A stretch of DNA of 64,000 nucleotides from Acidobacteriota bacterium. GTDB taxonomy: Bacteria; Acidobacteriota; Aminicenantia; UBA2199. The stretch's first letter is position 1. Every line of letters starts with the position of its first letter. The notes beneath the pieces are model-generated. The model made no database searches, was not told where the DNA came from, and saw nothing but the letters and a program-made list of their open reading frames with translations. The stretch lies in assembly GCA_025456205.1 (NCBI GenBank), contig JALOLA010000002.1, forward strand, positions 7,363-71,362, given 5' to 3'. A program made the translations under genes and the position numbers. Shown here piece by piece: positions 1 to 64,000 of the stretch.

Positions 1-1
1 C

Positions 2-1003
2 GAATACCTGATCCAGACCACCATGGACGACCTGCCCTCCAGCGGCGCCGTGCCCGAGGGCCTGACCGACCCCGGCGAGGAGATCTTCCGCCGCAGCACC
101 ACCGACATCAACGACGGCCGCAACAGCTTCGGCATCTTCAACACCCTCTCCTTCATCCAGGAGATCTCCGGCAACAACGACCTCGACGGCTACCGTGACC
201 GCAGCCGCTGGGCGTTCGAGGGGCTGAGCGCCTTTCTCAGGACGGTCTACGACAGCAGCCGCGAGATCAAGGCCCTCGTCGCCCAGTGCCGTGCCGACCT
301 GCTGCGCAAGGCCAAAAACCGCGACGTTGCCGACCCCGTCCACCTGCGCACCATCTACGCCCGCGACCCGCAGCAGCCGGTCCTCAAGCGCAAGAACTAC
401 GTCAAGGAGGACGCCGGCGTCATCGGCATCGCCGCCCGCGACATCAAGGCCCAGGAACCCGTCAGCCGCAACGACCTGCAGCGCCCCGGCCGTAGGCCGC
501 GGGTGGAGGAGATCGAGTTCAAGAACTGGTTCCCGCGCGTTGAATCGCTGGTCACCTGCGCCCGGCCGCTGGGCTATGTCATCCCCGCCAGCCGCCGCGA
601 CGTCATCATCCTCCTGCAGAAGCTGGGTGTCCGGATCTACTGCTTCGACCGCGGCGGCATGCTGGCGGTCGAGGCCTGCCGGGTGGACGATATCATCCAG
701 GGCACGGGCGATTACATCCCGCCGCAGCGCATCACAGTCACCTTCAGCCCCCTGCAGCTGCCGGTGAGCCGCGGCGACTTCCATGTTCCCCTCGACCAGC
801 CGGCCGCCAACCTGGTGCCCCTGCTGCTCGAGCCGCAGTCGGACCTCGGCCTGATCCGCTTCCGCAGCTTCGACCTGGGCCTGGAAAAAGGCGACATTTT
901 TCCCATCTATCGGGTACTGCAGGCTCCCAAGATCCCCTATATGCCGTTGAGCGATTTCCGCGCGTTGCCGGCAAGCTATTTGGGGCTCAAGCCCAGGATC
1001 TGA
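2..1003 (+). CDS. C-terminal part of a peptidase-like protein that resembles the non-catalytic C-terminal region of M14 carboxypeptidase-family proteins. The 5-prime end lies outside the window.
   Basis: The frame is open from base 2 (EYLIQTT precedes the first ATG at 23), with a stop at 1001-1003. The family call rests on remembered similarity only. Confidence 0.45.
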   Translation, partial: EYLIQTTMDDLPSSGAVPEGLTDPGEEIFRRSTTDINDGRNSFGIFNTLSFIQEISGNNDLDGYRDRSRWAFEGLSAFLRTVYDSSREIKALVAQCRADLLRKAKNRDVADPVHLRTIYARDPQQPVLKRKNYVKEDAGVIGIAARDIKAQEPVSRNDLQRPGRRPRVEEIEFKNWFPRVESLVTCARPLGYVIPASRRDVIILLQKLGVRIYCFDRGGMLAVEACRVDDIIQGTGDYIPPQRITVTFSPLQLPVSRGDFHVPLDQPAANLVPLLLEPQSDLGLIRFRSFDLGLEKGDIFPIYRVLQAPKIPYMPLSDFRALPASYLGLKPRI

Positions 1004-1010
1004 CCGAACT

Positions 1011-1103
1011 CAGTGGTTGTGATAGTGATCGTGTCAGCAGCCGCAATATAGCAAATTTATATTATTTCGCTTGTTTTTCCTGCCACTACCACTCTCTTGC
1101 TGT
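1011..1103. repeat. Hexamer word arrays: a GTGATA-type arm at 1011-1040 and a CCACTA-type arm at 1079-1103, around an AT-rich core.
   Basis: The sequence cagtggttgtgatagtgatcgtgtcagcag ... cctgccactaccactctcttgctg lies between convergent gene ends. The same word families occur at 31341-31414, 41387-41419 and 44152-44302. Confidence 0.55.
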
Positions 1104-1385
1104 TTATAACGACCCGCTGTAGCTGGTATTGCTCTCCCCGTCCCGCGCCACCCAGCCGACGCGATCCCTGAGCCGCGCGGCGAACTCCGGCACGGTCCAG
1201 TCGCTGCCGGCCCAGCCGATATCGACCTGGGCCATGAAGCGCCGCGGCGCCTTGCCGCTTTCGAGCAGCGTGACAATGTAATAACAGTTGTCGTTGCGCT
1301 GGTCGTAGCTGTCGAACCCTGCCGTCCACGAGCGGGATGGATCGATGACAATAGGTTCGCTGAAACAAGGCCATGCGAATTCCAT
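1104..1385 (-). CDS. Hypothetical 93-aa protein, second gene of a two-gene minus-strand operon.
   Basis: ATG is preceded by GGAGG with 5-nt spacing. It starts 14 nt after the stop of the upstream gene. No recognisable family. Confidence 0.6.
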   Translation of the reverse strand: MEFAWPCFSEPIVIDPSRSWTAGFDSYDQRNDNCYYIVTLLESGKAPRRFMAQVDIGWAGSDWTVPEFAARLRDRVGWVARDGESNTSYSGSL

Positions 1386-1399
1386 GACTGCCTCCGCTG

Positions 1400-2128
1400 T
1401 TATTTCAATTTCCCCGGCGCGAGTTCACGGTCGAGCAGCTCCAGGTAGCCTTCCAGCCACGGGGTGCTGATGCCGATGCACGCCTCGCCGCCGTTGGGGA
1501 ATTTCTCCCAGGCTTCCAGTATGGAGCGGGCGACGAAGCGCGCCGTTTTGTCATCATCGCTTTTGTCGGGCAGGGTAAAGAGGAGGGAGCGGCAGACGCG
1601 GGCATGGGCGTTCGCCCAAACGGCAAGGATCTCCGGGCCGGCGCGGCGCAGCGCCTCCACCAGGGCCTGGAGCCTGGCACGCAGCCGGCCGGCGTCCTGC
1701 CGGTGGCGATCCATGGTCTCGCGGGCCTCCTTCTCCTCGGCCGGGTTGGGCCGGCCGTGGTCGATGTAGTCGCCCAGGCTGCCGGCGGCACCCTGCAGGT
1801 CGTCGATCTCGCGGCGCAGTCGCTCCAGCAGCACGGCCTGCTCCAGGCAAAAAGCCGTCGCCTGGGAGGGGGACATGCGGGCCAGTTCCTCCTGGTCCTC
1901 GCTGCCGTTGATCATGTACTCGTGGCTCTGGAGATAACCATAGAACGTGCCGCATTGCGGGCAGCGGCGCGCGTGCGCCTTTTCGGGATCGGCCGTTGGG
2001 TCAATGACCGGCAGGACGATCAGCCGCTGCGCCGCTTCCGGCAGGGGACGATCCTGCTCCGGCGCCAGGTATTTGGCAAAGGAAGTCTCAGTGTCCTTGA
2101 GCGGACCACAGATCGGGCAGGCAACGAT
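1400..2128 (-). CDS. Hypothetical protein with an N-terminal CPICG...CPQCG zinc-ribbon. The proposed start is ATC at 2128. The ATG-only version is 1400-1915.
   Basis: The frame is open from TAA at about 2149. GGAGG lies 6 nt before ATC, and a TTGCTG-17-TATAAT promoter lies just upstream. There is no ATG, GTG or TTG between the stop and residue 72. Confidence 0.55.
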   Translation of the reverse strand: MVACPICGPLKDTETSFAKYLAPEQDRPLPEAAQRLIVLPVIDPTADPEKAHARRCPQCGTFYGYLQSHEYMINGSEDQEELARMSPSQATAFCLEQAVLLERLRREIDDLQGAAGSLGDYIDHGRPNPAEEKEARETMDRHRQDAGRLRARLQALVEALRRAGPEILAVWANAHARVCRSLLFTLPDKSDDDKTARFVARSILEAWEKFPNGGEACIGISTPWLEGYLELLDRELAPGKLK

Positions 2129-2145
2129 GGTATACCTCCAGAAAA

Positions 2146-2174
2146 ATTATATAAGGTTCAGCCCCGGGCAGCAA
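2146..2174 (-). promoter_or_regulatory. Sigma70-like promoter TTGCTG-17-TATAAT for the 2128-1104 operon.
   Basis: On the minus strand the -35 is at 2174-2169 and the -10 at 2151-2146, 17 nt upstream of the ATC and followed by GGAGG. Confidence 0.4.
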
Positions 2175-2389
2175 GTATCAGGCTTTAACCGAGCCGACAG
2201 TCGTAGTGCCAGTGATCGTGTCGGTTGCTGTTTTCTCTTACCATAAGCCTCACGCCGGCTGCTTTTTTCTTCCCTTACACTTTTCGCCGAGTGTTGTTTC
2301 CGGCCTTTCCTCGCCCGCATCCGGAACTAATCGCTGCCGGGCTGCGTTCTGAGTATTGTGAATGGCAACGCATCGTCAGGAGACGTTTT

Positions 2390-3472
2390 ATGAAAACCAG
2401 AATTCAATCCGTCATTTGCCTGGTCGTGCTGGCCGGGCTGCTGCCACTGGACGGCGGCGCCTGCACCACCCTTTGCCTGAAGGAAAAAAACGGGAACCTG
2501 TTTTACGGCCGCAACTTCGATTTCCCTGTCGGCCAGGGGCATATTCACGTCAATCAGAAAAACCAGCTGAAAACGGCCATGATCGACGCGCCGGAAAAAT
2601 CGCTCACCTGGATATCCAGGTACGGCAGCATCAGCTTCAACCAGAACGGCCGGGAATTTCCCTACGGCGGCATGAACGAGGCCGGACTGGTCATCGAGCA
2701 GATGATGCATGAAAATGAGGAAGCGAAGTATCCCATCCTGGACGACCGGTTCGGTTTGGCCGAACTGCAGTGGATCCAGTACCAGCTGGATGTTTCCGCC
2801 TCGGTCGCGGACGTCATTGCCAGCGACAAAACGGTGCGCGTCTCCTTTACTTCGGTGGTGCCGCTTCATTTCCTTGCTGCCGACGCCGGCGGCGACGTGG
2901 CCGTCATCGAGTACGTGAACGGAAAGATGGTCGTCCATACCGGCAAAGACTTGAAGTACCCGGTGCTGGCCAACACGACCTATGACATTTCCCTGGCCGT
3001 CAAGGCGACGCTGGATGCTGCGGCCGCCGACACCGCCCCCGCTGCGGGCAGCGCTCCGTTCAACCGTTTCGCCATCGCGGCCGGCATGGTCGAGGCCTTC
3101 CGGCCGGGCAGCGCCCCGGCCCTGGACCAGACGTTCGCCATTTTAAAAAGCGTTTCCCATGGCGGCACGCAATGGAGCATCGTCTATGACCTGAAAAACA
3201 GGGCGATCCACTACCATACGCGCACCAACCCAAGCCTGCGCCGTCTCTCCCTGGATCTCTTTGATTTCTCCTGCGCCGCCGGCAAACTGTTCGTCGACAT
3301 CGAGGAAAACGCCAATGCGGTCGCGGATTTCAAGGCCAGCGACTACGCGAGCAATTTGAAACTGATCGAAAGCGTGTGGGAAAACGTAAACTTCCTCAAG
3401 GCGCTGCCGCTGGAACTCAGGCTGTCCTTCGCCAAATATCCCGCCGGCGTCGCCTGCGATAAGGCTCAATGA
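2390..3472 (+). CDS. Choloylglycine hydrolase / linear amide C-N hydrolase family (Ntn hydrolase), secreted.
   Basis: A signal peptide ends in GGAC, exposing the catalytic Cys (CTTLCL). NFDF and GMNEAGL motifs are present. AGGAG lies 7 nt before the ATG at 2390. The upstream TTG-started extension was rejected. Confidence 0.85.
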   Translation: MKTRIQSVICLVVLAGLLPLDGGACTTLCLKEKNGNLFYGRNFDFPVGQGHIHVNQKNQLKTAMIDAPEKSLTWISRYGSISFNQNGREFPYGGMNEAGLVIEQMMHENEEAKYPILDDRFGLAELQWIQYQLDVSASVADVIASDKTVRVSFTSVVPLHFLAADAGGDVAVIEYVNGKMVVHTGKDLKYPVLANTTYDISLAVKATLDAAAADTAPAAGSAPFNRFAIAAGMVEAFRPGSAPALDQTFAILKSVSHGGTQWSIVYDLKNRAIHYHTRTNPSLRRLSLDLFDFSCAAGKLFVDIEENANAVADFKASDYASNLKLIESVWENVNFLKALPLELRLSFAKYPAGVACDKAQ

Positions 3473-3798
3473 AGGGACTCATACCCCAGAGATATCGCCC
3501 GCAACTTCGCCTGAAATTTCACGACCGTACTTTACCAGCTGAAAAAATGGAGGCCGCCGGCATCCTCTACAGCCAATTGCGGGGCAAGGTGCGCCTGTAC
3601 GGGCTCGATCCGCGCTATCCCTTCCGCAAGGAACTGGAATCGTTGCTGAAGAAAGCCTTCGATTTTCTTTCCCAGGACGACAAGGATAAATACTACATCT
3701 GCCGCCGCCGTCCGCGCCAGTCTGGAAAGCCAGGGTTTGGCCTCAGGCCGGGCCTCTGGGGACGCCCTCTGTTTGAAATTCCCATCACTATTCTTTAG
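3469..3798 (+). CDS. Hypothetical 109-aa protein.
   Basis: ATGA start/stop overlap with the upstream gene. The first two thirds have protein-like composition. No family recognised. Confidence 0.35.
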   Translation: MKGLIPQRYRPQLRLKFHDRTLPAEKMEAAGILYSQLRGKVRLYGLDPRYPFRKELESLLKKAFDFLSQDDKDKYYICRRRPRQSGKPGFGLRPGLWGRPLFEIPITIL

Positions 3799-3869
3799 AA
3801 TTCGATCATGGACAAGGCGGTTTTCCTGCCGGCTGCATCGCGGCTGAAGACAGAGACAAAGGAGGGCCA

Positions 3870-5132
3870 ATGAAAATACATGTTTTTGTTCCAGCATTGA
3901 TGCTGCTTTGTTTTTTTGCTTTTGGCCGGCAAAATACTTCCCCAACAGATGAATCCAAGGCCGAAAAGAAGATCACGTATTATGAGAATGGCGCCAAAAA
4001 AAGCGAAGGAATTTTCAAGAACGGCAAGTATGAAGGGCCTTATGTCGAATGGCATCCCAATGGCGCCAAAAGCGAGGAGGGGCAATACAAGAACGGGAAA
4101 ATTCACGGCCTGTGGCTCTTCTGGTATGATGACGGCAAGCCGCGCGGCAAGGGGGAATACGAAAACGGAACAGGTATCGGCACCCATGTATTCTGGCACA
4201 GGTCCGGGGCGAAGCACGCGGAAGTATCCCTGAAAAACGGAAAATTTCACGGTACATACAGGGAATTCAACCCGGACGGAAAGCTGTTAGAAGAAGTCGA
4301 ATTCAACGAGGGCGTACGCGATGGAGCCTTCACCTGGTGGCATGAGAACGGTAAAAAAGCCATAGCCGGGCGCCTCAGTAACGACAAGCGAACCGGCAAA
4401 TGGACCTCCTGGGACCAACAAGGCGAGAGGTTTACCGAACGGGAGTACAAGGATGGCAAGGTGGTGGCAGAGGACAGGGAATTCAATGCAAGAAGCCTGG
4501 CCAACAACAGGGCGACATACGAGATCATGACCCCCCGGGACTATGCAGCGGACCAGAAGCATCCTCTGGTCCTGGTGCTGCATAGCGGCAGCGGCAGTAT
4601 CCTGCACGACAAGACGTTCTGGAAGGCCGATCAATTGAAGGAATTGCAGGAAGGGTTCATTTTCGCTTTTCTTCAATCATCCCAGGTATTTGAAACGAAC
4701 TGCTACAATTGGGATGATCCCGAAAAAGCCAGGAAGGACATCCGGGAACTTTACGACCAGATCATTCAAAAATATCCGGTTGACGCCAATCAGGTCATCC
4801 TGATGGGCATGTATCAGGGCGGACAGATGGCGATCGACGCCGCCGTTCGCAATACCGTGCCGGCCAGGGGCTTTTTTGTCTGCCGTCCGTTGAAGTCGGA
4901 AAATCTGGACAAGGAAACAGTCAAGCGGGCGGCGATGCGTGGAGTTCGCGGCACGATCCTGACCGGGGAGGGGGACAAGACCCTCCTGGTGGTGTCCGAA
5001 GAAATGAGCGCGCTGTTCAAGGAGATGGGCCTTGTGCATCGCTACATCGTCATTCCTGAAATGGGACCGCCAGTCCCCCTCGATTCCACAGAACAATTTA
5101 AATCGGCCGCCGCCTATATATTCGGCCAATAA
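3870..5132 (+). CDS. Secreted fusion of MORN-variant (YwqK-type) repeats and a C-terminal alpha/beta-hydrolase (esterase-like) domain.
   Basis: AAGGAGGG SD. Signal peptide. About 7 repeats of the G-x-Y-x-x-G-K-x-x-G-x-W type. The C-terminal half resembles a phospholipase/carboxylesterase fold. GC is visibly low. Confidence 0.75.
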   Translation: MKIHVFVPALMLLCFFAFGRQNTSPTDESKAEKKITYYENGAKKSEGIFKNGKYEGPYVEWHPNGAKSEEGQYKNGKIHGLWLFWYDDGKPRGKGEYENGTGIGTHVFWHRSGAKHAEVSLKNGKFHGTYREFNPDGKLLEEVEFNEGVRDGAFTWWHENGKKAIAGRLSNDKRTGKWTSWDQQGERFTEREYKDGKVVAEDREFNARSLANNRATYEIMTPRDYAADQKHPLVLVLHSGSGSILHDKTFWKADQLKELQEGFIFAFLQSSQVFETNCYNWDDPEKARKDIRELYDQIIQKYPVDANQVILMGMYQGGQMAIDAAVRNTVPARGFFVCRPLKSENLDKETVKRAAMRGVRGTILTGEGDKTLLVVSEEMSALFKEMGLVHRYIVIPEMGPPVPLDSTEQFKSAAAYIFGQ

Positions 5133-5325
5133 ATCCAGGGACAGACTGGGGGACAGTGCTTGGCTATATGTTTTTAGGGTGTCACTCTGATTTTATGAGA
5201 AGAAGAAGGCTGATCTTCGCGGGGGGTATTCCATCACAGGGCATTGAGGTCGGGTCTTTCATGATTGCATTTGATCTGACAAAATGAATTCGCCAGCCAG
5301 GCTGTTTTTGGATGCCCGTGAACAG

Positions 5326-5354
5326 TTGCAATTAACCTGGATTGCTCCTACAAT
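5326..5354 (+). promoter_or_regulatory. Sigma70-like promoter TTGCAA-17-TACAAT, predicted to give a leaderless mRNA.
   Basis: The -10 ends 6 nt before the ATG at 5361. There is no SD in between. Confidence 0.5.
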
Positions 5355-5360
5355 TTATCC

Positions 5361-6182
5361 ATGAAAAAGATGATCTTGCGCGCGGGATTCCTGGCGATAT
5401 TCATCTTCTGCATCCTTGGGCCTGCGGCTCGCGCCGGAGGCTGGCCAGGGGAAAAGGCGGGTCCGGACAACTCGGGCCTTGCCCGCTTTGCCGGAACCTG
5501 GACGGGTCATGGGGCGGGCGAGGAAGTAAGGTTCAGGGACAAGAACGGGATGCTGGTGCTCACCGTCAAGCACAAAGCCGAATTCGTCTTCCAGGTCGAC
5601 AAGGGTGGCAAGGTCGAGGGCGAGGGGACCATAGAGTACGACCTGGAAAGAAACACCTCCGGCCTGGATGACCTTGTCGCCGGTGTCCATTCGCTGATGG
5701 GTCTGGCGCAGGTCCCCGAGATCGGCGTGAAAGGGGGGTTCGGCGAGGCGACAAAAAAGGCCGGCGAACAGGCTACCGACGTCAAGGGGGTGACCAAGAT
5801 CCAGTACGATGCCCCGCACTTGAAGAACGGGCCTGAGATCCGGCATTTCAAGTTCACGGGGACGGTCCACCAGGGCACGTACAAGAACAGCGAGGGGAAG
5901 GACCTCGGGGGCTTCCTGATCTCGCTGGATGAAGTGCTGAATTTTACGCTGATGGGCGGAGAACCCGACAACACCCTGGTCGCCGAATACGAGGTCAACA
6001 AGGTGAAAACCGAGGCCAGCTTCCCCTGCTGGTCCCCGTTCATCGAGGGGGACGGCATCATCCGCCAGGGCCCCGGAACCATCCATGTCGCCGAATTCCA
6101 GCAGAAAGGCAGCCATCGCAAAGGCAAACGCGTTTGGGAGGAATACGGCTACGTCTGGCTCGCCCGCCAGGTCGCAAAATAA
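5361..6182 (+). CDS. Secreted hypothetical protein (273 aa).
   Basis: Clear signal peptide (MKKMILRAGFLAIFIFCILGPAARA). Long clean ORF. No family recognised. Confidence 0.7.
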   Translation: MKKMILRAGFLAIFIFCILGPAARAGGWPGEKAGPDNSGLARFAGTWTGHGAGEEVRFRDKNGMLVLTVKHKAEFVFQVDKGGKVEGEGTIEYDLERNTSGLDDLVAGVHSLMGLAQVPEIGVKGGFGEATKKAGEQATDVKGVTKIQYDAPHLKNGPEIRHFKFTGTVHQGTYKNSEGKDLGGFLISLDEVLNFTLMGGEPDNTLVAEYEVNKVKTEASFPCWSPFIEGDGIIRQGPGTIHVAEFQQKGSHRKGKRVWEEYGYVWLARQVAK

Positions 6183-6348
6183 GCAGACTTTTTAGAGGGA
6201 ATCGGGGGGCAATCGGGAACGGTGCTGGACTGTGTTACTTCGGCGAAATGAGATCTCTGGGCCAAGGTCTCAAAATCGGGAAACCTCCGGAGTCAGGCCT
6301 CGATATTAGACATTCGCCCGGGATCCTTTAGAACGTTTTTGGCAGTCA

Positions 6349-6380
6349 TTGAGATAATTTGCTTTTACCATCTATATAAT
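6349..6380 (+). promoter_or_regulatory. Possible promoter TTGAGA-18-TATATA(AT).
   Basis: AT-rich stretch 30 nt upstream of the AAGGAGG SD of the 6409 gene. Confidence 0.3.
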
Positions 6381-6408
6381 CAGCAACGGAGGCGAACAAG
6401 GAGGCAAA

Positions 6409-6861
6409 ATGAAAGAAGAAAAATGGCGATTGGTTTCATTTGTCGTTGTACTGCTCTTCGTCGGTCAGACCCTGGTTTTCGGCACAGCCTATCTGCGGCG
6501 CTGCAAAGGGGGAAGTATCCTCATCGATCCTGAGTTCAACAAACTGGCCATTCATTTGAACATAGCCGCTTCCCATACTCATGTGGGTGCCGGGGAAACG
6601 GCATGGGTAGACAGGACTTTGAATGCGGATGAGCAGCCAGGCCTGATTTTAAAGAATCCGCTTGCCGGAATGAGCGTTGGGACAATTACTGTCACCTCCA
6701 TGGGCTCCGGCAATCATTTCCTGGGGAAAACTGTTTTTGGCAGCTTGACTCCCTTGGCCGAAAAGCTGGCCCGGGCTGTGTTCAGTAATAGAGAATATCT
6801 GATCATGGTGGAAAAAATCGGGGGTTTTTTCGAAATTGTTTCCATTCAACCCTATCTGTAG
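6409..6861 (+). CDS. Hypothetical protein with an N-terminal membrane anchor (150 aa).
   Basis: AAGGAGG lies 5 nt before the ATG. Hydrophobic N-terminus. Low GC. Confidence 0.6.
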   Translation: MKEEKWRLVSFVVVLLFVGQTLVFGTAYLRRCKGGSILIDPEFNKLAIHLNIAASHTHVGAGETAWVDRTLNADEQPGLILKNPLAGMSVGTITVTSMGSGNHFLGKTVFGSLTPLAEKLARAVFSNREYLIMVEKIGGFFEIVSIQPYL

Positions 6862-6897
6862 TCGGTCACTGGACCATAGCGCAGACAATTAGGAACG

Positions 6898-7233
6898 ATG
6901 CTTTACTTTGTCACTTTGGCGGCAAAAACTGGAGCTATGCGCAGGGAGAGGCTGACATATCCGGGAGCGTTCCGTCACGTTATGGGTCGGGTATCAGGGC
7001 CAGGTCTTGAAATAATTATTTTGTTTAACCCCGGCGATATCAGGAAGATGAACCAGGCGATCTTTCCGGGGCTGAAGGCAAGGTGCGAAGAACTGATGGC
7101 GCGGCATCCCGATCGCAGGGAGCTATTCGCCGGCTATGTCCGCCGGCAGGTCGAGGAGAACGCCTTTTTAGAGAACGGCGTCGTCTGCGCGGTGATGGCG
7201 ATGCGGAGGAAAAGCGCCGCGGACGGCGCTTGA
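6898..7233 (+). pseudogene. Chimeric relic made of an N-terminal remnant of an IS200-like/REP-associated Y1 transposase (about 6937-6995) joined to a C-terminal remnant of a methyltransferase paralogous to 54057-54836 (about 7036-7212).
   Basis: RRERLTYPGAFRHVMGR matches the conserved PR-x-x-x-PGA-x-YHV-x-x-RG N-terminus of Y1 transposases. ARCEELMARHPDRRELFAGYVRRQVEENAFLENGVVCAV aligns with KRCRELMELHPGQRELFANYIRRQVEENGWLENRITCAV at the end of the 54057 gene. Confidence 0.6.
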
Positions 7234-7325
7234 GCCGCTGACCCGGCGAGAAAACCACCGTCCCCCTTCTCCCCCTTCCTCCCTTTTTCTATCCGTGGTC
7301 CGCATGCCCTTATTCCTCTCTCCTA

Positions 7326-7334
7326 TGCTATCAT
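7326..7334 (+). promoter_or_regulatory. Extended -10 element TGcTATCAT, predicted leaderless.
   Basis: The hexamer ends 6 nt before the ATG at 7341. No SD (ctctcc). Confidence 0.4.
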
Positions 7335-7340
7335 CTCTCC

Positions 7341-8072
7341 ATGAGCAATGAACTGGGGAACAGGTCGTATCGCGCCATCAAATGGCTGTGGCTGCTGCTG
7401 CAGGCCCTGATCCTGCCCCTGGCAGCCCTGCATGCCGTATCGCCGGCGATCCGCTGGCCGCTGGCCGGTACGCGCGGCATCGCCGGGATCCTGCCGACGC
7501 TGTTGCTGGGTCTCGTCGGCGCCCTCTTTCTTATCTTCTGGCTGATCGCTCAGGCGCTGCTCTCCATGGCCCGTTTCCCCCTGACCCTGAAAGGGGGAGC
7601 GCTCCTGGTCGGCGGCACCATTGCCCAGTTCACCTCCCTGGTCGTTTCGGGCGGCTCGTTCACGGCAGCGGCGTATGCGGTGTTTTTCGCCACCCTGGCG
7701 GCCCTGATCGTGCTGGCCGCCATCATGGCCGTGATGGCCAGCCGCCGGCGGATCGGCTCCCCGCGCGCCAGGCTGGCCGCCCTGCTGGCCCTGCTGCCGG
7801 CGGTGGGGCTGGCCTGGTTCCTGGCAACGCCGCTGCTCCCGGCGTTCTCCCGCCCGTCCTCATGGCGGCCGGCGCTCGACTGGCTGGTCCTGGCCCTCAA
7901 TTCCGGCCTGATCGTCTTCAGCCTCTACCGTTTCTCCGTCTTTGCCCCGCCTCCTGACAGCGACGCGGCCTACGGCCGGGAATGGGAGCGCTGGGCCGCC
8001 CCGACCATCATCATCCTGATCCTTTCGGCGACCGCCGCCATCGTGCTGGCGGGAATTGCCAGAAGGGCATAG
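7341..8072 (+). CDS. Polytopic membrane protein, unknown family.
   Basis: 243 aa with about 7 hydrophobic helices. Confidence 0.7.
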   Translation: MSNELGNRSYRAIKWLWLLLQALILPLAALHAVSPAIRWPLAGTRGIAGILPTLLLGLVGALFLIFWLIAQALLSMARFPLTLKGGALLVGGTIAQFTSLVVSGGSFTAAAYAVFFATLAALIVLAAIMAVMASRRRIGSPRARLAALLALLPAVGLAWFLATPLLPAFSRPSSWRPALDWLVLALNSGLIVFSLYRFSVFAPPPDSDAAYGREWERWAAPTIIILILSATAAIVLAGIARRA

Positions 8073-8301
8073 GGTTATTCGAGCCCGGTGTTACCCTGAA
8101 AGCCGCCCCGCCCCACTCCGACGGGGTCCCGACTTTTGGGGACGCTTGCAATATTAGAATTAGGACTTTGGACTTTCATTTATCCGTTTCAGCTCGTTTT
8201 CGTGATCAGCAATTCGCTCAGGCTCAGACGGGTGCAATTGTAAAGGAAAGCCTGCATGGCAAAAACGGTGGTATGACGGGGAAGATGCCGGGTTTGACGA
8301 C

Positions 8302-9192
8302 TCAGGCCCGATGCATGGCGAGGTGCTCTTCCAGCTGGGAAAAATTCGCCATGGCGGGGACGGCGCTGGCGATATAAGGTTTGTCCGTCACCCAGCGCAC
8401 GGCCCCGGCCTGCGATGGCGCCTCACCCTCCCGCAGGGCATAGGCCTGCGCCGAACAGGTTTTCATGGCCACAATGGCAATGCCCACTGCGTGGGCTCGT
8501 CCCATGGCCATGATCAGCCTGTCCTGGTCCCATTCAGACGCCCAACCGCCGATGGAATGCCGGAAGCCGCCAAAGGGATTGAATGGCAGCATGACCACTT
8601 CGAAAAATCCGCTTCTCAGCGTTTTTTCCAGGAGCGCCACATGGTTTTTATGGGTGGAAAAACCGCAGGCACGGATCTTGCCCGCCGCCTTGGCCCGGCG
8701 GAAAAAATCCTGTATGTCGTTTTGTTCAAGGATCGATTCCTCCTCGATCCCATGCAGCAGCATCACATCCAGCCAATCGGTCTGCAGGGCCTTCAAGCTC
8801 TGGTCCAACTGCATTTCCAAGCGCGCCGCAACCTCTTTGCCGGGCAGGGTGCCGGATAAGCCCTTCGGCAATTTGATCTTTGACTGGATGCGCACCTGTT
8901 GGCGTTTCCCCTGCAGCGCCCGGCCGAGCATCTCCTCATTTTTCCCGTTCATGTACGACCGTCCCGTATCGATAAAGCGGATGCCCCGCTCAACGGCTGC
9001 CTGGATCAATGCGGGTTCCAGGGTTCGGGAAGCTCCCAGGCCAAGGGCCGTGACACGCATGCCCGTCTTGCCCAGGTCCTTCATTGCCAGCGGATCCTTT
9101 TTCCCGTCCGCCCTGGTGGCTTTTGGCAAGCAGAAACCCGCTCCCGCGATCCCCGCCAGGGAACGAATAAAATGTTTCCGGGTGATCTTCAT
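8302..9192 (-). CDS. Aldo/keto reductase family oxidoreductase with a twin-arginine-type signal.
   Basis: GGAGG SD before the ATG at 9192. N-terminus MKITRKHFIRSLAGIAGAGF. AKR-like motifs (GLGASR, IDTGRSY, LLHG). Confidence 0.85.
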   Translation of the reverse strand: MKITRKHFIRSLAGIAGAGFCLPKATRADGKKDPLAMKDLGKTGMRVTALGLGASRTLEPALIQAAVERGIRFIDTGRSYMNGKNEEMLGRALQGKRQQVRIQSKIKLPKGLSGTLPGKEVAARLEMQLDQSLKALQTDWLDVMLLHGIEEESILEQNDIQDFFRRAKAAGKIRACGFSTHKNHVALLEKTLRSGFFEVVMLPFNPFGGFRHSIGGWASEWDQDRLIMAMGRAHAVGIAIVAMKTCSAQAYALREGEAPSQAGAVRWVTDKPYIASAVPAMANFSQLEEHLAMHRA

Positions 9193-9347
9193 CGGACCTC
9201 CACGCTGACGAACGCGGCCGAGGCCATGGCTGAAATCCTGTTTTGCCGGCAACGCGCTGCAGATAAAATGTAGCACGCTACCTCAATGACAGCAAGGGAA
9301 AACGAGCTCCTTTTGGGAACTTTGCCTGTATACCGGACCGCTTGCGC

Positions 9348-10058
9348 CTAACGGCTCGTCTCCAGGAAGCTTTCGACGGTGATGTACTCGGGAATGGGGG
9401 CCGGCCGGGACGCTTCGGCCAGGAGCAGCTGGACCGGCAGCGCGGGGTCCAGGACAATGTCCAGCGTCGAAAGATCGAGCCGGCCGGCGATCCATGCCTG
9501 GAAGGCGTTCAGCTGCTGCGCCTGCTCCTCGGTCGGCGGTTTGTCCCCGGCTTCGGCCAGCGTCACGTGCGGCCGGAACGAGGCGTCATAGGCTTCGGGC
9601 TTTTTCAGCCCGGCCCGGTTCAGCTCCTCCTTGATCCTGACGACCCGGTCATGCATGGGCTGCGGCAGTCCCTTCAGGTCGACCACCACCACGTGCCGGT
9701 TGCGGCCGATGATGGCGATCCCGGGCGCCAGCCGGACCGGCGCGCTGATCACATCGGCCATGGCCCGGCGCAGCAGCGGCAGGTTTTCGGCCGCCCAATC
9801 CCTGCCGATGTAGACCACGGTGACATGGAGGTCTTCGACCGCCTTCATTTTGAGGGCGGGAAAAAGCTTTTCCGCTTGCGGCCGCAGCGCGGCCCAGCGT
9901 CGGCCGAGCGGCGTGGCGCCGAACAGGATGGCGGAAAAGAGATTGCCCCTGGGGGGAGGGTTTTCCAGGGCGGCGATCCCGCTCTTCACCACAGCGCTTC
10001 CCGCCGCTGCCAGTGAAAGCAGGCAAGACAGGGTGCATGCCAGCCAGATACGCTTCAT
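9348..10058 (-). CDS. 2H phosphoesterase superfamily (LigT-like 2-prime,5-prime RNA ligase fold) protein with a signal peptide.
   Basis: Two HxT motifs (LHVTVVY, PHVTLAE). GGAGG SD. N-terminus MKRIWLACTLSCLLSLAAAGSA. Confidence 0.7.
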   Translation of the reverse strand: MKRIWLACTLSCLLSLAAAGSAVVKSGIAALENPPPRGNLFSAILFGATPLGRRWAALRPQAEKLFPALKMKAVEDLHVTVVYIGRDWAAENLPLLRRAMADVISAPVRLAPGIAIIGRNRHVVVVDLKGLPQPMHDRVVRIKEELNRAGLKKPEAYDASFRPHVTLAEAGDKPPTEEQAQQLNAFQAWIAGRLDLSTLDIVLDPALPVQLLLAEASRPAPIPEYITVESFLETSR

Positions 10059-10062
10059 GGGA

Positions 10063-10344
10063 TCACCTCCGGGAATTTGCCAGGCGCAGCTCGAGGCAGG
10101 CCGAGCCGCCGGCCGCGAAGTGGCGGCACACCAGCGGCCGGGTAGGGTAGATGGCGCAGCGGAAGCCCGGGCCGACGACCAGGAACGGGCAAACGGCATC
10201 GCGGCAGCCGTCGAGGCGGTTGCCGATCTCCGCCATCCCCTCATGCGCCCAGCGCTCGAGGTCCTCGGGGTAGGCAGCGGGCGGGCCGACCGGCTTGCGG
10301 CAGCACAGGCCGCAGGTCAGGCAGTCGGGCAGCTGGCCATTCAT
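10063..10344 (-). CDS. YkgJ-family cysteine-cluster protein (UPF0153).
   Basis: CLTCGLCC ... CPFL ... C motifs. 93 aa. Located 4 nt upstream of the 2H gene. Confidence 0.8.
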   Translation of the reverse strand: MNGQLPDCLTCGLCCRKPVGPPAAYPEDLERWAHEGMAEIGNRLDGCRDAVCPFLVVGPGFRCAIYPTRPLVCRHFAAGGSACLELRLANSRR

Positions 10345-10583
10345 TGCTTCGCGCCTCCGCTCACAGGGTAATCCAAATGGGAGCGGATATCAATCGTTGA
10401 GATGTCGGCATGGCAACGAAAGAATACTGGATGACGAAAAGGACGATTTTCAGCAAGAAGGGGAGAGCCGTTGCGCGGGCGGCATCTTTCCGCTACAATC
10501 CGACCCATGCGGAGGTGCACCATGGTCTTGCCGCTGGGAATGGCGGGCGTATTCAGCAGTTTTTCTTCTTCGCCGGGCAAGGC

Positions 10584-11753
10584 ATGACCCGGGGGATCTT
10601 TGTCGCCGGCGCGGGCAAGGATGCCGGAAAGACGACCCTGTGCCTGGGGCTGGCCGGTGCGTTCAACGCCCGCGTCGAGGGCGGCGTTTCATTTTTCAAG
10701 CCGCTGGGCCAGAAGATCACGGTGGTCAATGGCGAATCGGTCGGGCAGGATGCCTGGTTCATTTCCAGGGCCCTCGGGCTTTCCATCCCATCAGGGGAAT
10801 CGACCCCCCTGCTGGCATCCCGGGGCGCGGCCGAGAGGTATGTGCGCAGCGGCGAGCCGCAGGGGATGAAGGACGCCATTAAACGGGCATTCAGGGACTT
10901 GCAGAAAAACAACGGCCTGGTCCTGGTCGAGGGCACCGGGCACCCGGGCGTGGGTTCGGTGTTCGACCTCGGGAACGCCAGGGTGGCCTCCATACTGGGG
11001 ATCCCGGTCATCCTGGTCCTGGATGGCGGGGTGGGAAGCACCATCGACAGCTTCTGCCTTTGTCACGACATGTTCAAGACCCATGGCGTTCCCCTGCTGG
11101 GGGTGGTGATCAATCGCGTTCTGCCGGCGAAAATGGAATCGGTGTCCCAGGTGTTGCGCATGTGGTTCGGCGCGAGGGGCATCCCCGTTTTCGGCATCCT
11201 CCCCTTTGAAGAGCCGATCGCCCGGCCATCGATCGCCACGATCACGCGCGAGATCGGCGCCGCGCCGCTCTTCCCGTCCGCTGCCGCCCCCGCGGGCACG
11301 GGGTCAGGGTTCATCACCGCCTTCGATTCTTCGGAAGAGGTGCTGCGGAAAATAGAAACGGGGGCAGGCAAGGCCCTGCTGGTGAGCCAGTCCCGGCCCG
11401 AACTGATCGATGCCCTGATCGTGTCACGGCTCTCGGGAGGCCCCTGCCCTCCGGTCATCGTGGTCTGCGGCGGCGCTCCCGACCAGCGGCGGCAGGCCGC
11501 CTGCAGCGCGGCGGGGATCCCGCTCTTCTTCACCGGCAGCAGCCTGGAGGGCTCGGCGCTGAAGCTTTCCCGCGGCCTGTTCAAGATCGAGCCCGAGGAA
11601 AACGAAAAGATCGCCTCCATCATCAGCATGGTGGCCCGGGAGGTCGACACCGAAGCGATCCTCGCGGCCCTGGACGGCCTGACCGGCGCTTCCCAACGGC
11701 GATCCGGGCGGGGCATCTTCGGATTTCTCAAGCGCCTTTTCCGCCGCGGCTAG
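10584..11753 (+). CDS. Stand-alone Pta-N-terminal-like protein: a BioD/CobQ-like P-loop domain plus a DRTGG domain, with no acetyltransferase domain.
   Basis: GAGKDAGKTT P-loop, VLVEGTGHPGVG, and a C-terminal DRTGG-like region. The start was chosen at the ATG just before the P-loop; the upstream 58 codons look non-coding. Confidence 0.7.
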   Translation: MTRGIFVAGAGKDAGKTTLCLGLAGAFNARVEGGVSFFKPLGQKITVVNGESVGQDAWFISRALGLSIPSGESTPLLASRGAAERYVRSGEPQGMKDAIKRAFRDLQKNNGLVLVEGTGHPGVGSVFDLGNARVASILGIPVILVLDGGVGSTIDSFCLCHDMFKTHGVPLLGVVINRVLPAKMESVSQVLRMWFGARGIPVFGILPFEEPIARPSIATITREIGAAPLFPSAAAPAGTGSGFITAFDSSEEVLRKIETGAGKALLVSQSRPELIDALIVSRLSGGPCPPVIVVCGGAPDQRRQAACSAAGIPLFFTGSSLEGSALKLSRGLFKIEPEENEKIASIISMVAREVDTEAILAALDGLTGASQRRSGRGIFGFLKRLFRRG

Positions 11754-11781
11754 CTCTCTCTGGACTTGCAAGGAGAAGACA

Positions 11782-14475
11782 ATGGATCCCATGAATGCAA
11801 AGGGGAATGAATCGATTCACTGGCACCAGCTTGATCTTAAGATGGTGTTGGAGAAACTGCAATCATCCGCTATGGGCCTTGTTTCCGAAGAGGCCCATCG
11901 ACGCTTCGAGCACTATGGTCCCAACGAACTGATCGAGAAAAAACACAAATCGTTATGGATGATGTTTTTTGATCAGTTCAAGGATTTCATGATCCTGGTG
12001 CTGATCGCCGCCGCCGTTGTGGCCGGCGTGATCGGTGACCCCGTGGATGCCATCGCCATCGCCGTGATTGTGCTGGTGAATGCCGTGCTTGGGTTCGTCC
12101 AGGAATACCGTGCCGAAAAAGCCATGGCCGCTCTGAAAAAGCTGGCAGCCCCTTCGGCGACCGTCATTCGGGGCGGTGCGCCTGAATCGATCACTGCGGA
12201 ACGGCTTGTGCCCGGAGACATGGTGATCCTGGAGGCCGGCAACGTGGTGCCGGCCGATATCCGGCTGATGGAAGTGGCCCAGCTTCGAATCGATGAAGCG
12301 GCTTTGACCGGTGAATCCGAGCCGGTTGAAAAAGACACCTCAGTGCTGAGCGAAACCGGCCTGTCAATCGGCGACCGCAAAAACATGGCCTATAAGGGAA
12401 CGGTGGTCGCCTATGGCCGCGGGCGAGGCCTGGTGGCGGACACCGGGATGCGCACGGAACTGGGACGGATCGCCGCTCTGCTCCAAGCGCAGGACGAGAG
12501 ACGCACGCCACTTCAGAAACGGCTGGCCTCCTTCGGTCAGAAGCTTACTTACGCGGTTCTTGCCATCTGCACGATTGTTTTTTTGACCGGTCTCCTGCGG
12601 GGAGAACCTCCGCTGTTGATTCTGCTCACGGCCATCTCTTTGGCTGTGGCCGCCATTCCGGAAGCCCTGCCTGCCGTCATTACCATTTCCCTGGCCTTGG
12701 GGGCCAAGAAGATGGTCAAGCGGCAAGCATTGATTCGGAAACTGCCGGCGGTGGAAACCCTGGGATCGGTCACCTATATCTGCTCCGATAAGACAGGAAC
12801 CCTGACATTGAACCGCATGACCGTGGAAAAGGTTTATGCTGACGGGCGGCTGCTACGGACCGACGAACTGCCCTCAGGCCACGATCAGGCGAAAGACGGC
12901 TTGCACGGCGGGAAGAACCTCTTTGATCTGCTGTTCAGCGCCCTTGCCCTTTGCAATGACACCCGCGTGGATGGCTCCGGCACCCTTATCGGTGATCCGA
13001 CCGAAACGGCCTTGTTCGATCTATCCCGCAAAAAAGGCTTTCTTCGGGAGGGATTGGGCGAAAAATATCATAGACTGGGAGAAATTCCATTCGACTCTGA
13101 GCGGAAGCTCATGACCACATTCCATCCATGGGAAAACGGCCGGGTCGTTTCTTTCACCAAAGGGGCGGTTGAGGAAATTGTGGAACGTTCCGTAAAGGTC
13201 CTTGCCCACCAAGGTCAGGAAGAAATTGACCGCCGCAGAATTCTGGAAACCGCCGAAGGAATCGCCGGTGACGGTTTGAGAGCATTGGGTTTCGCCATGC
13301 GGGTCTGGGATAAACTTCCCGATCCACCGACTTCCGAGCAAGCGGAAAAGGAGTTGGTCCTGATCGGGATCGTTGGCATGATGGACCCGCCCCGGCCCGA
13401 GGCAAAGGAGTCGGTCGCCATGTGCCGGTCCGCAGGCATCCGTCCGGTAATGATCACCGGGGACCATCCGCTGACTGCCAATGTGATTGCCAGGAGGGTC
13501 GGGATCATTCACGGGCAGAGCGGGGCCGTCATGACCGGCCGGGAACTGGCGCAGCTTAGCTTGGAGGAATTCGAAGACAAGGTGGAAAAGATAAGCGTTT
13601 ACGCCCGGGTCGCTCCCGAACAAAAACTCAAGATCGTCATCGCACTGCAGGATAAAGGGCATTTTGTGGCTATGACGGGGGATGGGGTGAACGATGCCCC
13701 TGCATTGAAACGCGCGGATATCGGCGTGGCCATGGGCATTACCGGCACCGATGTGTCCAAGGAAGCCTCGCACATGATCCTGCTCGACGATAACTTTGCC
13801 ACGATCATCAAGGCCGTCAGGGAAGGCCGGCGCATCTTCGACAACATCCGCAAGTTCATCAAATACACCATGACCAGCAACTGGGGCGAGATCTCCGCCA
13901 TTTTTTTGGCGCCGTTTCTCGGGCTGCCCATTCCCTTGCTGCCGATCCATATCCTTTGGATCAATCTGGTGACCGACGGCATTCCCGGCTTGGCCCTGGC
14001 CGCCGAGTCGGGTGAAAAGAACATTATGCGCCGTCCTCCCCGACATCCGCAGGAAAGCATTTTCTCCAAGGGTTTGGGAGCCCACATCATCTGGGTCGGA
14101 CTGCTCATGGGCGCGGTTTCCATCCTGACCCAGGCCATGTTCATCGACGAAAGCCAGACCCCCTGGCAAACCATGGTTTTCACCGTCCTCTGCTTGAGTC
14201 AAATGGGACACGTGCTGGCCATTCGCTCCGAACAGGAATCTTTCTTCAAGCAGAAGACCAATCTGCCGCTTCTTGGGGCTGTCTTGCTGACCTTTGCCCT
14301 GCAGATGGCCACTATCTATGTGCCGTTCTTGAACCCGATTTTCAAAACCGAACCACTCACTGCCGGGGAACTTGCTGTAACGATTCTGCTTTCAAGCGTA
14401 GTATTTATGGCCGTGGAATTGGAAAAGATGATCAAGCGATCGAGAAATGATGCGGCACTAGCTACGGGTCTATAG
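11782..14475 (+). CDS. P-type cation-transporting ATPase, type IIA (Ca2+/SERCA-like).
   Basis: Contains TGES, DKTGTLT, TGDHPLTA, MTGDGVNDAPALKRADIGVAMG and 10 TM segments. AAGGAG SD. Confidence 0.95.
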   Translation: MDPMNAKGNESIHWHQLDLKMVLEKLQSSAMGLVSEEAHRRFEHYGPNELIEKKHKSLWMMFFDQFKDFMILVLIAAAVVAGVIGDPVDAIAIAVIVLVNAVLGFVQEYRAEKAMAALKKLAAPSATVIRGGAPESITAERLVPGDMVILEAGNVVPADIRLMEVAQLRIDEAALTGESEPVEKDTSVLSETGLSIGDRKNMAYKGTVVAYGRGRGLVADTGMRTELGRIAALLQAQDERRTPLQKRLASFGQKLTYAVLAICTIVFLTGLLRGEPPLLILLTAISLAVAAIPEALPAVITISLALGAKKMVKRQALIRKLPAVETLGSVTYICSDKTGTLTLNRMTVEKVYADGRLLRTDELPSGHDQAKDGLHGGKNLFDLLFSALALCNDTRVDGSGTLIGDPTETALFDLSRKKGFLREGLGEKYHRLGEIPFDSERKLMTTFHPWENGRVVSFTKGAVEEIVERSVKVLAHQGQEEIDRRRILETAEGIAGDGLRALGFAMRVWDKLPDPPTSEQAEKELVLIGIVGMMDPPRPEAKESVAMCRSAGIRPVMITGDHPLTANVIARRVGIIHGQSGAVMTGRELAQLSLEEFEDKVEKISVYARVAPEQKLKIVIALQDKGHFVAMTGDGVNDAPALKRADIGVAMGITGTDVSKEASHMILLDDNFATIIKAVREGRRIFDNIRKFIKYTMTSNWGEISAIFLAPFLGLPIPLLPIHILWINLVTDGIPGLALAAESGEKNIMRRPPRHPQESIFSKGLGAHIIWVGLLMGAVSILTQAMFIDESQTPWQTMVFTVLCLSQMGHVLAIRSEQESFFKQKTNLPLLGAVLLTFALQMATIYVPFLNPIFKTEPLTAGELAVTILLSSVVFMAVELEKMIKRSRNDAALATGL

Positions 14476-14578
14476 CAGGAGGCTTTTTCCGCGCACGAAG
14501 ATCATCGGCACCATCGGCCCCGCTTCGGAATTCGGGAATTTTGGCGACGGTGCTTATACGCAAGCACGGACTCTCAAT

Positions 14579-14628
14579 GTAAAGGAAAAAGATGAAAGTG
14601 GAAAGTGAAAAGCAAAAAAAAATCACTG
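14579..14628. repeat. Purine-rich word array (TGAAAG/TGGAAAG/TGAAAAG).
   Basis: gtaaaggaaaaagatgaaagtggaaagtgaaaagcaaaaaaaaatcac, in the spacer between the ATPase and acyl-CoA synthetase genes. Confidence 0.45.
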
Positions 14629-14788
14629 GCGGACGGCAGAAGAGAAGATCGTATCGGGGTCGGCGCTTGATATCGCGGCCCTGGCGGTATAGACTGCCCC
14701 CATGCGGCATAAGCGCCCGACTTTTTTAATTCCCAATGCCAGGAACTGATTCCAGGATGGATCCGGAACCAATGATCAGGGGGTGACG

Positions 14789-16631
14789 ATGTCCCGCACG
14801 CTGAACCGCCTATTTGTCGAGAGCGTTGAGAGATTTCCCGGCCGCGTCCTGCTTTGGGAAAAAAGGGGGCCGCGCTACGAGGGGATCACCTATGCCGAAA
14901 TGCGCGAGCAGGCGCAGCGCTTCGGCGCCGGGCTCATGCGCCTCGGCGTCCGCAAAGGGGATCGCATCGCCCTCATCTCCGAAGGCCGCGCCGACTGGGT
15001 GTGGAGCGAGCTCGGCATCCTCCTCGCCGGGGCGGTGAACGTCCCCATATCGGTCCGCGTCGACGAGCTGTCGGAACTCAAGTTCCGCCTTGCCCACTCG
15101 GGCTGCCGGCTGGCGGTGGTGTCGCGCAGCCAGCTGGCCAAGGTCCGGCAGATAAAGAACGACCTGCCGGAACTGGAAAAAACCATCGCCCTCGATCCCC
15201 CGGAGGACCTGCAGAAGGACGAGCTGACCGGCGACGACGTCCGGCGCCTGGGCGGCGAATTCCTGGCCGGCAGCGAAAGGGAGTTCACCGACCGCTGGCA
15301 GTCCGTGGGCGAGGGCGACTACGCCACCATCAGCTACACGTCGGGAACGACCGCCGAGCCCAAGGGCATCATTCTCACCCACCGCAACTATACGGCCAAC
15401 ATCGAGCAGGCCAACTCCCTCATCCCCTGCCCGCCGCGCTACGTGACCCTGCTCATCCTGCCCTGGGACCATGCCTTCGCCCATACCTGCGGCATCTACG
15501 CCATGATGAAGAACGGCGCCGCCCTGGCCGCGGTGCAGCAGGGAAAGACCGGCCTGGAGACGCTGAAGAACATCCCGCAGAACATCCGCGAGATCCGGCC
15601 CACCATCCTGCTGAGCGCCCCGGCCCTGGCCAGGAACTTCCGCAAGAACATCGAGAAAGGCGTCCAGGAGAAGGGCGCCGGCGTGGAGTCGCTGTTCCGC
15701 CGGGCGCTGCGCCTGGCCTATGACTACAACGGCGAGGGCTGGAACCGCGGCCATGGGCTGAAAAAGATCAGGAAGCCGCTCCTGCTCCTCTATGACCGGC
15801 TGATCTTCAGCAAGATCCGCCGCAATTTCGGCGGCCGTCTCGAGTATTTCGTCGGCGGCGCCGCGCTGCTGGACATCGAGCTGCAGCGGTTCTTTTACGC
15901 CACCCCGGCACCACAAGCTGGGGTCCTCGGGCCGGCCGGTGGCGAACCTGGATGTGCGCATCTGCGACGAGCAGGGCAACTCGCTGCCGCCTGGCAGCCG
16001 GGGCGAGATCGTGATCCGCGGCGAGAACGTCATGGCCGGCTATTGGAGGAACGAGAAGGCGACGCGGGAGGCCCTGCGCGACGGCTGGCTGTACACCGGC
16101 GACATCGGCTACCTGGACCGGGACGGCTTCCTCTTCGTCCTCGGCCGCAACAAGAGCCTGCTGATCGCCGACGATGGCGAGAAGTTCAGCCCGGAGGTCA
16201 TCGAGGAGACCATCTGCAGCCGCTCGCCGTACATCGAGCAGCTCATGCTCCACAACAACCAGTCGCCCTACACGGTGGCATTGCTGGTGCCCAACAAGGA
16301 GGCGCTCCTGCGCCGGCTTCACGAACAGGGACTGTCCTGCGCCGCCCGGGATGGCCAGGAAGCCGCGCTGCGGCTCCTGCAGGCGGAGATCAACGCCTTC
16401 CGTGACGACGGCGCCCACGCCGGCCTCTTTCCTTCGCGCTGGCTGCCGGCGGCGGTGGCCGTGCTCGGCGAGGGTTTCACCGAGCAGAACCGCTTCCTGA
16501 ACTCGACCATGAAGATGGTCCGCGGCCGCATCGAGGATTTCTATCGCAGCCGCATCGATCACCTCTTCACCGCCGAGGGCAAGCCCATCGTCAATCCCCG
16601 GAACCTGACCATCGTCAGCCGCTGGGAGTGA
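14789..16631 (+). pseudogene. Long-chain acyl-CoA synthetase (AMP-binding family) disrupted by an internal out-of-frame deletion near 15897-15905.
   Basis: The frame-1 product reads correctly up to LQRFFYA. The frame-3 product resumes at PRHHKLGSSGRPVANLDVRI...GYW...DGWLYTGDIG. The expected block of about 20 aa with the GYG-x-TE motif is absent. Confidence 0.8.
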
Positions 16632-16655
16632 TCCGGGGGCGGTGAGAGCCGGATC
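16630..16655 (+). terminator. Weak hairpin overlapping the stop of the acyl-CoA synthetase gene.
   Basis: Stem gatccgg / ccggatc with a 12-nt loop, followed by tgtt. Poor U-tract. Confidence 0.2.
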
Positions 16656-16776
16656 TGTTCCGGGAGAGGATCGAGGGGGGGATCAGCGGCAAAGGCTCAG
16701 GGACGGAGATCGTTTTTCCAGGCGCTGGCGACTCCGGGAACCACAGAGACGGCGGGGAGAATGGCCGCTTACAGGA

Positions 16777-17703
16777 TCATTCTCCGGGGAAATGCCTTTC
16801 GAGAAATCCCAGCAGCGTTTGCGCGTACTCCGGGTCTTTCTCGGGGGCGGTGAAGTGGTCGGTCAGGAAATGCCGGTCTCCCTGGCGCACGAACGTCTCC
16901 ACATGCGCCGGGGCGCTCCGCCTGAGCCTTTCAAAGCAGGCGAACGGGACCTGGGAATCTCCCCGGCTGTGCATCAGCAGGGCCGGCCTCTTTCCCAGAT
17001 TATTGATCTCGATCCTGGGGCTGAGCCGCCAGCCGTTCACGCCGAACTTGATCGACGCCGCCAGCACCGAGAACGGCTTTACGATCCTGGCCAGGAGGGC
17101 CGGAGCCTGCGCCGCCATGCCTTCATAAAAGACGTCCTGCCATGACGAATAGGCCGACAGGCTGATCAGGCCATCGATGGCCGCGATCTTCCCGGTGGCG
17201 ATGATGGCGCTCGCCCCGCCCATGGAAAGGCCGAAAACCACGATCGGGAGGCCGCGGTAGGCCGCCTGCGCCTCGATCCATTCGACCACCGCCCTCACGT
17301 CCAGGTGCTCCTTGTAGCCCAGGCAGATGACGTCACCGCCGCTGGCCCCGTGCGCGCGCAGATCGACCAGCACGCTGGCATAGCCATGCTCCTGGAAGAG
17401 GCGGGCATGCCCGAAAAAAGCGGTCACGGACGGGTTGTGGATCCCGGAGAGGCAGACGATCACCGCCTTGGGACCGCTTGTCGTGACCTCGTGAGCGGCA
17501 ATGCGCAGCCCGTCGCGGGTGGTGACGAAGAACGGCTCGGCGGTAATTCCGAAGTCGGCAGCCGACCAGACCTCGTCGTAGTCGACGTGCCGGTCGACCA
17601 TTGGGCCCATCATCGCAAACGGGATGTAGGCGAGAAACGCGACCGGCAATGCGGCGAAAACGATGATCCAAAAAATAATTTTCCTCTTTTTACTCTTTTC
17701 CAT
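16777..17703 (-). CDS. Alpha/beta hydrolase with an N-terminal membrane anchor.
   Basis: GLSMGG nucleophile elbow and a C-terminal HSRGD/H triad region. The start at MEKSKK fits the promoter geometry; the ATG at 17724 is an alternative. Confidence 0.8.
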   Translation of the reverse strand: MEKSKKRKIIFWIIVFAALPVAFLAYIPFAMMGPMVDRHVDYDEVWSAADFGITAEPFFVTTRDGLRIAAHEVTTSGPKAVIVCLSGIHNPSVTAFFGHARLFQEHGYASVLVDLRAHGASGGDVICLGYKEHLDVRAVVEWIEAQAAYRGLPIVVFGLSMGGASAIIATGKIAAIDGLISLSAYSSWQDVFYEGMAAQAPALLARIVKPFSVLAASIKFGVNGWRLSPRIEINNLGKRPALLMHSRGDSQVPFACFERLRRSAPAHVETFVRQGDRHFLTDHFTAPEKDPEYAQTLLGFLERHFPGE

Positions 17704-17712
17704 GCCGGCGCC

Positions 17713-17741
17713 ATTCTGCATCAAGATGGAATGCGTGTCAA
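17713..17741 (-). promoter_or_regulatory. Promoter TTGACA-17-CAGAAT, near-leaderless.
   Basis: Consensus -35 at 17741-17736. The -10 ends 9 nt before the ATG at 17703. Confidence 0.4.
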
Positions 17742-17840
17742 TGAAGGCCGTGAAAGCCCGCGGTGGACTGAAGTATCAAGAGATCGTACGGCTGCCAGAG
17801 TTTTCCGGAGTCCATGGAAGCCCCTTCGCGGCGGATTCCG

Positions 17841-17885
17841 CTTCTTCAACCGCGAACTTCGAGTTTTGAACTTCTTTCTTCAACC
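17841..17885. repeat. TTCGA-family heptad array in reverse orientation.
   Basis: cttcttcaaccgcgaacttcgagttttgaacttctttcttcaacc. Its reverse complement resembles the GTTCGAW...GTTGAAGAAG consensus. Confidence 0.5.
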
Positions 17886-17911
17886 TTGCGCGGCCGCCGC
17901 GGCGAAAAGCC

Positions 17912-17941
17912 TTGACTTGTAATTAGGATATATACTATAGT
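17912..17941 (+). promoter_or_regulatory. Promoter TTGACT-18-TATAGT for the yjcH-actP operon.
   Basis: Located about 85 nt upstream of the ATG at 18027 in a divergent spacer. Confidence 0.45.
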
Positions 17942-18026
17942 TCTCCGTCGCCATTTTTCGTGAAAACCAGCGGAAAGGATCGTTCAGGATAGATTGAAGT
18001 GGAACTTTTTTGACAAGGAGGCTCGC

Positions 18027-18308
18027 ATGCTGCATGGACCATCGGTGGAACTGGGCAAGGACAGGTCGGTTCCCAAGAAAACCAGGCTGGGCGTGGTGAT
18101 GTTCATCATCTACATGGTCATCTACGCCGGGTTCGTCTTCATCGGCGCGCGGTTCCCCAAGGCCCTGGGCGCCCGGTTGGCCGGCGGCCAGAACCTGGCT
18201 TTCCTGTACGGCATGGGGCTGATCGTCCTGGCCGCGGTCATGGGGTTGATCTACAACTTCCTGTGCACGCGGCTGGAGGACAGGATGAATGAAGAGGAGC
18301 AATCATGA
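18027..18308 (+). CDS. yjcH: DUF485 inner-membrane protein (YjcH-like partner of ActP).
   Basis: Two TM helices. AAGGAGG lies 6 nt before the ATG at 18027. 4-nt overlap with actP. Confidence 0.85.
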   Translation: MLHGPSVELGKDRSVPKKTRLGVVMFIIYMVIYAGFVFIGARFPKALGARLAGGQNLAFLYGMGLIVLAAVMGLIYNFLCTRLEDRMNEEEQS

Positions 18309-20221
18309 TCTACCAGGTGTCTTCCACCGCCATCGGCATCTTCATATTCTTCGTGCTGACGGTCCTCGGGCTTTCCTTCTTTTTTGCCCGCAAGACCCAG
18401 TCGGCCAGCGGCTACTATGCGGCCGGCGGCCAGATCCACTGGGCCGTCAACGGCATCGCCTTTGCCGGCGACTACCTGTCCGCCGCCTCGTTCCTGGGCA
18501 TCTGCGGCATGATCGCCTTTTTCGGCTATGACGGCTTCCTCTACTCGATCGGCTACCTGGCCGGCTGGGTGGTGGCCCTGTTCCTGGTGGCGGAACCCCT
18601 GAAGCGGCTCGGCAAGTATACCTTCGCCGATGCCCTGGACGCCAAGTTCAACTCCCGCGCCATCAAGCTGACCGCCGCCATCAGCACCCTGGTGGTCTCG
18701 ATCTTCTACCTGATCCCGCAGATGGTCGGCGCCGGCGCCATCGTCATGCCCCTCCTGGGGCTGCCCCACTGGGTGGGCGTCGTCCTGGTGGGCTCGATCG
18801 TCATCCTGATCGTGGCCACCGCCGGCATGACCTCCACCACCTACGTGCAGTTCATCAAGGGCGGCCTGCTGATCGTCTTTTCGCTGATCCTCGTGGTCCT
18901 GGTGCTGAACAAGGGCATCCAGCGCACCCCCAGCTCCAGCTACCACATGCCCATGGTCCTGGCGGCGACGCTCTCCGACGGCCGGGTGACAACGGTTGCC
19001 GACGGCTCGTACCAGGTCCTGGGGCAAGTGGCGGAGAAGGAAATCGTTTTCGTCAAGCTGGCCAAGGCGGGGATCGCCTCCTGGTGGAAATTGCGCGTTG
19101 CCGGGGCGACTGCGGATCTCGAGGAGACGCTGTCGGTGGTGGTGACCAGCGCCGGTGACACCCTCTATAACGGCGAACCGAAGGAAGCCGGAAAATTCTA
19201 TCAGGTCGGCCACATGAGCAAGGTCGTGGTCAACGGCCGGGAAGTGGAAAAAACCGGCCCTCTCGGCCCCTTCAAATATATCAAGACCCTCGCCGCCTCC
19301 GAGGTTGTGCGCTTCAGCAAGCAGGCCTTCGGCTTCGCGGGAGAAAAGGTCACCCTCTACTACCAGAACGTCACTTCCGGCGCCGACATCATGAAGCCGG
19401 GCCTGTATTACAAGCTGGACAAGGGGGCGACCCTCTGGTCGCGCCTCGACTTCATCTCCCTGATGCTGGCCCTGTTCCTGGGCACGTCGGCCCTGCCCCA
19501 TATCCTGATCCGCTACTACACCGTCCCCAGCCAGCGGGCGGCCCGCAAGTCGACCATCGTGGCCATTGCCGCCATCGGCCTCTTCTACATCCTCACCCTG
19601 TTCATGGGCACCGGGGCCATGATCAACGGCGGCCTGGACGTCGGCAGCTCCAACATGGCGGCGCCGCTGTTGGCCAAGACCTTCGGCATCACGCTTTTCT
19701 CCATCATCTCGGCCATCGCCTTTGCCACCATTCTGGGAACGGTCAGCGGCCTGATCGTCGCCTCTTCCGGCGCCGTAGCCCATGACCTGATGGACAAGTA
19801 CCTGAAGATCGAGATGACCGAGAAGGGCAAGGTGCGCGCCGGCCGCATCGCCGCCGTCGGCGTCGGCGTCGTGGCCATCCTGCTGGGCATCCTGTTCGAA
19901 AAGCAGAACGTCAACTTCCTGGTGGGGCTGGCCTTCGCCATCGCCGCTTCCGCCAACCTGCCGGCCATCCTCATGCTCCTTTTCTGGAAGCGGACCACGT
20001 CCAAGGGCATTGCGGCGGCGATCGTCGTCGGCATGCTGACCGCCCTCATCCTGATCCTTTTTTCGCCCACGCTCTACGAGATCTACGGACTGCCCCCGGC
20101 CAGCGCCCCTTTCCCGCTGCAGAACCCCGGCATCATCTCCATCCCCCTGGGATTCATCACCCTCATCGTCGTCTCGCTGCTGACCAAGAAGCGCAAGACC
20201 GTCGCTGCGGAGCAGGCATGA
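18305..20221 (+). CDS. actP: Cation/acetate symporter of the sodium:solute symporter family, with an enlarged central loop.
   Basis: SSS-family motifs (GYYAAGG, GDYLSAASFLG, ALPHILIRYYT). Typical position after yjcH. 638 aa. Confidence 0.9.
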   Translation: MIYQVSSTAIGIFIFFVLTVLGLSFFFARKTQSASGYYAAGGQIHWAVNGIAFAGDYLSAASFLGICGMIAFFGYDGFLYSIGYLAGWVVALFLVAEPLKRLGKYTFADALDAKFNSRAIKLTAAISTLVVSIFYLIPQMVGAGAIVMPLLGLPHWVGVVLVGSIVILIVATAGMTSTTYVQFIKGGLLIVFSLILVVLVLNKGIQRTPSSSYHMPMVLAATLSDGRVTTVADGSYQVLGQVAEKEIVFVKLAKAGIASWWKLRVAGATADLEETLSVVVTSAGDTLYNGEPKEAGKFYQVGHMSKVVVNGREVEKTGPLGPFKYIKTLAASEVVRFSKQAFGFAGEKVTLYYQNVTSGADIMKPGLYYKLDKGATLWSRLDFISLMLALFLGTSALPHILIRYYTVPSQRAARKSTIVAIAAIGLFYILTLFMGTGAMINGGLDVGSSNMAAPLLAKTFGITLFSIISAIAFATILGTVSGLIVASSGAVAHDLMDKYLKIEMTEKGKVRAGRIAAVGVGVVAILLGILFEKQNVNFLVGLAFAIAASANLPAILMLLFWKRTTSKGIAAAIVVGMLTALILILFSPTLYEIYGLPPASAPFPLQNPGIISIPLGFITLIVVSLLTKKRKTVAAEQA

Positions 20222-20306
20222 CGAAAAGCATTTTTTCCGTCGCACTGCTGAAGCTCTGAGCCGTACTGCGCCGCCGGAGCCCAGGAGCATCCAGGGAGGG
20301 AAAAGG

Positions 20307-21086
20307 ATGAAGATCGGGATCCTCAGCGACATTCACGAGGATGGTATCGGTCTGCGCGAAGTCCTGGCGGCCATGGAAAAGCGCGGGGTCGACGAGATCG
20401 CCTGCCTGGGAGACGTGGTCGGCTTCGATGTCCTCCATTACCGGCACCTGTCGACCCGCGACGCCTCGTATTGCCTGGAAACGGTGCGCCGCAGCTGCCG
20501 CTGGGTGGTGGCCGGCAACCACGACCTTTTCGCCATCCGCAAGCTCCCCGATGTCAACGGCTGCTTCGCCTTCCCCGCCGACTGGTACCAGCTCGATTTC
20601 CCGGAGCGGAAACGCCTGGCCGGGGAGCAGGTCTGGCTGTTCGAGAACCAGGAGCTGCCGGCGCTGCTGTCGGCAAGAGACCGGGACTATCTCGCGTCCC
20701 TGCCTCTCTCGCTTGCCGTGGAGCTGGACGGAGTGAACGTCTTGTTTTCGCATGCCCTGTTCCCCGACCTGAGCGGCACCCTGACCTGGCGTCCGCAGGA
20801 TCACTGGGATTTTCATCGCCATTTCAGGTTGCTCAAGGCGCAGGGGTGCCGGATCGGTATTTGCGGCCACCTGCACCCCAACGGCATCGCCGTGGCCGCC
20901 GCGGGACGTTTTGCCTTTTCGCGCTTTCGCACTTACCGGATCTCTCCCGATCTGGTACAATACGTATGTCCAAGCACGGCCGGCATTTCGGGGAAAAGCG
21001 GTTTCCTGGTCCTGGACGTTGCCGGCTTGACCTTGGAGGCGGCGGCGGTGAGGTCCCACCGGGGCCGGGCCGTTGGTTTCCGCTGA
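20307..21086 (+). CDS. Metallophosphoesterase (calcineurin-like, YfcE/MJ0936-like).
   Basis: Contains SDIHED, CLGDVVG, GNHD and GHLH motifs. GGGAGGG SD. Confidence 0.85.
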   Translation: MKIGILSDIHEDGIGLREVLAAMEKRGVDEIACLGDVVGFDVLHYRHLSTRDASYCLETVRRSCRWVVAGNHDLFAIRKLPDVNGCFAFPADWYQLDFPERKRLAGEQVWLFENQELPALLSARDRDYLASLPLSLAVELDGVNVLFSHALFPDLSGTLTWRPQDHWDFHRHFRLLKAQGCRIGICGHLHPNGIAVAAAGRFAFSRFRTYRISPDLVQYVCPSTAGISGKSGFLVLDVAGLTLEAAAVRSHRGRAVGFR

Positions 21087-21100
21087 GAGCGGAGGGGAAA

Positions 21101-23980
21101 TTGCGCATCAACGTCAAGCGTTTTTTTTGGACGATCGTCCTCCCCACGCTCCTGACCATCGGCTTGTTCATACTGCTGATCTTCCGCTTCATCATTCCCT
21201 ATTTCGAACTGAACATGCTGCTGCAGAAAAAGGAAATGATCCGCGAAGTGGTCAGTTCCAGCGTCAGCATCGCCGCCACCTGCCGGCAGCAGGCCCTGGC
21301 CGGGGAACTGAGCGAGGCCGCCGCCAAGGCCGCGGCCATCCTGCAGATCGGCAATATCCGCTATGGGGCCGGCAACAAGGATTATTGCTGGATCACCGAT
21401 ATGCGGCCGCGCATGATCCGCCATCCCTACCGCCCTGACTTGAACGGCACCGACCTCGGCGGCTTTCGCGATCCCCAGGGCAAGCCGCTCTTCGTGGAAA
21501 TGGTGCGCGTGGTCGAACGCAGCGGCTCCGGCTACGTTGACTACATGTGGCAGTGGATGGACGATCCCGGGCGCATCGTCCCCAAGATCTCCTATGTCCG
21601 CGGCTTTGCGCCCTGGGGCTGGATCATCGGCACCGGCATCTACATCGAGGATATCCGCCAGGAGATCGCCGGCATCAAGAAACGCCTGCTGCTGGTGCTG
21701 CTGCTGATCTCAGGCGTGATGGCGCTGCTCCTCAGTTTTATCGTCCGCCAGAACCTGAAGACGGAAATGAAGCGCAGCACGGCGGAGCGCGACCTGCTGG
21801 CGTCGCGGGAAAAATACAAGGCCCTGGTGGACGCCTCCACCGAAGGGACGTGGATGATCCTGGCCGGCGCCACCATTTATGCCAATCGCAAGCTGGGCGA
21901 GATCCTCCCCGGCATCGAGCAGCGGTCGATCAGCGACGATTTTCGTGAAGTCATCGCCCCGGAGCGCCGGGACGAGATCCGGGCGGTCGGCGCCTTCAGT
22001 CGCGGCGCGGACACGTTCCTGCGCCTGGAAACGCGCCTGCAGGCCGCCGGCGAACCCGCGGTCGACGCCATGCTCTCCATTTCCAAGATCGTCCTTTCCG
22101 GCAAGCGCGGCTATATCGTCATCATCAAGGAGCTGAGCCGACCGGGAGGAGCGAGCGGCGCTCCCCGCGAGCTGGCCGATCTCTGGGATTTCGGCTATTT
22201 CCAGGCGGCCCCGGGGAAGAAGGGCCGTTTCCTGGATGTCAATGCCGCCGCCATGGCGCTGCTGGGTTACACCGACCGGGCGGAACTGCTCACGATGAAC
22301 ATCGCCTCTCTGGTGCCCGACCGCGGAGAATGGAACGGCCTGTTGCGCGAGCTGGATCAGCGCGGCATCGTCAGCCGTTTCCCGCTGCAGATCAGGGCCC
22401 GGGACGGCTCGCTGCGTTCCATCCGGGTTTGGGCCCGGGTGCGGCGCGATGAGCAGGGAGCCATCAGCGGCAGCGACGGCATCATCGAAGACGCGTCCGC
22501 GCAGCATTTCCGCCTGCAAGCGGGGCAGGAACTGGCCGCTGATTGGCAAGCCATCCTCATGCGGCTGCAGCAGCCCGCGGCCCAGGTGATGCGCGAGGCC
22601 GTGGTTTGTCCCGACGATATGGCGCTCCGCGACGCCGCCGAGTTGATGGCCCTGCATGGAGTCGATGCCCTGCTCGTCCGCTCGGCGGCGGGAGTCCCCG
22701 TCGGCATCGTGACCGGCGGCGACCTGCGGCGGCGCGCGGCCGCCGGCGGCCGCCAGCCGTTGCTGGCCGTGAATGCCGTCATGAGTTCGCCCCTGCACGG
22801 CGTCGACGAAACCCTGTCTTTGGCCCGGGCCTGGGATGAAATGCGGCGGCTGGGCATCCGCCACCTGGCGATCCGGGACGCCGCCGGCGGGGTCAGGGGC
22901 ATGGTCGCCCGCAATGATTTCGATTGTGCCCTCCTGCAGCCCCGGCCCCTGCGGGCTGCCGCCGGCGAACCGCCGCCGTCCCTGGCCGATCTGCGCACCC
23001 AGTTCTTGAAGCTGCCGGAGCTGCTCGCAGTCTTCGTGCGCAGCCATGCCCGCAGCGAATGGCTGACCGGACTGACCACGGCCGTGGCCGACGGCAGCGC
23101 CGCCGCCGTCGCCGCCATGGTCGGCCGCGAGCTTGGCTCGCCGCCGGTTCCGTTCGCCTTCTTCGTTTTGGGCAGTGAGGGTCGGTCTGAGCCGACCCTG
23201 TTCACCGATCAGGACAACGCCCTGGTCTATCTCGATCCCGCCGCCGGCCAGGCGGAATCCTGCCGGCGTTATTTCCGCGAATTCGGCGAACGGATGAACC
23301 GCTTGCTGGCGCAAACGGGCTATGCCCCATGTCCCGGCCAGGTCATGGCCGGGAATCCGCGCTGGAACCAGCCGTTGGCGGACTGGAAGCATATCTTCAA
23401 CGAGTGGATCCTCCAGCCCGACCCGCAGAACCTCCTTGAATCCACCACCTTCCTGGACCTTCGTCCGGTCTGCGGCGAAGCCGGGCTGCTGCAGGAGCTG
23501 CGCGAGCATGTGCGCAGCACGCTTGCGCAAAACCCGGCCTTTTTCAGTCACCTGGCCCGCGTGTGCCTGCAATACAAGATCCCGCTGAACATTTTCGGCA
23601 GGATCCAAACCGAGTCGTCCGCTGCGAGTCCCAACCGCATCAATATCAAGAATCCCCTGCGGGTCATCGTCAACCTTGTCCGGCTCTACGCCCTGGCCCA
23701 CAACATCGGGGAAACGAATACGATGCTGCGCCTGCGCCGCCTTCATGAACGCGGGGTGGTCTCCGCCTCTTTTTTCCAGGACCTCGACTATGCCTGCGAT
23801 TTTCTCCTGAGACTGCAATTCCGCGGCCAATTGCGCGCGCTGCAAGCCCAAAAGCCGGCGGATCATTTCATTGCCCTGGATGAACTGGCGTCCGCGGAGG
23901 TCCAGGCCTTGAAGGCGATCCTGGCGGAGATCACCACGTTCCAAGCCAAGCTGAAGCATGATTTTTCCATCAGCGAATAG
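21101..23980 (+). CDS. Membrane sensor protein with the domain order Cache-like, TM, PAS, PAS, CBS pair, DUF294 nucleotidyltransferase, DUF294_C.
   Basis: TTG start at 21101, 5 nt after GGAGG. Cache-like block (YCWITDMRPRMIRHPY, GSGYVDYMW, WGWIIGTGIY). NTase motif GSEGRSEPTLFTDQDNA. The upstream 630 nt of the ORF overlaps the previous gene and was rejected. Confidence 0.8.
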   Translation: MRINVKRFFWTIVLPTLLTIGLFILLIFRFIIPYFELNMLLQKKEMIREVVSSSVSIAATCRQQALAGELSEAAAKAAAILQIGNIRYGAGNKDYCWITDMRPRMIRHPYRPDLNGTDLGGFRDPQGKPLFVEMVRVVERSGSGYVDYMWQWMDDPGRIVPKISYVRGFAPWGWIIGTGIYIEDIRQEIAGIKKRLLLVLLLISGVMALLLSFIVRQNLKTEMKRSTAERDLLASREKYKALVDASTEGTWMILAGATIYANRKLGEILPGIEQRSISDDFREVIAPERRDEIRAVGAFSRGADTFLRLETRLQAAGEPAVDAMLSISKIVLSGKRGYIVIIKELSRPGGASGAPRELADLWDFGYFQAAPGKKGRFLDVNAAAMALLGYTDRAELLTMNIASLVPDRGEWNGLLRELDQRGIVSRFPLQIRARDGSLRSIRVWARVRRDEQGAISGSDGIIEDASAQHFRLQAGQELAADWQAILMRLQQPAAQVMREAVVCPDDMALRDAAELMALHGVDALLVRSAAGVPVGIVTGGDLRRRAAAGGRQPLLAVNAVMSSPLHGVDETLSLARAWDEMRRLGIRHLAIRDAAGGVRGMVARNDFDCALLQPRPLRAAAGEPPPSLADLRTQFLKLPELLAVFVRSHARSEWLTGLTTAVADGSAAAVAAMVGRELGSPPVPFAFFVLGSEGRSEPTLFTDQDNALVYLDPAAGQAESCRRYFREFGERMNRLLAQTGYAPCPGQVMAGNPRWNQPLADWKHIFNEWILQPDPQNLLESTTFLDLRPVCGEAGLLQELREHVRSTLAQNPAFFSHLARVCLQYKIPLNIFGRIQTESSAASPNRINIKNPLRVIVNLVRLYALAHNIGETNTMLRLRRLHERGVVSASFFQDLDYACDFLLRLQFRGQLRALQAQKPADHFIALDELASAEVQALKAILAEITTFQAKLKHDFSISE

Positions 23981-24366
23981 GGGGTTCTACTGCTTGCTTG
24001 CCGTCCATGCGCAGGCGCAGTGGCCGGGGAAACCGCGGTTGCTCGGATCCTGGCGACGTGGATGCACATTGCCTGTGATCATGCGGACAGAAGGCGATGA
24101 AAAGGAAGGTCGGGCGCTTGTTCACGATCCAGGCCCCGATTTAAGGGAATTTAGAACCGCACCATAGGGAAATCCCCGATTGCATGGACGGCAGCGACGA
24201 GTCATACTTCTTGAAAAATTGTTGCATGCAGACAGGATCCAGAGAGAGAGATGAACAGGATGAGCTCGACTTTTTCGAGAGCGGGGAAGTGCACGGTGAT
24301 CGCGGACCGACCCCCGCATGTCCTCCCGGACCCGGCGTTGTGCGCCAGCGCGGGCGGCCGAATGCC

Positions 24367-24999
24367 ATGAAGATCGACCAGCTGTTCGCCCCGGAAAATT
24401 TCAGCGACCCGACCAAGCTGGAATGGGTGCGCCAGGAGGCCGAGTACATGGTGAAGATCCTGGAGGCCGACCCCAATTATTCCCTTGCCGAGCGCATGAA
24501 GGATGTGATGCCTCCCGACAATCTGCTGTGCTATTTCCGCCGGCGCGAGCGCATCGAGAGGGCGCGCTGCATCATCCAGTACCTGCTCGCTTTCCTGGGC
24601 CACATCCCGTCAGCGGACGAGGTGCGGCGGGACCTGGTCGATCCCGCGGAGCAGCTCCGTTCCTTTGTCGTCAGCGAGGTCGACCAGCTGCTGGAGCCGG
24701 ATGTCAGGAACGCCGTGCTCCAGGATACGCATGCCAAGGACCTGCACCAGGCCGGCGGCGAGGACGACTGCGATGAGCGGATCCTGATGATCAACCGCCT
24801 GCTCAGGATCATGCTGGCCAGGGGCGAGAGCGATCCCGCGGCGGCCATCGCCGCCTTGTGCGGCGCCGTGGAGCAGCTGGCCCGCTTCTGGTTCGAGGTG
24901 CATGGCAACGACATTCGCCGGGTGCGGCGCAGCGACATCTTCATGTTCCTGCTGGCCCACCTGGTGCGCAACCGCTGCTGGCGGCGGTCCGGCTCATAG
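24367..24999 (+). CDS. Hypothetical protein (210 aa). An alternative ATG at 24184 would give 271 aa.
   Basis: Clean ORF with protein-like composition from MKIDQLF onward. No family recognised. No clear SD at either start. Confidence 0.5.
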   Translation: MKIDQLFAPENFSDPTKLEWVRQEAEYMVKILEADPNYSLAERMKDVMPPDNLLCYFRRRERIERARCIIQYLLAFLGHIPSADEVRRDLVDPAEQLRSFVVSEVDQLLEPDVRNAVLQDTHAKDLHQAGGEDDCDERILMINRLLRIMLARGESDPAAAIAALCGAVEQLARFWFEVHGNDIRRVRRSDIFMFLLAHLVRNRCWRRSGS

Positions 25000-25216
25000 C
25001 GAGCCATGGGGGGCGGAGCCTGGATGAGAATGCGTCGCTGCAAGGTCTGATAGAAGATTTTTCGGCTCTGGAGCGGTGAGCGTGGCAAGAACGAACCGTC
25101 GCTGATCCCAGGACAATGCTTGAAATCGCACTCCCGGTTTCGAACTTGAATTCCCCGGACCGTTGGTGTATACCTTTAGCGCTTTCGGGAGCGCAAATCG
25201 ATCTGGAGGTGCGGGC

Positions 25217-26119
25217 ATGAAAAAGATTTCGGCGGCAGTCATGATATGCCTTTGGGCGGCGGCGCTGGCCCCGGCGGAGAGCACGGCCAGGCTCAGCGAG
25301 ATGCGGGCGTCGCGGGGCGTGGACCCCAAGCTGCAAAGCCCCGTCGGTGTCAGCGAAACCTTCGGCACCGAAGCCAAGCCGATCTACCTGACGGTCAAGC
25401 TTGCGGACGCCCCGCCGGGAACACAGGTCAAGATCACGGCGTATTTCCTGGCGGGCGGCCAGCCGCAGCAGATCGCCGTCCAGGAATTCCCCGATGTCTA
25501 CGGCACCGGCTACCTCTCATTGAAGATCACCCCTCCGGCCGCGGGCTGGTTCGTCGGCAGCTACAGGGCCGTTTTCCAGCTGAATCGCAAGGATCATGGC
25601 AGCATCGGCTTCACGGTGGCGGCGGCCAAGGCGGCAGCGCCGCCGGCTCCCGCCTACCGGACGTTCTCCAGCCCGGACCACGGGTTTTCCATGCAATACC
25701 CGGCCGCATGGGTCGCAGGGGAAAAAGGGAAGCCTAGCGTGATCTGCATGTTCCTGGCCAATGCCGAAAACAGCCCCGTTTCCAGCCTGAACGTCCAGGT
25801 CGTGCCCGTCACCGGGGCCGGCGATTCCCTCAGCAAGGAAGCGATCAACCTGGTCGCCCAGCAGCTCATCGACCAGATCACCGGCGAGCTCAAGGGCCGC
25901 ATCCGCAACGATACCTGGACCACGGCCGGCATGCTTACAGGACGGGAACTGGATTCCGAGTACGCGTACGAAGGGGCCAGGATCCGCCAGCGGCAGTTCC
26001 TCACCTACCGGGCGAACAAGGTGTTCATCCTGATCCTGACCGCGGATGAGCGCGTGTACGGCTCCGTGGCCGGCCATTACCTCAACGCCGCCAAAACCCT
26101 GCAGTTTTACGGGAAGTGA
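25217..26119 (+). CDS. Secreted protein, possibly with a PsbP/DcrB-like C-terminal domain.
   Basis: GGAGG lies 7 nt before the ATG. Signal peptide MKKISAAVMICLWAAALAPA. The fold suggestion is tentative. Confidence 0.65.
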   Translation: MKKISAAVMICLWAAALAPAESTARLSEMRASRGVDPKLQSPVGVSETFGTEAKPIYLTVKLADAPPGTQVKITAYFLAGGQPQQIAVQEFPDVYGTGYLSLKITPPAAGWFVGSYRAVFQLNRKDHGSIGFTVAAAKAAAPPAPAYRTFSSPDHGFSMQYPAAWVAGEKGKPSVICMFLANAENSPVSSLNVQVVPVTGAGDSLSKEAINLVAQQLIDQITGELKGRIRNDTWTTAGMLTGRELDSEYAYEGARIRQRQFLTYRANKVFILILTADERVYGSVAGHYLNAAKTLQFYGK

Positions 26120-26180
26120 CCGCTGCCGGGGCCTGTGAAAAAATGACATTGCGGATTGAACCGACCTCGAGGAGGAATGA

Positions 26181-26624
26181 ATGAAAAAAATCGTTGCTGT
26201 CGTGCTGGTCTCGATCTTGAGTTGCGGCTGCATGTGGGCCGCGCCGCAACAGGATGAAGAAGCGGCCATCCAGGCGGTCATATTGAGCGCCTATCGCGAC
26301 GGGCTGTGCAACGTCGGTGACGTCGGACTGGTCAAAAATGGATTCCACCCGGAATTCCGCCTGCTGGGGATGAAGGACAACGCCCTGACCATCCTGCCCA
26401 TCGCCGACTGGATGAAAATGACCGAGGCGAAGAAGGCGGCCGGCAAGTTCCCGCCCCAGGTGCCGGTCAGCATGGAATTCCCCCTCATCGACATCACCGG
26501 CAATGCGGCCATGGTCAAGGTGAGATTCCTGGTCGGCGACAAGCACGTTTATACTGATTACCTCTCCCTCTTCCGCTTCGCCGAAGGCTGGATGATCGTC
26601 AACAAGATCTATGCCGGCCATTAA
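26181..26624 (+). CDS. NTF2-like (SnoaL / lumazine-binding-like) small secreted protein.
   Basis: GAGGAGG SD. Signal peptide. AIQAVILSAY ... TDYLSLFRFAEGWMIVNK pattern. Confidence 0.7.
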   Translation: MKKIVAVVLVSILSCGCMWAAPQQDEEAAIQAVILSAYRDGLCNVGDVGLVKNGFHPEFRLLGMKDNALTILPIADWMKMTEAKKAAGKFPPQVPVSMEFPLIDITGNAAMVKVRFLVGDKHVYTDYLSLFRFAEGWMIVNKIYAGH

Positions 26625-26660
26625 GATTACGGGAAACGATCGACGGCGGACGGTGGCCGG

Positions 26661-26695
26661 GTAGAAAACGAAAAAGGCAAAAGTCAGAAAAGGCC
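26661..26695. repeat. GGCAAAA-family heptad array (short copy).
   Basis: gtagaaaacgaaaaaggcaaaagtcagaaaaggcc. It shares a 19-20-nt identical core with 58556-58575. Confidence 0.6.
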
Positions 26696-26784
26696 ATCAA
26701 CAGGCGCTGCGGCTCACGCCCGCGTGCGTGATGCTCGGGGCGTGACCCCGTGGCGCTTCCCTTGCTTGCTTCCTGTGTTCCAGT

Positions 26785-27315
26785 TCAGGATTGGTCCAGG
26801 TGTCCCTCGCGGACCAGGGTGAAGGCGCCTTTTTCCGTGTCAAGGTCGTAGATGTTGAAGTTGGTCTTCATGTCGCAGTCGGGATCGCGCACCGCGAAAT
26901 TAAGCGAGATGGAGCCCTGTTCGCCCGAAGTGATGCGATGGAACACCCGGCGCGGCCAGACCAGCATCGCCGGGCGGTCGCAGACCACCCGGCCCGCGCG
27001 CGTCACCCTCTCCGGCTCGACCACGAAGGTCTCCACGCGGCCGTGCTCGACCGTGTAGATCTCCACGGTGCGCCGGCCCTGCAGCACCAGCAGGTTGTCC
27101 TCCTGCTGGGTGTGCATGTACCATGGGCGCTTCACTCCCGCCACCGCCCCCGGGGAGGAGGCGTCGTGCTGGTGGATCACCCGGTCGATGCCGTTGATGG
27201 CCGGCAGGTGTTCCATGGGCACGAGGTCGAAGGAGACGCCGGCGGTCTTGCGGAAGGGCTTGAGTGCGATGACCCGATAGAACCCGGGTTCGTCGACGAT
27301 GATGCCGTCCTTCAT
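26785..27315 (-). CDS. Cupin-like hypothetical protein (176 aa).
   Basis: GGGAGG SD. Beta-rich sequence. The family call is weak. Confidence 0.6.
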   Translation of the reverse strand: MKDGIIVDEPGFYRVIALKPFRKTAGVSFDLVPMEHLPAINGIDRVIHQHDASSPGAVAGVKRPWYMHTQQEDNLLVLQGRRTVEIYTVEHGRVETFVVEPERVTRAGRVVCDRPAMLVWPRRVFHRITSGEQGSISLNFAVRDPDCDMKTNFNIYDLDTEKGAFTLVREGHLDQS

Positions 27316-27487
27316 GCTGCCTCCCTGGCCCCCACTGACAATGGACCTGTGGTGAGATGATATGGGAATTGCCGGGATTTGGCAAGGCGCAGCCGGGGGA
27401 CAAGAAAGTTTTTGCCGTCGGGCGGTCCGTGGCCAACAGGAAACCGTTGTCGATCACTGATCACTCAACAGAGCGCTTGAGGAGCTT

Positions 27488-29635
27488 CTACAATCTCCAT
27501 AGATATGAGGCCTTGAAGAATAGCCCGCGCTTCATCTCCAGAAAGCGGTCGCCGGGGCGGTATTCGTCCTCTTCCCAGCGGAACTTCTCGTAGATCGAGC
27601 CGTAGCCCAGCTGGATCACCGTGCCCGGGATATAGGTGAAGGAGGCCAGGAGGTCGGTGAGCAGCTTTTTGCGGTAGTCGTTGTACTCGAGCACGGAGCG
27701 AAAAAAGAGGTATTTGTTGGCCTGGTAGGTGAGCTTGTTGCGCAGGATCGTATAGTCGTAGACCTTGAGGCGGTCTGCCCTGGCGAACAGGTCGGCATAG
27801 GTGAGGTGGAGCTCCCACTGAAGCTTCTCGTGGGGCAGGTAGCGGACGATGCCGGCCAGCGCATTCCCGTAGCCCTGGAAAGGCTCCTGCACGTAGCGGA
27901 CCTGGTTGCCGCGGCGCAGGGCGAGATAGAGATACAGCTTCTTGCTCAGCCAGCTGTTGGCGATCAGGCGGCAGGCGCTGACGTCGAAGCGGCGGCCGAG
28001 AAATATCTCGCTGGCCGCCCAGGCCTCCAGGGTGAGTCCGGCGTTTCCCGGCAGCAGGAGGTCGAGGCCGAGCCGGCCCAGTGCCTCGTTCATATGGCTC
28101 TCGTGGTCGCGATACACGGCGCCGGTGAAGCGGGGCTTGATCTTGCGCAAGAAACCCGAGCGCGGATAGAACTTGGGGCCGATCTCGCCCTCGACTCCGC
28201 TCAGGCCGCTGCGCGTCAGGTAGCCGCTCTCGCTGAAGAAGCCGCCGCCGATGGCGAATGCGCTCGCGGCGATGTCCAGGTCGCGCGTCGAATAGGTGTA
28301 ATACGCGTCCAGCGCCAGCCCCTCCGTCCTGGCCATGACCGGGTTGTCGGTGAAGGAGGCGAAGCCGTGGAAGCTGAGCATTTCCGAGCGCGAGAGGCGC
28401 AGCTGCCCGTCGACCCCTACCAGGCGGTTGAAATCGTCGCCCTGCTCGCGGCCGGTATAGAACGCGCCCAGGAAGCCGTCGGCGCTCAGGGCGCGCTTGT
28501 AGCGGAATACGGCGAAGGCGGCGTTCGCCGCCCCCGCTCCCGAATGCAGGGGACTGTCCGCGGATTCGTCCACGGAGAATATGGCCGCCAGGGTGTTCCG
28601 GGCGCCCAGTTTTCCGGACAGCTTGAACCCCAGGAGCGGGTCGACGATGCGCCGGGTGTGGACGGCGGCCGCGAAGGGGCTGGAGCCGGCCAGCTGGAAG
28701 ATCTCGCCGCCCTCCATGAAGAACGGCCGCTTCTCGGAAAAGTAGAGGTCGCTGCGCAGGTTGACGTCGACCTGGCCGGCGTCGGATTCCACCTGGCTGA
28801 AATCCGGGTTCCAGGCGAGGTCGAGGACCAGCTTGGAGGTCAATCCCAGCTTGCCGGTGACGCCGAACTCGCCCCGGGATTCACTCTGCCGCAGGCGGCC
28901 CCCGCCCTGCTCATGCCTGAGGTTGTACACGACGGAGGGGAGCGCCTCCAGCAGGGTATAGCGGCGGATGTCGCGGAGCTCGAGGGGCTGCATCTGCGAG
29001 AGAAAAGCGTAGCCCTTGGCCGGGTCCATCTCCGGCACGGAGCCGTGCTCGGTGGTGCGGCTGATATAGCGCTCGAAGAAGATCGCCATCCGCACCCGCT
29101 CCCTGCCCGAGTAGCGGATGGTCTTGAAGGGGATGCGCATCTCCACCGCGTAGCCGTCGGGATTGAGGCGGCCGGCGCTCGACCAGACGAAATCGGCGCT
29201 GAAATCCTCCACGTTGCTGGCGAAGCGGCTGTCGCCCTGGATGCCCAGCGGGTTGACGTAGAAGGCGTAGAGCGCCTGCTGGTCGTTGAAGCTGTCGAGG
29301 TTGATGCAGACGAAGTCGTCGGTCATGATCGTGTCGCGGCTGGCCATGCTGGCCTTGATCCTGTCCGGCGTGCGGTCGTGGCAGCGGAAGGCGAAGTACA
29401 GGTTCTCGGCATCGTAAGCCATGTAGACCGAGGTCTTCTCGGACAGGTCCTTGCTGAAGTCGGGGATGAAAGTGCGGAAGCCGCCGATCTCCTGCGCCTC
29501 CTGCCAGGCCGCGTCGTCGAGCACGCCGTCGATCAGCGGCGGGGCCGTCAGGCGCGCCGGCTTGAGGGTGTCGTGGGCGGGCAGGGCGCCGGGAACGAGC
29601 AAGCCAATGGCTAACAGTATTAAAATGGATTTCAC
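27488..29635 (-). CDS. CBM9-like N-terminal domain plus a DUF5916-type outer-membrane beta-barrel protein.
   Basis: GTG start with AAGGA SD. Signal peptide. IDGVLDDAAWQEA and YFAFRCHD motifs. Alternating beta-strand pattern ending in a hydrophobic aromatic-rich C-terminus. Confidence 0.8.
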   Translation of the reverse strand: MKSILILLAIGLLVPGALPAHDTLKPARLTAPPLIDGVLDDAAWQEAQEIGGFRTFIPDFSKDLSEKTSVYMAYDAENLYFAFRCHDRTPDRIKASMASRDTIMTDDFVCINLDSFNDQQALYAFYVNPLGIQGDSRFASNVEDFSADFVWSSAGRLNPDGYAVEMRIPFKTIRYSGRERVRMAIFFERYISRTTEHGSVPEMDPAKGYAFLSQMQPLELRDIRRYTLLEALPSVVYNLRHEQGGGRLRQSESRGEFGVTGKLGLTSKLVLDLAWNPDFSQVESDAGQVDVNLRSDLYFSEKRPFFMEGGEIFQLAGSSPFAAAVHTRRIVDPLLGFKLSGKLGARNTLAAIFSVDESADSPLHSGAGAANAAFAVFRYKRALSADGFLGAFYTGREQGDDFNRLVGVDGQLRLSRSEMLSFHGFASFTDNPVMARTEGLALDAYYTYSTRDLDIAASAFAIGGGFFSESGYLTRSGLSGVEGEIGPKFYPRSGFLRKIKPRFTGAVYRDHESHMNEALGRLGLDLLLPGNAGLTLEAWAASEIFLGRRFDVSACRLIANSWLSKKLYLYLALRRGNQVRYVQEPFQGYGNALAGIVRYLPHEKLQWELHLTYADLFARADRLKVYDYTILRNKLTYQANKYLFFRSVLEYNDYRKKLLTDLLASFTYIPGTVIQLGYGSIYEKFRWEEDEYRPGDRFLEMKRGLFFKASYLWRL

Positions 29636-29704
29636 TGGCGCATCCTTTTTTGCTTATTACGCGAGATGGGAATTCATAGTTTTGAAGATGCCAAGAGATA
29701 AAAT

Positions 29705-29863
29705 AAGGTTCGATGTTTGAAGTTCGATGTTCGACGTTAAAGAGTGAAGAATCAAGCGCAAAGGGTTTGAACTTGTACGGTTTTCTTGAACTTCGAACGC
29801 AAAGCGATCGCTTCGCTCTCTATTCTTAAAACTTCGAACCTCGAACTTCGAACTTTTCTTCGG
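29705..29863. repeat. TTCGA-family composite hairpin element: a heptad arm at 29705-29756 and a complementary arm at 29816-29863.
   Basis: GTTCGAT GTTTGAA GTTCGAT GTTCGAC GTTAAAG AGTGAAG AATCAAG ... aaaacttcgaacctcgaacttcgaactttt. The centre contains the 12-nt palindrome aagcgatcgctt at 29802-29813. Confidence 0.8.
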
Positions 29864-29865
29864 CT

Positions 29866-31116
29866 TCAGCCCTTCGCATTGGGCTCCGGCAGCCCGCGGG
29901 TGAAGCGGTTCCAGGCGCCGCACACGAGCACCACCAGCAGCGGGTAGAGGCGCAGGGGCAGGAAGCCGAAGGCGCGGCCGGACAGGGAGAGCAGGGCCGA
30001 GACAACGCCCTTGGAGGAGCGGTAGATCAGGGCGTCGACGGTCATCTTGGCGCGGTAGCGGGCGGTGAAGGAGAGGGGGATGTAGAGGACCTCCTTGGCG
30101 GCGCGGAACACCGAGTAGTCGACCGTCTTGGAGATGAAGAAGACGATGGCCAGCACCGGCAGGACGGGAAAGGCCACGGCGCCCAGGGCGGCGAGGCCGA
30201 AGAGAAGCGGGATGGCCCCGTGCACGCGCCGCAGCGGCACGCGTGACAGCAGGAACGGGCAGGCGCCCAGCTGCAGCACCAGCGCGAACAGGTTGACCGC
30301 CGACCAGAAGTAGCCGAGCAGGGCGGTGCGCGGGTCCTGCGCCGGAACCGCGACCTGCAGGGCGCGGTGGAAGGCGATGTCCAGCAGCACCGCCACCGAC
30401 TGGGCGGCGACCACGATCAGGGCCAGGCGGCGGATGGTGGGGCCGGTGCGCAGCAGGTCCCAGGCGAAGTGATCGGCCAGCTTGACCGGCGGGCGGTCCG
30501 GGGGTGTCGGCTGTGTCCCGGCCAGGCGAAAGGCCAGCCAGCCGAGGATGGAGGCGGAGGCGGTGAGGCCGGCGGCGATCCAGACGATACGCTCCGAGCC
30601 GATCCCCACCGAGAGGCGGCCGGTGAGCACGCCGCCCGTCACCGAGCCGGCCGTGCTGACGGCGATGATCACGCCGTTCCAGCGCTTGCCCTGGTCGGGC
30701 ACGAAGAGGCTGTTGATGAAGGCCCATACCTCCTCGACGATGAAGACGATGTAGGCCTGGCCGAAAATGTAGAGCAGGAAGGGGGCGCCAGGGATGCCGT
30801 GCAGCACCGCCGTCGCCGCTGCGGCCAGCACCAGGGCGGAGAGCAGCAGGGTGGAGATGAAGGTGCGGGCCGGGCCCAGGTGGCGCAGCGAAATGCTGAA
30901 CAGCCAGGTGAAGGCGAACATGGCCAGGGGGACCAGCATCAGCGCCTCGGGCAGGCGAGCGGCCGAGTGATGGGCCAGGAAGACCGAGGAGGAAGAGGAG
31001 CGCACCATCTCGTAGCCGGCCATGGCCAGGGTGCCGGCGGCGGTGATGGCCATTACCGGGCGGGCCGCCGACGGCCTGGCCGCGGCGTTCCCTTGGGGGA
31101 CAGGATGGGACAACAT
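29866..31116 (-). CDS. MFS-type transporter, possibly of the nucleotide/TLC-like subfamily.
   Basis: About 12 TM helices. The start at 31116 fits a leaderless promoter geometry. Confidence 0.7.
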   Translation of the reverse strand: MLSHPVPQGNAAARPSAARPVMAITAAGTLAMAGYEMVRSSSSSVFLAHHSAARLPEALMLVPLAMFAFTWLFSISLRHLGPARTFISTLLLSALVLAAAATAVLHGIPGAPFLLYIFGQAYIVFIVEEVWAFINSLFVPDQGKRWNGVIIAVSTAGSVTGGVLTGRLSVGIGSERIVWIAAGLTASASILGWLAFRLAGTQPTPPDRPPVKLADHFAWDLLRTGPTIRRLALIVVAAQSVAVLLDIAFHRALQVAVPAQDPRTALLGYFWSAVNLFALVLQLGACPFLLSRVPLRRVHGAIPLLFGLAALGAVAFPVLPVLAIVFFISKTVDYSVFRAAKEVLYIPLSFTARYRAKMTVDALIYRSSKGVVSALLSLSGRAFGFLPLRLYPLLVVLVCGAWNRFTRGLPEPNAKG

Positions 31117-31122
31117 TGTAAT

Positions 31123-31131
31123 ATTTTAACA
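31123..31131 (-). promoter_or_regulatory. Extended -10 element TGtTAAAAT, predicted leaderless.
   Basis: The hexamer ends 6 nt before the ATG at 31116. No SD. Confidence 0.45.
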
Positions 31132-31136
31132 CAGAT

Positions 31137-31414
31137 AAGGTTCGATGTTCGAAGTTCGATGTTCGATGTTGAAGAAGAAGGCAAAAGGCAAAAGTAAAAA
31201 GGCAAAAGTAAGAGAAGAAAATGAACGTTCGGGTGCTGCAGTAAAAGCGTCTTCGTTTGGTTCATTTGGTCATTGGAACTTGGTGCTTATTTGGAATTTG
31301 GCGCTTGTGATTTGGGATTTTAGTCTTACTGTCAGGTTTCCTGCTACCACTATCACTACCACTTGGAAATCGCTTGAGCTTCTTGCTGCCACTGTCACTG
31401 ACACTGACACTGCC
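31137..31414. repeat. Five consecutive word arrays: GTTCGAW at 31137-31180, GGCAAAA at 31180-31217, TTGG words at 31254-31320, CCACTA at 31341-31366 and CACTGA at 31385-31414.
   Basis: Read directly. The arrays share 17-23-nt identical cores with 38282, 58508-58580 and 44231-44302. Confidence 0.85.
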
Positions 31415-31430
31415 GTCGAGATAAAATCGC

Positions 31431-31459
31431 TTGAAATCAAGCCGTTTTTGAGGTATCAT
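31431..31459 (+). promoter_or_regulatory. Promoter TTGAAA-17-TATCAT for the PLP-enzyme gene.
   Basis: Located 47 nt upstream of the ATG at 31506, followed by an AAAGGA SD. Confidence 0.5.
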
Positions 31460-31505
31460 GAATATGGCTCGATAATTTCCCCCCAAATAAAATAAAGGAC
31501 AAATC

Positions 31506-32690
31506 ATGGAACATGAGAAAGAACTAGGCTTTAACAGCCTTCTGATCCACGGCGGCATGAGCGCGGACCCGCTGGGCAGCGCCACGGTGCCGATCTACCA
31601 GACATCCACCTTCGCTTTCGCCAACGTCGACGAAGGGGCGCGCTGCTTTGCCGGCGAGAGCGACGGCTACATCTATACACGCATCGGCAACCCGACGATC
31701 GCCGCGCTGGAGAAGCAGATCGCCATCCTGGAAAAAGGCTTCGGCGCCATCGCCACGTCGTCGGGCATGGCCGCCGTGTCGACGATCTACATGGCTTTCC
31801 TGAAGTCGGGCGACCATATCGTCAGCACCGACGCCGTGTACGGCCCGGCGCGGGGCATCATGGAATCGTATTTCAGGAAGTTCGGCGTCGAAAGCACGTA
31901 TCTCAACACGTCGGACCTCGATGCCGTCCGCCGCGCCATCCGGCCGAACACGCGGATGCTCTACATCGAGACGCCGACCAATCCGACCATGGAGATCTCC
32001 GATCTCGAGGCTTGCTGCGCCATTGCCCACGAGCACGGCCTGGTGGCGGTGGTCGACAACACGTTCAGCAGCCCGTATCTCCAGCGCCCGATCGAGCTCG
32101 GCGCCGACGTCGTGTTCCACTCCATGACCAAGTTCATCAACGGGCATGCCGATATCGTCGCCGGCATCATCATCGCCAAGACCGAGGAGCTGTACCTGAC
32201 CATCCGGCCGGCCATGGTGGGCATGGGCTGCAACATGGACCCGCACCAGGCCTACATGGTCCTGAGGGGCGTCAAGACCCTCGCCATCCGCGTGGCCCGG
32301 GCCCAGGAGAACGCCATCCAGGTCGCCGACTATCTCGAACGACACCCGAAGGTCGCCTGGGTGAAATATCCGGGCCTGAAATCCCACCCCCAGTACGCGC
32401 TGGCCCAGAAGCAGATGGACGGCCCGGGAGCCATGATCAGCTTCGAGCTCAAGGGCGGGCTGGGCGCGGGAAAGGTCCTGATGGACAACGTCAGGCTGGC
32501 CATGCTCGCCGTTTCCCTTGGCGGCATCGAGACCCTGATCCAACATCCCGCCAGCATGACCCACAGCAAGATGTCCCGGGAGAACCGCGAGAAGGCGGGC
32601 ATCAGCGACGGCCTGGTGCGCTTCGCGGTGGGCATCGAGGACCTGCAGGATATCATCGCCGACCTGGACCAGGCGCTGGCCAGGATCTAG
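31506..32690 (+). CDS. PLP-dependent Cys/Met-metabolism enzyme, methionine gamma-lyase / O-acetylhomoserine sulfhydrylase type.
   Basis: GGMSADPLGSATVPIYQTSTF and SMTKFINGH (PLP lysine) motifs. 394 aa. Confidence 0.9.
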   Translation: MEHEKELGFNSLLIHGGMSADPLGSATVPIYQTSTFAFANVDEGARCFAGESDGYIYTRIGNPTIAALEKQIAILEKGFGAIATSSGMAAVSTIYMAFLKSGDHIVSTDAVYGPARGIMESYFRKFGVESTYLNTSDLDAVRRAIRPNTRMLYIETPTNPTMEISDLEACCAIAHEHGLVAVVDNTFSSPYLQRPIELGADVVFHSMTKFINGHADIVAGIIIAKTEELYLTIRPAMVGMGCNMDPHQAYMVLRGVKTLAIRVARAQENAIQVADYLERHPKVAWVKYPGLKSHPQYALAQKQMDGPGAMISFELKGGLGAGKVLMDNVRLAMLAVSLGGIETLIQHPASMTHSKMSRENREKAGISDGLVRFAVGIEDLQDIIADLDQALARI

Positions 32691-32731
32691 CGCCGCAGGC
32701 GGGCCCGGTCACGGCGCTTGATTTTAACGGC

Positions 32732-34309
32732 ATGAAAAGGTACAGTGGACCCGCTCCCCGGCCCAGGGGGCTGGATCAAGCCATGAATATGAAAAGAGGA
32801 AAGAGAACGTCGCGGCCCGGCCCGGTCCCGGACCTGGCGACCATCGCCCGGCGCGCCATGCGCGAAAAGGGGCTGATCGTCGATTTCCCGGCGGCGGCAC
32901 GGCAGCAGGCCGCCCGCTGCCGCGACCTGGGCGGCGAGCCCGATGGGTCCGGGCGCGTGGCCGACCTGCGCGACCTGCCCTGGACCTCCATCGACAACGA
33001 CGATTCCCTGGACCTGGACCAGCTGGAGGTCGTCTTCGCGCAGGGCAAGGGCTACCGGCTGCTGGTGGCCGTGGCCGACGTCGATATCTATGTTCCCGCC
33101 CATTCGCCCATCGACGAGGCCGCCAGGGTCAACACCACCTCGGTGTACACCGGGGTGAAGAATTTTCCCATGCTGCCCGAGCGCCTTTCCATCGACCTGA
33201 CCTCGCTGCTGGCCGGCAAGAGCCGCCGCGCCATGGTCGTGGAAATGCACATCAGCGCCGAAGGGCAGATCGTCCGCAGCCGCATCTTCCCGTCCCTGGT
33301 GCAGAACCGGGTCAAGCTCTGCTATGACGCCATCGCCGCCTGGCTGGAGGGTGAGGCCCGGGCGCCCGAGCCCCTGGCCCATGACCGTGAGCTGCGCCTG
33401 CAGGTGGAGATGCAGGACCGCCTGGCCCGCGTCCTGCGCCGGGTGCGCATGGCGGCCGGGGCGCTGGAGTTCGCCACCCTGGACACGCGCATCGAGATGG
33501 GCAGCGACGGCCGCGTGAAGCGCATCGTCAGCCGCCGCCAGAACCGGGCCGAGCGCATCATCGAGGAGCTGATGGTGGCCTGCAACCAGTCCACGGCCGC
33601 GTTCCTGGCCGGGCGCGACCTGCCGGTCTTCAGCCGCGTGGTGCGGGAGCCCGAGCATTGGTCGCGGATCGTCGAGCTGGCCGCCACGTATCACTCGAGG
33701 TTGCCGGCGAAGCCCGACGCCAGGGCCTTGTCCGGCTTTTTGCGCAAGGCGCGCCTCGCCAAGCCGGACGCATTCATGGATCTCTCCCTGGCCGTGATCA
33801 AGCTGATCGGCCGCGGCGAATACCATGTCCTGCCCGGCGGCAGAATCCCCGCGGGCCATTTCGGCCTGGCGCTCAACCATTACGCCCATTCCACCGCCCC
33901 CAACCGCCGCTACCCCGACCTGGTCACCCAGCGCCTGCTGAAATCCGCGCTGGGCGTTTGCGCCCGTCCCCTTGGGGGGCTGGCCGGAGCGAAAACGAGC
34001 GCCTATTCCCTGGCCGCCCTGCAATCCCTGGCCCGGCACTGCACCCAGCAGGAAGACGCCGCCAACAAGGTGGAGCGCCAGGTGAAAAAATGCGCGGCGG
34101 CCGAGCTGCTGGAAGACAAGCGCGGCAGCGTGTTCCCGGCGCTGGTCACCGGCAGCTCCGAAAAGGGGACCTGGGTGCGCATCAAGAACCCGCCGGTGGA
34201 AGGCAAGCTGCTGCGCGGCGACGAGCGACTCAAGGTCGGCGACCACCTGCGCGTGCGCCTGGTCGCCACCAACGTGGAGAGGGGCTTCATCGATTTCGAT
34301 CGGGCCTGA
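32732..34309 (+). CDS. RNB-domain exoribonuclease (RNase II/R family) with a C-terminal S1-like domain.
   Basis: IDNDDSLDLDQ, HFGLALNHYAHSTAPNRRYPD and VATNVERGFIDF motifs. The start is ATG 32732 or 32783. The part of the ORF overlapping the previous gene was rejected. Confidence 0.85.
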   Translation: MKRYSGPAPRPRGLDQAMNMKRGKRTSRPGPVPDLATIARRAMREKGLIVDFPAAARQQAARCRDLGGEPDGSGRVADLRDLPWTSIDNDDSLDLDQLEVVFAQGKGYRLLVAVADVDIYVPAHSPIDEAARVNTTSVYTGVKNFPMLPERLSIDLTSLLAGKSRRAMVVEMHISAEGQIVRSRIFPSLVQNRVKLCYDAIAAWLEGEARAPEPLAHDRELRLQVEMQDRLARVLRRVRMAAGALEFATLDTRIEMGSDGRVKRIVSRRQNRAERIIEELMVACNQSTAAFLAGRDLPVFSRVVREPEHWSRIVELAATYHSRLPAKPDARALSGFLRKARLAKPDAFMDLSLAVIKLIGRGEYHVLPGGRIPAGHFGLALNHYAHSTAPNRRYPDLVTQRLLKSALGVCARPLGGLAGAKTSAYSLAALQSLARHCTQQEDAANKVERQVKKCAAAELLEDKRGSVFPALVTGSSEKGTWVRIKNPPVEGKLLRGDERLKVGDHLRVRLVATNVERGFIDFDRA

Positions 34310-34315
34310 GGCCGC
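34251..34315 (+). repeat. Direct repeat copy 1, the authentic 3-prime end of the RNase II gene.
   Basis: gcgtgcgcctggtcgccaccaacgtggagaggggcttcatcgatttcgatcgggcctgaggccgc, about 92 percent identical to 35812-35875. Confidence 0.9.
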
Positions 34316-34355
34316 GCATCCCGGGCGTTTCCCCGCCTCCACATCCGCAGGACCG

Positions 34356-34383
34356 CCCCGCCTCGTCCAGCTGGCGGGGTTTT
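34356..34383 (+). terminator. Rho-independent terminator of the RNase II gene.
   Basis: Stem ccccgcc / ggcgggg with a 10-nt loop, followed by tttt. Confidence 0.6.
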
Positions 34384-34455
34384 CGCGGTGGTGACCCATA
34401 ACCCGGCCTTTCGTGTTCCAGCAGCATGGGAACATCATCACGAAAGGAGGGGCCG

Positions 34456-35811
34456 ATGGGAACAACAACGCGTGGTCTCGTGGGGGCGCTGGCGGCGCTG
34501 CTGCTGGCGGCGCCCACCGGGCTGGCCGCTGAAAGACACGGCGCCACTTTGCACCTCGACCTGCGGGACGGCCGAAGGCTGCAGGGCGAGCTGCTGGCGG
34601 TAAAAGGGGATATCCTGCTTCTGCTGGGAGACTCCGGCTGCGAGGCGCAGGCTGCGATCGGGGACGTCGCGGTGGTGCGCATTGTGCGCCGGAACCGGGT
34701 GGGCAAAGGGCTGGTCCGCGGCCTTGCGGCCGGGTTCGCGGTCGGCAGCCTGATCGGGCTGACCGCCGCGCTGGCCGATGACGAAGGCTATGGCCTGCTG
34801 TGGATGGGCATGGCCGGGAGCATGTTCGGCGGCGCCGGCGCGGTCGTCGGCGCGGGGGCCGGCCTGCTGGCGAGCAGCAACGAGATGATCAGCTGCCGGG
34901 AGAGGGACGCAGCCTGGCGATCGGCTCTGTTGAACCGCCTGCAGCGCCTCGCCCGCTTCCGCGACTTCCTGTCCGGGGGGGCCAGGAGCGGCCCGGGCCC
35001 GGAGTCCGCGCTTGCCGCCAGCCGTGCTCCCGACGAGCCGGGGAAAGTGGAATTCGCGCGCTGGCGCCTGGGGGCGGCATTCCTCCAGCTGCCGCGCGCC
35101 TACGATCAGCGTGCCCTGGGCTTCAGCCAGAGCCTCGGTTACCGGGACCCGCTTGCGCCCGTCGGAACAGGGTCGCCATGGCGCTACAACGAGGGTGGCA
35201 TCGGCAGATGGGCGCGGGTAAGCGACATCCGCCTCGAATATTTCCTCACCCGGCGCCTGGCGATCGGCATGCAGCTCGATCCGTTCAGCCGGGCATCGCA
35301 GGTCTCCGGCGACAAGACATTGCGCGTCGCCGGGCAGGAAATGTCACCCTGGTGGGACATGGGGATCACCAGCAATTCCTATTTCCTGACGGCATCCTAT
35401 TCCCTTGTCGCCGCCGACGGCTTCCTGCGGCAAACGGCGCTGCGGCTCAGGGCCGGGCTGGGCTGGAACCGCTCCAGCCTGAAATACTCTGAAAGCGCTT
35501 TCGCAAGGTCCGATGACGGTGATCCCGAACCCGATGTGATAAGCTACGATGCTGTTGCCAGCTTATGGCCGACGTCGTCGCTCAGCGCCCTGGTCGAAGC
35601 CGAGGCGGCGCAATACGTCAACAGCCGCTGGTCCCTGGCCCTGAACGCGGGGTTCCGTTACCTGCCGCTGCGCGTCCGCGAAAAGGAGATGATCGGGTCG
35701 ATCCGCCGCCGGACGCCGCTGCCCGAGCTGGCATGCAGCGTGACCATTCCCGGGACCACCCTGGACCTCGGCGGCTTTTGCCTGGGCGTCACCCTCAGCT
35801 TGCACCTGTAG
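34456..35811 (+). CDS. Paralogue 1 of an exported protein family: signal peptide, small beta domain, glycine-zipper membrane segment, C-terminal beta-barrel-like domain.
   Basis: AAGGAGG lies 6 nt before the ATG. Roughly 45-50 percent identical by eye to 41590-42960 (shared GATL-L-L-DGR-L-GELLAVKG, LNRLQRLARFRD, GLGWNR and NSRWSLAL-AGFRY-PLRVR blocks). Confidence 0.75.
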   Translation: MGTTTRGLVGALAALLLAAPTGLAAERHGATLHLDLRDGRRLQGELLAVKGDILLLLGDSGCEAQAAIGDVAVVRIVRRNRVGKGLVRGLAAGFAVGSLIGLTAALADDEGYGLLWMGMAGSMFGGAGAVVGAGAGLLASSNEMISCRERDAAWRSALLNRLQRLARFRDFLSGGARSGPGPESALAASRAPDEPGKVEFARWRLGAAFLQLPRAYDQRALGFSQSLGYRDPLAPVGTGSPWRYNEGGIGRWARVSDIRLEYFLTRRLAIGMQLDPFSRASQVSGDKTLRVAGQEMSPWWDMGITSNSYFLTASYSLVAADGFLRQTALRLRAGLGWNRSSLKYSESAFARSDDGDPEPDVISYDAVASLWPTSSLSALVEAEAAQYVNSRWSLALNAGFRYLPLRVREKEMIGSIRRRTPLPELACSVTIPGTTLDLGGFCLGVTLSLHL

Positions 35812-35875
35812 GCGTGCGCCTGGTCGCCACCAACGTGGAAAAGGCTTTATCGATTTCGATCGGGCCTGAGGCCGC
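35812..35875 (+). repeat. Direct repeat copy 2, a decayed duplicate of the RNase II 3-prime end.
   Basis: It starts immediately after the TAG stop of 34456-35811. It differs from copy 1 by 3 substitutions and a 1-nt deletion, and is not part of any gene. Confidence 0.9.
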
Positions 35876-35943
35876 TGCCAGGTTGATTTAATGGGGTTTC
35901 TTGTCTATCATAGGGGAAACGCAGCGAGCGCAAGGAGGCAGGA

Positions 35944-36519
35944 ATGAAGGTCATTTTGATCGGAGTACTGGCGGTCTTGTTTTGCGGGCTTTGCATCCTT
36001 GCCGTGCCGGCCGAGGGGCAGAAGAGCGTGGTGATCGTCTATGGCTCGCGCTACGGCAGCACCGCGCGCACGGCCGAGTGGATCGCCGAGGGCATGGCGG
36101 GCAAAGCGGTGCTGGTGGCGGCGAAGGAAGCGGGCGACCTCAGCGGCTATGAAAAGGTCGTCCTCGGCTCGGGGATCTACGGCGACATGCTGCACGCGGA
36201 CATGCTCTCTTTCCTGGAAAAGCGGGGAGATGAGGTGCGCGGCAAGCTGCTCGCCCTTTTCGTCGTCTGCGGCGCCCCGCCCGATTATGCCAGTGGCTAC
36301 CTGGAGAAGTTCGCCGCCCGGTGCGGGGCCAAGCCGCAATTCGCCCGCGCGTTCGGCGGCTGGATGAAGAAAGAGCTGCTTTCTCCCGAGGATTTCAAGG
36401 GCCTCGAAGGCTACTACAAGAGCGTCAATCAGCCCTACGAAAATTACGACCGCACCGACAAGGCCAAGTGCCTGGAATTCGCCAGGCTACTTCTGGGCAT
36501 GAACTGCCCGGAGAAATGA
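35944..36519 (+). CDS. Flavodoxin-like domain protein with an N-terminal signal/anchor.
   Basis: AAGGAGG SD. VVIVYGSRYGSTARTAEWIAEG flavodoxin-type phosphate loop after a hydrophobic N-terminus. Confidence 0.75.
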   Translation: MKVILIGVLAVLFCGLCILAVPAEGQKSVVIVYGSRYGSTARTAEWIAEGMAGKAVLVAAKEAGDLSGYEKVVLGSGIYGDMLHADMLSFLEKRGDEVRGKLLALFVVCGAPPDYASGYLEKFAARCGAKPQFARAFGGWMKKELLSPEDFKGLEGYYKSVNQPYENYDRTDKAKCLEFARLLLGMNCPEK

Positions 36520-36548
36520 TCCCACGGGGGGCGTGATCGCCCTGCAGA

Positions 36549-36588
36549 CCGGGGGCAAGTTGACATTTGCCCCCGGGTCATCTATACA
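36549..36588 (+). promoter_or_regulatory. A perfect 10-bp hairpin whose loop carries a consensus TTGACA -35 box, followed by a TATACA -10 box.
   Basis: ccgggggcaa gttgacat ttgcccccgg at 36549-36576. TTGACA at 36560-36565, then 17 nt, then TATACA at 36583-36588, upstream of the SPFH gene. Confidence 0.4.
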
Positions 36589-36617
36589 TTGACTGATATC
36601 CGCTGGAGGAGACAACC

Positions 36618-37490
36618 ATGCATGAATTCGAAGCGACCGGCTTGCTGGTCATCCTGCTGATTTTCATCATCATCCTGTTCTTTTCGGGAATACGCATCGT
36701 CCGCCCCACCCACCGGGGACTGGTCGAGCGCCTGGGCCGCTACAAGCGCTTCGCCCGCTCCGGCTTCAACTGGATCATCCCCGGCATCGACCGCCTGTAC
36801 CAGGTGAACACCACCGAGCAGATGGTCGACGCCCTGCCGCAGGAGATCATCACCAACGACAACCTGAACGCCCGGGTCGACGCCCAGGTCTATTTCAAGG
36901 TCAAGTCCGATGAAGAGAGCGTGAAAAGGTCGCAGTACAACGTCAACAACTACCAGTACCAGATCGTCAACCTGGCGCGCACGACGCTGCGCAACATCAT
37001 CGGCACCATGACGCTGAAGTCGGCCAATTCCGAGCGCAGCAGGATCAATTCCGAGCTGCTCAAGACGCTGCTTTCGGAAACGGCCAGCTGGGGCATCGAT
37101 GTGGTGCGCACCGAGCTGAAAGAGATCGACCCGCCCAAGGATGTCCAGGAGACGATGAACAAGGTGGTCAAGGCCGAGAACGAGAAGATCGCCGCCATCG
37201 ACTTCGCCACGGCCACGGAGACGGAAGCCGACGGCCAGAAGCGGGCGGAGATCAAGAAGGCCGAAGGCGTCCGCCAGGCGCATATCCTGGCGGCCGAGGG
37301 CGAGGCCCAGGCCATCAAGCTGGTGAACGAGGCGGCCAACCAGTACTTCGTCGGCAACGCCCAGCTGCTGAGGAAGCTGCAGACCCTCGAGGTCTCCCTG
37401 AAGGACAACGCCAAGGTCGTCATCCCGCTGGGCTCGGAGCTGGTCAATGTGATCGGCGAGCTTGCCGGCGTCGTGCCCATCAAGAAATAG
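36618..37490 (+). CDS. SPFH/band-7 (stomatin-like) membrane protein.
   Basis: N-terminal TM. IVRPTHRGLVERLGRY ... ITNDNLNARVDAQVYFKV. Ala/Glu-rich coiled-coil tail. Confidence 0.9.
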   Translation: MHEFEATGLLVILLIFIIILFFSGIRIVRPTHRGLVERLGRYKRFARSGFNWIIPGIDRLYQVNTTEQMVDALPQEIITNDNLNARVDAQVYFKVKSDEESVKRSQYNVNNYQYQIVNLARTTLRNIIGTMTLKSANSERSRINSELLKTLLSETASWGIDVVRTELKEIDPPKDVQETMNKVVKAENEKIAAIDFATATETEADGQKRAEIKKAEGVRQAHILAAEGEAQAIKLVNEAANQYFVGNAQLLRKLQTLEVSLKDNAKVVIPLGSELVNVIGELAGVVPIKK

Positions 37491-37511
37491 GGCGCCGGCG
37501 GAGGCAGCGGA

Positions 37512-37640
37512 ATGAGCAAGATCCTGAGGGCCATCGCGGCCGGCTGGGGAGCGAAGAAACTGGGCGGCGGCTGCATCTCGACCATCATCATCTTCATCAT
37601 CCTGTGGTGGCTCCTGAGCCATTTCGGCGTCTTTAAATAA
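37512..37640 (+). CDS. Small 42-aa membrane peptide, below the ORF-track cutoff.
   Basis: MSKILRAIAAGWGAKKLGGGCISTIIIFIILWWLLSHFGVFK. GGAGG lies 8 nt upstream. It starts 21 nt after the SPFH stop. Confidence 0.4.
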   Translation: MSKILRAIAAGWGAKKLGGGCISTIIIFIILWWLLSHFGVFK

Positions 37641-37692
37641 ACGGTTTGGGGAAGGTGCTCGGCATCCAGGTCGGCGCCGCGGGCAAAAAGAC

Positions 37693-37721
37693 TTGATCGT
37701 CCGGGGCTCCTGCGGTAAGAT
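37693..37721 (+). promoter_or_regulatory. Promoter TTGATC-17-TAAGAT for the GAF gene.
   Basis: Followed by a 21-nt leader containing AGGAG. Confidence 0.4.
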
Positions 37722-37742
37722 AGGGCCCAGGAGACCCGCACC

Positions 37743-38276
37743 ATGAATGACGTGAACGAACTGATCGAGGAATTGCGCACGCTGATCACCGCCTCCGAAT
37801 ATTCCGCCTCGGAGCGCTTCCCGGCGGCCATGAAGCGCGTGGCCGGATTTCTCGCCGATGTCTTCGGCGTCGAGCAGGCCGAAGTGGCGATCCTGTGGAA
37901 CCGCGGCGATTCCCTGGCCTTCGTCTGGCCGGAGTTCCTTGCCGAGGCCAGGGAGCTGCCGGTGAAGGCGAAGCTGCCCATCGCCGCCAGGATCTTCCGC
38001 AGCGGCACGCCGTTCCTCGACAATCGCTTCGTCGGGCGCGAGCACATGGTCGAGTACGAGTATGTCAAGGAAGAGGACGGCGAGTCGCGCCTGATCTGGA
38101 AACTGATGGGCGCCGCCATCGCCGTCGATGGGGAGCGCCTGGGCGTGGTGCAGATCTCGCGCAAGCGCAGCGCTTTCAGCGAGCCGGGTCCCGATTTCAC
38201 CCCGGCCGACCTCGAGGCGCTGGAGAAGCTGGCCGCGCGCCTGGGGCCCAGCCTGAAGGCGGTCGTGCCTTATTGA
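37743..38276 (+). CDS. Stand-alone GAF-domain protein.
   Basis: 177 aa with a GAF-like pattern (RFVGREH ... LGVVQISRK). Confidence 0.7.
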   Translation: MNDVNELIEELRTLITASEYSASERFPAAMKRVAGFLADVFGVEQAEVAILWNRGDSLAFVWPEFLAEARELPVKAKLPIAARIFRSGTPFLDNRFVGREHMVEYEYVKEEDGESRLIWKLMGAAIAVDGERLGVVQISRKRSAFSEPGPDFTPADLEALEKLAARLGPSLKAVVPY

Positions 38277-38281
38277 AAAAA

Positions 38282-38489
38282 AAGGTTCGATGTTCGAAGT
38301 TCGACGTTCGAGGTTGAAGAAACAAGAAAACCTCTACGAGTTCGAGTTATTGTTTTATTCAGTAATCAGCTTTACCGTTTCTCAAAAATTCTAACCAGGA
38401 GATCGTTCGGTTTTGTATTCAGAAATCTTAGAACTTCAAACCTATTCTTCATCTTTCTCGTCACTTGTCACTCGTCACTTGTCACTTAT
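38282..38489. repeat. Composite element: a TTCGA-family heptad arm at 38282-38326, a partial complementary arm at 38427-38458, and a YYGTCAC heptad array at 38457-38489.
   Basis: GTTCGAT GTTCGAA GTTCGAC GTTCGAG GTTGAAG AAACAAG ... cttagaacttcaaacctattcttc ... tcgtcac ttgtcac tcgtcac ttgtcac. Confidence 0.8.
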
Positions 38490-39413
38490 CTATTTAATGG
38501 CCAATACCCCGTGAGCGCGTGGCTTGGGGATTATGCGCTGGAAGCCGGCCGTTCGCAGGCGGTTGAGCACTCCCCTGGTGACGCGACCGCCCATGGCGCT
38601 GGCCGGGTCGCCGAGATAGTGGAACATGCGGCCGCCGTTGCCCAGTACCCGCCAGGCCTGGCGGTAGAAGGCCTCGCCATAGAGGTCCCCGGCCAGGCTC
38701 ATGCTGGGCGGGTCGTGGATGATGACGCCGAAATATCCGTCCGCGAAACTGGCGATCTCCTCGCTGCTGTCCCCTTGGACAAGGCGGATGGCGGGATGAT
38801 GGAACAGCTCCTGCGACCAGGGGTTGGCGCGGGCCATTTCCAGGGAGCCGGGGTCGATCTCGATGGTGACCACGGCCGCGGCGCTTCCGGCCGCGGCGAT
38901 GGCCGTGTAGCCGAGCCCGGTGGCGGTGTCGAGCACGCGGCCGCGCAGCGGCGCCGCCGCCCGGACCATCTCCATGGCCGCCCGCCGCGGCGAGATATCC
39001 TTGAAGCGGTGCATGGTGAAGCCCGCCAGCAGCAGGCCCGGCGCCGCCGCGGTGGGGAACAGCCGATAGGCGCGGTGGGTGGTCGCGGAAAAGCCGCGGA
39101 TCTCCTCGCTGGCGTTGTCCTGCACCTTGAAGCAGCCGTTCTCCGAAGCGGCGATCATTTGCAACTGCTGCCAATCGAGCAGGAGCCTGCCGTCGGCAAT
39201 GATACCGGCCTCTTCAAGCCGGACTTCCTGGCGGCTGAGTCCCAGGTCCAGGGATGTCTCGGCGGCTGTCCGGCCGCTCGCCCTGGCCTGCAGCAGCCCT
39301 GCCGCCTGGAAGCGGGACAGCACGGCGAACGGCAGCGGGTGATGAGTGGGCTCGGCCATGGTCCCGATTATGGCACGCAGGAACCTATCGTTCAAGAAAA
39401 AAGTGTCTGCCAT
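38490..39413 (-). CDS. Class I SAM-dependent methyltransferase with a DPPS motif.
   Basis: VLDTATGLGYTAI (motif I) and IIHDPPS (motif IV-like). The start is uncertain (ATG 39413; alternatives 39419 and 39359). Confidence 0.75.
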   Translation of the reverse strand: MADTFFLNDRFLRAIIGTMAEPTHHPLPFAVLSRFQAAGLLQARASGRTAAETSLDLGLSRQEVRLEEAGIIADGRLLLDWQQLQMIAASENGCFKVQDNASEEIRGFSATTHRAYRLFPTAAAPGLLLAGFTMHRFKDISPRRAAMEMVRAAAPLRGRVLDTATGLGYTAIAAAGSAAAVVTIEIDPGSLEMARANPWSQELFHHPAIRLVQGDSSEEIASFADGYFGVIIHDPPSMSLAGDLYGEAFYRQAWRVLGNGGRMFHYLGDPASAMGGRVTRGVLNRLRTAGFQRIIPKPRAHGVLAIK

Positions 39414-39573
39414 CACCAAAAAAATGCAATAACTTTAGCGGGAAAAACCGCTCCTCAGCGAAAAAAATTAAAGCGATTGGATTTTTCCCGCTCATTCTCA
39501 GGTTTTTCGCACCCGTTGATTTAATTTGGAACAAGCGGGCGACCGGCGCCGTTACCCGACCTGGAGGAAGAGA

Positions 39574-41379
39574 ATGAATATCAAAAAAAATGCGATTTTT
39601 ATTGCCGCGTTCCTGGCTTTGTATTGGATCGTCCCCTTAGGCATCAACGGCCAGCAAGCCGCAGCCAACGATCCGGTGCTGAATTTCGATCATGCCTGGA
39701 AAACCCTGGATCGCAATTACGGCCAGTTCCTGGTCAAGCACGTCGACTGGGACGCCCTGTACCGGCTCTATCGCCCTATGGTCTCGGCAACCACGACGGA
39801 CCCGGAATTGTGGGACATCCTGCTGAGCATGATGGGGCACCTGAATGACGCGCACTTGGCCCTTGCCGACGGCAAACGCCGCGTCGCCGGCGGCCGCAAC
39901 AACGGCTCGTTCACGAATGATGAATTTTCCCTAAACCTGGTGAAGTCGAAATATTTGCAGGGCAAATTCACTGAAGCCCTGGGCGGGAGCTTCATCAGCG
40001 GCTGGCTGGGCGCAGGGGCCGGCTACCTGTACATCGGCGACCTGAAGGACGGTCTGGAGCCGATCACCAAGACCATCGACGCCGTCATGGCCGAGTTCGC
40101 CAAGGCCAGGGTCATGATCGTCGACGTGCGCAACAACCCGGGCGGCACCGGACGGGCCGTGGAGATCGTGGCCGGCCGTTTTGCCGACCGCCGGCGCCAC
40201 TACGAAACAGACCGCACCCGCTACGGCCCGAAGCATGACGATTTCTGGCCCGAGAACTTCTGCCACATCGAGCCGGGCGGCCCGCTGCAGTACAACGGCC
40301 CCACGGTGCTGCTGACGGACCGCATCAGCGCCAGCGCCGCCGAAGGCTTCACGCTCGCCATGCGCGTGCTGCCCCACGTCACGGTGGTGGGTGAAACCAC
40401 CGAAGGCGCTCTCTCCAGCCAGTTTCCCGAAAGAATGCCCAACGGCTGGACCCTGTGGGTGGCCTTCAAGGAATGCCGGGACCATGAGGGCGTCTGCTGG
40501 GACGGCGTCGGCATCCCGCCCGACCTGCGCGTCAACAACACGGCGGCCGATATCGCCGCCGGCCGCGACCGCATGCTGGAATTCGCCAAGCTGTATCTGG
40601 AAAAGGGGGCGCCGGCGCTCCAGGATGAGGCGAAAAGCCTCGTGGATGTGAAAATATCATTGGTGAATGAATACGCACGACTGGCAAAGGACAAGGGGGT
40701 CGAAGCGGCGGTCGCCATGCTCAACGCTGAAAGAACGGCAAGAAGCGGCATGTACTTCTTCTCTCCTGAGGAAGCCATGCAGGGGGCGGTTTCGTTCCTG
40801 GCCCGCCGGCAATACGCCGAAGCCCTGGGCCTGTTGCGCGCCTGCCGCGGGGACTTCCCCACGCTCGCCCACACCTATGCCATGCTGGCGCAAGCCTATA
40901 TCGGCTTGGGAGATGTCGCAAGCGCCGAGACGAGCATGAAGGAGGGCGAAAAGGTCGAGCCGATGTTCTCCTGGGAACGGACGCAGATCGAGCAGGCCAG
41001 GCTGGCGCTGCGCAAGGCCCAGCTGGGCTCGGCCGCCAAGCTCTTCGGCGAATCACTGGCCGTGGGTGGGGTGCCGGCCGCGGAAAAGAAACTGAAGCAG
41101 CTGCTGAAGAGCCGCCTGAACGGCCCGGTGTTCGACGAGGCCGATTTCAACGCCCTCGGCTACAAGCTGCTGCAGGAAAACCGGCTCGAATTGTCTCTCT
41201 ATGTGTTCGAGAAGAGCGCCCGGCTTTATCCCGATTCATGGAACGCCTGGGACAGCCTCGGTGAAGCGGCGGCCAAGGCGAACCGCAAGGAACAGGCGAT
41301 CGCCAGTTACCGCAAGTCCCTCGAGCTCAACCCCGGCAACAAGAACGGCCTGGAGATGCTCCGGAAGCTGGAACAGTAA
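39574..41379 (+). CDS. S41-family peptidase (tail-specific-protease-like) with C-terminal TPR repeats.
   Basis: GGAGG SD. Signal peptide. VDVRNNPGGTG and SASAAE motifs. TPR-like C-terminus. Confidence 0.85.
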   Translation: MNIKKNAIFIAAFLALYWIVPLGINGQQAAANDPVLNFDHAWKTLDRNYGQFLVKHVDWDALYRLYRPMVSATTTDPELWDILLSMMGHLNDAHLALADGKRRVAGGRNNGSFTNDEFSLNLVKSKYLQGKFTEALGGSFISGWLGAGAGYLYIGDLKDGLEPITKTIDAVMAEFAKARVMIVDVRNNPGGTGRAVEIVAGRFADRRRHYETDRTRYGPKHDDFWPENFCHIEPGGPLQYNGPTVLLTDRISASAAEGFTLAMRVLPHVTVVGETTEGALSSQFPERMPNGWTLWVAFKECRDHEGVCWDGVGIPPDLRVNNTAADIAAGRDRMLEFAKLYLEKGAPALQDEAKSLVDVKISLVNEYARLAKDKGVEAAVAMLNAERTARSGMYFFSPEEAMQGAVSFLARRQYAEALGLLRACRGDFPTLAHTYAMLAQAYIGLGDVASAETSMKEGEKVEPMFSWERTQIEQARLALRKAQLGSAAKLFGESLAVGGVPAAEKKLKQLLKSRLNGPVFDEADFNALGYKLLQENRLELSLYVFEKSARLYPDSWNAWDSLGEAAAKANRKEQAIASYRKSLELNPGNKNGLEMLRKLEQ

Positions 41380-41386
41380 AAAGCCG

Positions 41387-41419
41387 GAGTGTTAGTGATA
41401 GTGATAGTGTTAGTGCAGG
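41387..41419. repeat. GTGATA/GTGTTA hexamer array.
   Basis: gagtgttagtgatagtgatagtgttagtgcagg, 8 nt after the S41 gene stop. Confidence 0.7.
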
Positions 41420-41589
41420 AGAAGAAAACGGAAAGAGCTTAAAAGGCATAAGTTGGAGAGGAGCATTGAAGTCTGAGCGCATGATGAAACAAAGGCAAAA
41501 GGGCCTGAATATTTCAGCAGCGCTGGTGACGTTTCAATGTCCCCGATGTGTTCAAAAGGCAGAGTGGATCAGCGCAGTGGAGGCGGCAA

Positions 41590-42960
41590 ATGAAAAAGAC
41601 CGGGCGAATTCTCCTTGCGGCTTCGCGGCACAGGCGTGGAGGATGGGTGGCGGTTCTGGTGGTTCTGTTCCTGGGCCTGCCGGCCGCGCTCGTTGCCGCG
41701 CGGCAGGGCGCGACGCTGCGCCTGCAGCTTCTGGACGGCAGGCAGCTTGACGGGGAACTGCTGGCGGTCAAGGGAGAGGTCCTGCTGCTGCTGGGCCGGT
41801 CCGGCGGCCTGCAGGCCGACATCCGCGATGTTGATGAATTGCGCATCGTGCGCGAAGGCAACGTGGGTAAAGGGATTTTCCGCGGCCTGCTGGCGGGGCT
41901 CCTGATCGGCGGCCTGATCGGGGTCCCGCTGGGGCTGTCAAGCGATTCCGATATTGGCGGGCCGCTTTTTCCGGTCGTGCTAATGGCGGGATTGGGTGGC
42001 GGCTGCGGCGCGATCATCGGCGGCGGCCTGGGAATCATCGCCAGCGGCGATCAAAGGCTCCGCTGCCATGAACGCGACAACGCCTGGAGGTGCGCGTTGC
42101 TGAAGCGCCTGCAGCGCCTGGCCCGTTTTCGCGACTACGACGGACCAGCGGCTGCCGGTGGCCTGTCCCTTGCCGGTGAGACCGTCGTGGCGCTCCCGGG
42201 GCCGCAGCCGCAGGAATTCAGGCGCTGGCGCCTGGAAGCCTCGATCGTGCAGTCGCCGGCGGCCTATACGCGCGCTGCCCGGAACTTTGCCGACGATCTC
42301 CGCTATGGAGAGCCGGTCGCGGCCGGCGCGGTGACTTCGACGCAGATAAGCCATGACGATGGCCAAAGGAGCTGGCTGGGGATGCGTGAGTTCTGCCTGG
42401 GGTATGCCATCGACCGGCGTTGGGCGCTGGGCATTCGCGTCAATCCGCTGTCCTCGCGCTGGTATCTATATGGCCGCAAGGATCTGGTGGTCTCCGGCCA
42501 GGTGCTTACGCCGCATTGGAATATGGACATCGAAAGCAGGTCTTACTTCCTGGCGGCATCCTACTCCGTCATTGCCGCCGACGGGTTCATGCGCGACAAG
42601 GCGCTGCGCCTCAACGCCGGCCTGGGCTGGAACCGGGCCCGCTTGAACTACGGGGAATATGGTTCCAGTAACGGTTCCGGCGCTCTCAACCATTACAGCA
42701 TCAGGCTGGATACGCGCATGCTGACGGCACTCAGTGCCATGGTCGCGGTCGAGGCCGCCCACTATCTTAACAGCCGCTGGTCGCTGGCCCTGGACGCGGG
42801 ATTCCGCTATGTACCGCTGCGCGTCCGCGGGCAGGAGCTCAGCGGTTTTATCGACAGGAAGGCCCCGTCGCCTGACCAGAGTTTCACGCTGGCCGTTCCC
42901 GGGGCCACCCTGAATCTCGGCGGTTTTTTTCTCGGTCTTAAGCTCGGCTTCGGTCTTTGA
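41590..42960 (+). CDS. Paralogue 2 of the exported glycine-zipper / beta-barrel-like family.
   Basis: GGAGG lies 7 nt before the ATG. Same block structure as 34456-35811. Confidence 0.75.
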   Translation: MKKTGRILLAASRHRRGGWVAVLVVLFLGLPAALVAARQGATLRLQLLDGRQLDGELLAVKGEVLLLLGRSGGLQADIRDVDELRIVREGNVGKGIFRGLLAGLLIGGLIGVPLGLSSDSDIGGPLFPVVLMAGLGGGCGAIIGGGLGIIASGDQRLRCHERDNAWRCALLKRLQRLARFRDYDGPAAAGGLSLAGETVVALPGPQPQEFRRWRLEASIVQSPAAYTRAARNFADDLRYGEPVAAGAVTSTQISHDDGQRSWLGMREFCLGYAIDRRWALGIRVNPLSSRWYLYGRKDLVVSGQVLTPHWNMDIESRSYFLAASYSVIAADGFMRDKALRLNAGLGWNRARLNYGEYGSSNGSGALNHYSIRLDTRMLTALSAMVAVEAAHYLNSRWSLALDAGFRYVPLRVRGQELSGFIDRKAPSPDQSFTLAVPGATLNLGGFFLGLKLGFGL

Positions 42961-43078
42961 GCGGGGGTCTCAAGGCAAAAAAAGGAACCGGGGCCATTCA
43001 CCCGTTGGCAGCGATCTGATGATCTTGTGAGATTTTCCGTCCTTTTTTATTATTATTGTATTGGCAGGGGAGGGGATC

Positions 43079-44149
43079 ATGAAAAAAAAGACAATTTTAG
43101 GTTTCTTGTCCTTGTGCATCCTTTTTTCCATTATTTTCGCCATTGACCCAATGCCGCCGCTGCGCGTGATCATTGTCACCAGCCCGGCGGCCAACGCCGT
43201 TTACAGTGCCGGCCAGGCCATCGCCATTCACTGGACCTGCAAGGGCGCTGTCGGCAGCACCGTCAAGATCAAGGTGGTGCCCGAGATCGAGCCGCAGGCG
43301 GCTCAGGTCATCATCGCTTCCACGGCCAATGACGGCGCTCATACCTGGGTGAACGCTGCGGCCTTCCCGGGCAAGGTGTGGATCGAAGTGCAGACCCCCG
43401 ACGGCCAGGTCAAAGGCAAGTCGGGCCTGTTCACCATTTCGCCGCCGGTTCCGCAATGGGCCGTTTACGTCAACCGGCCCCTGGCCAATTCCGCCTATTC
43501 GCTCGGCCAGAGCGTCCCCATCGCCTGGAACTGCACGGGCACGCCGCCGGCGAGCGTCAGGATCCGCGTGGTGCCGGATGCCGCCCCGCAGAATGCCCAG
43601 GTCGTCAGCGCCTCGACGGCCAACGACGGGAGCTTCAGCTGGACGCCGGAGGCAAGCTTCCAGGGCAGCGTGCGCATCGAAGTGGGGTCGCTCAACGGCA
43701 GCGTCACCGGCAAGTCGGGGCCCTTTACCATCTCGGCGGCCGGCACCCAGACCTACACCTTCCCGGTCAACCGCGTCTTTCATGGCGGCGCCTGGGGTGA
43801 GTTCTGCGATCCCCTGCAGTACCTGGGCAACGGCTTTCATGTCCATGCCGGTTCGCGGCTGACGATCCGCAGGAACCTGGCCATCACCCCGGCGGGGTTC
43901 CAGTTCTGTACCTGGGTGATCTTCCCCAATAACGGCTGCCCGAACCCGGAGACCGAGGGCAAGGCAAATGGTACCTGTTGGCCCCTTACGTGCGGTTCCC
44001 AGGCCGCGACCTGGGAACACGTGTACACCGCCCAGGAGATCGCCGAGAGCGGCAGTCTGATCAAGCTGAAGCTGCACCTCTATGGGACGTCGCGCACCGT
44101 GGCCGATTACCAGATCAGTGGCAATGTCCAGGTGACGATCAGCCAGTAA
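43079..44149 (+). CDS. Secreted protein with two tandem Ig-like (Kre9/KNH-type) repeats and a Cys-rich C-terminal domain.
   Basis: Internal repeat of about 95 aa (VIIVTSP...GLFTIS / VYVNRPL...GPFTIS). Signal peptide. GGAGGGG SD. Confidence 0.75.
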   Translation: MKKKTILGFLSLCILFSIIFAIDPMPPLRVIIVTSPAANAVYSAGQAIAIHWTCKGAVGSTVKIKVVPEIEPQAAQVIIASTANDGAHTWVNAAAFPGKVWIEVQTPDGQVKGKSGLFTISPPVPQWAVYVNRPLANSAYSLGQSVPIAWNCTGTPPASVRIRVVPDAAPQNAQVVSASTANDGSFSWTPEASFQGSVRIEVGSLNGSVTGKSGPFTISAAGTQTYTFPVNRVFHGGAWGEFCDPLQYLGNGFHVHAGSRLTIRRNLAITPAGFQFCTWVIFPNNGCPNPETEGKANGTCWPLTCGSQAATWEHVYTAQEIAESGSLIKLKLHLYGTSRTVADYQISGNVQVTISQ

Positions 44150-44151
44150 AA

Positions 44152-44302
44152 AGAGAAGAAGGTGCCAGTGATAGTGATAGTCTTAGGGTAAGAGAAGATA
44201 AAAAATGGCACTTTTTGCTCTTCTCGCTGACACTGACACTGACACTGTCACTGGCATTCGATCGAGTCTCCTGCAACCACTACCACTATCACAACCACTT
44301 GC
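44152..44302. repeat. Hexamer-array hairpin (GTGATA arm at 44164-44197, CACTGA arm at 44217-44255) plus a CCACTA array at 44271-44302.
   Basis: gccagtgatagtgatagtcttagggtaagagaag / loop / ctcttctcgctgacactgacactgacactgtcactggc. The outer 8 bp are perfect. Confidence 0.85.
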
Positions 44303-44338
44303 AAATCGATATGGCTTTATGCCCTCACTGATTGTAAA

Positions 44339-45010
44339 TCACTTGCCTGGGCCTGCCTGCCTGGGCATGAAGGATGTGCAATAGGCCCGGCGATCGATCT
44401 TGATCTCGCGGACGGCCCGGCCGTCGACCTGCAAAAGGCAGCGGCCGCTGTCCTGGTGGAAATAAGCGCACTGGTGGCAGAAGGTGGCGAAATTGGCATC
44501 CTGACTGGCCAGGCGGCGGAGTTGCTCCTCCCTGGCCTTCTCAACCAGCCGCTGTTCTTCGGCCTTTTTACGTACGAAGAGGTGCCGGACCAGGAAGGCG
44601 ATGAAGAGGGCCAGATAGAGAAAAAACAGCGATCGCAGGCCCAGCTGCACGACCACGGGAACGAAGGCGATCATCCCGGCCAAGGCGGTCCCCAGGACCA
44701 TGAGCTGGAAGCCATTGTTGGAGCCCAGGTAGGCCGCTTTAAGCGAGAAGAGGAAGACCAGGATATAAACGATGAAAACGGCGGGGTGCTGGGCGAAATA
44801 GAACAATGCCAAGAAAAGGGACAGGGCGATCAGCGAGCATATGCCCGTTTTTTTGAGGTCGCCTTTCAGGTCGAAGCCGCTGTCGCCGACGCCGATGCGA
44901 TCGGCGATGAAAACGCCGAGCAGCGCGGCGGCCACGTGCCAGACATACAGCGCCAGGGCGAAGGCGATGTAGGTCGCTGGCGGCGCGGCCGTGATGATCG
45001 TCAGCTTCAT
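44339..45010 (-). CDS. Membrane protein (about 5 TM) with a C-terminal Cys-rich cytoplasmic tail.
   Basis: ATG at 45010 with a purine-rich SD, and a TATAAT box at 45040-45035 upstream. CHQC ... C ... C motif. Confidence 0.65.
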   Translation of the reverse strand: MKLTIITAAPPATYIAFALALYVWHVAAALLGVFIADRIGVGDSGFDLKGDLKKTGICSLIALSLFLALFYFAQHPAVFIVYILVFLFSLKAAYLGSNNGFQLMVLGTALAGMIAFVPVVVQLGLRSLFFLYLALFIAFLVRHLFVRKKAEEQRLVEKAREEQLRRLASQDANFATFCHQCAYFHQDSGRCLLQVDGRAVREIKIDRRAYCTSFMPRQAGPGK

Positions 45011-45197
45011 TCTTTCCTCGCCTCTTTGAAAAACATTATACAGCAAAAAAAAAGCAAAAATGCCGCTTTCCCAAAAAACAAATGCCCGGCATGGGCCAGG
45101 CCGCGCTCGCCCGGGCCCGGCAGCGGTTGCGAAATGCGGGGATTTGTTATATCCTCGGGACCCGGATCAGGAAAAAAACCTGGGAGGCAACGCAAGG

Positions 45198-46289
45198 ATG
45201 TATGGGACAACCCTGACACTGGCTGCGGTTTCGATGCTGGCGTACGCGCTGTGGCGGGCCTCGTCGCTGCCCGGGCTGCGCAAAATTCCCCGCCGCTCGT
45301 ACCTGGCGGGCGCGATCGTGCTGGTGCTGATGCTGGTCGTGGGCCGCCAGCTGGGGCATGACGGCTCGGGGCCCTGGGCCGCGGTAATGGAATTCATTTC
45401 CATGAACCTGATCGGTGCCTCATTCCTGATCTTCGTCTGCCTTTTCCCCGCCGACCTCGCCCTGGGCTTCGGCCTGTTTTTTCCCCGTCGGGCGGCGGGC
45501 ATCAGAAGCCTGGCGATCCTGGCCGGCTGCCTGCTGGCGCTGCTGGCGTTGTTCCAGGGGCTGCGCCCGCCGCAGGTCGTCCGCTACGAGGTGTTCCTGC
45601 CCGGACTGCCGCCGGAGCTCGACGGCACCCGGCTGGCAGCCATCTCCGATCTTCATCTCGGAACGCTGATCGGTCCGGGCTGGCTGCAGGCCCGGGTCTC
45701 CCAGGTGCAGGATTTGAAGCCCGACATGATCCTGGTGCTGGGAGATGTGTTCGAGGGCCATGGGGCCGCGCCTGACGCGTTCATTCCGGGCTTGCGCCGG
45801 CTCTCCGCCCCCCTGGGCGTCTGGGCCGTGGACGGCAACCATGGGCGGCGCGAGTGGCGGTCCCTTGCCCCGGGCCCGGTGGGACAGGATATCGTGCGCA
45901 CGCTGCGGGATGAAATGGCGCAGCCGGCGCCGGGCTTGTTCCTGGCCGGCCGCCGTTACCTTTCCCGTCATGAACGGGAACGGTCCATGCCGGAGTGGAA
46001 CCCGGGCAAAGCGCCCGGGGCGATGATCCTGATGGCCCATGCGCCGACGTCGGTGCATTCCGCCGCCCGCGCCGGGTTCGGCCTGATGCTTTCGGGACAC
46101 ACCCATGGCGGGCAGATATGGCCCCTGAGCATCGCCACGCGCATGGCGAACCCCCTGCTGGCAGGGCGCTATGACATCCAGGGCATGACGGTCCTGGTGA
46201 GTCGCGGCGCCGGCACCTGGGGGCCCAGGATGCGCCTGTGGCGCCCTGGAGATATCCTGCTGGTCATCCTGCGCACGCCGCGCCACTGA
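45198..46289 (+). CDS. Membrane-anchored metallophosphoesterase (YkuE-like).
   Basis: N-terminal TM helices followed by SDLHLG, GDVFEG, GNH and GHTHGGQ motifs. Confidence 0.85.
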   Translation: MYGTTLTLAAVSMLAYALWRASSLPGLRKIPRRSYLAGAIVLVLMLVVGRQLGHDGSGPWAAVMEFISMNLIGASFLIFVCLFPADLALGFGLFFPRRAAGIRSLAILAGCLLALLALFQGLRPPQVVRYEVFLPGLPPELDGTRLAAISDLHLGTLIGPGWLQARVSQVQDLKPDMILVLGDVFEGHGAAPDAFIPGLRRLSAPLGVWAVDGNHGRREWRSLAPGPVGQDIVRTLRDEMAQPAPGLFLAGRRYLSRHERERSMPEWNPGKAPGAMILMAHAPTSVHSAARAGFGLMLSGHTHGGQIWPLSIATRMANPLLAGRYDIQGMTVLVSRGAGTWGPRMRLWRPGDILLVILRTPRH

Positions 46290-46330
46290 ACGCTGCGCAG
46301 AGCCCCGGGCCGATGTCCGGCAGCGATTGC

Positions 46331-46359
46331 TTGGCTTTTTTCTGCCGATCCGCTATAGT
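46331..46359 (+). promoter_or_regulatory. Promoter TTGGCT-17-TATAGT, giving a very short leader.
   Basis: The -10 ends 11 nt before the ATG at 46371. No SD. Confidence 0.45.
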
Positions 46360-46370
46360 GAAGCGCAAGC

Positions 46371-47183
46371 ATGGAAAAGATCAACACCCACCGGGCGACC
46401 GTTTACTTCGCCGCCCAAGATCGCGAGACGGCCGAAGCGATCGGCCGCACCGCGGAGGAAAGCCTCCGTCTCGTTCATGACCATTGGGGCCTGGAGCCCA
46501 CTGGCGACCTGCGACTCTATGTGATGAATTCTTGGCCGGGCTTCCTGTTCCATGCGGCCCCCGTGCCCTGGCGCCTGGCGCTGGCACTGTCCTTTCCCAT
46601 CTGGGCGCTTCGTGTCAGGCGCTTGTGGCAGGTGGCCGGGGGCTGGACGCAGCGCTTCGGGCGCCGGCTGGCGGTGGGGGTCAAGCCGCCGCGATTGCTC
46701 CATGCCGGCGATCACAGCCTGGGCCGGCACGTTTTCATTCCCGGGGCAAGCATGGAGGAAAAGGTCCGGCACGTTGCCTGCCACGAGCTGACCCACGCCT
46801 GCACCTGCCGCTTGGGGCTGCCGGCCTGGCTGAACGAGGGGCTGTCGATGGTTGCGGTGGACCTGCTGCTGGGCAAGGCGACGGTGCTCCCCGCCACCGC
46901 CGCCGCCCTGGCCGCGGCCCCGCTTCCTCCTGATCGGCGCGGCTATCCCGCTTTTTCCCGCAAGAATCGCGAGGATTTCCTCTGCTATTTCGTCCTGGGC
47001 TACTGGCGGGTGCGCTTCCTTGAAGAGACGAGGCCCGGGCTGCTGAAAAAGCTGCTCCGCGAAGCTTATTGCCCGGGCGAATGGCACGGGTCCCTCGCCG
47101 CCGCTTATGCGCTGGGGGATGGGCCGTCCTGGCTTGGCATCGACCGCCTGGCTGCGACCCATTTCAGAAACCCCTCCGTCTGA
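46371..47183 (+). CDS. HExxH zinc-metallopeptidase-like protein (MA clan).
   Basis: The CHELTH ... NEG motif arrangement. Confidence 0.65.
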   Translation: MEKINTHRATVYFAAQDRETAEAIGRTAEESLRLVHDHWGLEPTGDLRLYVMNSWPGFLFHAAPVPWRLALALSFPIWALRVRRLWQVAGGWTQRFGRRLAVGVKPPRLLHAGDHSLGRHVFIPGASMEEKVRHVACHELTHACTCRLGLPAWLNEGLSMVAVDLLLGKATVLPATAAALAAAPLPPDRRGYPAFSRKNREDFLCYFVLGYWRVRFLEETRPGLLKKLLREAYCPGEWHGSLAAAYALGDGPSWLGIDRLAATHFRNPSV

Positions 47184-47320
47184 TGATTCCCGGCCGGCCG
47201 GCGGCTGACGGCGCTCGCGGAAATTTGAAAAAAAGCGCGGGCCGGCGCCAACCTTATGGCCGCCGGCTGCGTATCATGAGCGATGCATCCCAAGATTCTC
47301 AGCAATCACCGGAGGATTTT

Positions 47321-50300
47321 ATGAAAAAAATCGTCAAAACAACTCTCGCCGTGGCTTTCCTTTTCGCCATGTTCCTGGGAGCGCTGCCGCTGCCGGCGCA
47401 GGACAATCCGCTATGGCTGCGCTATCCGGCCATCTCCCCCGATGGCAACAGCATCCTGTTCTGCTACCAGGGCGACATCTATAAGGTTCCCGCTGCCGGC
47501 GGGCAGGCCATCCCCCTGACCATCGGCGAAGCGTACGACGTGGCCCCGGTCTGGAGCCACGACGGCCGCTCCATCGCCTTCGCTTCCGACCGCCATGGCA
47601 ATTTCGACGTCTTCGTCATCCCGGCCTCCGGCGGCGAGGCGCGGCGCCTGACCTGGCATTCCGCCGGCGACATGCCCAGCAGCTTCAGCGCCGATGACCG
47701 GCATGTCCTCTTCACGGCCGTGCGCCACTCGCTGGCGACGAACGCCAAGTTCCCTACCGCCGCGCTGCCGGAACTCTACAGCGTCCCGGTGAACGGCGGC
47801 GAGGCGACCCTCGTCCTGGCCCAGCCGGCCATGGCGGCCACGGTCAGCCCGGCCGGCGACAAGATCATCTACCACGACCAGAAGGGCTACGAGAGCGAAT
47901 GGCGCAAGCACCATACTTCGGCGGTGACCCGTGACATATGGGTCTATGACCTGAAGGCGAAAAAGAATGTCCAGGTCACCACCTTCCAGGGCGAGGACCG
48001 CAATCCTGTCTTCGCCGCCAACGGCGATGATTTCTACTACCTGAGCGAGCAGGGCGGCTCGTTCAATGTTCATCAAAGCTCCCTGAGCCGGCCGGGGACA
48101 ACGGTCGCCCTTACCTCCTTCAGCAAGAACCCCGTCCGCTTCCTGAGCCGCTCGGCCGCCGGCGTCCTCTGCTTCGGCTATGACGGCGAGATCTACACCC
48201 TGTCGGGAGGCGCCGCCCCGCGCCGGGTGGATGTGCGCATCGCGCAGGACGGCCGCCGCGTCCTGGAAAAGCCCGTGCCGGTCGGTGGCGGCATCACGCA
48301 GATGCGCCTTTCGCCCAACGGCAAGGAGATCGCCTACGTCTTCCGCGGCGAGATCTTCATCGGCAGTGTCGAGGGCGGCGTGGGCAAACGCATCACCAAC
48401 ACCCCCGGGCAGGAACGCAGCGTCAGCTTCAGCCCGGACGGCCGCACCCTGGTCTATGCCGCCGAGAGGGACAACAACTGGAACATCTACACGACCACGA
48501 TCGCGCGCAAGGAGGAGCCCTATTTCTACGCGGCCACGGTCCTCAAGGAGGAGCCGCTGCTGGCCACGGCCGCCGAGGAATTCCAGCCGGAATTCTCGCC
48601 CGACGGCAAGGAGGTCGCCTACCTGGAAGACCGCGTCGTGCTCAAGGTCATCCACCTGGCCTCACGCCAGGTGCGGACGATCCTGCCTGCCGAGCATAAC
48701 TATTCCTACGCCGACGGCGACCAGGATTTCTGCTGGAGCCCCGACGGCAAGTGGTTCCTGGTGCAGTTCGGCTACGTTCGCCTGTTCACCGCCCAGGTCG
48801 GGCTGATCGCCAGCGACGGCAAGGGCAAGGTCATCAACCTGACCAATAGCGGCTTCGACAGCATCGGCGCCCGCTGGGGCATGGACGGCACCATGATGTA
48901 CTTCGGGGGCACGCGGGACGGCCTGGCCAACGTCGACGGCTCGCCCGTGACCTACGACATCTACGGCATGTTCTTCACCCGCGAGGCCTTCGACCGCTTC
49001 CGGCTTTCCAAGCCCGACTTCGCCCTGCTCAAGGAGCTGGAGGACAAGGAGAAGGAAAACAAGGCCAAGGCGGACAAGGACAAAGCCAGGGACGGCAAGG
49101 ACGCCGCGGCCAAGAAACCCGAGCCCCGCAAGGACATCGTCATCGAGCTGGAAGGCCTGGACCAGCGCAAGGCCAGGTTCACCATCAGCTCCGCCGATAT
49201 CGCCGGCGCGACGCTGACCAAGGCCGGCGACAAGCTCCTCTACCTGGCCCGCTTCGAAAAGGGCTACGATCTCTGGCAGACCGAGCTGCGCACGAAGGAG
49301 ACCAAGCTCCTGGCCAAGCTCGGCGCCGAGCGGGCGGCCCTCGAGCTCGCTGCCGACGGCAAGGCCCTTTTCGTGCTGGCCGACGGCAAGGTCAGCAAGA
49401 TCGACCCCGAGAGCGGCAAGGCGGAGCCCGTCGCCGTCGGCAATGAAATGCTGCTCGACGCGTCCGCCGAGAAGGCCTACATGTTCGACCATATGTGGCG
49501 GCAGATCCAGCAGAAATTCCTGGTCGCCGACCTCTACGGCGCCGACTGGGACCTCTATTACGCGACCTATCGCAAGTTCCTGCCCCATATCACCAACAAC
49601 CACGACTACGCGGAGATGGTCAGCGAGATGCTCGGCGAGCTGAACGCCTCCCACACCGGCTGTTATTACAATGCCCCGCGCCTGCCCGAAGCCGACGCCA
49701 CGGCCTCGCTGGGCTTCTACCGCGACTTCGCTCATGCCGGCCCGGGACTGAAAGTGGCGGAGATCCTGAGCGGCGGCCCGCTGGACAAGGCAACGCTCAA
49801 GGTCCGGGCCGGGCATATCATCGAAAAGATCGACCACCGGCTTCTTGACGGGTCGTTCGACCACGCCCGGCTGCTCAACCGCAAGGCCGGGCAGCCCGCC
49901 CTGCTCTCCGTGCTCGACCCGGCGACGAAACAGCGCTGGGAGGAGACTGTCAAGCCCGCGGCGCTGGGGGAGGAGGGAGCGCTGCTGTATCCCCGCTGGG
50001 TCCGCGCCCGCCGCGCCGAGGTCGACCGCCTCTCCAACGGCCGTCTCGGCTATGTGCACGTCCGCGGCATGAACGACGCCAGCTTCCGCACGACCATCGA
50101 GGAGGCCCTCGGCCTGAGCATCGACAAGGAGGCCCTGATCGTCGACACGCGCTTCAACGGCGGCGGCAATCTGCACGACCAGCTCGCCGATTTCCTGAAC
50201 GGCAAGAAGGTCTTCGACATCCTGCCCCGGGGGCAGCTGGTCGGCTACGAGCCTTACGGCAAGTGGATCAAGCCCTCCATCGTACTCATGGGCGAGGGCA

Positions 50301-50587
50301 ACTACTCGGACGCCCATCTCTTCCCGGTGGAATACAAGATCCGGGGCATCGGCAAGACGCTGGGCATGCCCGTGCCGGGCACGGGGACCTTTGTCTGGTG
50401 GGAGCGGCAGATCGACCCCACTCTGCGCTTCGGCATTCCCCAGGGCGGCTGGCGCACGCCGGAAGGCATCCTCTGCGAGAACAACCAGCTCGAGCCCGAT
50501 ATCCTGGTCAGGAACGACCCCGATGTCCTTTCCCTCGGGCGCGATCAGCAGATCGAAGCGGCCGTCCAGGAATTGCTGAAGAAGTGA
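47321..50587 (+). CDS. Tricorn-protease-like S41B peptidase (beta-propellers, PDZ, C-terminal catalytic domain).
   Basis: GGAGG lies 5 nt before the ATG at 47321. Signal peptide. Repeated PD40-type SPDG motifs. DTRFNGGG and a C-terminal S41 core. The upstream 252 nt of the ORF was rejected. Confidence 0.9.
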   Translation: MKKIVKTTLAVAFLFAMFLGALPLPAQDNPLWLRYPAISPDGNSILFCYQGDIYKVPAAGGQAIPLTIGEAYDVAPVWSHDGRSIAFASDRHGNFDVFVIPASGGEARRLTWHSAGDMPSSFSADDRHVLFTAVRHSLATNAKFPTAALPELYSVPVNGGEATLVLAQPAMAATVSPAGDKIIYHDQKGYESEWRKHHTSAVTRDIWVYDLKAKKNVQVTTFQGEDRNPVFAANGDDFYYLSEQGGSFNVHQSSLSRPGTTVALTSFSKNPVRFLSRSAAGVLCFGYDGEIYTLSGGAAPRRVDVRIAQDGRRVLEKPVPVGGGITQMRLSPNGKEIAYVFRGEIFIGSVEGGVGKRITNTPGQERSVSFSPDGRTLVYAAERDNNWNIYTTTIARKEEPYFYAATVLKEEPLLATAAEEFQPEFSPDGKEVAYLEDRVVLKVIHLASRQVRTILPAEHNYSYADGDQDFCWSPDGKWFLVQFGYVRLFTAQVGLIASDGKGKVINLTNSGFDSIGARWGMDGTMMYFGGTRDGLANVDGSPVTYDIYGMFFTREAFDRFRLSKPDFALLKELEDKEKENKAKADKDKARDGKDAAAKKPEPRKDIVIELEGLDQRKARFTISSADIAGATLTKAGDKLLYLARFEKGYDLWQTELRTKETKLLAKLGAERAALELAADGKALFVLADGKVSKIDPESGKAEPVAVGNEMLLDASAEKAYMFDHMWRQIQQKFLVADLYGADWDLYYATYRKFLPHITNNHDYAEMVSEMLGELNASHTGCYYNAPRLPEADATASLGFYRDFAHAGPGLKVAEILSGGPLDKATLKVRAGHIIEKIDHRLLDGSFDHARLLNRKAGQPALLSVLDPATKQRWEETVKPAALGEEGALLYPRWVRARRAEVDRLSNGRLGYVHVRGMNDASFRTTIEEALGLSIDKEALIVDTRFNGGGNLHDQLADFLNGKKVFDILPRGQLVGYEPYGKWIKPSIVLMGEGNYSDAHLFPVEYKIRGIGKTLGMPVPGTGTFVWWERQIDPTLRFGIPQGGWRTPEGILCENNQLEPDILVRNDPDVLSLGRDQQIEAAVQELLKK

Positions 50588-50593
50588 ACAGAC

Positions 50594-50630
50594 CATCGTG
50601 ACGCGTAACTCGTGACGCGTGACGCGAAAG
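50594..50630. repeat. CGTGACG heptad array directly after the tricorn gene stop.
   Basis: catcgtgacgcgtaactcgtgacgcgtgacgcgaaag. TGA or TAA occurs every 7 nt. Confidence 0.7.
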
Positions 50631-50653
50631 AGCAGACGCCAGGTCTGCTTTTC
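50631..50653 (+). terminator. Rho-independent terminator of the tricorn-like gene.
   Basis: Stem agcagac / gtctgct with loop gccag, followed by tttc. The stem extends with flanking gaaag/ctttt. Confidence 0.6.
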
Positions 50654-50688
50654 GGGTTGATGGGTTTGCGGGTATTGGGGTTAAGGGG
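50654..50688 (+). other. G-run cluster matching a G-quadruplex motif.
   Basis: GGG ttgat GGG tttgc GGG tatt GGGG ttaa GGGG. Confidence 0.35.
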
Positions 50689-50729
50689 TCTGTATAAGGC
50701 AAGAATTCGAACTCGTTGCCCTGACTCTT

Positions 50730-52094
50730 TTATTCTTGAAGCCCTGACCCCTTCAACCTGCTCCGCAGCAATGCTTCGATCGCGGCGATCTCCTTGGGGA
50801 CCGCGGCAGTGAGAACTTCGCAGCCGTCGGCGGTGATCACGATGGTGTCCTCGATGCGCACGCCGATGCCCTTTTCCGGATAATAAAGCCCCGGTTCCAC
50901 GGCCAGGACCATGCCGGGCTGCAGCGGGGAGTCCTGCGGGCCTCCATCGTGCGTGCCCAGCCCCACGAAGTGGTGGATGTCCCCCTGCAGGCCGCGGGCA
51001 TCGATCTTTTTTTCTGCCAGCTTCGCGGCCACGACCCTGCGGATGGAGGCGGCATCGGCCCCCGGGCGGCAGGCGGCGATCGTGGCCTTCTGGACCTCGA
51101 GCACCGCGCGATAGATCTCCCGCTGCTCCGGGCTGAACGTACCCGAGACGGGCCAGGTGCGGCTGATATCCATGCAGAGGTGGTCCAGGTCGGCGCCGAA
51201 GTCCATCAGCACCAGCTCGCCGGCGGCCAGGAGCTTGTCGTTGTGCTCGTAGTGCCAGGTGCAGGCGTTGAGTCCGGCGGCGACGATGGGCTGGAAGGCC
51301 AGCCCGCGGGCGCCGTGCGCCAGCACCCAGCCGACGGCCGCCGCCTCCAGCGTGTATTCGCGGGCCCCCGGCCGCGTGCGCAGCATGGCCTGGCGCACCG
51401 CCTCGGCCGACAGCCGGCCGTTGCGGCGCAGGCTCTCGATCTCGGCCTCGCTCTTGATGGACCGCATCTTCGCCAGCAGCGGCGAGACGTCGAGCAGCCG
51501 GGCGTCGGGGAAAAGCTCGCGCAGCCTGGCGGCCCGGGCCAGGTCGGGCGAGGGGTAGGCGTTGAAATGGCTGCGGGAGCGCCGGGCGATGGCCAGGCGC
51601 TCCTCGTAGCGATCGCTGTCGAGCGTGTCGCCTGGGGCCAGGCGGGCATAGAGCGCCGTGCCGGAAGCGTTCAGCCGGCGCGCCAGGAACTCGTCGAGGG
51701 CCGAGAGCCCGGCGATTGATCTCAGTCGCAGGCGTGCCGCGGCGCCGGCGTCACGCAGCAGGTTGGCGCCGCTGACCATGATCTCGCGGGCCGACTGCTC
51801 GGGAAGGAAGAGATGGGCCTCGGCCCTGGCGTTCTCCAGCACCAGCACCGTGCCGCTGTCTTCGATGCCGGTGAGGTAGTAAAAATCATTGTCCTGGCGG
51901 AAGCGGGAGCCGGGCGCGGCCGCGGTCGCGCCGAACAGGACGGTCAGCCCCTCGCCCGTGGTCGCCATCAGTTGCGCGCGGCGCCGGGCGCACTCCTCGG
52001 GTGCGAAGGGGGCGGCCGGCGCCGGATGGAGCACGCCCGCGGCCAGGCTCAGCACCAACAGCAGCAGCAGGGCCGGTGCGGCCCGGCGGCTCAT
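50730..52094 (-). CDS. Xaa-Pro aminopeptidase (M24B) with a signal peptide.
   Basis: Pita-bread motifs (VLMDFGADLD, HFVGLGTHD, VEPGLY, IRIEDT). Confidence 0.9.
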   Translation of the reverse strand: MSRRAAPALLLLLVLSLAAGVLHPAPAAPFAPEECARRRAQLMATTGEGLTVLFGATAAAPGSRFRQDNDFYYLTGIEDSGTVLVLENARAEAHLFLPEQSAREIMVSGANLLRDAGAAARLRLRSIAGLSALDEFLARRLNASGTALYARLAPGDTLDSDRYEERLAIARRSRSHFNAYPSPDLARAARLRELFPDARLLDVSPLLAKMRSIKSEAEIESLRRNGRLSAEAVRQAMLRTRPGAREYTLEAAAVGWVLAHGARGLAFQPIVAAGLNACTWHYEHNDKLLAAGELVLMDFGADLDHLCMDISRTWPVSGTFSPEQREIYRAVLEVQKATIAACRPGADAASIRRVVAAKLAEKKIDARGLQGDIHHFVGLGTHDGGPQDSPLQPGMVLAVEPGLYYPEKGIGVRIEDTIVITADGCEVLTAAVPKEIAAIEALLRSRLKGSGLQE

Positions 52095-52327
52095 GAGGGG
52101 CTCCCGGAGGCGGGCTTCCTGGCCCGGCGCATTGTCCAGCGCAGGAAGCTGAGCAGGCTGCCGCCGCTGGCCATGCCCAGGGCATAGGCGCCGACCACGA
52201 CCAGGGCGATGGGCAGGGTGAGGCTCCAGCTGAAAAATGAAACAGTGATCGCCTGCATATTCTGCAGCGCGAACAGTATGGTCACGCAGGCAAGAACGAC
52301 AAGCACGAACAGGTATAAAATTCTCAT
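52091..52327 (-). CDS. LapA/DUF1049-like small inner-membrane protein.
   Basis: GGAGGG SD. Two TM helices. 4-nt overlap with the M24B gene start. Confidence 0.7.
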   Translation of the reverse strand: MRILYLFVLVVLACVTILFALQNMQAITVSFFSWSLTLPIALVVVGAYALGMASGGSLLSFLRWTMRRARKPASGSPS

Positions 52328-52516
52328 GGTCCCTCCACTAGCGACATCATGATTATGGCGGAGGACCGGCGAAATTTCAAGTCGGGGCCGTTGCGGCATG
52401 TCGGGTTCAGGATGACCGGGCTTCCCGCCCATCCCCGCACTTGACTTCGCCGGCCGGGTCGGCTAAGGTAAGCGGCGGCGGCGACGGTCGTGCCGGCCGC
52501 CGGGAGCATCATCGCC

Positions 52517-53890
52517 ATGGAAGGAGCCAGCGCCCTGTTCTTCAGCTTCTGCCTGCTGGGGCTCTTTCTCCTGCTCGGCAAGGCGTTGCGCGTGGCCGTG
52601 CGCCTGTTCCAGGCCATCTACCTGCCTTCCTCGATCCTGGGCGGTTTCATCGCCCTGGCCTGCGGCCCCTACCTGCTCGACCTGCTGCCGCTTTGGGTGG
52701 GACGCGAGTGGGCGCAGGTCCCCGGACTGCTGATCAACCTGGTGTTCGCCAGCCTGTTCCTGGGCGTCGCCCTGCCGGGGGGGCGCGCGCTCTGGGACCA
52801 GGGCGGCGCGCAGCTCTGCTTCGGCATGGTGGTCGGGCTGGGCCAATACGTCGTCGCCCTGCTGCTCACCGTGCTGGTGCTCACGCCGGTTTTCGGCGTG
52901 CCACCGGTCTTCGCCTGCCTCCTGGAGATCGGCTTCTCCGGGGGCCACGGCACGGCCGCGGGCATGGCCGGGGTCTTCCAGGAGGTCGGCTTCCCGGCCG
53001 GAGCGGCCCTGGGACAGATGTCGGCCACGGTGGGCATCATCACCGCCGTGGTCGGCGGCATCCTGTTCATCAATCTCGCCCTGCGCAGGGGCTACCGCAC
53101 CCTCGGCGCCGGCAAGGGCCACGGCCAGCTCCGACCCTCGACCGGCCTGCTGAGCCGGGAGCAGCGCTTTCCGATCGCCCGGGCCACCGTCTCGCCCGAA
53201 TCGCTGGAGCCGTTCGCCTTCCACTTCGCCCTGGTGGCGCTGGCCGTGCTCCTGGGCTGGGTCATGCTGGGCGGCGTGCGCGCCCTGCACCCGCTGCTGC
53301 GCGGGTTCCCGCTTTTTCCCCTGGCCATGATCGGCGGCCTGCTCATCCAGGCGCTGGCAAGGCCGCTGCGCGTCGACCGCTACTTCGACCGCGACACCTT
53401 CGAGCGCATCCTCGGCTTTTCCATCGACATGCTGGTGGTGGCGGCCATCGCCACCATGCGCCTCGACCTCTTCGTGGCCAACTTCTGGCCGTTCCTGCTG
53501 CTGATGGCCGCGGGCATCGCCTGGCTGGTCTTCACCCTGGCCGTGCTGGCGCCGCGCATGTTCCCGCGCTACTGGCTCGAGCGCGGCATAACCGAATACG
53601 GAATGCAGAGCGGGGTCACGGCCATCGGCCTGCTGCTGCTGCGGCTGATCGACCCGCTGTACGACACCGGCACGGCCGAGGCCTTCGGCTTCAAGCAGAT
53701 GGTCTACGAGCCGCTGCTGGGCGGCGGGCTGGTCACCGCCACCGCCCCCTTCCTGATCGTTCGCTACGGCGCCTGGCGGTCGCTGGCCCTGGCCGCCGGG
53801 ATCATGGCCTTCTTCTGGTTCGTGTCGCTGTTGAGCGGCTGGTTCCGCCTGAAGCCGTGGCCGGGGGGAGCCGGAGACAGTAGTCAGTAG
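52517..53890 (+). CDS. gltS: Sodium/glutamate symporter.
   Basis: The N-terminus aligns with the remembered E. coli GltS start. EIGFSGGHGTAAGM motif. About 10-12 TM helices. Confidence 0.85.
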   Translation: MEGASALFFSFCLLGLFLLLGKALRVAVRLFQAIYLPSSILGGFIALACGPYLLDLLPLWVGREWAQVPGLLINLVFASLFLGVALPGGRALWDQGGAQLCFGMVVGLGQYVVALLLTVLVLTPVFGVPPVFACLLEIGFSGGHGTAAGMAGVFQEVGFPAGAALGQMSATVGIITAVVGGILFINLALRRGYRTLGAGKGHGQLRPSTGLLSREQRFPIARATVSPESLEPFAFHFALVALAVLLGWVMLGGVRALHPLLRGFPLFPLAMIGGLLIQALARPLRVDRYFDRDTFERILGFSIDMLVVAAIATMRLDLFVANFWPFLLLMAAGIAWLVFTLAVLAPRMFPRYWLERGITEYGMQSGVTAIGLLLLRLIDPLYDTGTAEAFGFKQMVYEPLLGGGLVTATAPFLIVRYGAWRSLALAAGIMAFFWFVSLLSGWFRLKPWPGGAGDSSQ

Positions 53891-54009
53891 CCAGTAGTCA
53901 GTAGCCAGTAGACAGTAGTTAGTGGAAATACCTTCAAAGAAAAATATTCAGCGAAAGTTTTCGGGAATTGCCTTTTTACTGACTGCCAACTACTGGCTAC
54001 TGACTACTT
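53878..54009. repeat. CAGTAGY heptad array (53878-53925) and its reverse complement (53977-54009), forming a 19-bp perfect inverted repeat.
   Basis: agtagtcagtagccagtag at 53879-53897 pairs with ctactggctactgactact at 53990-54008. The array begins inside the last codons of gltS. Confidence 0.9.
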
Positions 54010-54020
54010 TCATTGATCGC

Positions 54021-54049
54021 TTGTCCCTGAAGATCAATTGGTCTATCAT
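54021..54049 (+). promoter_or_regulatory. Promoter TTGTCC-17-TATCAT, predicted leaderless for the ATG at 54057.
   Basis: The -10 overlaps the first ATG (54048) and ends 7 nt before the second ATG (54057). Confidence 0.35.
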
Positions 54050-54056
54050 GACACTC

Positions 54057-54836
54057 ATGAAGACACTGGAAGAAAGCGTGGCCATGGCCATGGACGGGTC
54101 CGACGCCGCCATCGTGCCGTTCCTGCCCTACATCCTGCAGGACGCCTGGGAGATCGGCACCGACCCAGTGGTGGTAGCCGACCTGCTGCGCCGCCAGCGC
54201 AAGGACAGCCCGCAGCTGCGCGTCCTCGACCTGGGCTGCGGCAAGGGGGCGGTCTCGGTGAAGCTGGCCGGGGAGTTCGGCTGCCGCTGCCTGGGCATCG
54301 ATGCCCTCGGAGAGTTTGTTGCCGAGGCGGAACGCAAGGCGCGGGAATTCGGCGTGGAGCGCTTGTGCCGCTTCGAGCAGGGGGACATGCGCCGCCGCAT
54401 CCATGAGCTGGACCGCTTTGACGTCATCGTGCTCGGCGCCATCGGCCCGGTCTTCGGCGATTACCGGGCTACCCTCGGCATCCTTGCTCCCCACCTCGGC
54501 CCGGGTGGACTGATCGTGGTCGATGACGGCTGGATCGAGGACGACAGTCCCCACGTCCACCCGCCGGTCCTGAAGCGCGGCGAGATGCTGCGCCAGATCG
54601 GCGAAGCCGGCATGCGCATCGCCGGCGAGGTGGTCTTCGGCCGCGAAAAGCTCGTGGAGGCCGACGACCAGCTGTTCCGCGACCTGGAGAAGCGCTGCCG
54701 CGAGCTCATGGAGCTGCACCCCGGCCAGAGGGAGCTGTTCGCGAACTACATCCGCCGCCAGGTAGAAGAGAACGGCTGGCTGGAGAACAGGATCACCTGC
54801 GCTGTCTTTGTCATGACCAGGCTGGAGAGCGACTGA
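54057..54836 (+). CDS. Class I SAM-dependent methyltransferase.
   Basis: VLDLGCGKGAVS motif I. ATG at 54048 is an alternative start. The upstream part of the ORF runs through the repeat array and was rejected. Confidence 0.8.
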   Translation: MKTLEESVAMAMDGSDAAIVPFLPYILQDAWEIGTDPVVVADLLRRQRKDSPQLRVLDLGCGKGAVSVKLAGEFGCRCLGIDALGEFVAEAERKAREFGVERLCRFEQGDMRRRIHELDRFDVIVLGAIGPVFGDYRATLGILAPHLGPGGLIVVDDGWIEDDSPHVHPPVLKRGEMLRQIGEAGMRIAGEVVFGREKLVEADDQLFRDLEKRCRELMELHPGQRELFANYIRRQVEENGWLENRITCAVFVMTRLESD

Positions 54837-54915
54837 CGAAAAACGCCTGAGGCGTCACCTGCAGCGGCGTGGTTGAGAGTTGCCGACGTATTCGTGACCG
54901 GTCGCTTCCTGGCAA

Positions 54916-54940
54916 CGACTCGTCTCGCGTCACGCGTTAC
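54916..54940. repeat. CGTGACG-family words in reverse orientation.
   Basis: cgactcgtctcgcgtcacgcgttac. Confidence 0.4.
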
Positions 54941-54950
54941 AATAGTTCGC

Positions 54951-56591
54951 TTATTCCCCTTTGTCCCAATCTGCGATCATCTCCAGCCGCAGCTGCACGC
55001 GGCCGTCGGCCTGCCAGCTTTCCGAGGAGTTGTAGTCCCATTTCAGGTACTCGGAGCCGCCGCCGCTCTCGGTGGTGATCAGGAAGCGGTTGTCCAGGTG
55101 GCCGAAATACATGGCCTGGTCGCGCGTCGACTCCTGGTCGCCGCCGCTGGGATCGACCGGCACCCAGCCATGGCCGGGCAGGTAGACCTCCACCCAGCGA
55201 TGGTAGACAAAGTCGAAGCTGGCCTCTTCGCCGCGCGCCACCACCGAGCCCACGTAGCGTGCCGGCAGGCCGGCGGCGCGGCACAGGGCGATGTAGACGA
55301 AGGCGTACTCCGAGCAGGAGCCCGAGCCGCGCTGCAGCACCGTCGGTGCGACGTCCCAGCCGCCGATGCGCTTGTAGACCATCTTGTCGTGCAGCCAGTC
55401 GTAGATGTCGCGGGCGATCCAGTAGGGATTGTCGGGATGCCGGACCGCTTCCCGGACCGCGGCCTGGATGACCGGGTCCAAGAGGCGGTACTTGTCGTCG
55501 TCCTCCAGGAAGCGGCGGCGCACGTCAACGGGGATGTCTTTCAGCGTACCCGCCTTTTCTGGGAACAGGTGGTACATGACGTCGTAGATCTTCGCCTTGA
55601 CCCGCATGCGCGTCGTCGCCCGCTCGCCGGGCTTGAGGGTGGCGCGGCGAAACCGGGCGACCTCCTGGCCCCAGCGGTCGGTGAGCATCTTCTCCCCCTC
55701 CTGGAGCATCTCGACGGATTTGATCTCCTGGGTGGAGCGGTTCCTGGGCAGGGCCAGGTAAACATGGAGGTCAGTGACGGTGCCCGGGCCGAAGTTGATC
55801 ACGTCATGGGTGAAGGTGACCACGGCGGCGCGCTCCCTTGAGCGGGTGGTGGCGCCGTCTGCGAACACGGCGACCTGGGCGATCTCGTCGTTCTGGTAGT
55901 CGGACACCCAGAGAGAATCCTTTGCCCAGGCCAGCCCCCAGGGGTAGGGACCGGGGGCAGGAAGGATCATCAGCACTTTTCCCGTCTCGGGATGAAGACG
56001 GTACAGCTCGTCATGGCCGCGGTCGGCGAGCCACAGGCATCTCCCGTCCCAGGCCAGCCCGCGCGGGTCACCGGCCGGGGCCTTCAGCGTGCGCATGGTC
56101 GTGCCGTCGTCGGCGCTGATCTGGAAGATCTCTTTCGTGCCGTTGTCGGCGACCCACAGCGAGGTTCCGTCCCAGGCCAGCCCCTGCGGGTCCGATCCCG
56201 GCGCCAGGATCACCTTCAGGGTGCGGCCGCTGGCCGCGTCGATCTGGTAGATCTTGCCGCAATAGTCCTCGGCTGACGTGTTGGTGAAGTCCATGTCGGC
56301 GACCCAGAGCGCCTTGCCGTCCCAGGCCAGGGCGGTGCAGAAGTAGCCCGGGGCGTCGAAGGTCGCCAGCACCCTGCCGTCGGCCGCGTCGATGCGGTAG
56401 AGCTTGTCGCTGTCGCGGTCCACAGTCCAGAAGGCCGAGCCGTCGAAGGCCAGCCCGGTGCCGAAGGCGGAGGGGGCGGCGAAGCGCCTGACGACGCTGC
56501 CGGGGCCGTACCGCCCCGCATCGACGGGGCCGGCCAGCAATGCTATCGACAGAAAAAGGATTGTCATTGCAATGAATATTGCTTTTTTCAT
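54951..56591 (-). CDS. Secreted fusion of a glutamine-cyclotransferase-like beta-propeller and a transglutaminase-like cysteine protease domain.
   Basis: Repeated GLAWDG-x-LWV blades. C-terminal GSCSEYAF ... HRWVEVY ... VPVD (Cys-His-Asp). GGAGG SD. Confidence 0.8.
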   Translation of the reverse strand: MKKAIFIAMTILFLSIALLAGPVDAGRYGPGSVVRRFAAPSAFGTGLAFDGSAFWTVDRDSDKLYRIDAADGRVLATFDAPGYFCTALAWDGKALWVADMDFTNTSAEDYCGKIYQIDAASGRTLKVILAPGSDPQGLAWDGTSLWVADNGTKEIFQISADDGTTMRTLKAPAGDPRGLAWDGRCLWLADRGHDELYRLHPETGKVLMILPAPGPYPWGLAWAKDSLWVSDYQNDEIAQVAVFADGATTRSRERAAVVTFTHDVINFGPGTVTDLHVYLALPRNRSTQEIKSVEMLQEGEKMLTDRWGQEVARFRRATLKPGERATTRMRVKAKIYDVMYHLFPEKAGTLKDIPVDVRRRFLEDDDKYRLLDPVIQAAVREAVRHPDNPYWIARDIYDWLHDKMVYKRIGGWDVAPTVLQRGSGSCSEYAFVYIALCRAAGLPARYVGSVVARGEEASFDFVYHRWVEVYLPGHGWVPVDPSGGDQESTRDQAMYFGHLDNRFLITTESGGGSEYLKWDYNSSESWQADGRVQLRLEMIADWDKGE

Positions 56592-56700
56592 GAAGGGCCT
56601 CCAGGAATTTTATTCTAGGCGGCGTCGGGATGTTTGTCAAACCATTGCCGCTGCTCGGCATGCGTTATGCGGCACGCGTCACGAAGATCATTTCATCTTG

Positions 56701-56709
56701 TGTTATAAT
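56701..56709 (+). promoter_or_regulatory. Perfect extended -10 element TGtTATAAT, predicted leaderless.
   Basis: The hexamer ends 5 nt before the ATG at 56715. No SD. Confidence 0.5.
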
Positions 56710-56714
56710 CAATC

Positions 56715-57371
56715 ATGCCCTCTCATGAAAAGTTTTCCCTGGCACTCATCCTCTCTTCCTGCGGACTGGCGTTGCTGCTGGGCTATTTCTTCGTCCGCCT
56801 CTACCTGCACGGCGGCAACGAACAGCTCTGCATATTGATCCTGCTGTTGAAGGTCGCCGGCCTTCTCGCTTCGTTCGTGCTGGTGCTGGGCACCCTGGAC
56901 GCTCCGGTGTTCAAGCGTTTCTGCCCGAGGAATCCCATTTTTGACTGCAAGCGGGTCATCGACTCGCCGGCGGGGACGGTGCTCGGGCTGGTCCACACGG
57001 CCGACTTGGGCGTGCTCTACTTTTCCGGCACGCTCCTGACCCTGCTGATCTCGGCGTTCACCCCCGGCTTCTATTACCCGCTGCTTTGTTTGGGCATCCT
57101 CAATCTGTTCACCCTTCCCTACACGGTCTTCTCGGTCGCCTACCAGGTTTTCAGGGTGGGGAAGGGCTGCGCCCTCTGCCTCATCGTGCAGGCCGTGTTC
57201 TGGCTCGAGTTCTGGCAGTTCTATCCCTTTGTTTTCGGCACCCGGCCCGTCTTCGCCATCGACCTGCCCGCGCTGCACCCGCTGCTCATCGGCCTCGGCC
57301 TGCCCGCCGCGCTCTGGCCGCTGATCCGCCATTTGCTGGAAAAGGCGTATGCCAGACATGAAGAAAAATAG
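56715..57371 (+). CDS. Vitamin K epoxide reductase (VKOR) family membrane protein.
   Basis: Loop cysteines (FCPRNPIFDC) and a CALC redox motif in a TM helix. Confidence 0.75.
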   Translation: MPSHEKFSLALILSSCGLALLLGYFFVRLYLHGGNEQLCILILLLKVAGLLASFVLVLGTLDAPVFKRFCPRNPIFDCKRVIDSPAGTVLGLVHTADLGVLYFSGTLLTLLISAFTPGFYYPLLCLGILNLFTLPYTVFSVAYQVFRVGKGCALCLIVQAVFWLEFWQFYPFVFGTRPVFAIDLPALHPLLIGLGLPAALWPLIRHLLEKAYARHEEK

Positions 57372-57380
57372 GTACAGGCC

Positions 57381-57513
57381 CGATGTTCGATGTTCGAAGT
57401 TCGAAGTTTGAAAAAACAGCGGGAACTTTTTTTATAAAAACAGCAATCGTTCGAACCCTTCGCTGTTTATTCTTGTCTCTTCAACGTCGAAACTCGAACA
57501 TCGAACGACGAAC
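57381..57513. repeat. TTCGA-family hairpin element: left arm 57381-57413, right arm 57477-57513.
   Basis: 13-bp perfect inverted core gttcgatgttcga (57385-57397) / tcgaacatcgaac (57494-57506). A nested stem aaacagcg / cgctgttt is also present. Confidence 0.85.
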
Positions 57514-57518
57514 CCGCC

Positions 57519-58436
57519 TTATTTCTTTCTCAATGTTTCCAGGGCGTGGATCAACGCCACCAGGTACTCGTTGGCCGGGGTGGGGATGCCGTGCTTTTTT
57601 CCCGCAGCGGCGATGGCGCCGTTGATGAAGTCGATCTCGGTGGGCCGGCCGCGGCGGAAATCCTGGAGCATGGAGGTGATGTTGTCCGAGGTGACGAAGC
57701 GGTTGACGAAGGCGGCGTCGATCTTGAGGGACACGCCCGCGGCGGCGGCCACGGAGCAGCCCTCGGCCAGGATCGGCGCCTTGAGGGGGTCGAAGCGCTC
57801 CTCGGCGACCAGGCGGTTATGCCCCTGCAGAACGACCGAGAGGGGATTGATCACCGCGTTGACCAGCAGCTTGGTCCAGAGGTCCCTGCGGATGTCGCGG
57901 CTTGCATCCACCCTGATCGGCAGCCCCTGAAGCAGGCCGAAGAACGGCGTCGCGGCGAAGGCGGGCTCGACGCGGATGTTGCCGCCGAAGCAGCGTACCT
58001 CGCCGGGGGCGACGAAGGTCACGCCCATGGCCACGATGCCGATGAAGACGTTCTCCGGGCGCGCCGGCGTGCCGCGCAGCGCCTCCAGGGCGAGTTCCCT
58101 GATGCCGTGGCCGTTCTGCAGCAGCAGGAGCACCGTCGTCGGCCGCAGCAAGGGGACGATGGCGCGCAGCGCCGCCTGCAGGTCGCCGGCCTTGACCGTG
58201 ACGACGATCAGGGTGTCGTCGAGGGCAAGATCGATGGCCTCCCGCGCATCGAGCTGGACGGGCTGCGCGAACATGCCGTCGACCTTGAGCCCGCGCTCGC
58301 GGATGGCCCGCACGTGCTCGCGCCGGCCGACCAGGATAGTTTCCTGGCCCTGTTTCTGCCCCAGCGCCGCGGCGAGCACCGAGCCGATGGCGCCGCCGCC
58401 GAGGATCACCACGCGCTTGTTCGCTTCGCCTTTCAT
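57519..58436 (-). CDS. panE: 2-dehydropantoate 2-reductase (ketopantoate reductase).
   Basis: N-terminal VVILGGGAIGS Rossmann motif and ApbA/PanE-like C-terminal domain. Confidence 0.85.
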   Translation of the reverse strand: MKGEANKRVVILGGGAIGSVLAAALGQKQGQETILVGRREHVRAIRERGLKVDGMFAQPVQLDAREAIDLALDDTLIVVTVKAGDLQAALRAIVPLLRPTTVLLLLQNGHGIRELALEALRGTPARPENVFIGIVAMGVTFVAPGEVRCFGGNIRVEPAFAATPFFGLLQGLPIRVDASRDIRRDLWTKLLVNAVINPLSVVLQGHNRLVAEERFDPLKAPILAEGCSVAAAAGVSLKIDAAFVNRFVTSDNITSMLQDFRRGRPTEIDFINGAIAAAGKKHGIPTPANEYLVALIHALETLRKK

Positions 58437-58442
58437 GGGGCA

Positions 58443-58451
58443 GTTATAGCA
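58443..58451 (-). promoter_or_regulatory. Extended -10 element TGcTATAAC, predicted leaderless.
   Basis: The hexamer ends 6 nt before the ATG at 58436. No SD. Confidence 0.45.
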
Positions 58452-58456
58452 GATAA

Positions 58457-58489
58457 GGGGTAGAGAGGTAAAGGGGGAGGGGAAAAGGG
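58457..58489 (+). other. G-run cluster (possible G-quadruplex motif).
   Basis: GGGG tagagaggtaaa GGGGG a GGGG aaaa GGG. Confidence 0.3.
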
Positions 58490-58507
58490 ACCAGGCGTAT
58501 GCTGGAT

Positions 58508-58580
58508 GGCAAGAAAAAGGGCAAAAGGCACAAGTAAAAAGGCAAAAGGCAAAAGGAAAAAGGCAAAAGTCAGAAGCAGC
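58508..58580. repeat. GGCAAAA heptad array, about 9 units.
   Basis: ggcaagaaaaagggcaaaaggcacaagtaaaaaggcaaaaggcaaaaggaaaaaggcaaaagtcagaagcagc. Confidence 0.85.
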
Positions 58581-58601
58581 ACACCGTATACCGAGTTCTT
58601 C

Positions 58602-58631
58602 TTGTCGATTGTCACTGAAAAGTGCTAAAAT
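58602..58631 (+). promoter_or_regulatory. Promoter TTGTCG-18-TGcTAAAAT for the S37-like peptidase gene.
   Basis: Followed by an 18-nt leader with AGGAG. Confidence 0.4.
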
Positions 58632-58649
58632 GGACTCCAGGAGCGTCCC

Positions 58650-59984
58650 ATGATCCGGAAACGGCTGCTGGTCGTCTTTCCCTTGCTGCTGTTGCTTCTA
58701 TTTTCCTGCCGCCGGGAAGAAGAACTTACGGTCCTGGAGCGGCTGGAAAGGATCCCCGGCCTCACGGCGACGGCCATCACCCCGCCCTCCGGCTTCACCC
58801 AGGCATTCCAGGTCGATCTCGCCCAGGCCATCGACCATGACGCCCCCCAGCGCGGCACCTTCCCCCAGCGCTTCTATCTTTCCTATCGCGGCGAGGATGC
58901 GCCGACCGTTTTCTATACTTCCGGGTACGGCATCTCCCGCAACTACGAGAGCGAGCCGGCGGCCCTGCTGCAGGCCAACCAGGTGCTCATGGTGCACCGC
59001 TATTTCCCCGACGCCGTGCCCGCGGCCGATGACTGGAGCTTCCTGACCATCGCCCAGGCGGCCGCCGACCAGCACGAGGTACGCTCGCGGCTGGCGGAGA
59101 TCCTTCCCGGCAAGTGGCTGAGCAGCGGCGCCAGCAAGGGCGGCATGACCGCCCTCTATTACCGCTATCATTACCCGGCCGACGTCGCGGCCACCGTGGC
59201 CTACGTGGCGCCGATCATGAAGCAGGCCGACGACCCGCGCTTCGCCGCCTTCCTGGGCGCGCTGGGGACAACGGCGTGCCGTGAAAGGATCCGCCGCTTT
59301 CAGCGCCAGGTCCTGGGGCGGCGGACGGCCATGCTCGCCCTGGCGCAGGCCCACGCCCTGGATAGAGGCTATGCCTTCACCGTCTTCAGCGTAGCCGAGG
59401 CATTCGAGTATGCCGTCAGCGAGTATCCCTTCGCCTTCTGGCAGTACGGCAGCGGCGACTGTGGCGTCATTCCCGCCGAGAGCGCCTCCGACCAGGAATT
59501 GTTCAACCACCTGGTCGCCGTCTCGCCGCTCTCTTTTTACGCCGATGCCGACTACAGCCACTATCGCCCGCTCTTCTACCAGGCCTACACCGAGATCGGC
59601 TATTGCCCCTATGTCGTCGACGGCATCCGCGACCTGTTGCTGGCGGTCCCCGAGCCATCCTACCGCGCCTTCGCCCCGCGCGGCGTGGAACTGGCGTTCC
59701 GCCCCGAGGTGATGGGGGCGGTTGTGCCCTGGCTGCAACAGCAGGGGACGCGCATCGTCTATATCTATGGCGGCAACGATCCCTGGACGGCGGCGGCGCT
59801 CCACCCGGCGCCCGGGCTTGACGCCCTGCAGGTGGTCCAGCCCGGCGCCAACCACAACGTGAAGATCAGGGACCTGGACCAGAGAGGGGCGGTGATCGCG
59901 GCACTGGAGAGGTGGCTGCAGATCGACATCGATGAGACCAGGCTGGCCGGCGTTGCCGGCGCTGAGGGCAGGGAGAGGTTTTAG
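58650..59984 (+). CDS. Serine peptidase of the S28/S37 (PS-10-like) type, probable lipoprotein.
   Basis: LLFSC lipobox-like signal and a GASKGG nucleophile motif. Confidence 0.7.
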   Translation: MIRKRLLVVFPLLLLLLFSCRREEELTVLERLERIPGLTATAITPPSGFTQAFQVDLAQAIDHDAPQRGTFPQRFYLSYRGEDAPTVFYTSGYGISRNYESEPAALLQANQVLMVHRYFPDAVPAADDWSFLTIAQAAADQHEVRSRLAEILPGKWLSSGASKGGMTALYYRYHYPADVAATVAYVAPIMKQADDPRFAAFLGALGTTACRERIRRFQRQVLGRRTAMLALAQAHALDRGYAFTVFSVAEAFEYAVSEYPFAFWQYGSGDCGVIPAESASDQELFNHLVAVSPLSFYADADYSHYRPLFYQAYTEIGYCPYVVDGIRDLLLAVPEPSYRAFAPRGVELAFRPEVMGAVVPWLQQQGTRIVYIYGGNDPWTAAALHPAPGLDALQVVQPGANHNVKIRDLDQRGAVIAALERWLQIDIDETRLAGVAGAEGRERF

Positions 59985-59993
59985 AGCTTGCGG

Positions 59994-60038
59994 CAGGTTC
60001 GCTGTTCGGAGTTCGACGTTCGAAGTTGAAGAAAATCA
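59994..60038. repeat. TTCGA-family heptad array (single arm).
   Basis: GTTCGCT GTTCGGA GTTCGAC GTTCGAA GTTGAAG AAAATCA. Confidence 0.75.
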
Positions 60039-60317
60039 CGAACAATAGGAATGGGCAACTTCCTGCAGGGTCCCCCAGCGAGGGCCTTCAGGAAAGTGAT
60101 GAATGGCAAGAAATAAAAAGTCGCAGGCATTGGTTCGATCGATTGCTGCTCCTCGTCAATTTTCACGCCAACGGAAAGTCCAGCCATCCCATCTCTTCTT
60201 CAACAGCCTCCGGGGTGGCGGATGCGCCTATGGAATCGTAAAAAAAGCACAATGTCTGAGATTTTCAATCAAATCCTCGATCTTATTATTACAAGGAATG
60301 GCTGGGGAGGTGCGCGG

Positions 60318-61448
60318 ATGAAAAAAACACTTTGGATTGCCGTATTCTCTGTCTTGGCCCTGAACTGGGCGTTCGGCGCTACGGTCAACGTCATCCAGCC
60401 CGCAGCGGGCAACTCCTGGGTCATCGGGGGTACGCACGTTATCCGCTGGAGCCATGAGGGCTTCGCGGACCCGGCTGCGGTCCGCGTGGTGATCCGGCTG
60501 CGCCAGGGCGAAACGACCATTTGCACCATCGCCCAGGATGTGCCGCTTAACCAATTGAGCTACTCCTGGAATTCGGCGGCCTGCACCGGATTGCAGGCCG
60601 GCACCTACTCCGTGCGCGTACGCGTGCTGCCCCTGGAGGAGCAGATTTGGGGGGACAGTTCCGTCTTCACCATGGCGGCAATGCCTGTATTCCAAAAAAT
60701 CCCTGAAAAAGAGGTCTTGCCAGGCCGGTTGAAATTGCCGGACCTGCTGGTGGATAAGTGCTGGATCGTCCCCGAGCATCCCAACCTGAACGATACGGTG
60801 CGCCTCCATGCCCGCCTGCGCAACGCCGGCCAGGCCCCGACCGCCAAGGCCCACGATGCCGATATCGTCGTCCGCGGGCCCCAGGGATTCGCCCAAGTCA
60901 CGCGTACCTTTCGCGTCGAGCCGCTGGCGATCGATGAATCCCACGAAATTTTCCTGGATTATTCCTGCAGCCACTGGGGAGTGGTGTCGGCGACCGTCAC
61001 CCTGGACAGCAGATCCGAGATTCATGAAGCGAACGAGAGCAACAATGAGGAAGTCTACCCCCATTCTGTTTCTCCGCTTCCCGATCTGGTGGCCTGCATG
61101 GGTACCCCGATTTGCGTCGACATCCTGACAAAAAAGAAGATCTGGGTGGTGGCTGTGAACCGTGGGCCGGCCGAGTCGCCGCCTTGCCGCTTGCGCTGGT
61201 ACGTGGAGCAGAACGGCGTCGTCTACCGTGACGTTCCGCGCCTCGAACCGGGCCAGGAGCAGGTTTTTCACCGCGAAGTGAGGTTTGACACCAAAGGCAA
61301 GAAAGACATGGCCGTCATCGTCGATTGCGAGCACAACGTGCAGGAATTGAGCGAGGGAAACAACAATATGGAAGGGGCGGCCTACGCTTCCATGATCAAT
61401 GAATTCCGCGTCTGCATCCCGGCCAAGGCCTGCGCCGACGGCAAATAA
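60318..61448 (+). CDS. Secreted protein with one Ig-like (Kre9/KNH-type) domain and two CARDB domains.
   Basis: GGGGAGG SD. Signal peptide. LPDL ... ESNNEE and LPDL ... EGNNN CARDB signatures. Confidence 0.8.
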   Translation: MKKTLWIAVFSVLALNWAFGATVNVIQPAAGNSWVIGGTHVIRWSHEGFADPAAVRVVIRLRQGETTICTIAQDVPLNQLSYSWNSAACTGLQAGTYSVRVRVLPLEEQIWGDSSVFTMAAMPVFQKIPEKEVLPGRLKLPDLLVDKCWIVPEHPNLNDTVRLHARLRNAGQAPTAKAHDADIVVRGPQGFAQVTRTFRVEPLAIDESHEIFLDYSCSHWGVVSATVTLDSRSEIHEANESNNEEVYPHSVSPLPDLVACMGTPICVDILTKKKIWVVAVNRGPAESPPCRLRWYVEQNGVVYRDVPRLEPGQEQVFHREVRFDTKGKKDMAVIVDCEHNVQELSEGNNNMEGAAYASMINEFRVCIPAKACADGK

Positions 61449-61740
61449 CGGAAAGAGATCTCGCACTCTCTCGCCGGATGCGGGCGGGAACGGGTGCCCG
61501 GGGCATGTTGAAAGCCCTTTCATCTGCCCGGAGGAGCCGCAGAGACTTCCATAATCGGCTTACGGCCCACGGTGGACAGTAAGATAAATCAGGCACCAAA
61601 GAAAAAGCAATCCCAATGCCGGAACGCTTGAAAGGTAAAAGAAAAAAGTAAGGATATTTCCGCAATGGCTCGCTTCTTGATTATTCATTTTCCTTTGAGG
61701 AAATCGCTTGTGAATAAAGGAATTCGTGATTTGAATATTC

Positions 61741-63894
61741 TTAGCGGTCCGGCATCGGCAGCGTATCGTCGATGGTTATCCCCAGGTCCTGCGCTGCGGC
61801 CTCATCCACGACCTCGGCTCCCTTGAGCAATAACCTGGCCGGGCCGGTGAGGGTTACCTCCGGGAGCAGCGAGTCATGGTCAAGCTGGATGATCCATTCC
61901 CGTGCCAGCATCTTGGCGGCCACGTCGGCGTAGTAGCGCTGCAGCCAGGGCCGCAGGCGCTGGTCGTCGCCGAACAGGGCCATGAAGCGCTTGGGACGGG
62001 GGATGATCGCCGCCATGAATATGGCCTCGGCCAGGGTCAGTTCCTCGACGTCCTTGGCGAAATAGAATCGCGCCGCCTCCTGGGCGCCGTAGACGTCGGG
62101 CCCCCATTCGATGATGTTCAGGTAGGTCTCCAGCATGCGCTCCTTGCCGACCAGGCGGTTGGCCTCGATGAGCCAGGTGATGAGCAGCTCCTCCAGCTTG
62201 CGGGCGATGGTCTTGTGGCGGCGCAGGTAGAGGTTCTTGACCAGCTGCATGGAGATGGTGCTGGCGCCGCGCACGAAGCGCCCGGCGCGCAGGTTGGCGA
62301 CGATCGAGTTCTTGAAGGGCTCGAGCAGGAAGCCGACGTGGCTGAAGAAGGCCCCATCCTCGGAGATCATTACCGCGTACTTGAGCGAAGAGGGAATGCG
62401 TTCGAGTGAGCGGAAGGAGGGGTTCTCGGGCCCGACCATGAAGGAGCGAGCCGGCCGGTCCTTCTCGTAGGGCGTGTAAAGGAAGGGGGATGCAAAGTGG
62501 CGCAGGTCGGCGTTGCCGAAGCGGCGGATGCGGAAGCCGCTCTTTTCCAGGCCGACGACGAGATCGAGGTCCTCGGGGCGGGAGAGGTCGATGGCGAAGC
62601 CGAGGTGAAAGACGAGCTCGCCGCTGGTGCGGATGCCCGCCAGGCGGGTGAACAGCCCCGCGGGCAGCGAGGCGAAGAGGTCGTCGGCGGCGAAGCGCGT
62701 CACCGGGACCTCGATCTCGACCTTGCGGGTGGGCCAGGTCGTGAGCTTCACCCGGGGCTGGAAGGCCATGCGGTTGAAGGAGATGCGGCTGGGCGCGGCC
62801 AGCTCGATGGAACCCGGGTCGATGCGCAGCGCGAAGTCGAGGGCGGCGCTGTCCAGCACGACGTCGGCGGCGGCGATGCGCGGCTGGTTCAGCACCAGGC
62901 CGGCGACGGCCAGGGAGCCGTCCAGGCGCAGCACGCGTCCGCTGCGGCCGCGGCTCTGCAGGCCGATGGCCAGCGAACCGAAGCCGACCTTCAGCCCCCA
63001 TTGGCGCTCCAGGAACGGCAGGGCCGCCGCCGCGCCGCCATCCGGCAGCAGGCGCAGATCGAAGCGCTTTTTGCCGCGCCCGACGCCGCCGGCCAGGGTG
63101 CATGACCATTTCCGTCCCTGGTCGAATACCTCGAGCGTCGTCGTGAACGCAGGGCCGCCGAGGGCCAGGCGCGGGATGTACAGGGCCTGGCGGACGTCGG
63201 CGAATGCGCTGTGGATGAAGACGCGCTCGATGAGCAGGCTGTCCGGGATGCGGTTGAAATACAGGTCGAGCAGGCGGGCGACCGTGGCCCCGTAGTCGGG
63301 TGCCGCGCTTGTCCCTGAGGTATTCCCTGCCTGGCCCTGTTGGGCGGCCGGGGGCGGCGCAGTGGGACCGGGCGGGGAGGCCGCGGTGGCATCGGCCGGC
63401 AACCGGCCCAGGTCGACGCGCAGGTCGCCCAACGCCAGGTGCTTGAGCCGCACGCGGCCGAGGAGCAGCCTCCAGAACGAGGCCGAGACAGATATCCGGC
63501 CCAGTTCGACGGCGTTCGCGCCGGAGCGCAGGCGCACGCCGCTGAGCTCGACCCCGGCCAGGCCGTGGAAGCGCGCTTCATTGACCGTAACCACTGTCCC
63601 CGGGCTGCTTTTTGCGAAGGCGCGCAGCTTCGCATCCAGGATGCCGCGCAAGGCGGCATTGCGGAATGCGAAGAAAGCCAGGCCCAGGAAGACAAGGGCT
63701 CCCAGCGCCGCGAGGCCGGCCATGCGCAGGACCTTGCGCGTCCTTTTTTCGGCCAGGAAGCCGCGCAGCGCCGCGATCTGCCGCTTGACGGCGGCCCACC
63801 AGCGGGCAAGGGTGGGCAGCGCCGGCCGCGCCTTGGCGCGCGCCGCGGCGATGAGCGTTCGCAGATGCTTCAGAAGATCGGCAATCCTGGGGAT
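61741..63894 (-). CDS. Monofunctional GT51 peptidoglycan glycosyltransferase with a large N-terminal AsmA-like/unknown domain. The proposed start is ATC at 63894; the ATG-only version ends at 63723.
   Basis: GT51 motifs (ISEDGAFFSHVGF, RGASTISMQLVKN, RKLEE). AAGGAGG lies 7 nt before an in-frame ATC. There is no canonical start between the upstream TAA and the ATG at 63723. Confidence 0.75.
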   Translation of the reverse strand: MPRIADLLKHLRTLIAAARAKARPALPTLARWWAAVKRQIAALRGFLAEKRTRKVLRMAGLAALGALVFLGLAFFAFRNAALRGILDAKLRAFAKSSPGTVVTVNEARFHGLAGVELSGVRLRSGANAVELGRISVSASFWRLLLGRVRLKHLALGDLRVDLGRLPADATAASPPGPTAPPPAAQQGQAGNTSGTSAAPDYGATVARLLDLYFNRIPDSLLIERVFIHSAFADVRQALYIPRLALGGPAFTTTLEVFDQGRKWSCTLAGGVGRGKKRFDLRLLPDGGAAAALPFLERQWGLKVGFGSLAIGLQSRGRSGRVLRLDGSLAVAGLVLNQPRIAAADVVLDSAALDFALRIDPGSIELAAPSRISFNRMAFQPRVKLTTWPTRKVEIEVPVTRFAADDLFASLPAGLFTRLAGIRTSGELVFHLGFAIDLSRPEDLDLVVGLEKSGFRIRRFGNADLRHFASPFLYTPYEKDRPARSFMVGPENPSFRSLERIPSSLKYAVMISEDGAFFSHVGFLLEPFKNSIVANLRAGRFVRGASTISMQLVKNLYLRRHKTIARKLEELLITWLIEANRLVGKERMLETYLNIIEWGPDVYGAQEAARFYFAKDVEELTLAEAIFMAAIIPRPKRFMALFGDDQRLRPWLQRYYADVAAKMLAREWIIQLDHDSLLPEVTLTGPARLLLKGAEVVDEAAAQDLGITIDDTLPMPDR

Positions 63895-64000
63895 GGGAGC
63901 GCCTCCTTGAGTCGGTTGATTTTAATATATTCAATGCGAAAATGGAACATTATGGCGATCGGCCTGGCGAATCTGTTTTTAACAATATGTTATAATAAAC

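Follow-up and report, generated by a model that had tools for sequence, protein, structure and literature searches.

The intergenic spacers of the window (the 64-kb stretch of DNA analyzed here, from the chromosome of an uncultured Aminicenantes-type Acidobacteriota) hold a lineage-specific superfamily of dispersed extragenic modules. The modules measure ~25–45 nt, with about four to seven units of 6 or 7 nt each, and are copies of one another in mosaic combinations. Judging from their sequence, we tentatively suggest, at slightly less than even confidence, that they are REP/BIME- and STRR-like dispersed elements which may serve as hairpins at transcript 3' ends or as insulators.

Tandem Repeats Finder located period-7 arrays at 29708, 29830, 31140, 31178, 38285, 38460, 50597, 53878, 53977, 57381, 58516, and 60004, and period-6 arrays at 31344, 31386, 41388, 44167, 44227, and 44276. 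Ten of the 16 array loci listed in the original prediction are thereby confirmed with the periods proposed; the weaker six (1011–1103, 2194–2224, 14579–14628, 17841–17885, 26661–26695, and 54916–54940) contain just two or three degenerate units or a partial module copy. The 4–9 tandem copies described there are mostly about four, the "arrays" being copies of fixed-length modules. A stricter, purpose-made detector found 11 strong arrays in the whole window, eight with 7-nt and three with 6-nt units; periods 4, 5, and 8–12 yielded nothing. When the same detector was run on 200 shuffles preserving dinucleotides, it returned a mean of ~0.015 period-6/7 arrays per shuffle and a maximum of one. The proposed confinement to noncoding DNA holds: the window has 6.5 kb (10%) of sequence outside ORFs, and all 11 strict arrays fall there, with one starting 13 nt within the 3' end of a gene, and GTTCGAW occurs 21 times in intergenic versus three times in coding sequence. 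Likewise, array-bearing spacers are lower in G+C (37%–48% versus ~62% overall), and identical cores of 23, 20, and 17 nt do link 31137 with 38282, 26670 with 58556, and 31396 with 44231. Modules occupy convergent spacers most often (7/10, versus 5/22 tandem spacers). An assembly artifact is excluded, since three further assemblies of the same strain (L120, L121, and L122, drawn from two JGI metagenomes plus an NCBI assembly) match window positions 23523–39983 at 99.85%–99.99% identity, gap-free and without any difference inside the arrays. Array copy number is constant across the four assemblies.

The modules fall into families (Table 1): M1, (GTTCGAN)4 followed by a GTTGAAGAA tail; M2, (AAAGGCA)n; M3, (GTGWYA)n; M4, (CGTGACG)4; and M5, (CAGTAGY)n. 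All five words have G>C on the sense strand. The eight M1 copies in the window share a single register of four heptads and the common nonrepeat tail, and four of them align at 89%–95% identity across 40–44 nt; more generally, copies of the same module in unrelated spacers are 89%–97% identical. Because of this single register, and because two other genomes carry, at nonorthologous loci, a 181-nt composite element with 82% identity, the modules are dispersed, as originally proposed, and not the outcome of local slippage. Very improbable, accordingly, is the view that the arrays are long simple-sequence repeats, mutational by-products of a polymerase slippage favoring 7-nt units, which have neither function nor mobility and which selection against frameshifts keeps out of genes. 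That idea is present in the literature summarized by PMC4679880 and PMC4692102, and it would account for the unit-sized indels and concerted changes described below, as well as for the frequent occurrence, across phyla and also in viral contigs, of heptamer arrays built from many words (859 kb from other genomes contained 117 arrays of period 7, against 11 or 12 for periods 6 and 8). However, the M1 copies (8/8) agree in unit number, register, and nonrepeat tail, exact identities of 20–23 nt connect distant loci, inverted copies form the partner arms, a strict orientation is observed, and copy number shows zero variation in the four strain assemblies. A slippage-only view is contradicted by the fixed register, the shared tails, and the orientation bias, and is largely refuted.

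Table 1. Module copies and terminator-like stems in the window
Feature	Position	Strand	Context
M3 arm, CAGTGGTTGTGATAGTGATCGTGTCAG	1011..1041	+	7 nt past stop at 1003
M3 partner arm, GTGGTA/GTGGCA on minus strand	1080..1102	-	1 nt past stop of minus-strand ORF 1104-1424
M1, degenerate	17841..17885	-	divergent spacer
M2, partial	26661..26695	+	96%, 25 nt, to 58551-58575; 36 nt past stop 26624
M1, A-rich head + four GTTCGAN heptads + GTTAAAGAG tail	29703..29745	+	distal hairpin arm, spacer between two minus-strand genes
M1, three heptads plus GTTTTAAGAA	29829..29863	-	pairs with 29703-29745; sense, head 2 nt past stop of minus-strand MFS-like gene
M1	31135..31178	+	divergent spacer, adjoins promoter region of MFS-like gene
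M2, (AAAGGCA)n	31171..31221	+	97% identity, 32 nt, to 58539-58570
M3a hexamers, GTGGTA/GTGATA on minus strand	31340..31372	-	93%, 29 nt, to 44280-44308
M3b hexamers, CAGTGT/CAGTGA on minus strand	31379..31414	-	88%, 34 nt, to 44220-44253
M1	38280..38323	+	sense, 7 nt past stop at 38276
M4-type heptamers, AGTGACR on minus strand	38457..38489	-	sense, ~2 nt past stop of minus-strand methyltransferase gene
M3 hexamers, GTGTTA/GTGATA	41387..41419	+	sense, 7 nt past stop at 41379
M3 arm, GCCAGTGATAGTGATAGT	44162..44182	+	past stop at 44149; pairs with 44227-44255
M3b, CAGTGWCAG words on minus strand	44220..44255	-	partner arm of 44162-44182
M3a, GTGGTT/GTGATA/GTGGTA on minus strand	44274..44308	-	sense, 36 nt past stop of minus-strand gene at 44339
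M4, four CGTGACG units	50594..50630	+	sense, ~9 nt past tricorn-like protease stop
Terminator-like stem GCAGAC-gccag-GTCTGC, then TTTT	50632..50652	+	
M5, CAGTAGY x6.6	53878..53923	+	overlaps end of gene 52490-53890, provides its stop codon
M5 partner arm	53977..54008	-	between two plus-strand genes; pairs with 53878-53923
M4, short, CGCGTGACGCGAGACGAG on minus strand	54916..54940	-	sense, ~10 nt past stop of minus-strand transglutaminase-like gene
M1	57375..57416	+	sense, few nt past VKOR stop (57371)
Inner bidirectional terminator-like stem, AAAACAGC...GCTGTTTATT	57413..57471	.	between two M1 arms
M1	57474..57518	-	sense, ~4 nt past ApbA/PanE stop (57519); partner of 57375-57416
M2 array, AAAAGGC x7.7	58508..58580	+	divergent spacer, upstream of promoter-like site 58602-58631
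M1	59994..60035	+	sense, ~11 nt past S37 peptidase stop (59984)
M2 hairpin, degenerate	61625..61700	.	absent from the original prediction

We observed a strict orientation of the modules relative to stop codons. Fifteen of the 21 module copies in the window lie in word orientation at −20 to +60 nt from a same-strand stop, none shows the antisense configuration, and six belong to neither class. In every stop-adjacent copy it is the sense strand that bears the G>C word, usually 0–15 nt past the stop. Counted as independent events (about eight single copies plus five pairs), this bias has p ~1e-4. In the first 60 nt after module-bearing stops the frequency of G is 0.29 and that of C is 0.15, with G>C in 13 of 13; where the stop has no module, GC skew amounts to +0.05. 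Two copies sharing one spacer always face inward (-> <-). The same orientation rule applies outside the window at L124, L126, L252, L253, L255, and L260, and also in L041 (Aminicenantes) and L117 (Thermoanaerobaculia). This orientation, the fixed unit number, and the taxon had all been overlooked by the original prediction.

Facing pairs form imperfect stems of 25–40 bp, and RNA folding z-scores of the long hairpins range from −4 to −13.5. The inverted partners at 1011/1080, 29703/29863, 44162/44255, 53878/54008, and 57381/57518 agree with the long stems that had been proposed. The M5 pair (53878–53923/53977–54008) includes a perfect core stem of 19 bp, and the M1 pair at 57372–57518 encloses a short terminator-like stem–loop. 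This enclosed stem (57413–57471) is kept in four lineages (the window, L253, L255, and L262), among which three of its base pairs differ in both partners, and its covariation term is ~0 in an alignment of four sequences only. At 50588–50695, a lone M4 array and a G/U-rich tract make up the two sides of a long, G-U-rich hairpin, the apex of which is the terminator-like stem at 50632–50652. A partner arm is missing for about half of the copies next to stops; one of these, the M3 copy at 41387–41419, is unstructured when folded alone (0 kcal/mol). Single modules are indeed unstructured on folding and have no palindromic core. No consistent advantage of the sense strand emerges from the G-U versus A-C asymmetry, and at 29636–29865 the antisense strand folds better. 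Canonical terminators, with a hairpin plus U-tract, are not enriched in the window, and therefore another kind of 3'-end signal is plausible.

Three roles had been offered for the arrays: RNA 3'-end or terminator structures, binding platforms, and selfish repeats. On sequence grounds the first appears to fit best, since it would explain why modules follow stop codons in the sense direction and why terminator-like stems occur within arm pairs. We suggest that the modules may act at transcript 3' ends, with the array as the opening segment of the transcribed 3' UTR. Together with its partner arm, it would form a long hairpin that could reinforce or replace termination, insulate convergent or tandem genes against read-through, and shield the 3' end from exonucleases, as thought for REP and STRR hairpins. 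Given the proximity of the stop codon, the terminating ribosome might influence hairpin formation. Copies in divergent spacers (31135–31414, 58508–58580, and 17841–17885) lie upstream of predicted promoters, so that a 3'-UTR role is inapplicable there. A promoter-like site for a plus-strand gene (31431–31459) lies downstream of the M3b copy at 31379–31414.

The arrays might instead be periodic platforms where an oligomerizing protein, with a footprint of ~6–7 nt, binds the single-stranded RNA or DNA, the hairpins being secondary. Cold-shock-domain or Rho-type OB folds would be candidates, and the C>G antisense strand could load Rho on antisense or read-through RNA. We consider this unlikely, even though single modules are unstructured, unit number stays at about four despite concerted change of all units, cores are conserved around a free spacer base, the G>C sense strand is common to the five word families, and orientation is strict; moreover, Bacillus CspB is reported to bind direct repeats of heptamers, each heptamer taking up one protein (cited in PMC4679880). 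With five unrelated words, either several proteins or a very relaxed specificity would be required, and no candidate protein emerged. In addition, base pairing is indicated by the many copies that clearly pair with their own exact inverted counterpart, down to the alternating T/C pattern at 53878/53977.

Related Aminicenantes genomes carry modules at some orthologous sites and at some new sites. Arrays are kept at orthologous sites in relatives with 76%–83% amino acid identity. The M4 array at 50594–50630 is kept in the Aminicenantes MAG locus L252, and L262 has a clear M2 -> <- M2 hairpin at the place orthologous to 61625–61700. Across four lineages, variable columns number 5/54 in the hexamer cores versus 6/8 at the seventh base (Fisher p ~2e-4, our own calculation). 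L262 shows a unit-sized indel of 7 nt, and all units differ in concert between L253 and L255, from (AACGTCG)4 to (AACGGCG)4; unit number remains about four even in such cases. Whole-spacer divergence is approximately neutral, except for L253 versus L255. In relatives at 66%–82% identity most orthologous gene ends have no arrays, and thus the arrays are not strictly needed by any gene. Slippage would add, remove, and homogenize units, and whole modules may be copied to new spacers, by transposition in trans or by ectopic conversion.

This turnover bears on a further possibility, to which we assign roughly half the weight of 3'-end or insulator hairpins: that the modules are selfish mobile DNA of a nonautonomous, REPIN- or MITE-like kind, and that a transposase whose gene lies elsewhere in the genome copies them in trans. 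Such elements would build up at harmless sites, after stops or between divergent promoters, and their effects on transcripts would be incidental. The high identity of copies in unrelated spacers and the 181-nt composite are in line with this, as are one L262 spacer element with two more copies within the same 8.7 kb, and one orthologous spacer that is occupied both in the window and in L126, holds a different word in L124, and is empty in L137. The absence of arrays from most orthologous gene ends, the location of some copies in spacer parts that are probably untranscribed, and an inverted-doublet logic shared with REPINs (PMC3116915) also argue for it. Nevertheless, no transposase, RAYT, or reverse transcriptase is found in the 64-kb window or in the gene-called flanks of relatives, and that orthologous spacer shows no target-site duplication and no sharp element ends. 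On either strand, orientation tracks the direction of transcription (15 versus 0), which replication-coupled ssDNA transposition would not do. The conservation of cores beside a drifting seventh base and the retention at orthologous sites among relatives at only ~80% amino acid identity also speak against mobility.

The proposed hairpins can be set beside several known systems. The original prediction knew of no described element class like this one; the class is in fact already described, as cyanobacterial STRR, heptamer LSSRs, and Xanthomonas GGGAATC pairs, and the modules are not a new category. DUS/USS of Neisseria and Haemophilus are abundant short words whose inverted pairs are terminators downstream of genes; there is one word per species, not tandemly iterated and frequent inside genes too, whereas the modules comprise several words with almost none inside genes. 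REP elements lie near gene 3' ends, with roles in mRNA 3'-end protection and termination. In Enterobacteria and Pseudomonas, REP/BIME/REPIN are extragenic short repeats found as singlets and inverted hairpin doublets (PMC3116915). The modules are similarly extragenic and dispersed, with singlets, inverted doublets, and mosaic motif combinations, but they have an internal 6/7-nt periodicity and no palindromic core, and no RAYT was seen in the 64-kb window. The earlier statement that they do not match REP/BIME is therefore right for strict REP/BIME/REPIN membership, which fails as single modules are not palindromic, and not for their mosaic, extragenic, inverted-pair organization.

The TAACTGA repeat of marine Beggiatoaceae is an intergenic heptamer direct repeat with 2–6 copies per set, in fixed orientation to neighboring genes, and is proposed as the binding site of a post-transcriptional regulator (MacGregor 2015, PMC4679880). 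It shares with our arrays the intergenic heptamers and the fixed orientation; however, it is one word, without hairpin pairing, and lies directly upstream of start codons, whereas our arrays lie directly downstream of stop codons. Xanthomonas GGGAATC arrays are 89%–93% intergenic, ~28 nt from the neighboring ORF, and include ~70 convergent pairs forming inverted repeats (Rehm et al. 2015, PMC4692102). Together with Nostoc GGGGAYT arrays, they persist between the same genes across related species, with changes in their length and sequence (PMC4692102). Proximity to ORFs, intergenic location, inverted convergent pairs, and retention between the same genes all recur here. The Xanthomonas arrays differ in being one G-rich word with G-quadruplex potential, against at least five non-G4 words, and in occurring on both strands with respect to aligned ORFs (30% versus 35%; PMC4692102), against a uniform orientation.

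Heptamers are reported as the commonest class of prokaryotic long SSRs (summarized in PMC4679880 and PMC4692102), and cyanobacterial STRR are intergenic 7-bp tandem repeats forming hairpins, for which a role in transcript stability has been suggested (PMC2670836). With both, the modules share tandem 7-bp intergenic units, several word families per genome, and hairpins between genes. STRR hosts are heterocystous cyanobacteria, in contrast to Aminicenantes/Acidobacteriota with other words, and the HIP1 palindrome is not enriched here. Also unlike STRR, the present elements are dispersed modules of fixed length, with about four units and nonrepeat tails, in strict post-stop orientation, and with 6-nt families beside the 7-nt ones. 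What is new here is this strict post-stop orientation, together with the inward pairs, the conservation of cores with a free seventh base, and the unit dynamics.

The two periods of the original prediction (at least 16 intergenic arrays of 6-7-nt words) were recovered both by Tandem Repeats Finder and by a stricter detector of our own, which retained 11 arrays in the window (eight of period 7 and three of period 6) and found none of period 4, 5 or 8-12. All 11 lie outside ORFs, with one starting 13 nt within the 3' end of a gene. The chance level, estimated from 200 dinucleotide-preserving shuffles of the window, is about 0.015 period-6/7 arrays per shuffle, with one at most, and shuffled pooled spacers gave no arrays. 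Counts of the word GTTCGAW are 21 in 6.6 kb of spacer and three in 57.4 kb of coding DNA; the G+C content is about 62% for the window, and GC3 is 0.75-0.94 for its genes. Genes are almost free of the words, in line with the predicted confinement to non-coding DNA. Ten of the 16 loci proposed are solid, whereas the remaining six consist of just 2-3 degenerate units or a partial module; the exact cores of 23, 20 and 17 nt described as shared between loci are all in place. In L246, 9.7 kb past the right end of the window and with five spacers only, no arrays were found.

The same strain is represented by three further assemblies (two JGI metagenomes and one NCBI assembly; L120, L121 and L122), which align with window positions 23523-39983 without gaps (99.85-99.99% identity); none of the eight arrays covered shows an indel or a substitution. 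The arrays are therefore not the assembly artefacts that the original prediction had allowed for, nor are they hypervariable contingency loci of the phase-variation type, since copy number is constant among the four sequences. The JGI gene callers place a 109-aa ORF wholly inside an array-rich spacer in L120 and L121 (window 31145-31495); this ORF of 109-116 aa is almost certainly spurious, because the spacer has 40% G+C versus a GC3 above 0.75 for real genes. The heptamer words are free of stop codons in several frames.

Comparing all window spacers with one another revealed defined modules, of which the arrays are copies and which fall into five families: M1, (GTTCGAN)4 with a tail; M2, (AAAGGCA)n; M3, (GTGWYA)n, with GTGGTA/GTGATA words in M3a and CAGTGT/CAGTGA words in M3b; M4, (CGTGACG)4; and M5, (CAGTAGY)n. 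M1 consists of an A-rich stretch, AGG-TTCGAW-GTTCGAW-GTTCGAN-GTTCGAN-GTTGAAGAA and a purine-rich stretch, and four of its eight copies are 89-95% identical across 40-44 nt. Families M2-M5 are present in several copies in the 64 kb, and every copy of all five is extragenic. Modules also combine into mosaic clusters, in which the order of M3a and M3b differs between the sites at 31344-31412 and 44220-44308. A degenerate M2 hairpin was absent from the original list, and the orthologous spacer of a relative (L262, ~5600-5700) has a clear hairpin of two inward-facing M2 copies. In one M1 tail, CTCTTTAAC at 29736-29744 (-) equals the core of the E. coli boxA antitermination motif, probably by chance, since the other M1 tails read TTCTTCAAC.

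Arrays, modules and predicted structures in the window; (-) marks the minus strand
Feature	Position	Observation
Period-7 arrays (n=12)	29708, 29830, 31140, 31178, 38285, 38460, 50597, 53878, 53977, 57381, 58516, 60004	Tandem Repeats Finder
Period-6 arrays	31344, 31386, 41388, 44167, 44227, 44276	Tandem Repeats Finder
M1 copies	29703, 29863(-), 31135, 38280, 57375, 57518(-), 59994, 17885(-, degenerate)	All in one four-heptad register
M2	31178-31209 and 58539-58570	97% match
M3a	31344-31372 and 44280-44308	93% match
M3b	31379-31412 and 44220-44253	88% match
Mosaic cluster	31135-31414	M1, M2, M3a and M3b together
Mosaic cluster	44220-44308	M3b and M3a
Degenerate M2 hairpin	61625-61700
Folded region	44150-44338	z -4.2
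Folded region	50588-50695	A single M4 array is paired with a tract rich in G/U that surrounds the inner stem
Inner stem	50632-50652	GCAGAC-gccag-GTCTGC-TTTT
Folded region	53870-54025	z -6.6 and -13.5 on its two strands
Folded region	57372-57518(-)	-63.5 kcal/mol, z -10.9
Inner stem	57413-57471	Short and terminator-like, AAAACAGC...GCTGTTTATT, enclosed by the arms at 57372-57518
Promoter-like sites	31431-31459 and 58602-58631	Downstream of divergent-spacer arrays

The modules are strictly oriented relative to stop codons, a rule that the original prediction had missed. With each of the 21 module copies of the window set in the orientation of its own word (G>C strand uppermost), 15 fall in the interval from -20 to +60 nt after a same-strand stop codon, none shows the mirror configuration, and the other six are partner arms or copies in divergent spacers. 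Counting inverted pairs once leaves about 13 independent events, all in one sense (p about 1e-4). The gap between stop codon and array is mostly 0-15 nt, and the array at 53878 itself provides the stop codon of its gene, as is also the case in the related locus L124. The first 60 nt after module-bearing stops have frequencies of G 0.29, C 0.15, A 0.34 and T 0.22, with G exceeding C in 13 of 13; at stops without a module the GC skew is +0.05. Modules are most frequent in convergent spacers (7 of 10), with 5 of 22 tandem and 2-4 of 8 divergent spacers occupied; the divergent-spacer copies, lying upstream of promoter-like sites, are probably not transcribed. The same orientation is seen in seven loci outside the window (L124, L126, L139, L252, L253, L255 and L260). 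In an Aminicenantes MAG (L041), AGTGACR arrays lie directly 3' of the stops of both convergent genes, with an M1 after one of them, and in a Thermoanaerobaculia MAG (L117) a hairpin with arms of ~35 nt begins at the TGA stop. One exception is an M4 copy in L255, which is antisense in the middle of a tandem spacer.

Folded as single strands, lone modules are nearly unstructured (0 kcal/mol for M3, -0.2 for M5, -1.9 for M2 and about -5 for M1), with M4 alone reaching -9.1. Two copies sharing a spacer always face inward and are predicted to form strong hairpins, the folding z of the five inverted pairs ranging from about -2.5 to -13.5. The array arms are A+T-rich and U tracts are present in few of them; the two inner stems fit the canonical pattern of intrinsic terminators, i.e., a G+C-rich stem of 5-20 bp with a U tract directly behind it. 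A consensus fold of four sequences keeps the long and the inner stems, with three pairs changed on both sides and a covariation term of about 0. Strand-specific G-U wobble was considered as proof of a role in RNA and set aside, as the hairpins give inconsistent results.

We suggest that the modules are elements of transcript 3' ends, a candidate role to which we give slightly less than an even chance. The array would be the start of the 3' UTR, and the partner arm would close a long hairpin that could reinforce termination, insulate neighbours from read-through and shield the 3' end. A scan of the window for classical terminators found no excess over shuffles, which leaves room for a substitute 3'-end element. 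The short distance to the stop codon suggests coupling to the terminating ribosome, which is speculation on our part. The same roles in termination, insulation and 3'-end protection have long been suggested for REPs. For STRR hairpins, too, roles of this type have long been suggested (PMC2670836). The lack of structure in lone modules, together with a constant unit number and the G>C skew common to the modules, would also suit a periodic platform for single-strand binding, or an antisense Rho-loading site; given that the words are five and unrelated, and that inverted copies are exact, we consider this distinctly unlikely.

The genes of the window are ordinary chromosomal ones (P-type ATPase, tricorn-like proteases, methionine gamma-lyase, RNase II-like, PBP1, peptidases and transporters), and their closest named protein relatives are from Acidobacteriota and Candidatus Aminicenantes; one ortholog, 76% identical, is on a 600-kb Aminicenantes MAG contig (CAVSZS010000013.1; L041, L252) that was also matched in the DNA-pattern scan. 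A cyanobacterial origin was rejected, as the HIP1 motif GCGATCGC was observed four times versus 5.2 expected and the proteins point to Aminicenantes. Within the window, the acyl-CoA synthetase-like AMP-binding gene is split across overlapping frames (14783-16405 and 15939-16631), either as a frameshifted pseudogene or through a sequencing error. Through a 65-nt direct repeat (34251-34315 and 35812-35875; 94-95% identical, with the exact 21-mer ttcgatcgggcctgaggccgc), the 3'-terminal ~58 nt of the RNase II-like gene are found a second time immediately behind the stop codon of the gene that follows it (34426-35811; 461 aa, without a Pfam match). This following gene has the appearance of an insertion between copies of a duplicated target.

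Among relatives at 66-82% identity, most orthologous gene ends are without arrays. The spacer after an MFS-like gene has an M1 hairpin in the window and in L126, a GTGTTA hairpin starting at the stop codon in L124, and nothing in L137. Elsewhere copies are retained: the M4 block 3' of the tricorn-like gene in L252, a degenerate form of the M5 hairpin that separates the symporter-like gene from the methyltransferase gene in L253, and the element after ApbA, made of two M1 copies around a terminator-like stem, in L253, L255 and L262, although L262 is without the VKOR gene. A 181-nt composite, in which GTGTCA and GTGTTA arrays are combined with a loop, is shared at 82% identity by the ApbA-S37 spacer of L262 and the region upstream of the MFS-like gene in L124. 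Such dispersal and turnover would be expected of selfish REPIN- or MITE-like DNA, a reading that we hold to be rather unlikely because the orientation follows transcription, the cores are conserved and no transposase is visible. Other repeats were observed in the same loci. L262 has an element of ~120-180 nt with heptads of the GTAGATG/GGTAGAA type (822-1131, 7954-8192), in three copies within 8.7 kb, inverted and 90% identical over 120 nt, two of them at a distance of 7 kb from the other. In L141 (11201-11290), the stop codon of the MFS-like gene marks the beginning of a 30-nt unit, TAGCCCCACAAGGGGACAGGCGCAACCGCC, that is present three times, versus once in L129, L130 and L146, so that its copy number is polymorphic.

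We observed a difference in variability within the element after ApbA: in an alignment of four lineages, 5 of 54 columns are variable in the hexamer core versus 6 of 8 at the seventh base (Fisher p about 2e-4), which points to selection on the GTTCGA/TCGAAC cores, with the spacer base free. In L262, one arm of this element is short by exactly one heptad. Just upstream of the VKOR -10 box ('tgttataat'), L253 carries (AACGTCG)4 (7060-7090) versus (AACGGCG)4 in L255 (8139-8169), a difference of four parallel T-to-G changes in a spacer that elsewhere differs by one base; the orthologous position of the window (~56660-56700) has no array. This concerted change implies that units homogenise and that their number remains four, and we infer unit-wise slippage and homogenisation of module units. 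That the arrays are purely debris of slippage is very improbable, contradicted by the common register, the common tails and the orientation.

The VKOR-ApbA spacer is identical at 126 of 127 positions between L253 and L255, versus 85-88% for coding DNA and 73-79% for third positions, and spacers without arrays are not conserved between the two. We did not treat this identity as establishing selection, given that recombination of a short tract could account for it: conservation continues for 37 and 57 nt inside the ends of the genes, and whole-spacer identity is at the neutral level for the pairs window-L253, window-L262 and window-L252. The argument for selection therefore rests on the contrast between core and seventh base.

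A bolder proposal, which we regard as unlikely, is that the modules are an unrecognised class of selection-kept, transcription-oriented gene-end signals replacing intrinsic terminators in Aminicenantes and other Acidobacteriota, with a block of about four heptads, within reach of the ribosome at the stop, being read by a periodic single-strand-binding factor or sensed via ribosome-dependent hairpin formation. If this proposal is true, bacterial heptamer repeats (STRR, LSSR) would at last gain a function. Intergenic heptamer repeats were reportedly noticed in cyanobacteria by Mazel et al. in 1990 and later in many other bacteria, and to our knowledge a function has never been shown for them. 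The window and its relatives make an unusually clean case, with several word families, a fixed block size, an orientation of 15 to 0 relative to stop codons, conserved cores beside a free seventh base, and orthologous copies among several uncultured Aminicenantes genomes. These regularities lead to testable predictions: that orientation would alter read-through or mRNA stability, that unit number would matter and that there may be a binding factor. On the practical side, gene callers are misled into spurious ORFs here, and short-read assemblies of this widespread but uncultured lineage are likely to break at the repeats.

Thanks to a scan for three consecutive GTTCGAW units, we found at least 119 loci in many phyla (L001-L119), with PVC-group bacteria, Desulfosporosinus, Geobacteraceae and Acidobacteriota prominent among the matches listed. 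Heptamer arrays of many words extend over very many phyla of bacteria and are also present in viral contigs of IMG/VR (L001-L119, L155-L245); in 859 kb among the matches listed, non-GTTCGAW arrays were of period 7 in 117 cases, of period 6 in 11 and of period 8 in 12, and among the matches listed orientation relative to genes is random across phyla. GTTCGAW is not specially favoured, because its 28 loci in viral contigs are bracketed by those of two composition-matched permutations (7 and 56). Neither is GTTCGA a relic of the tRNA T-loop: the 859 kb of array-bearing loci contain six tRNAs, one of them within 45 nt of an array. In several Thermodesulfobacteriota/Desulfobacterales loci, the opposite strand appears to have an annotatable start codon directly next to the array (...ttcATtcgatgttggacGTTCGAT...). 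According to the summaries in PMC4679880 and PMC4692102, heptanucleotides are the most abundant long SSRs, and polymerase slippage has been proposed as their cause. Heptamer arrays across phyla, whatever their word, are thus a general and already reported phenomenon; what is particular to the Aminicenantes lineage is a fixed-length, dispersed, oriented, multi-family organisation.

The claim that no described class resembles the arrays is not supported: they share with STRR and heptanucleotide long SSRs the head-to-tail 7-bp units, the intergenic location and the capacity to form hairpins. They depart from STRR in the strict sense by their host, which is not a heterocystous cyanobacterium but a relative of Aminicenantes/Acidobacteriota in which HIP1 is not enriched. 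Among published architectures, the nearest is that of the Xanthomonas GGGAATC repeats, which are intergenic and near ORF ends and include ~70 convergent pairs (PMC4692102). The Xanthomonas system has, however, one G4-prone word and no uniform orientation, and the G-quadruplex heptamers of Xanthomonas and Nostoc have GGG runs in every unit, whereas the M1-M5 words are without GGG. The exclusion of CRISPR was correct, as the units are 6-7 nt and contiguous instead of repeats of 23-50 nt with unique spacers, and no cas domains are present; a search of Rfam gave no match at the gathering score and, at E<=1, one chance match within a gene. The exclusion of REP/BIME holds only in part: the modules are without the imperfect palindromic core (lone copies fold weakly, M4 being the strongest), but they share with REP/BIME/REPIN the short (20-60 bp), extragenic, dispersed copies, the inverted doublets, the hairpins and the mosaic clusters. 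No transposase, RAYT, reverse transcriptase or cas gene is found among the ~50 window proteins, and no RAYT (Y1 transposase) in the Pfam-annotated flanks of relatives. In L252 (11330-11511), a classical REP-like palindrome that has a GTAG head, ccccgtGTAGGGGCAACCcttgcGGTTGCCCtt, is present twice, so the lineage also has ordinary REP-type elements. Compared with MITEs, inverted arms are present and L137 represents an empty orthologous site, but neither a target-site duplication nor a sharp boundary could be defined. Overall, the modules belong structurally, though not by host, with STRR and the heptamer LSSRs, and they work like REP/BIME/REPIN and STRR.
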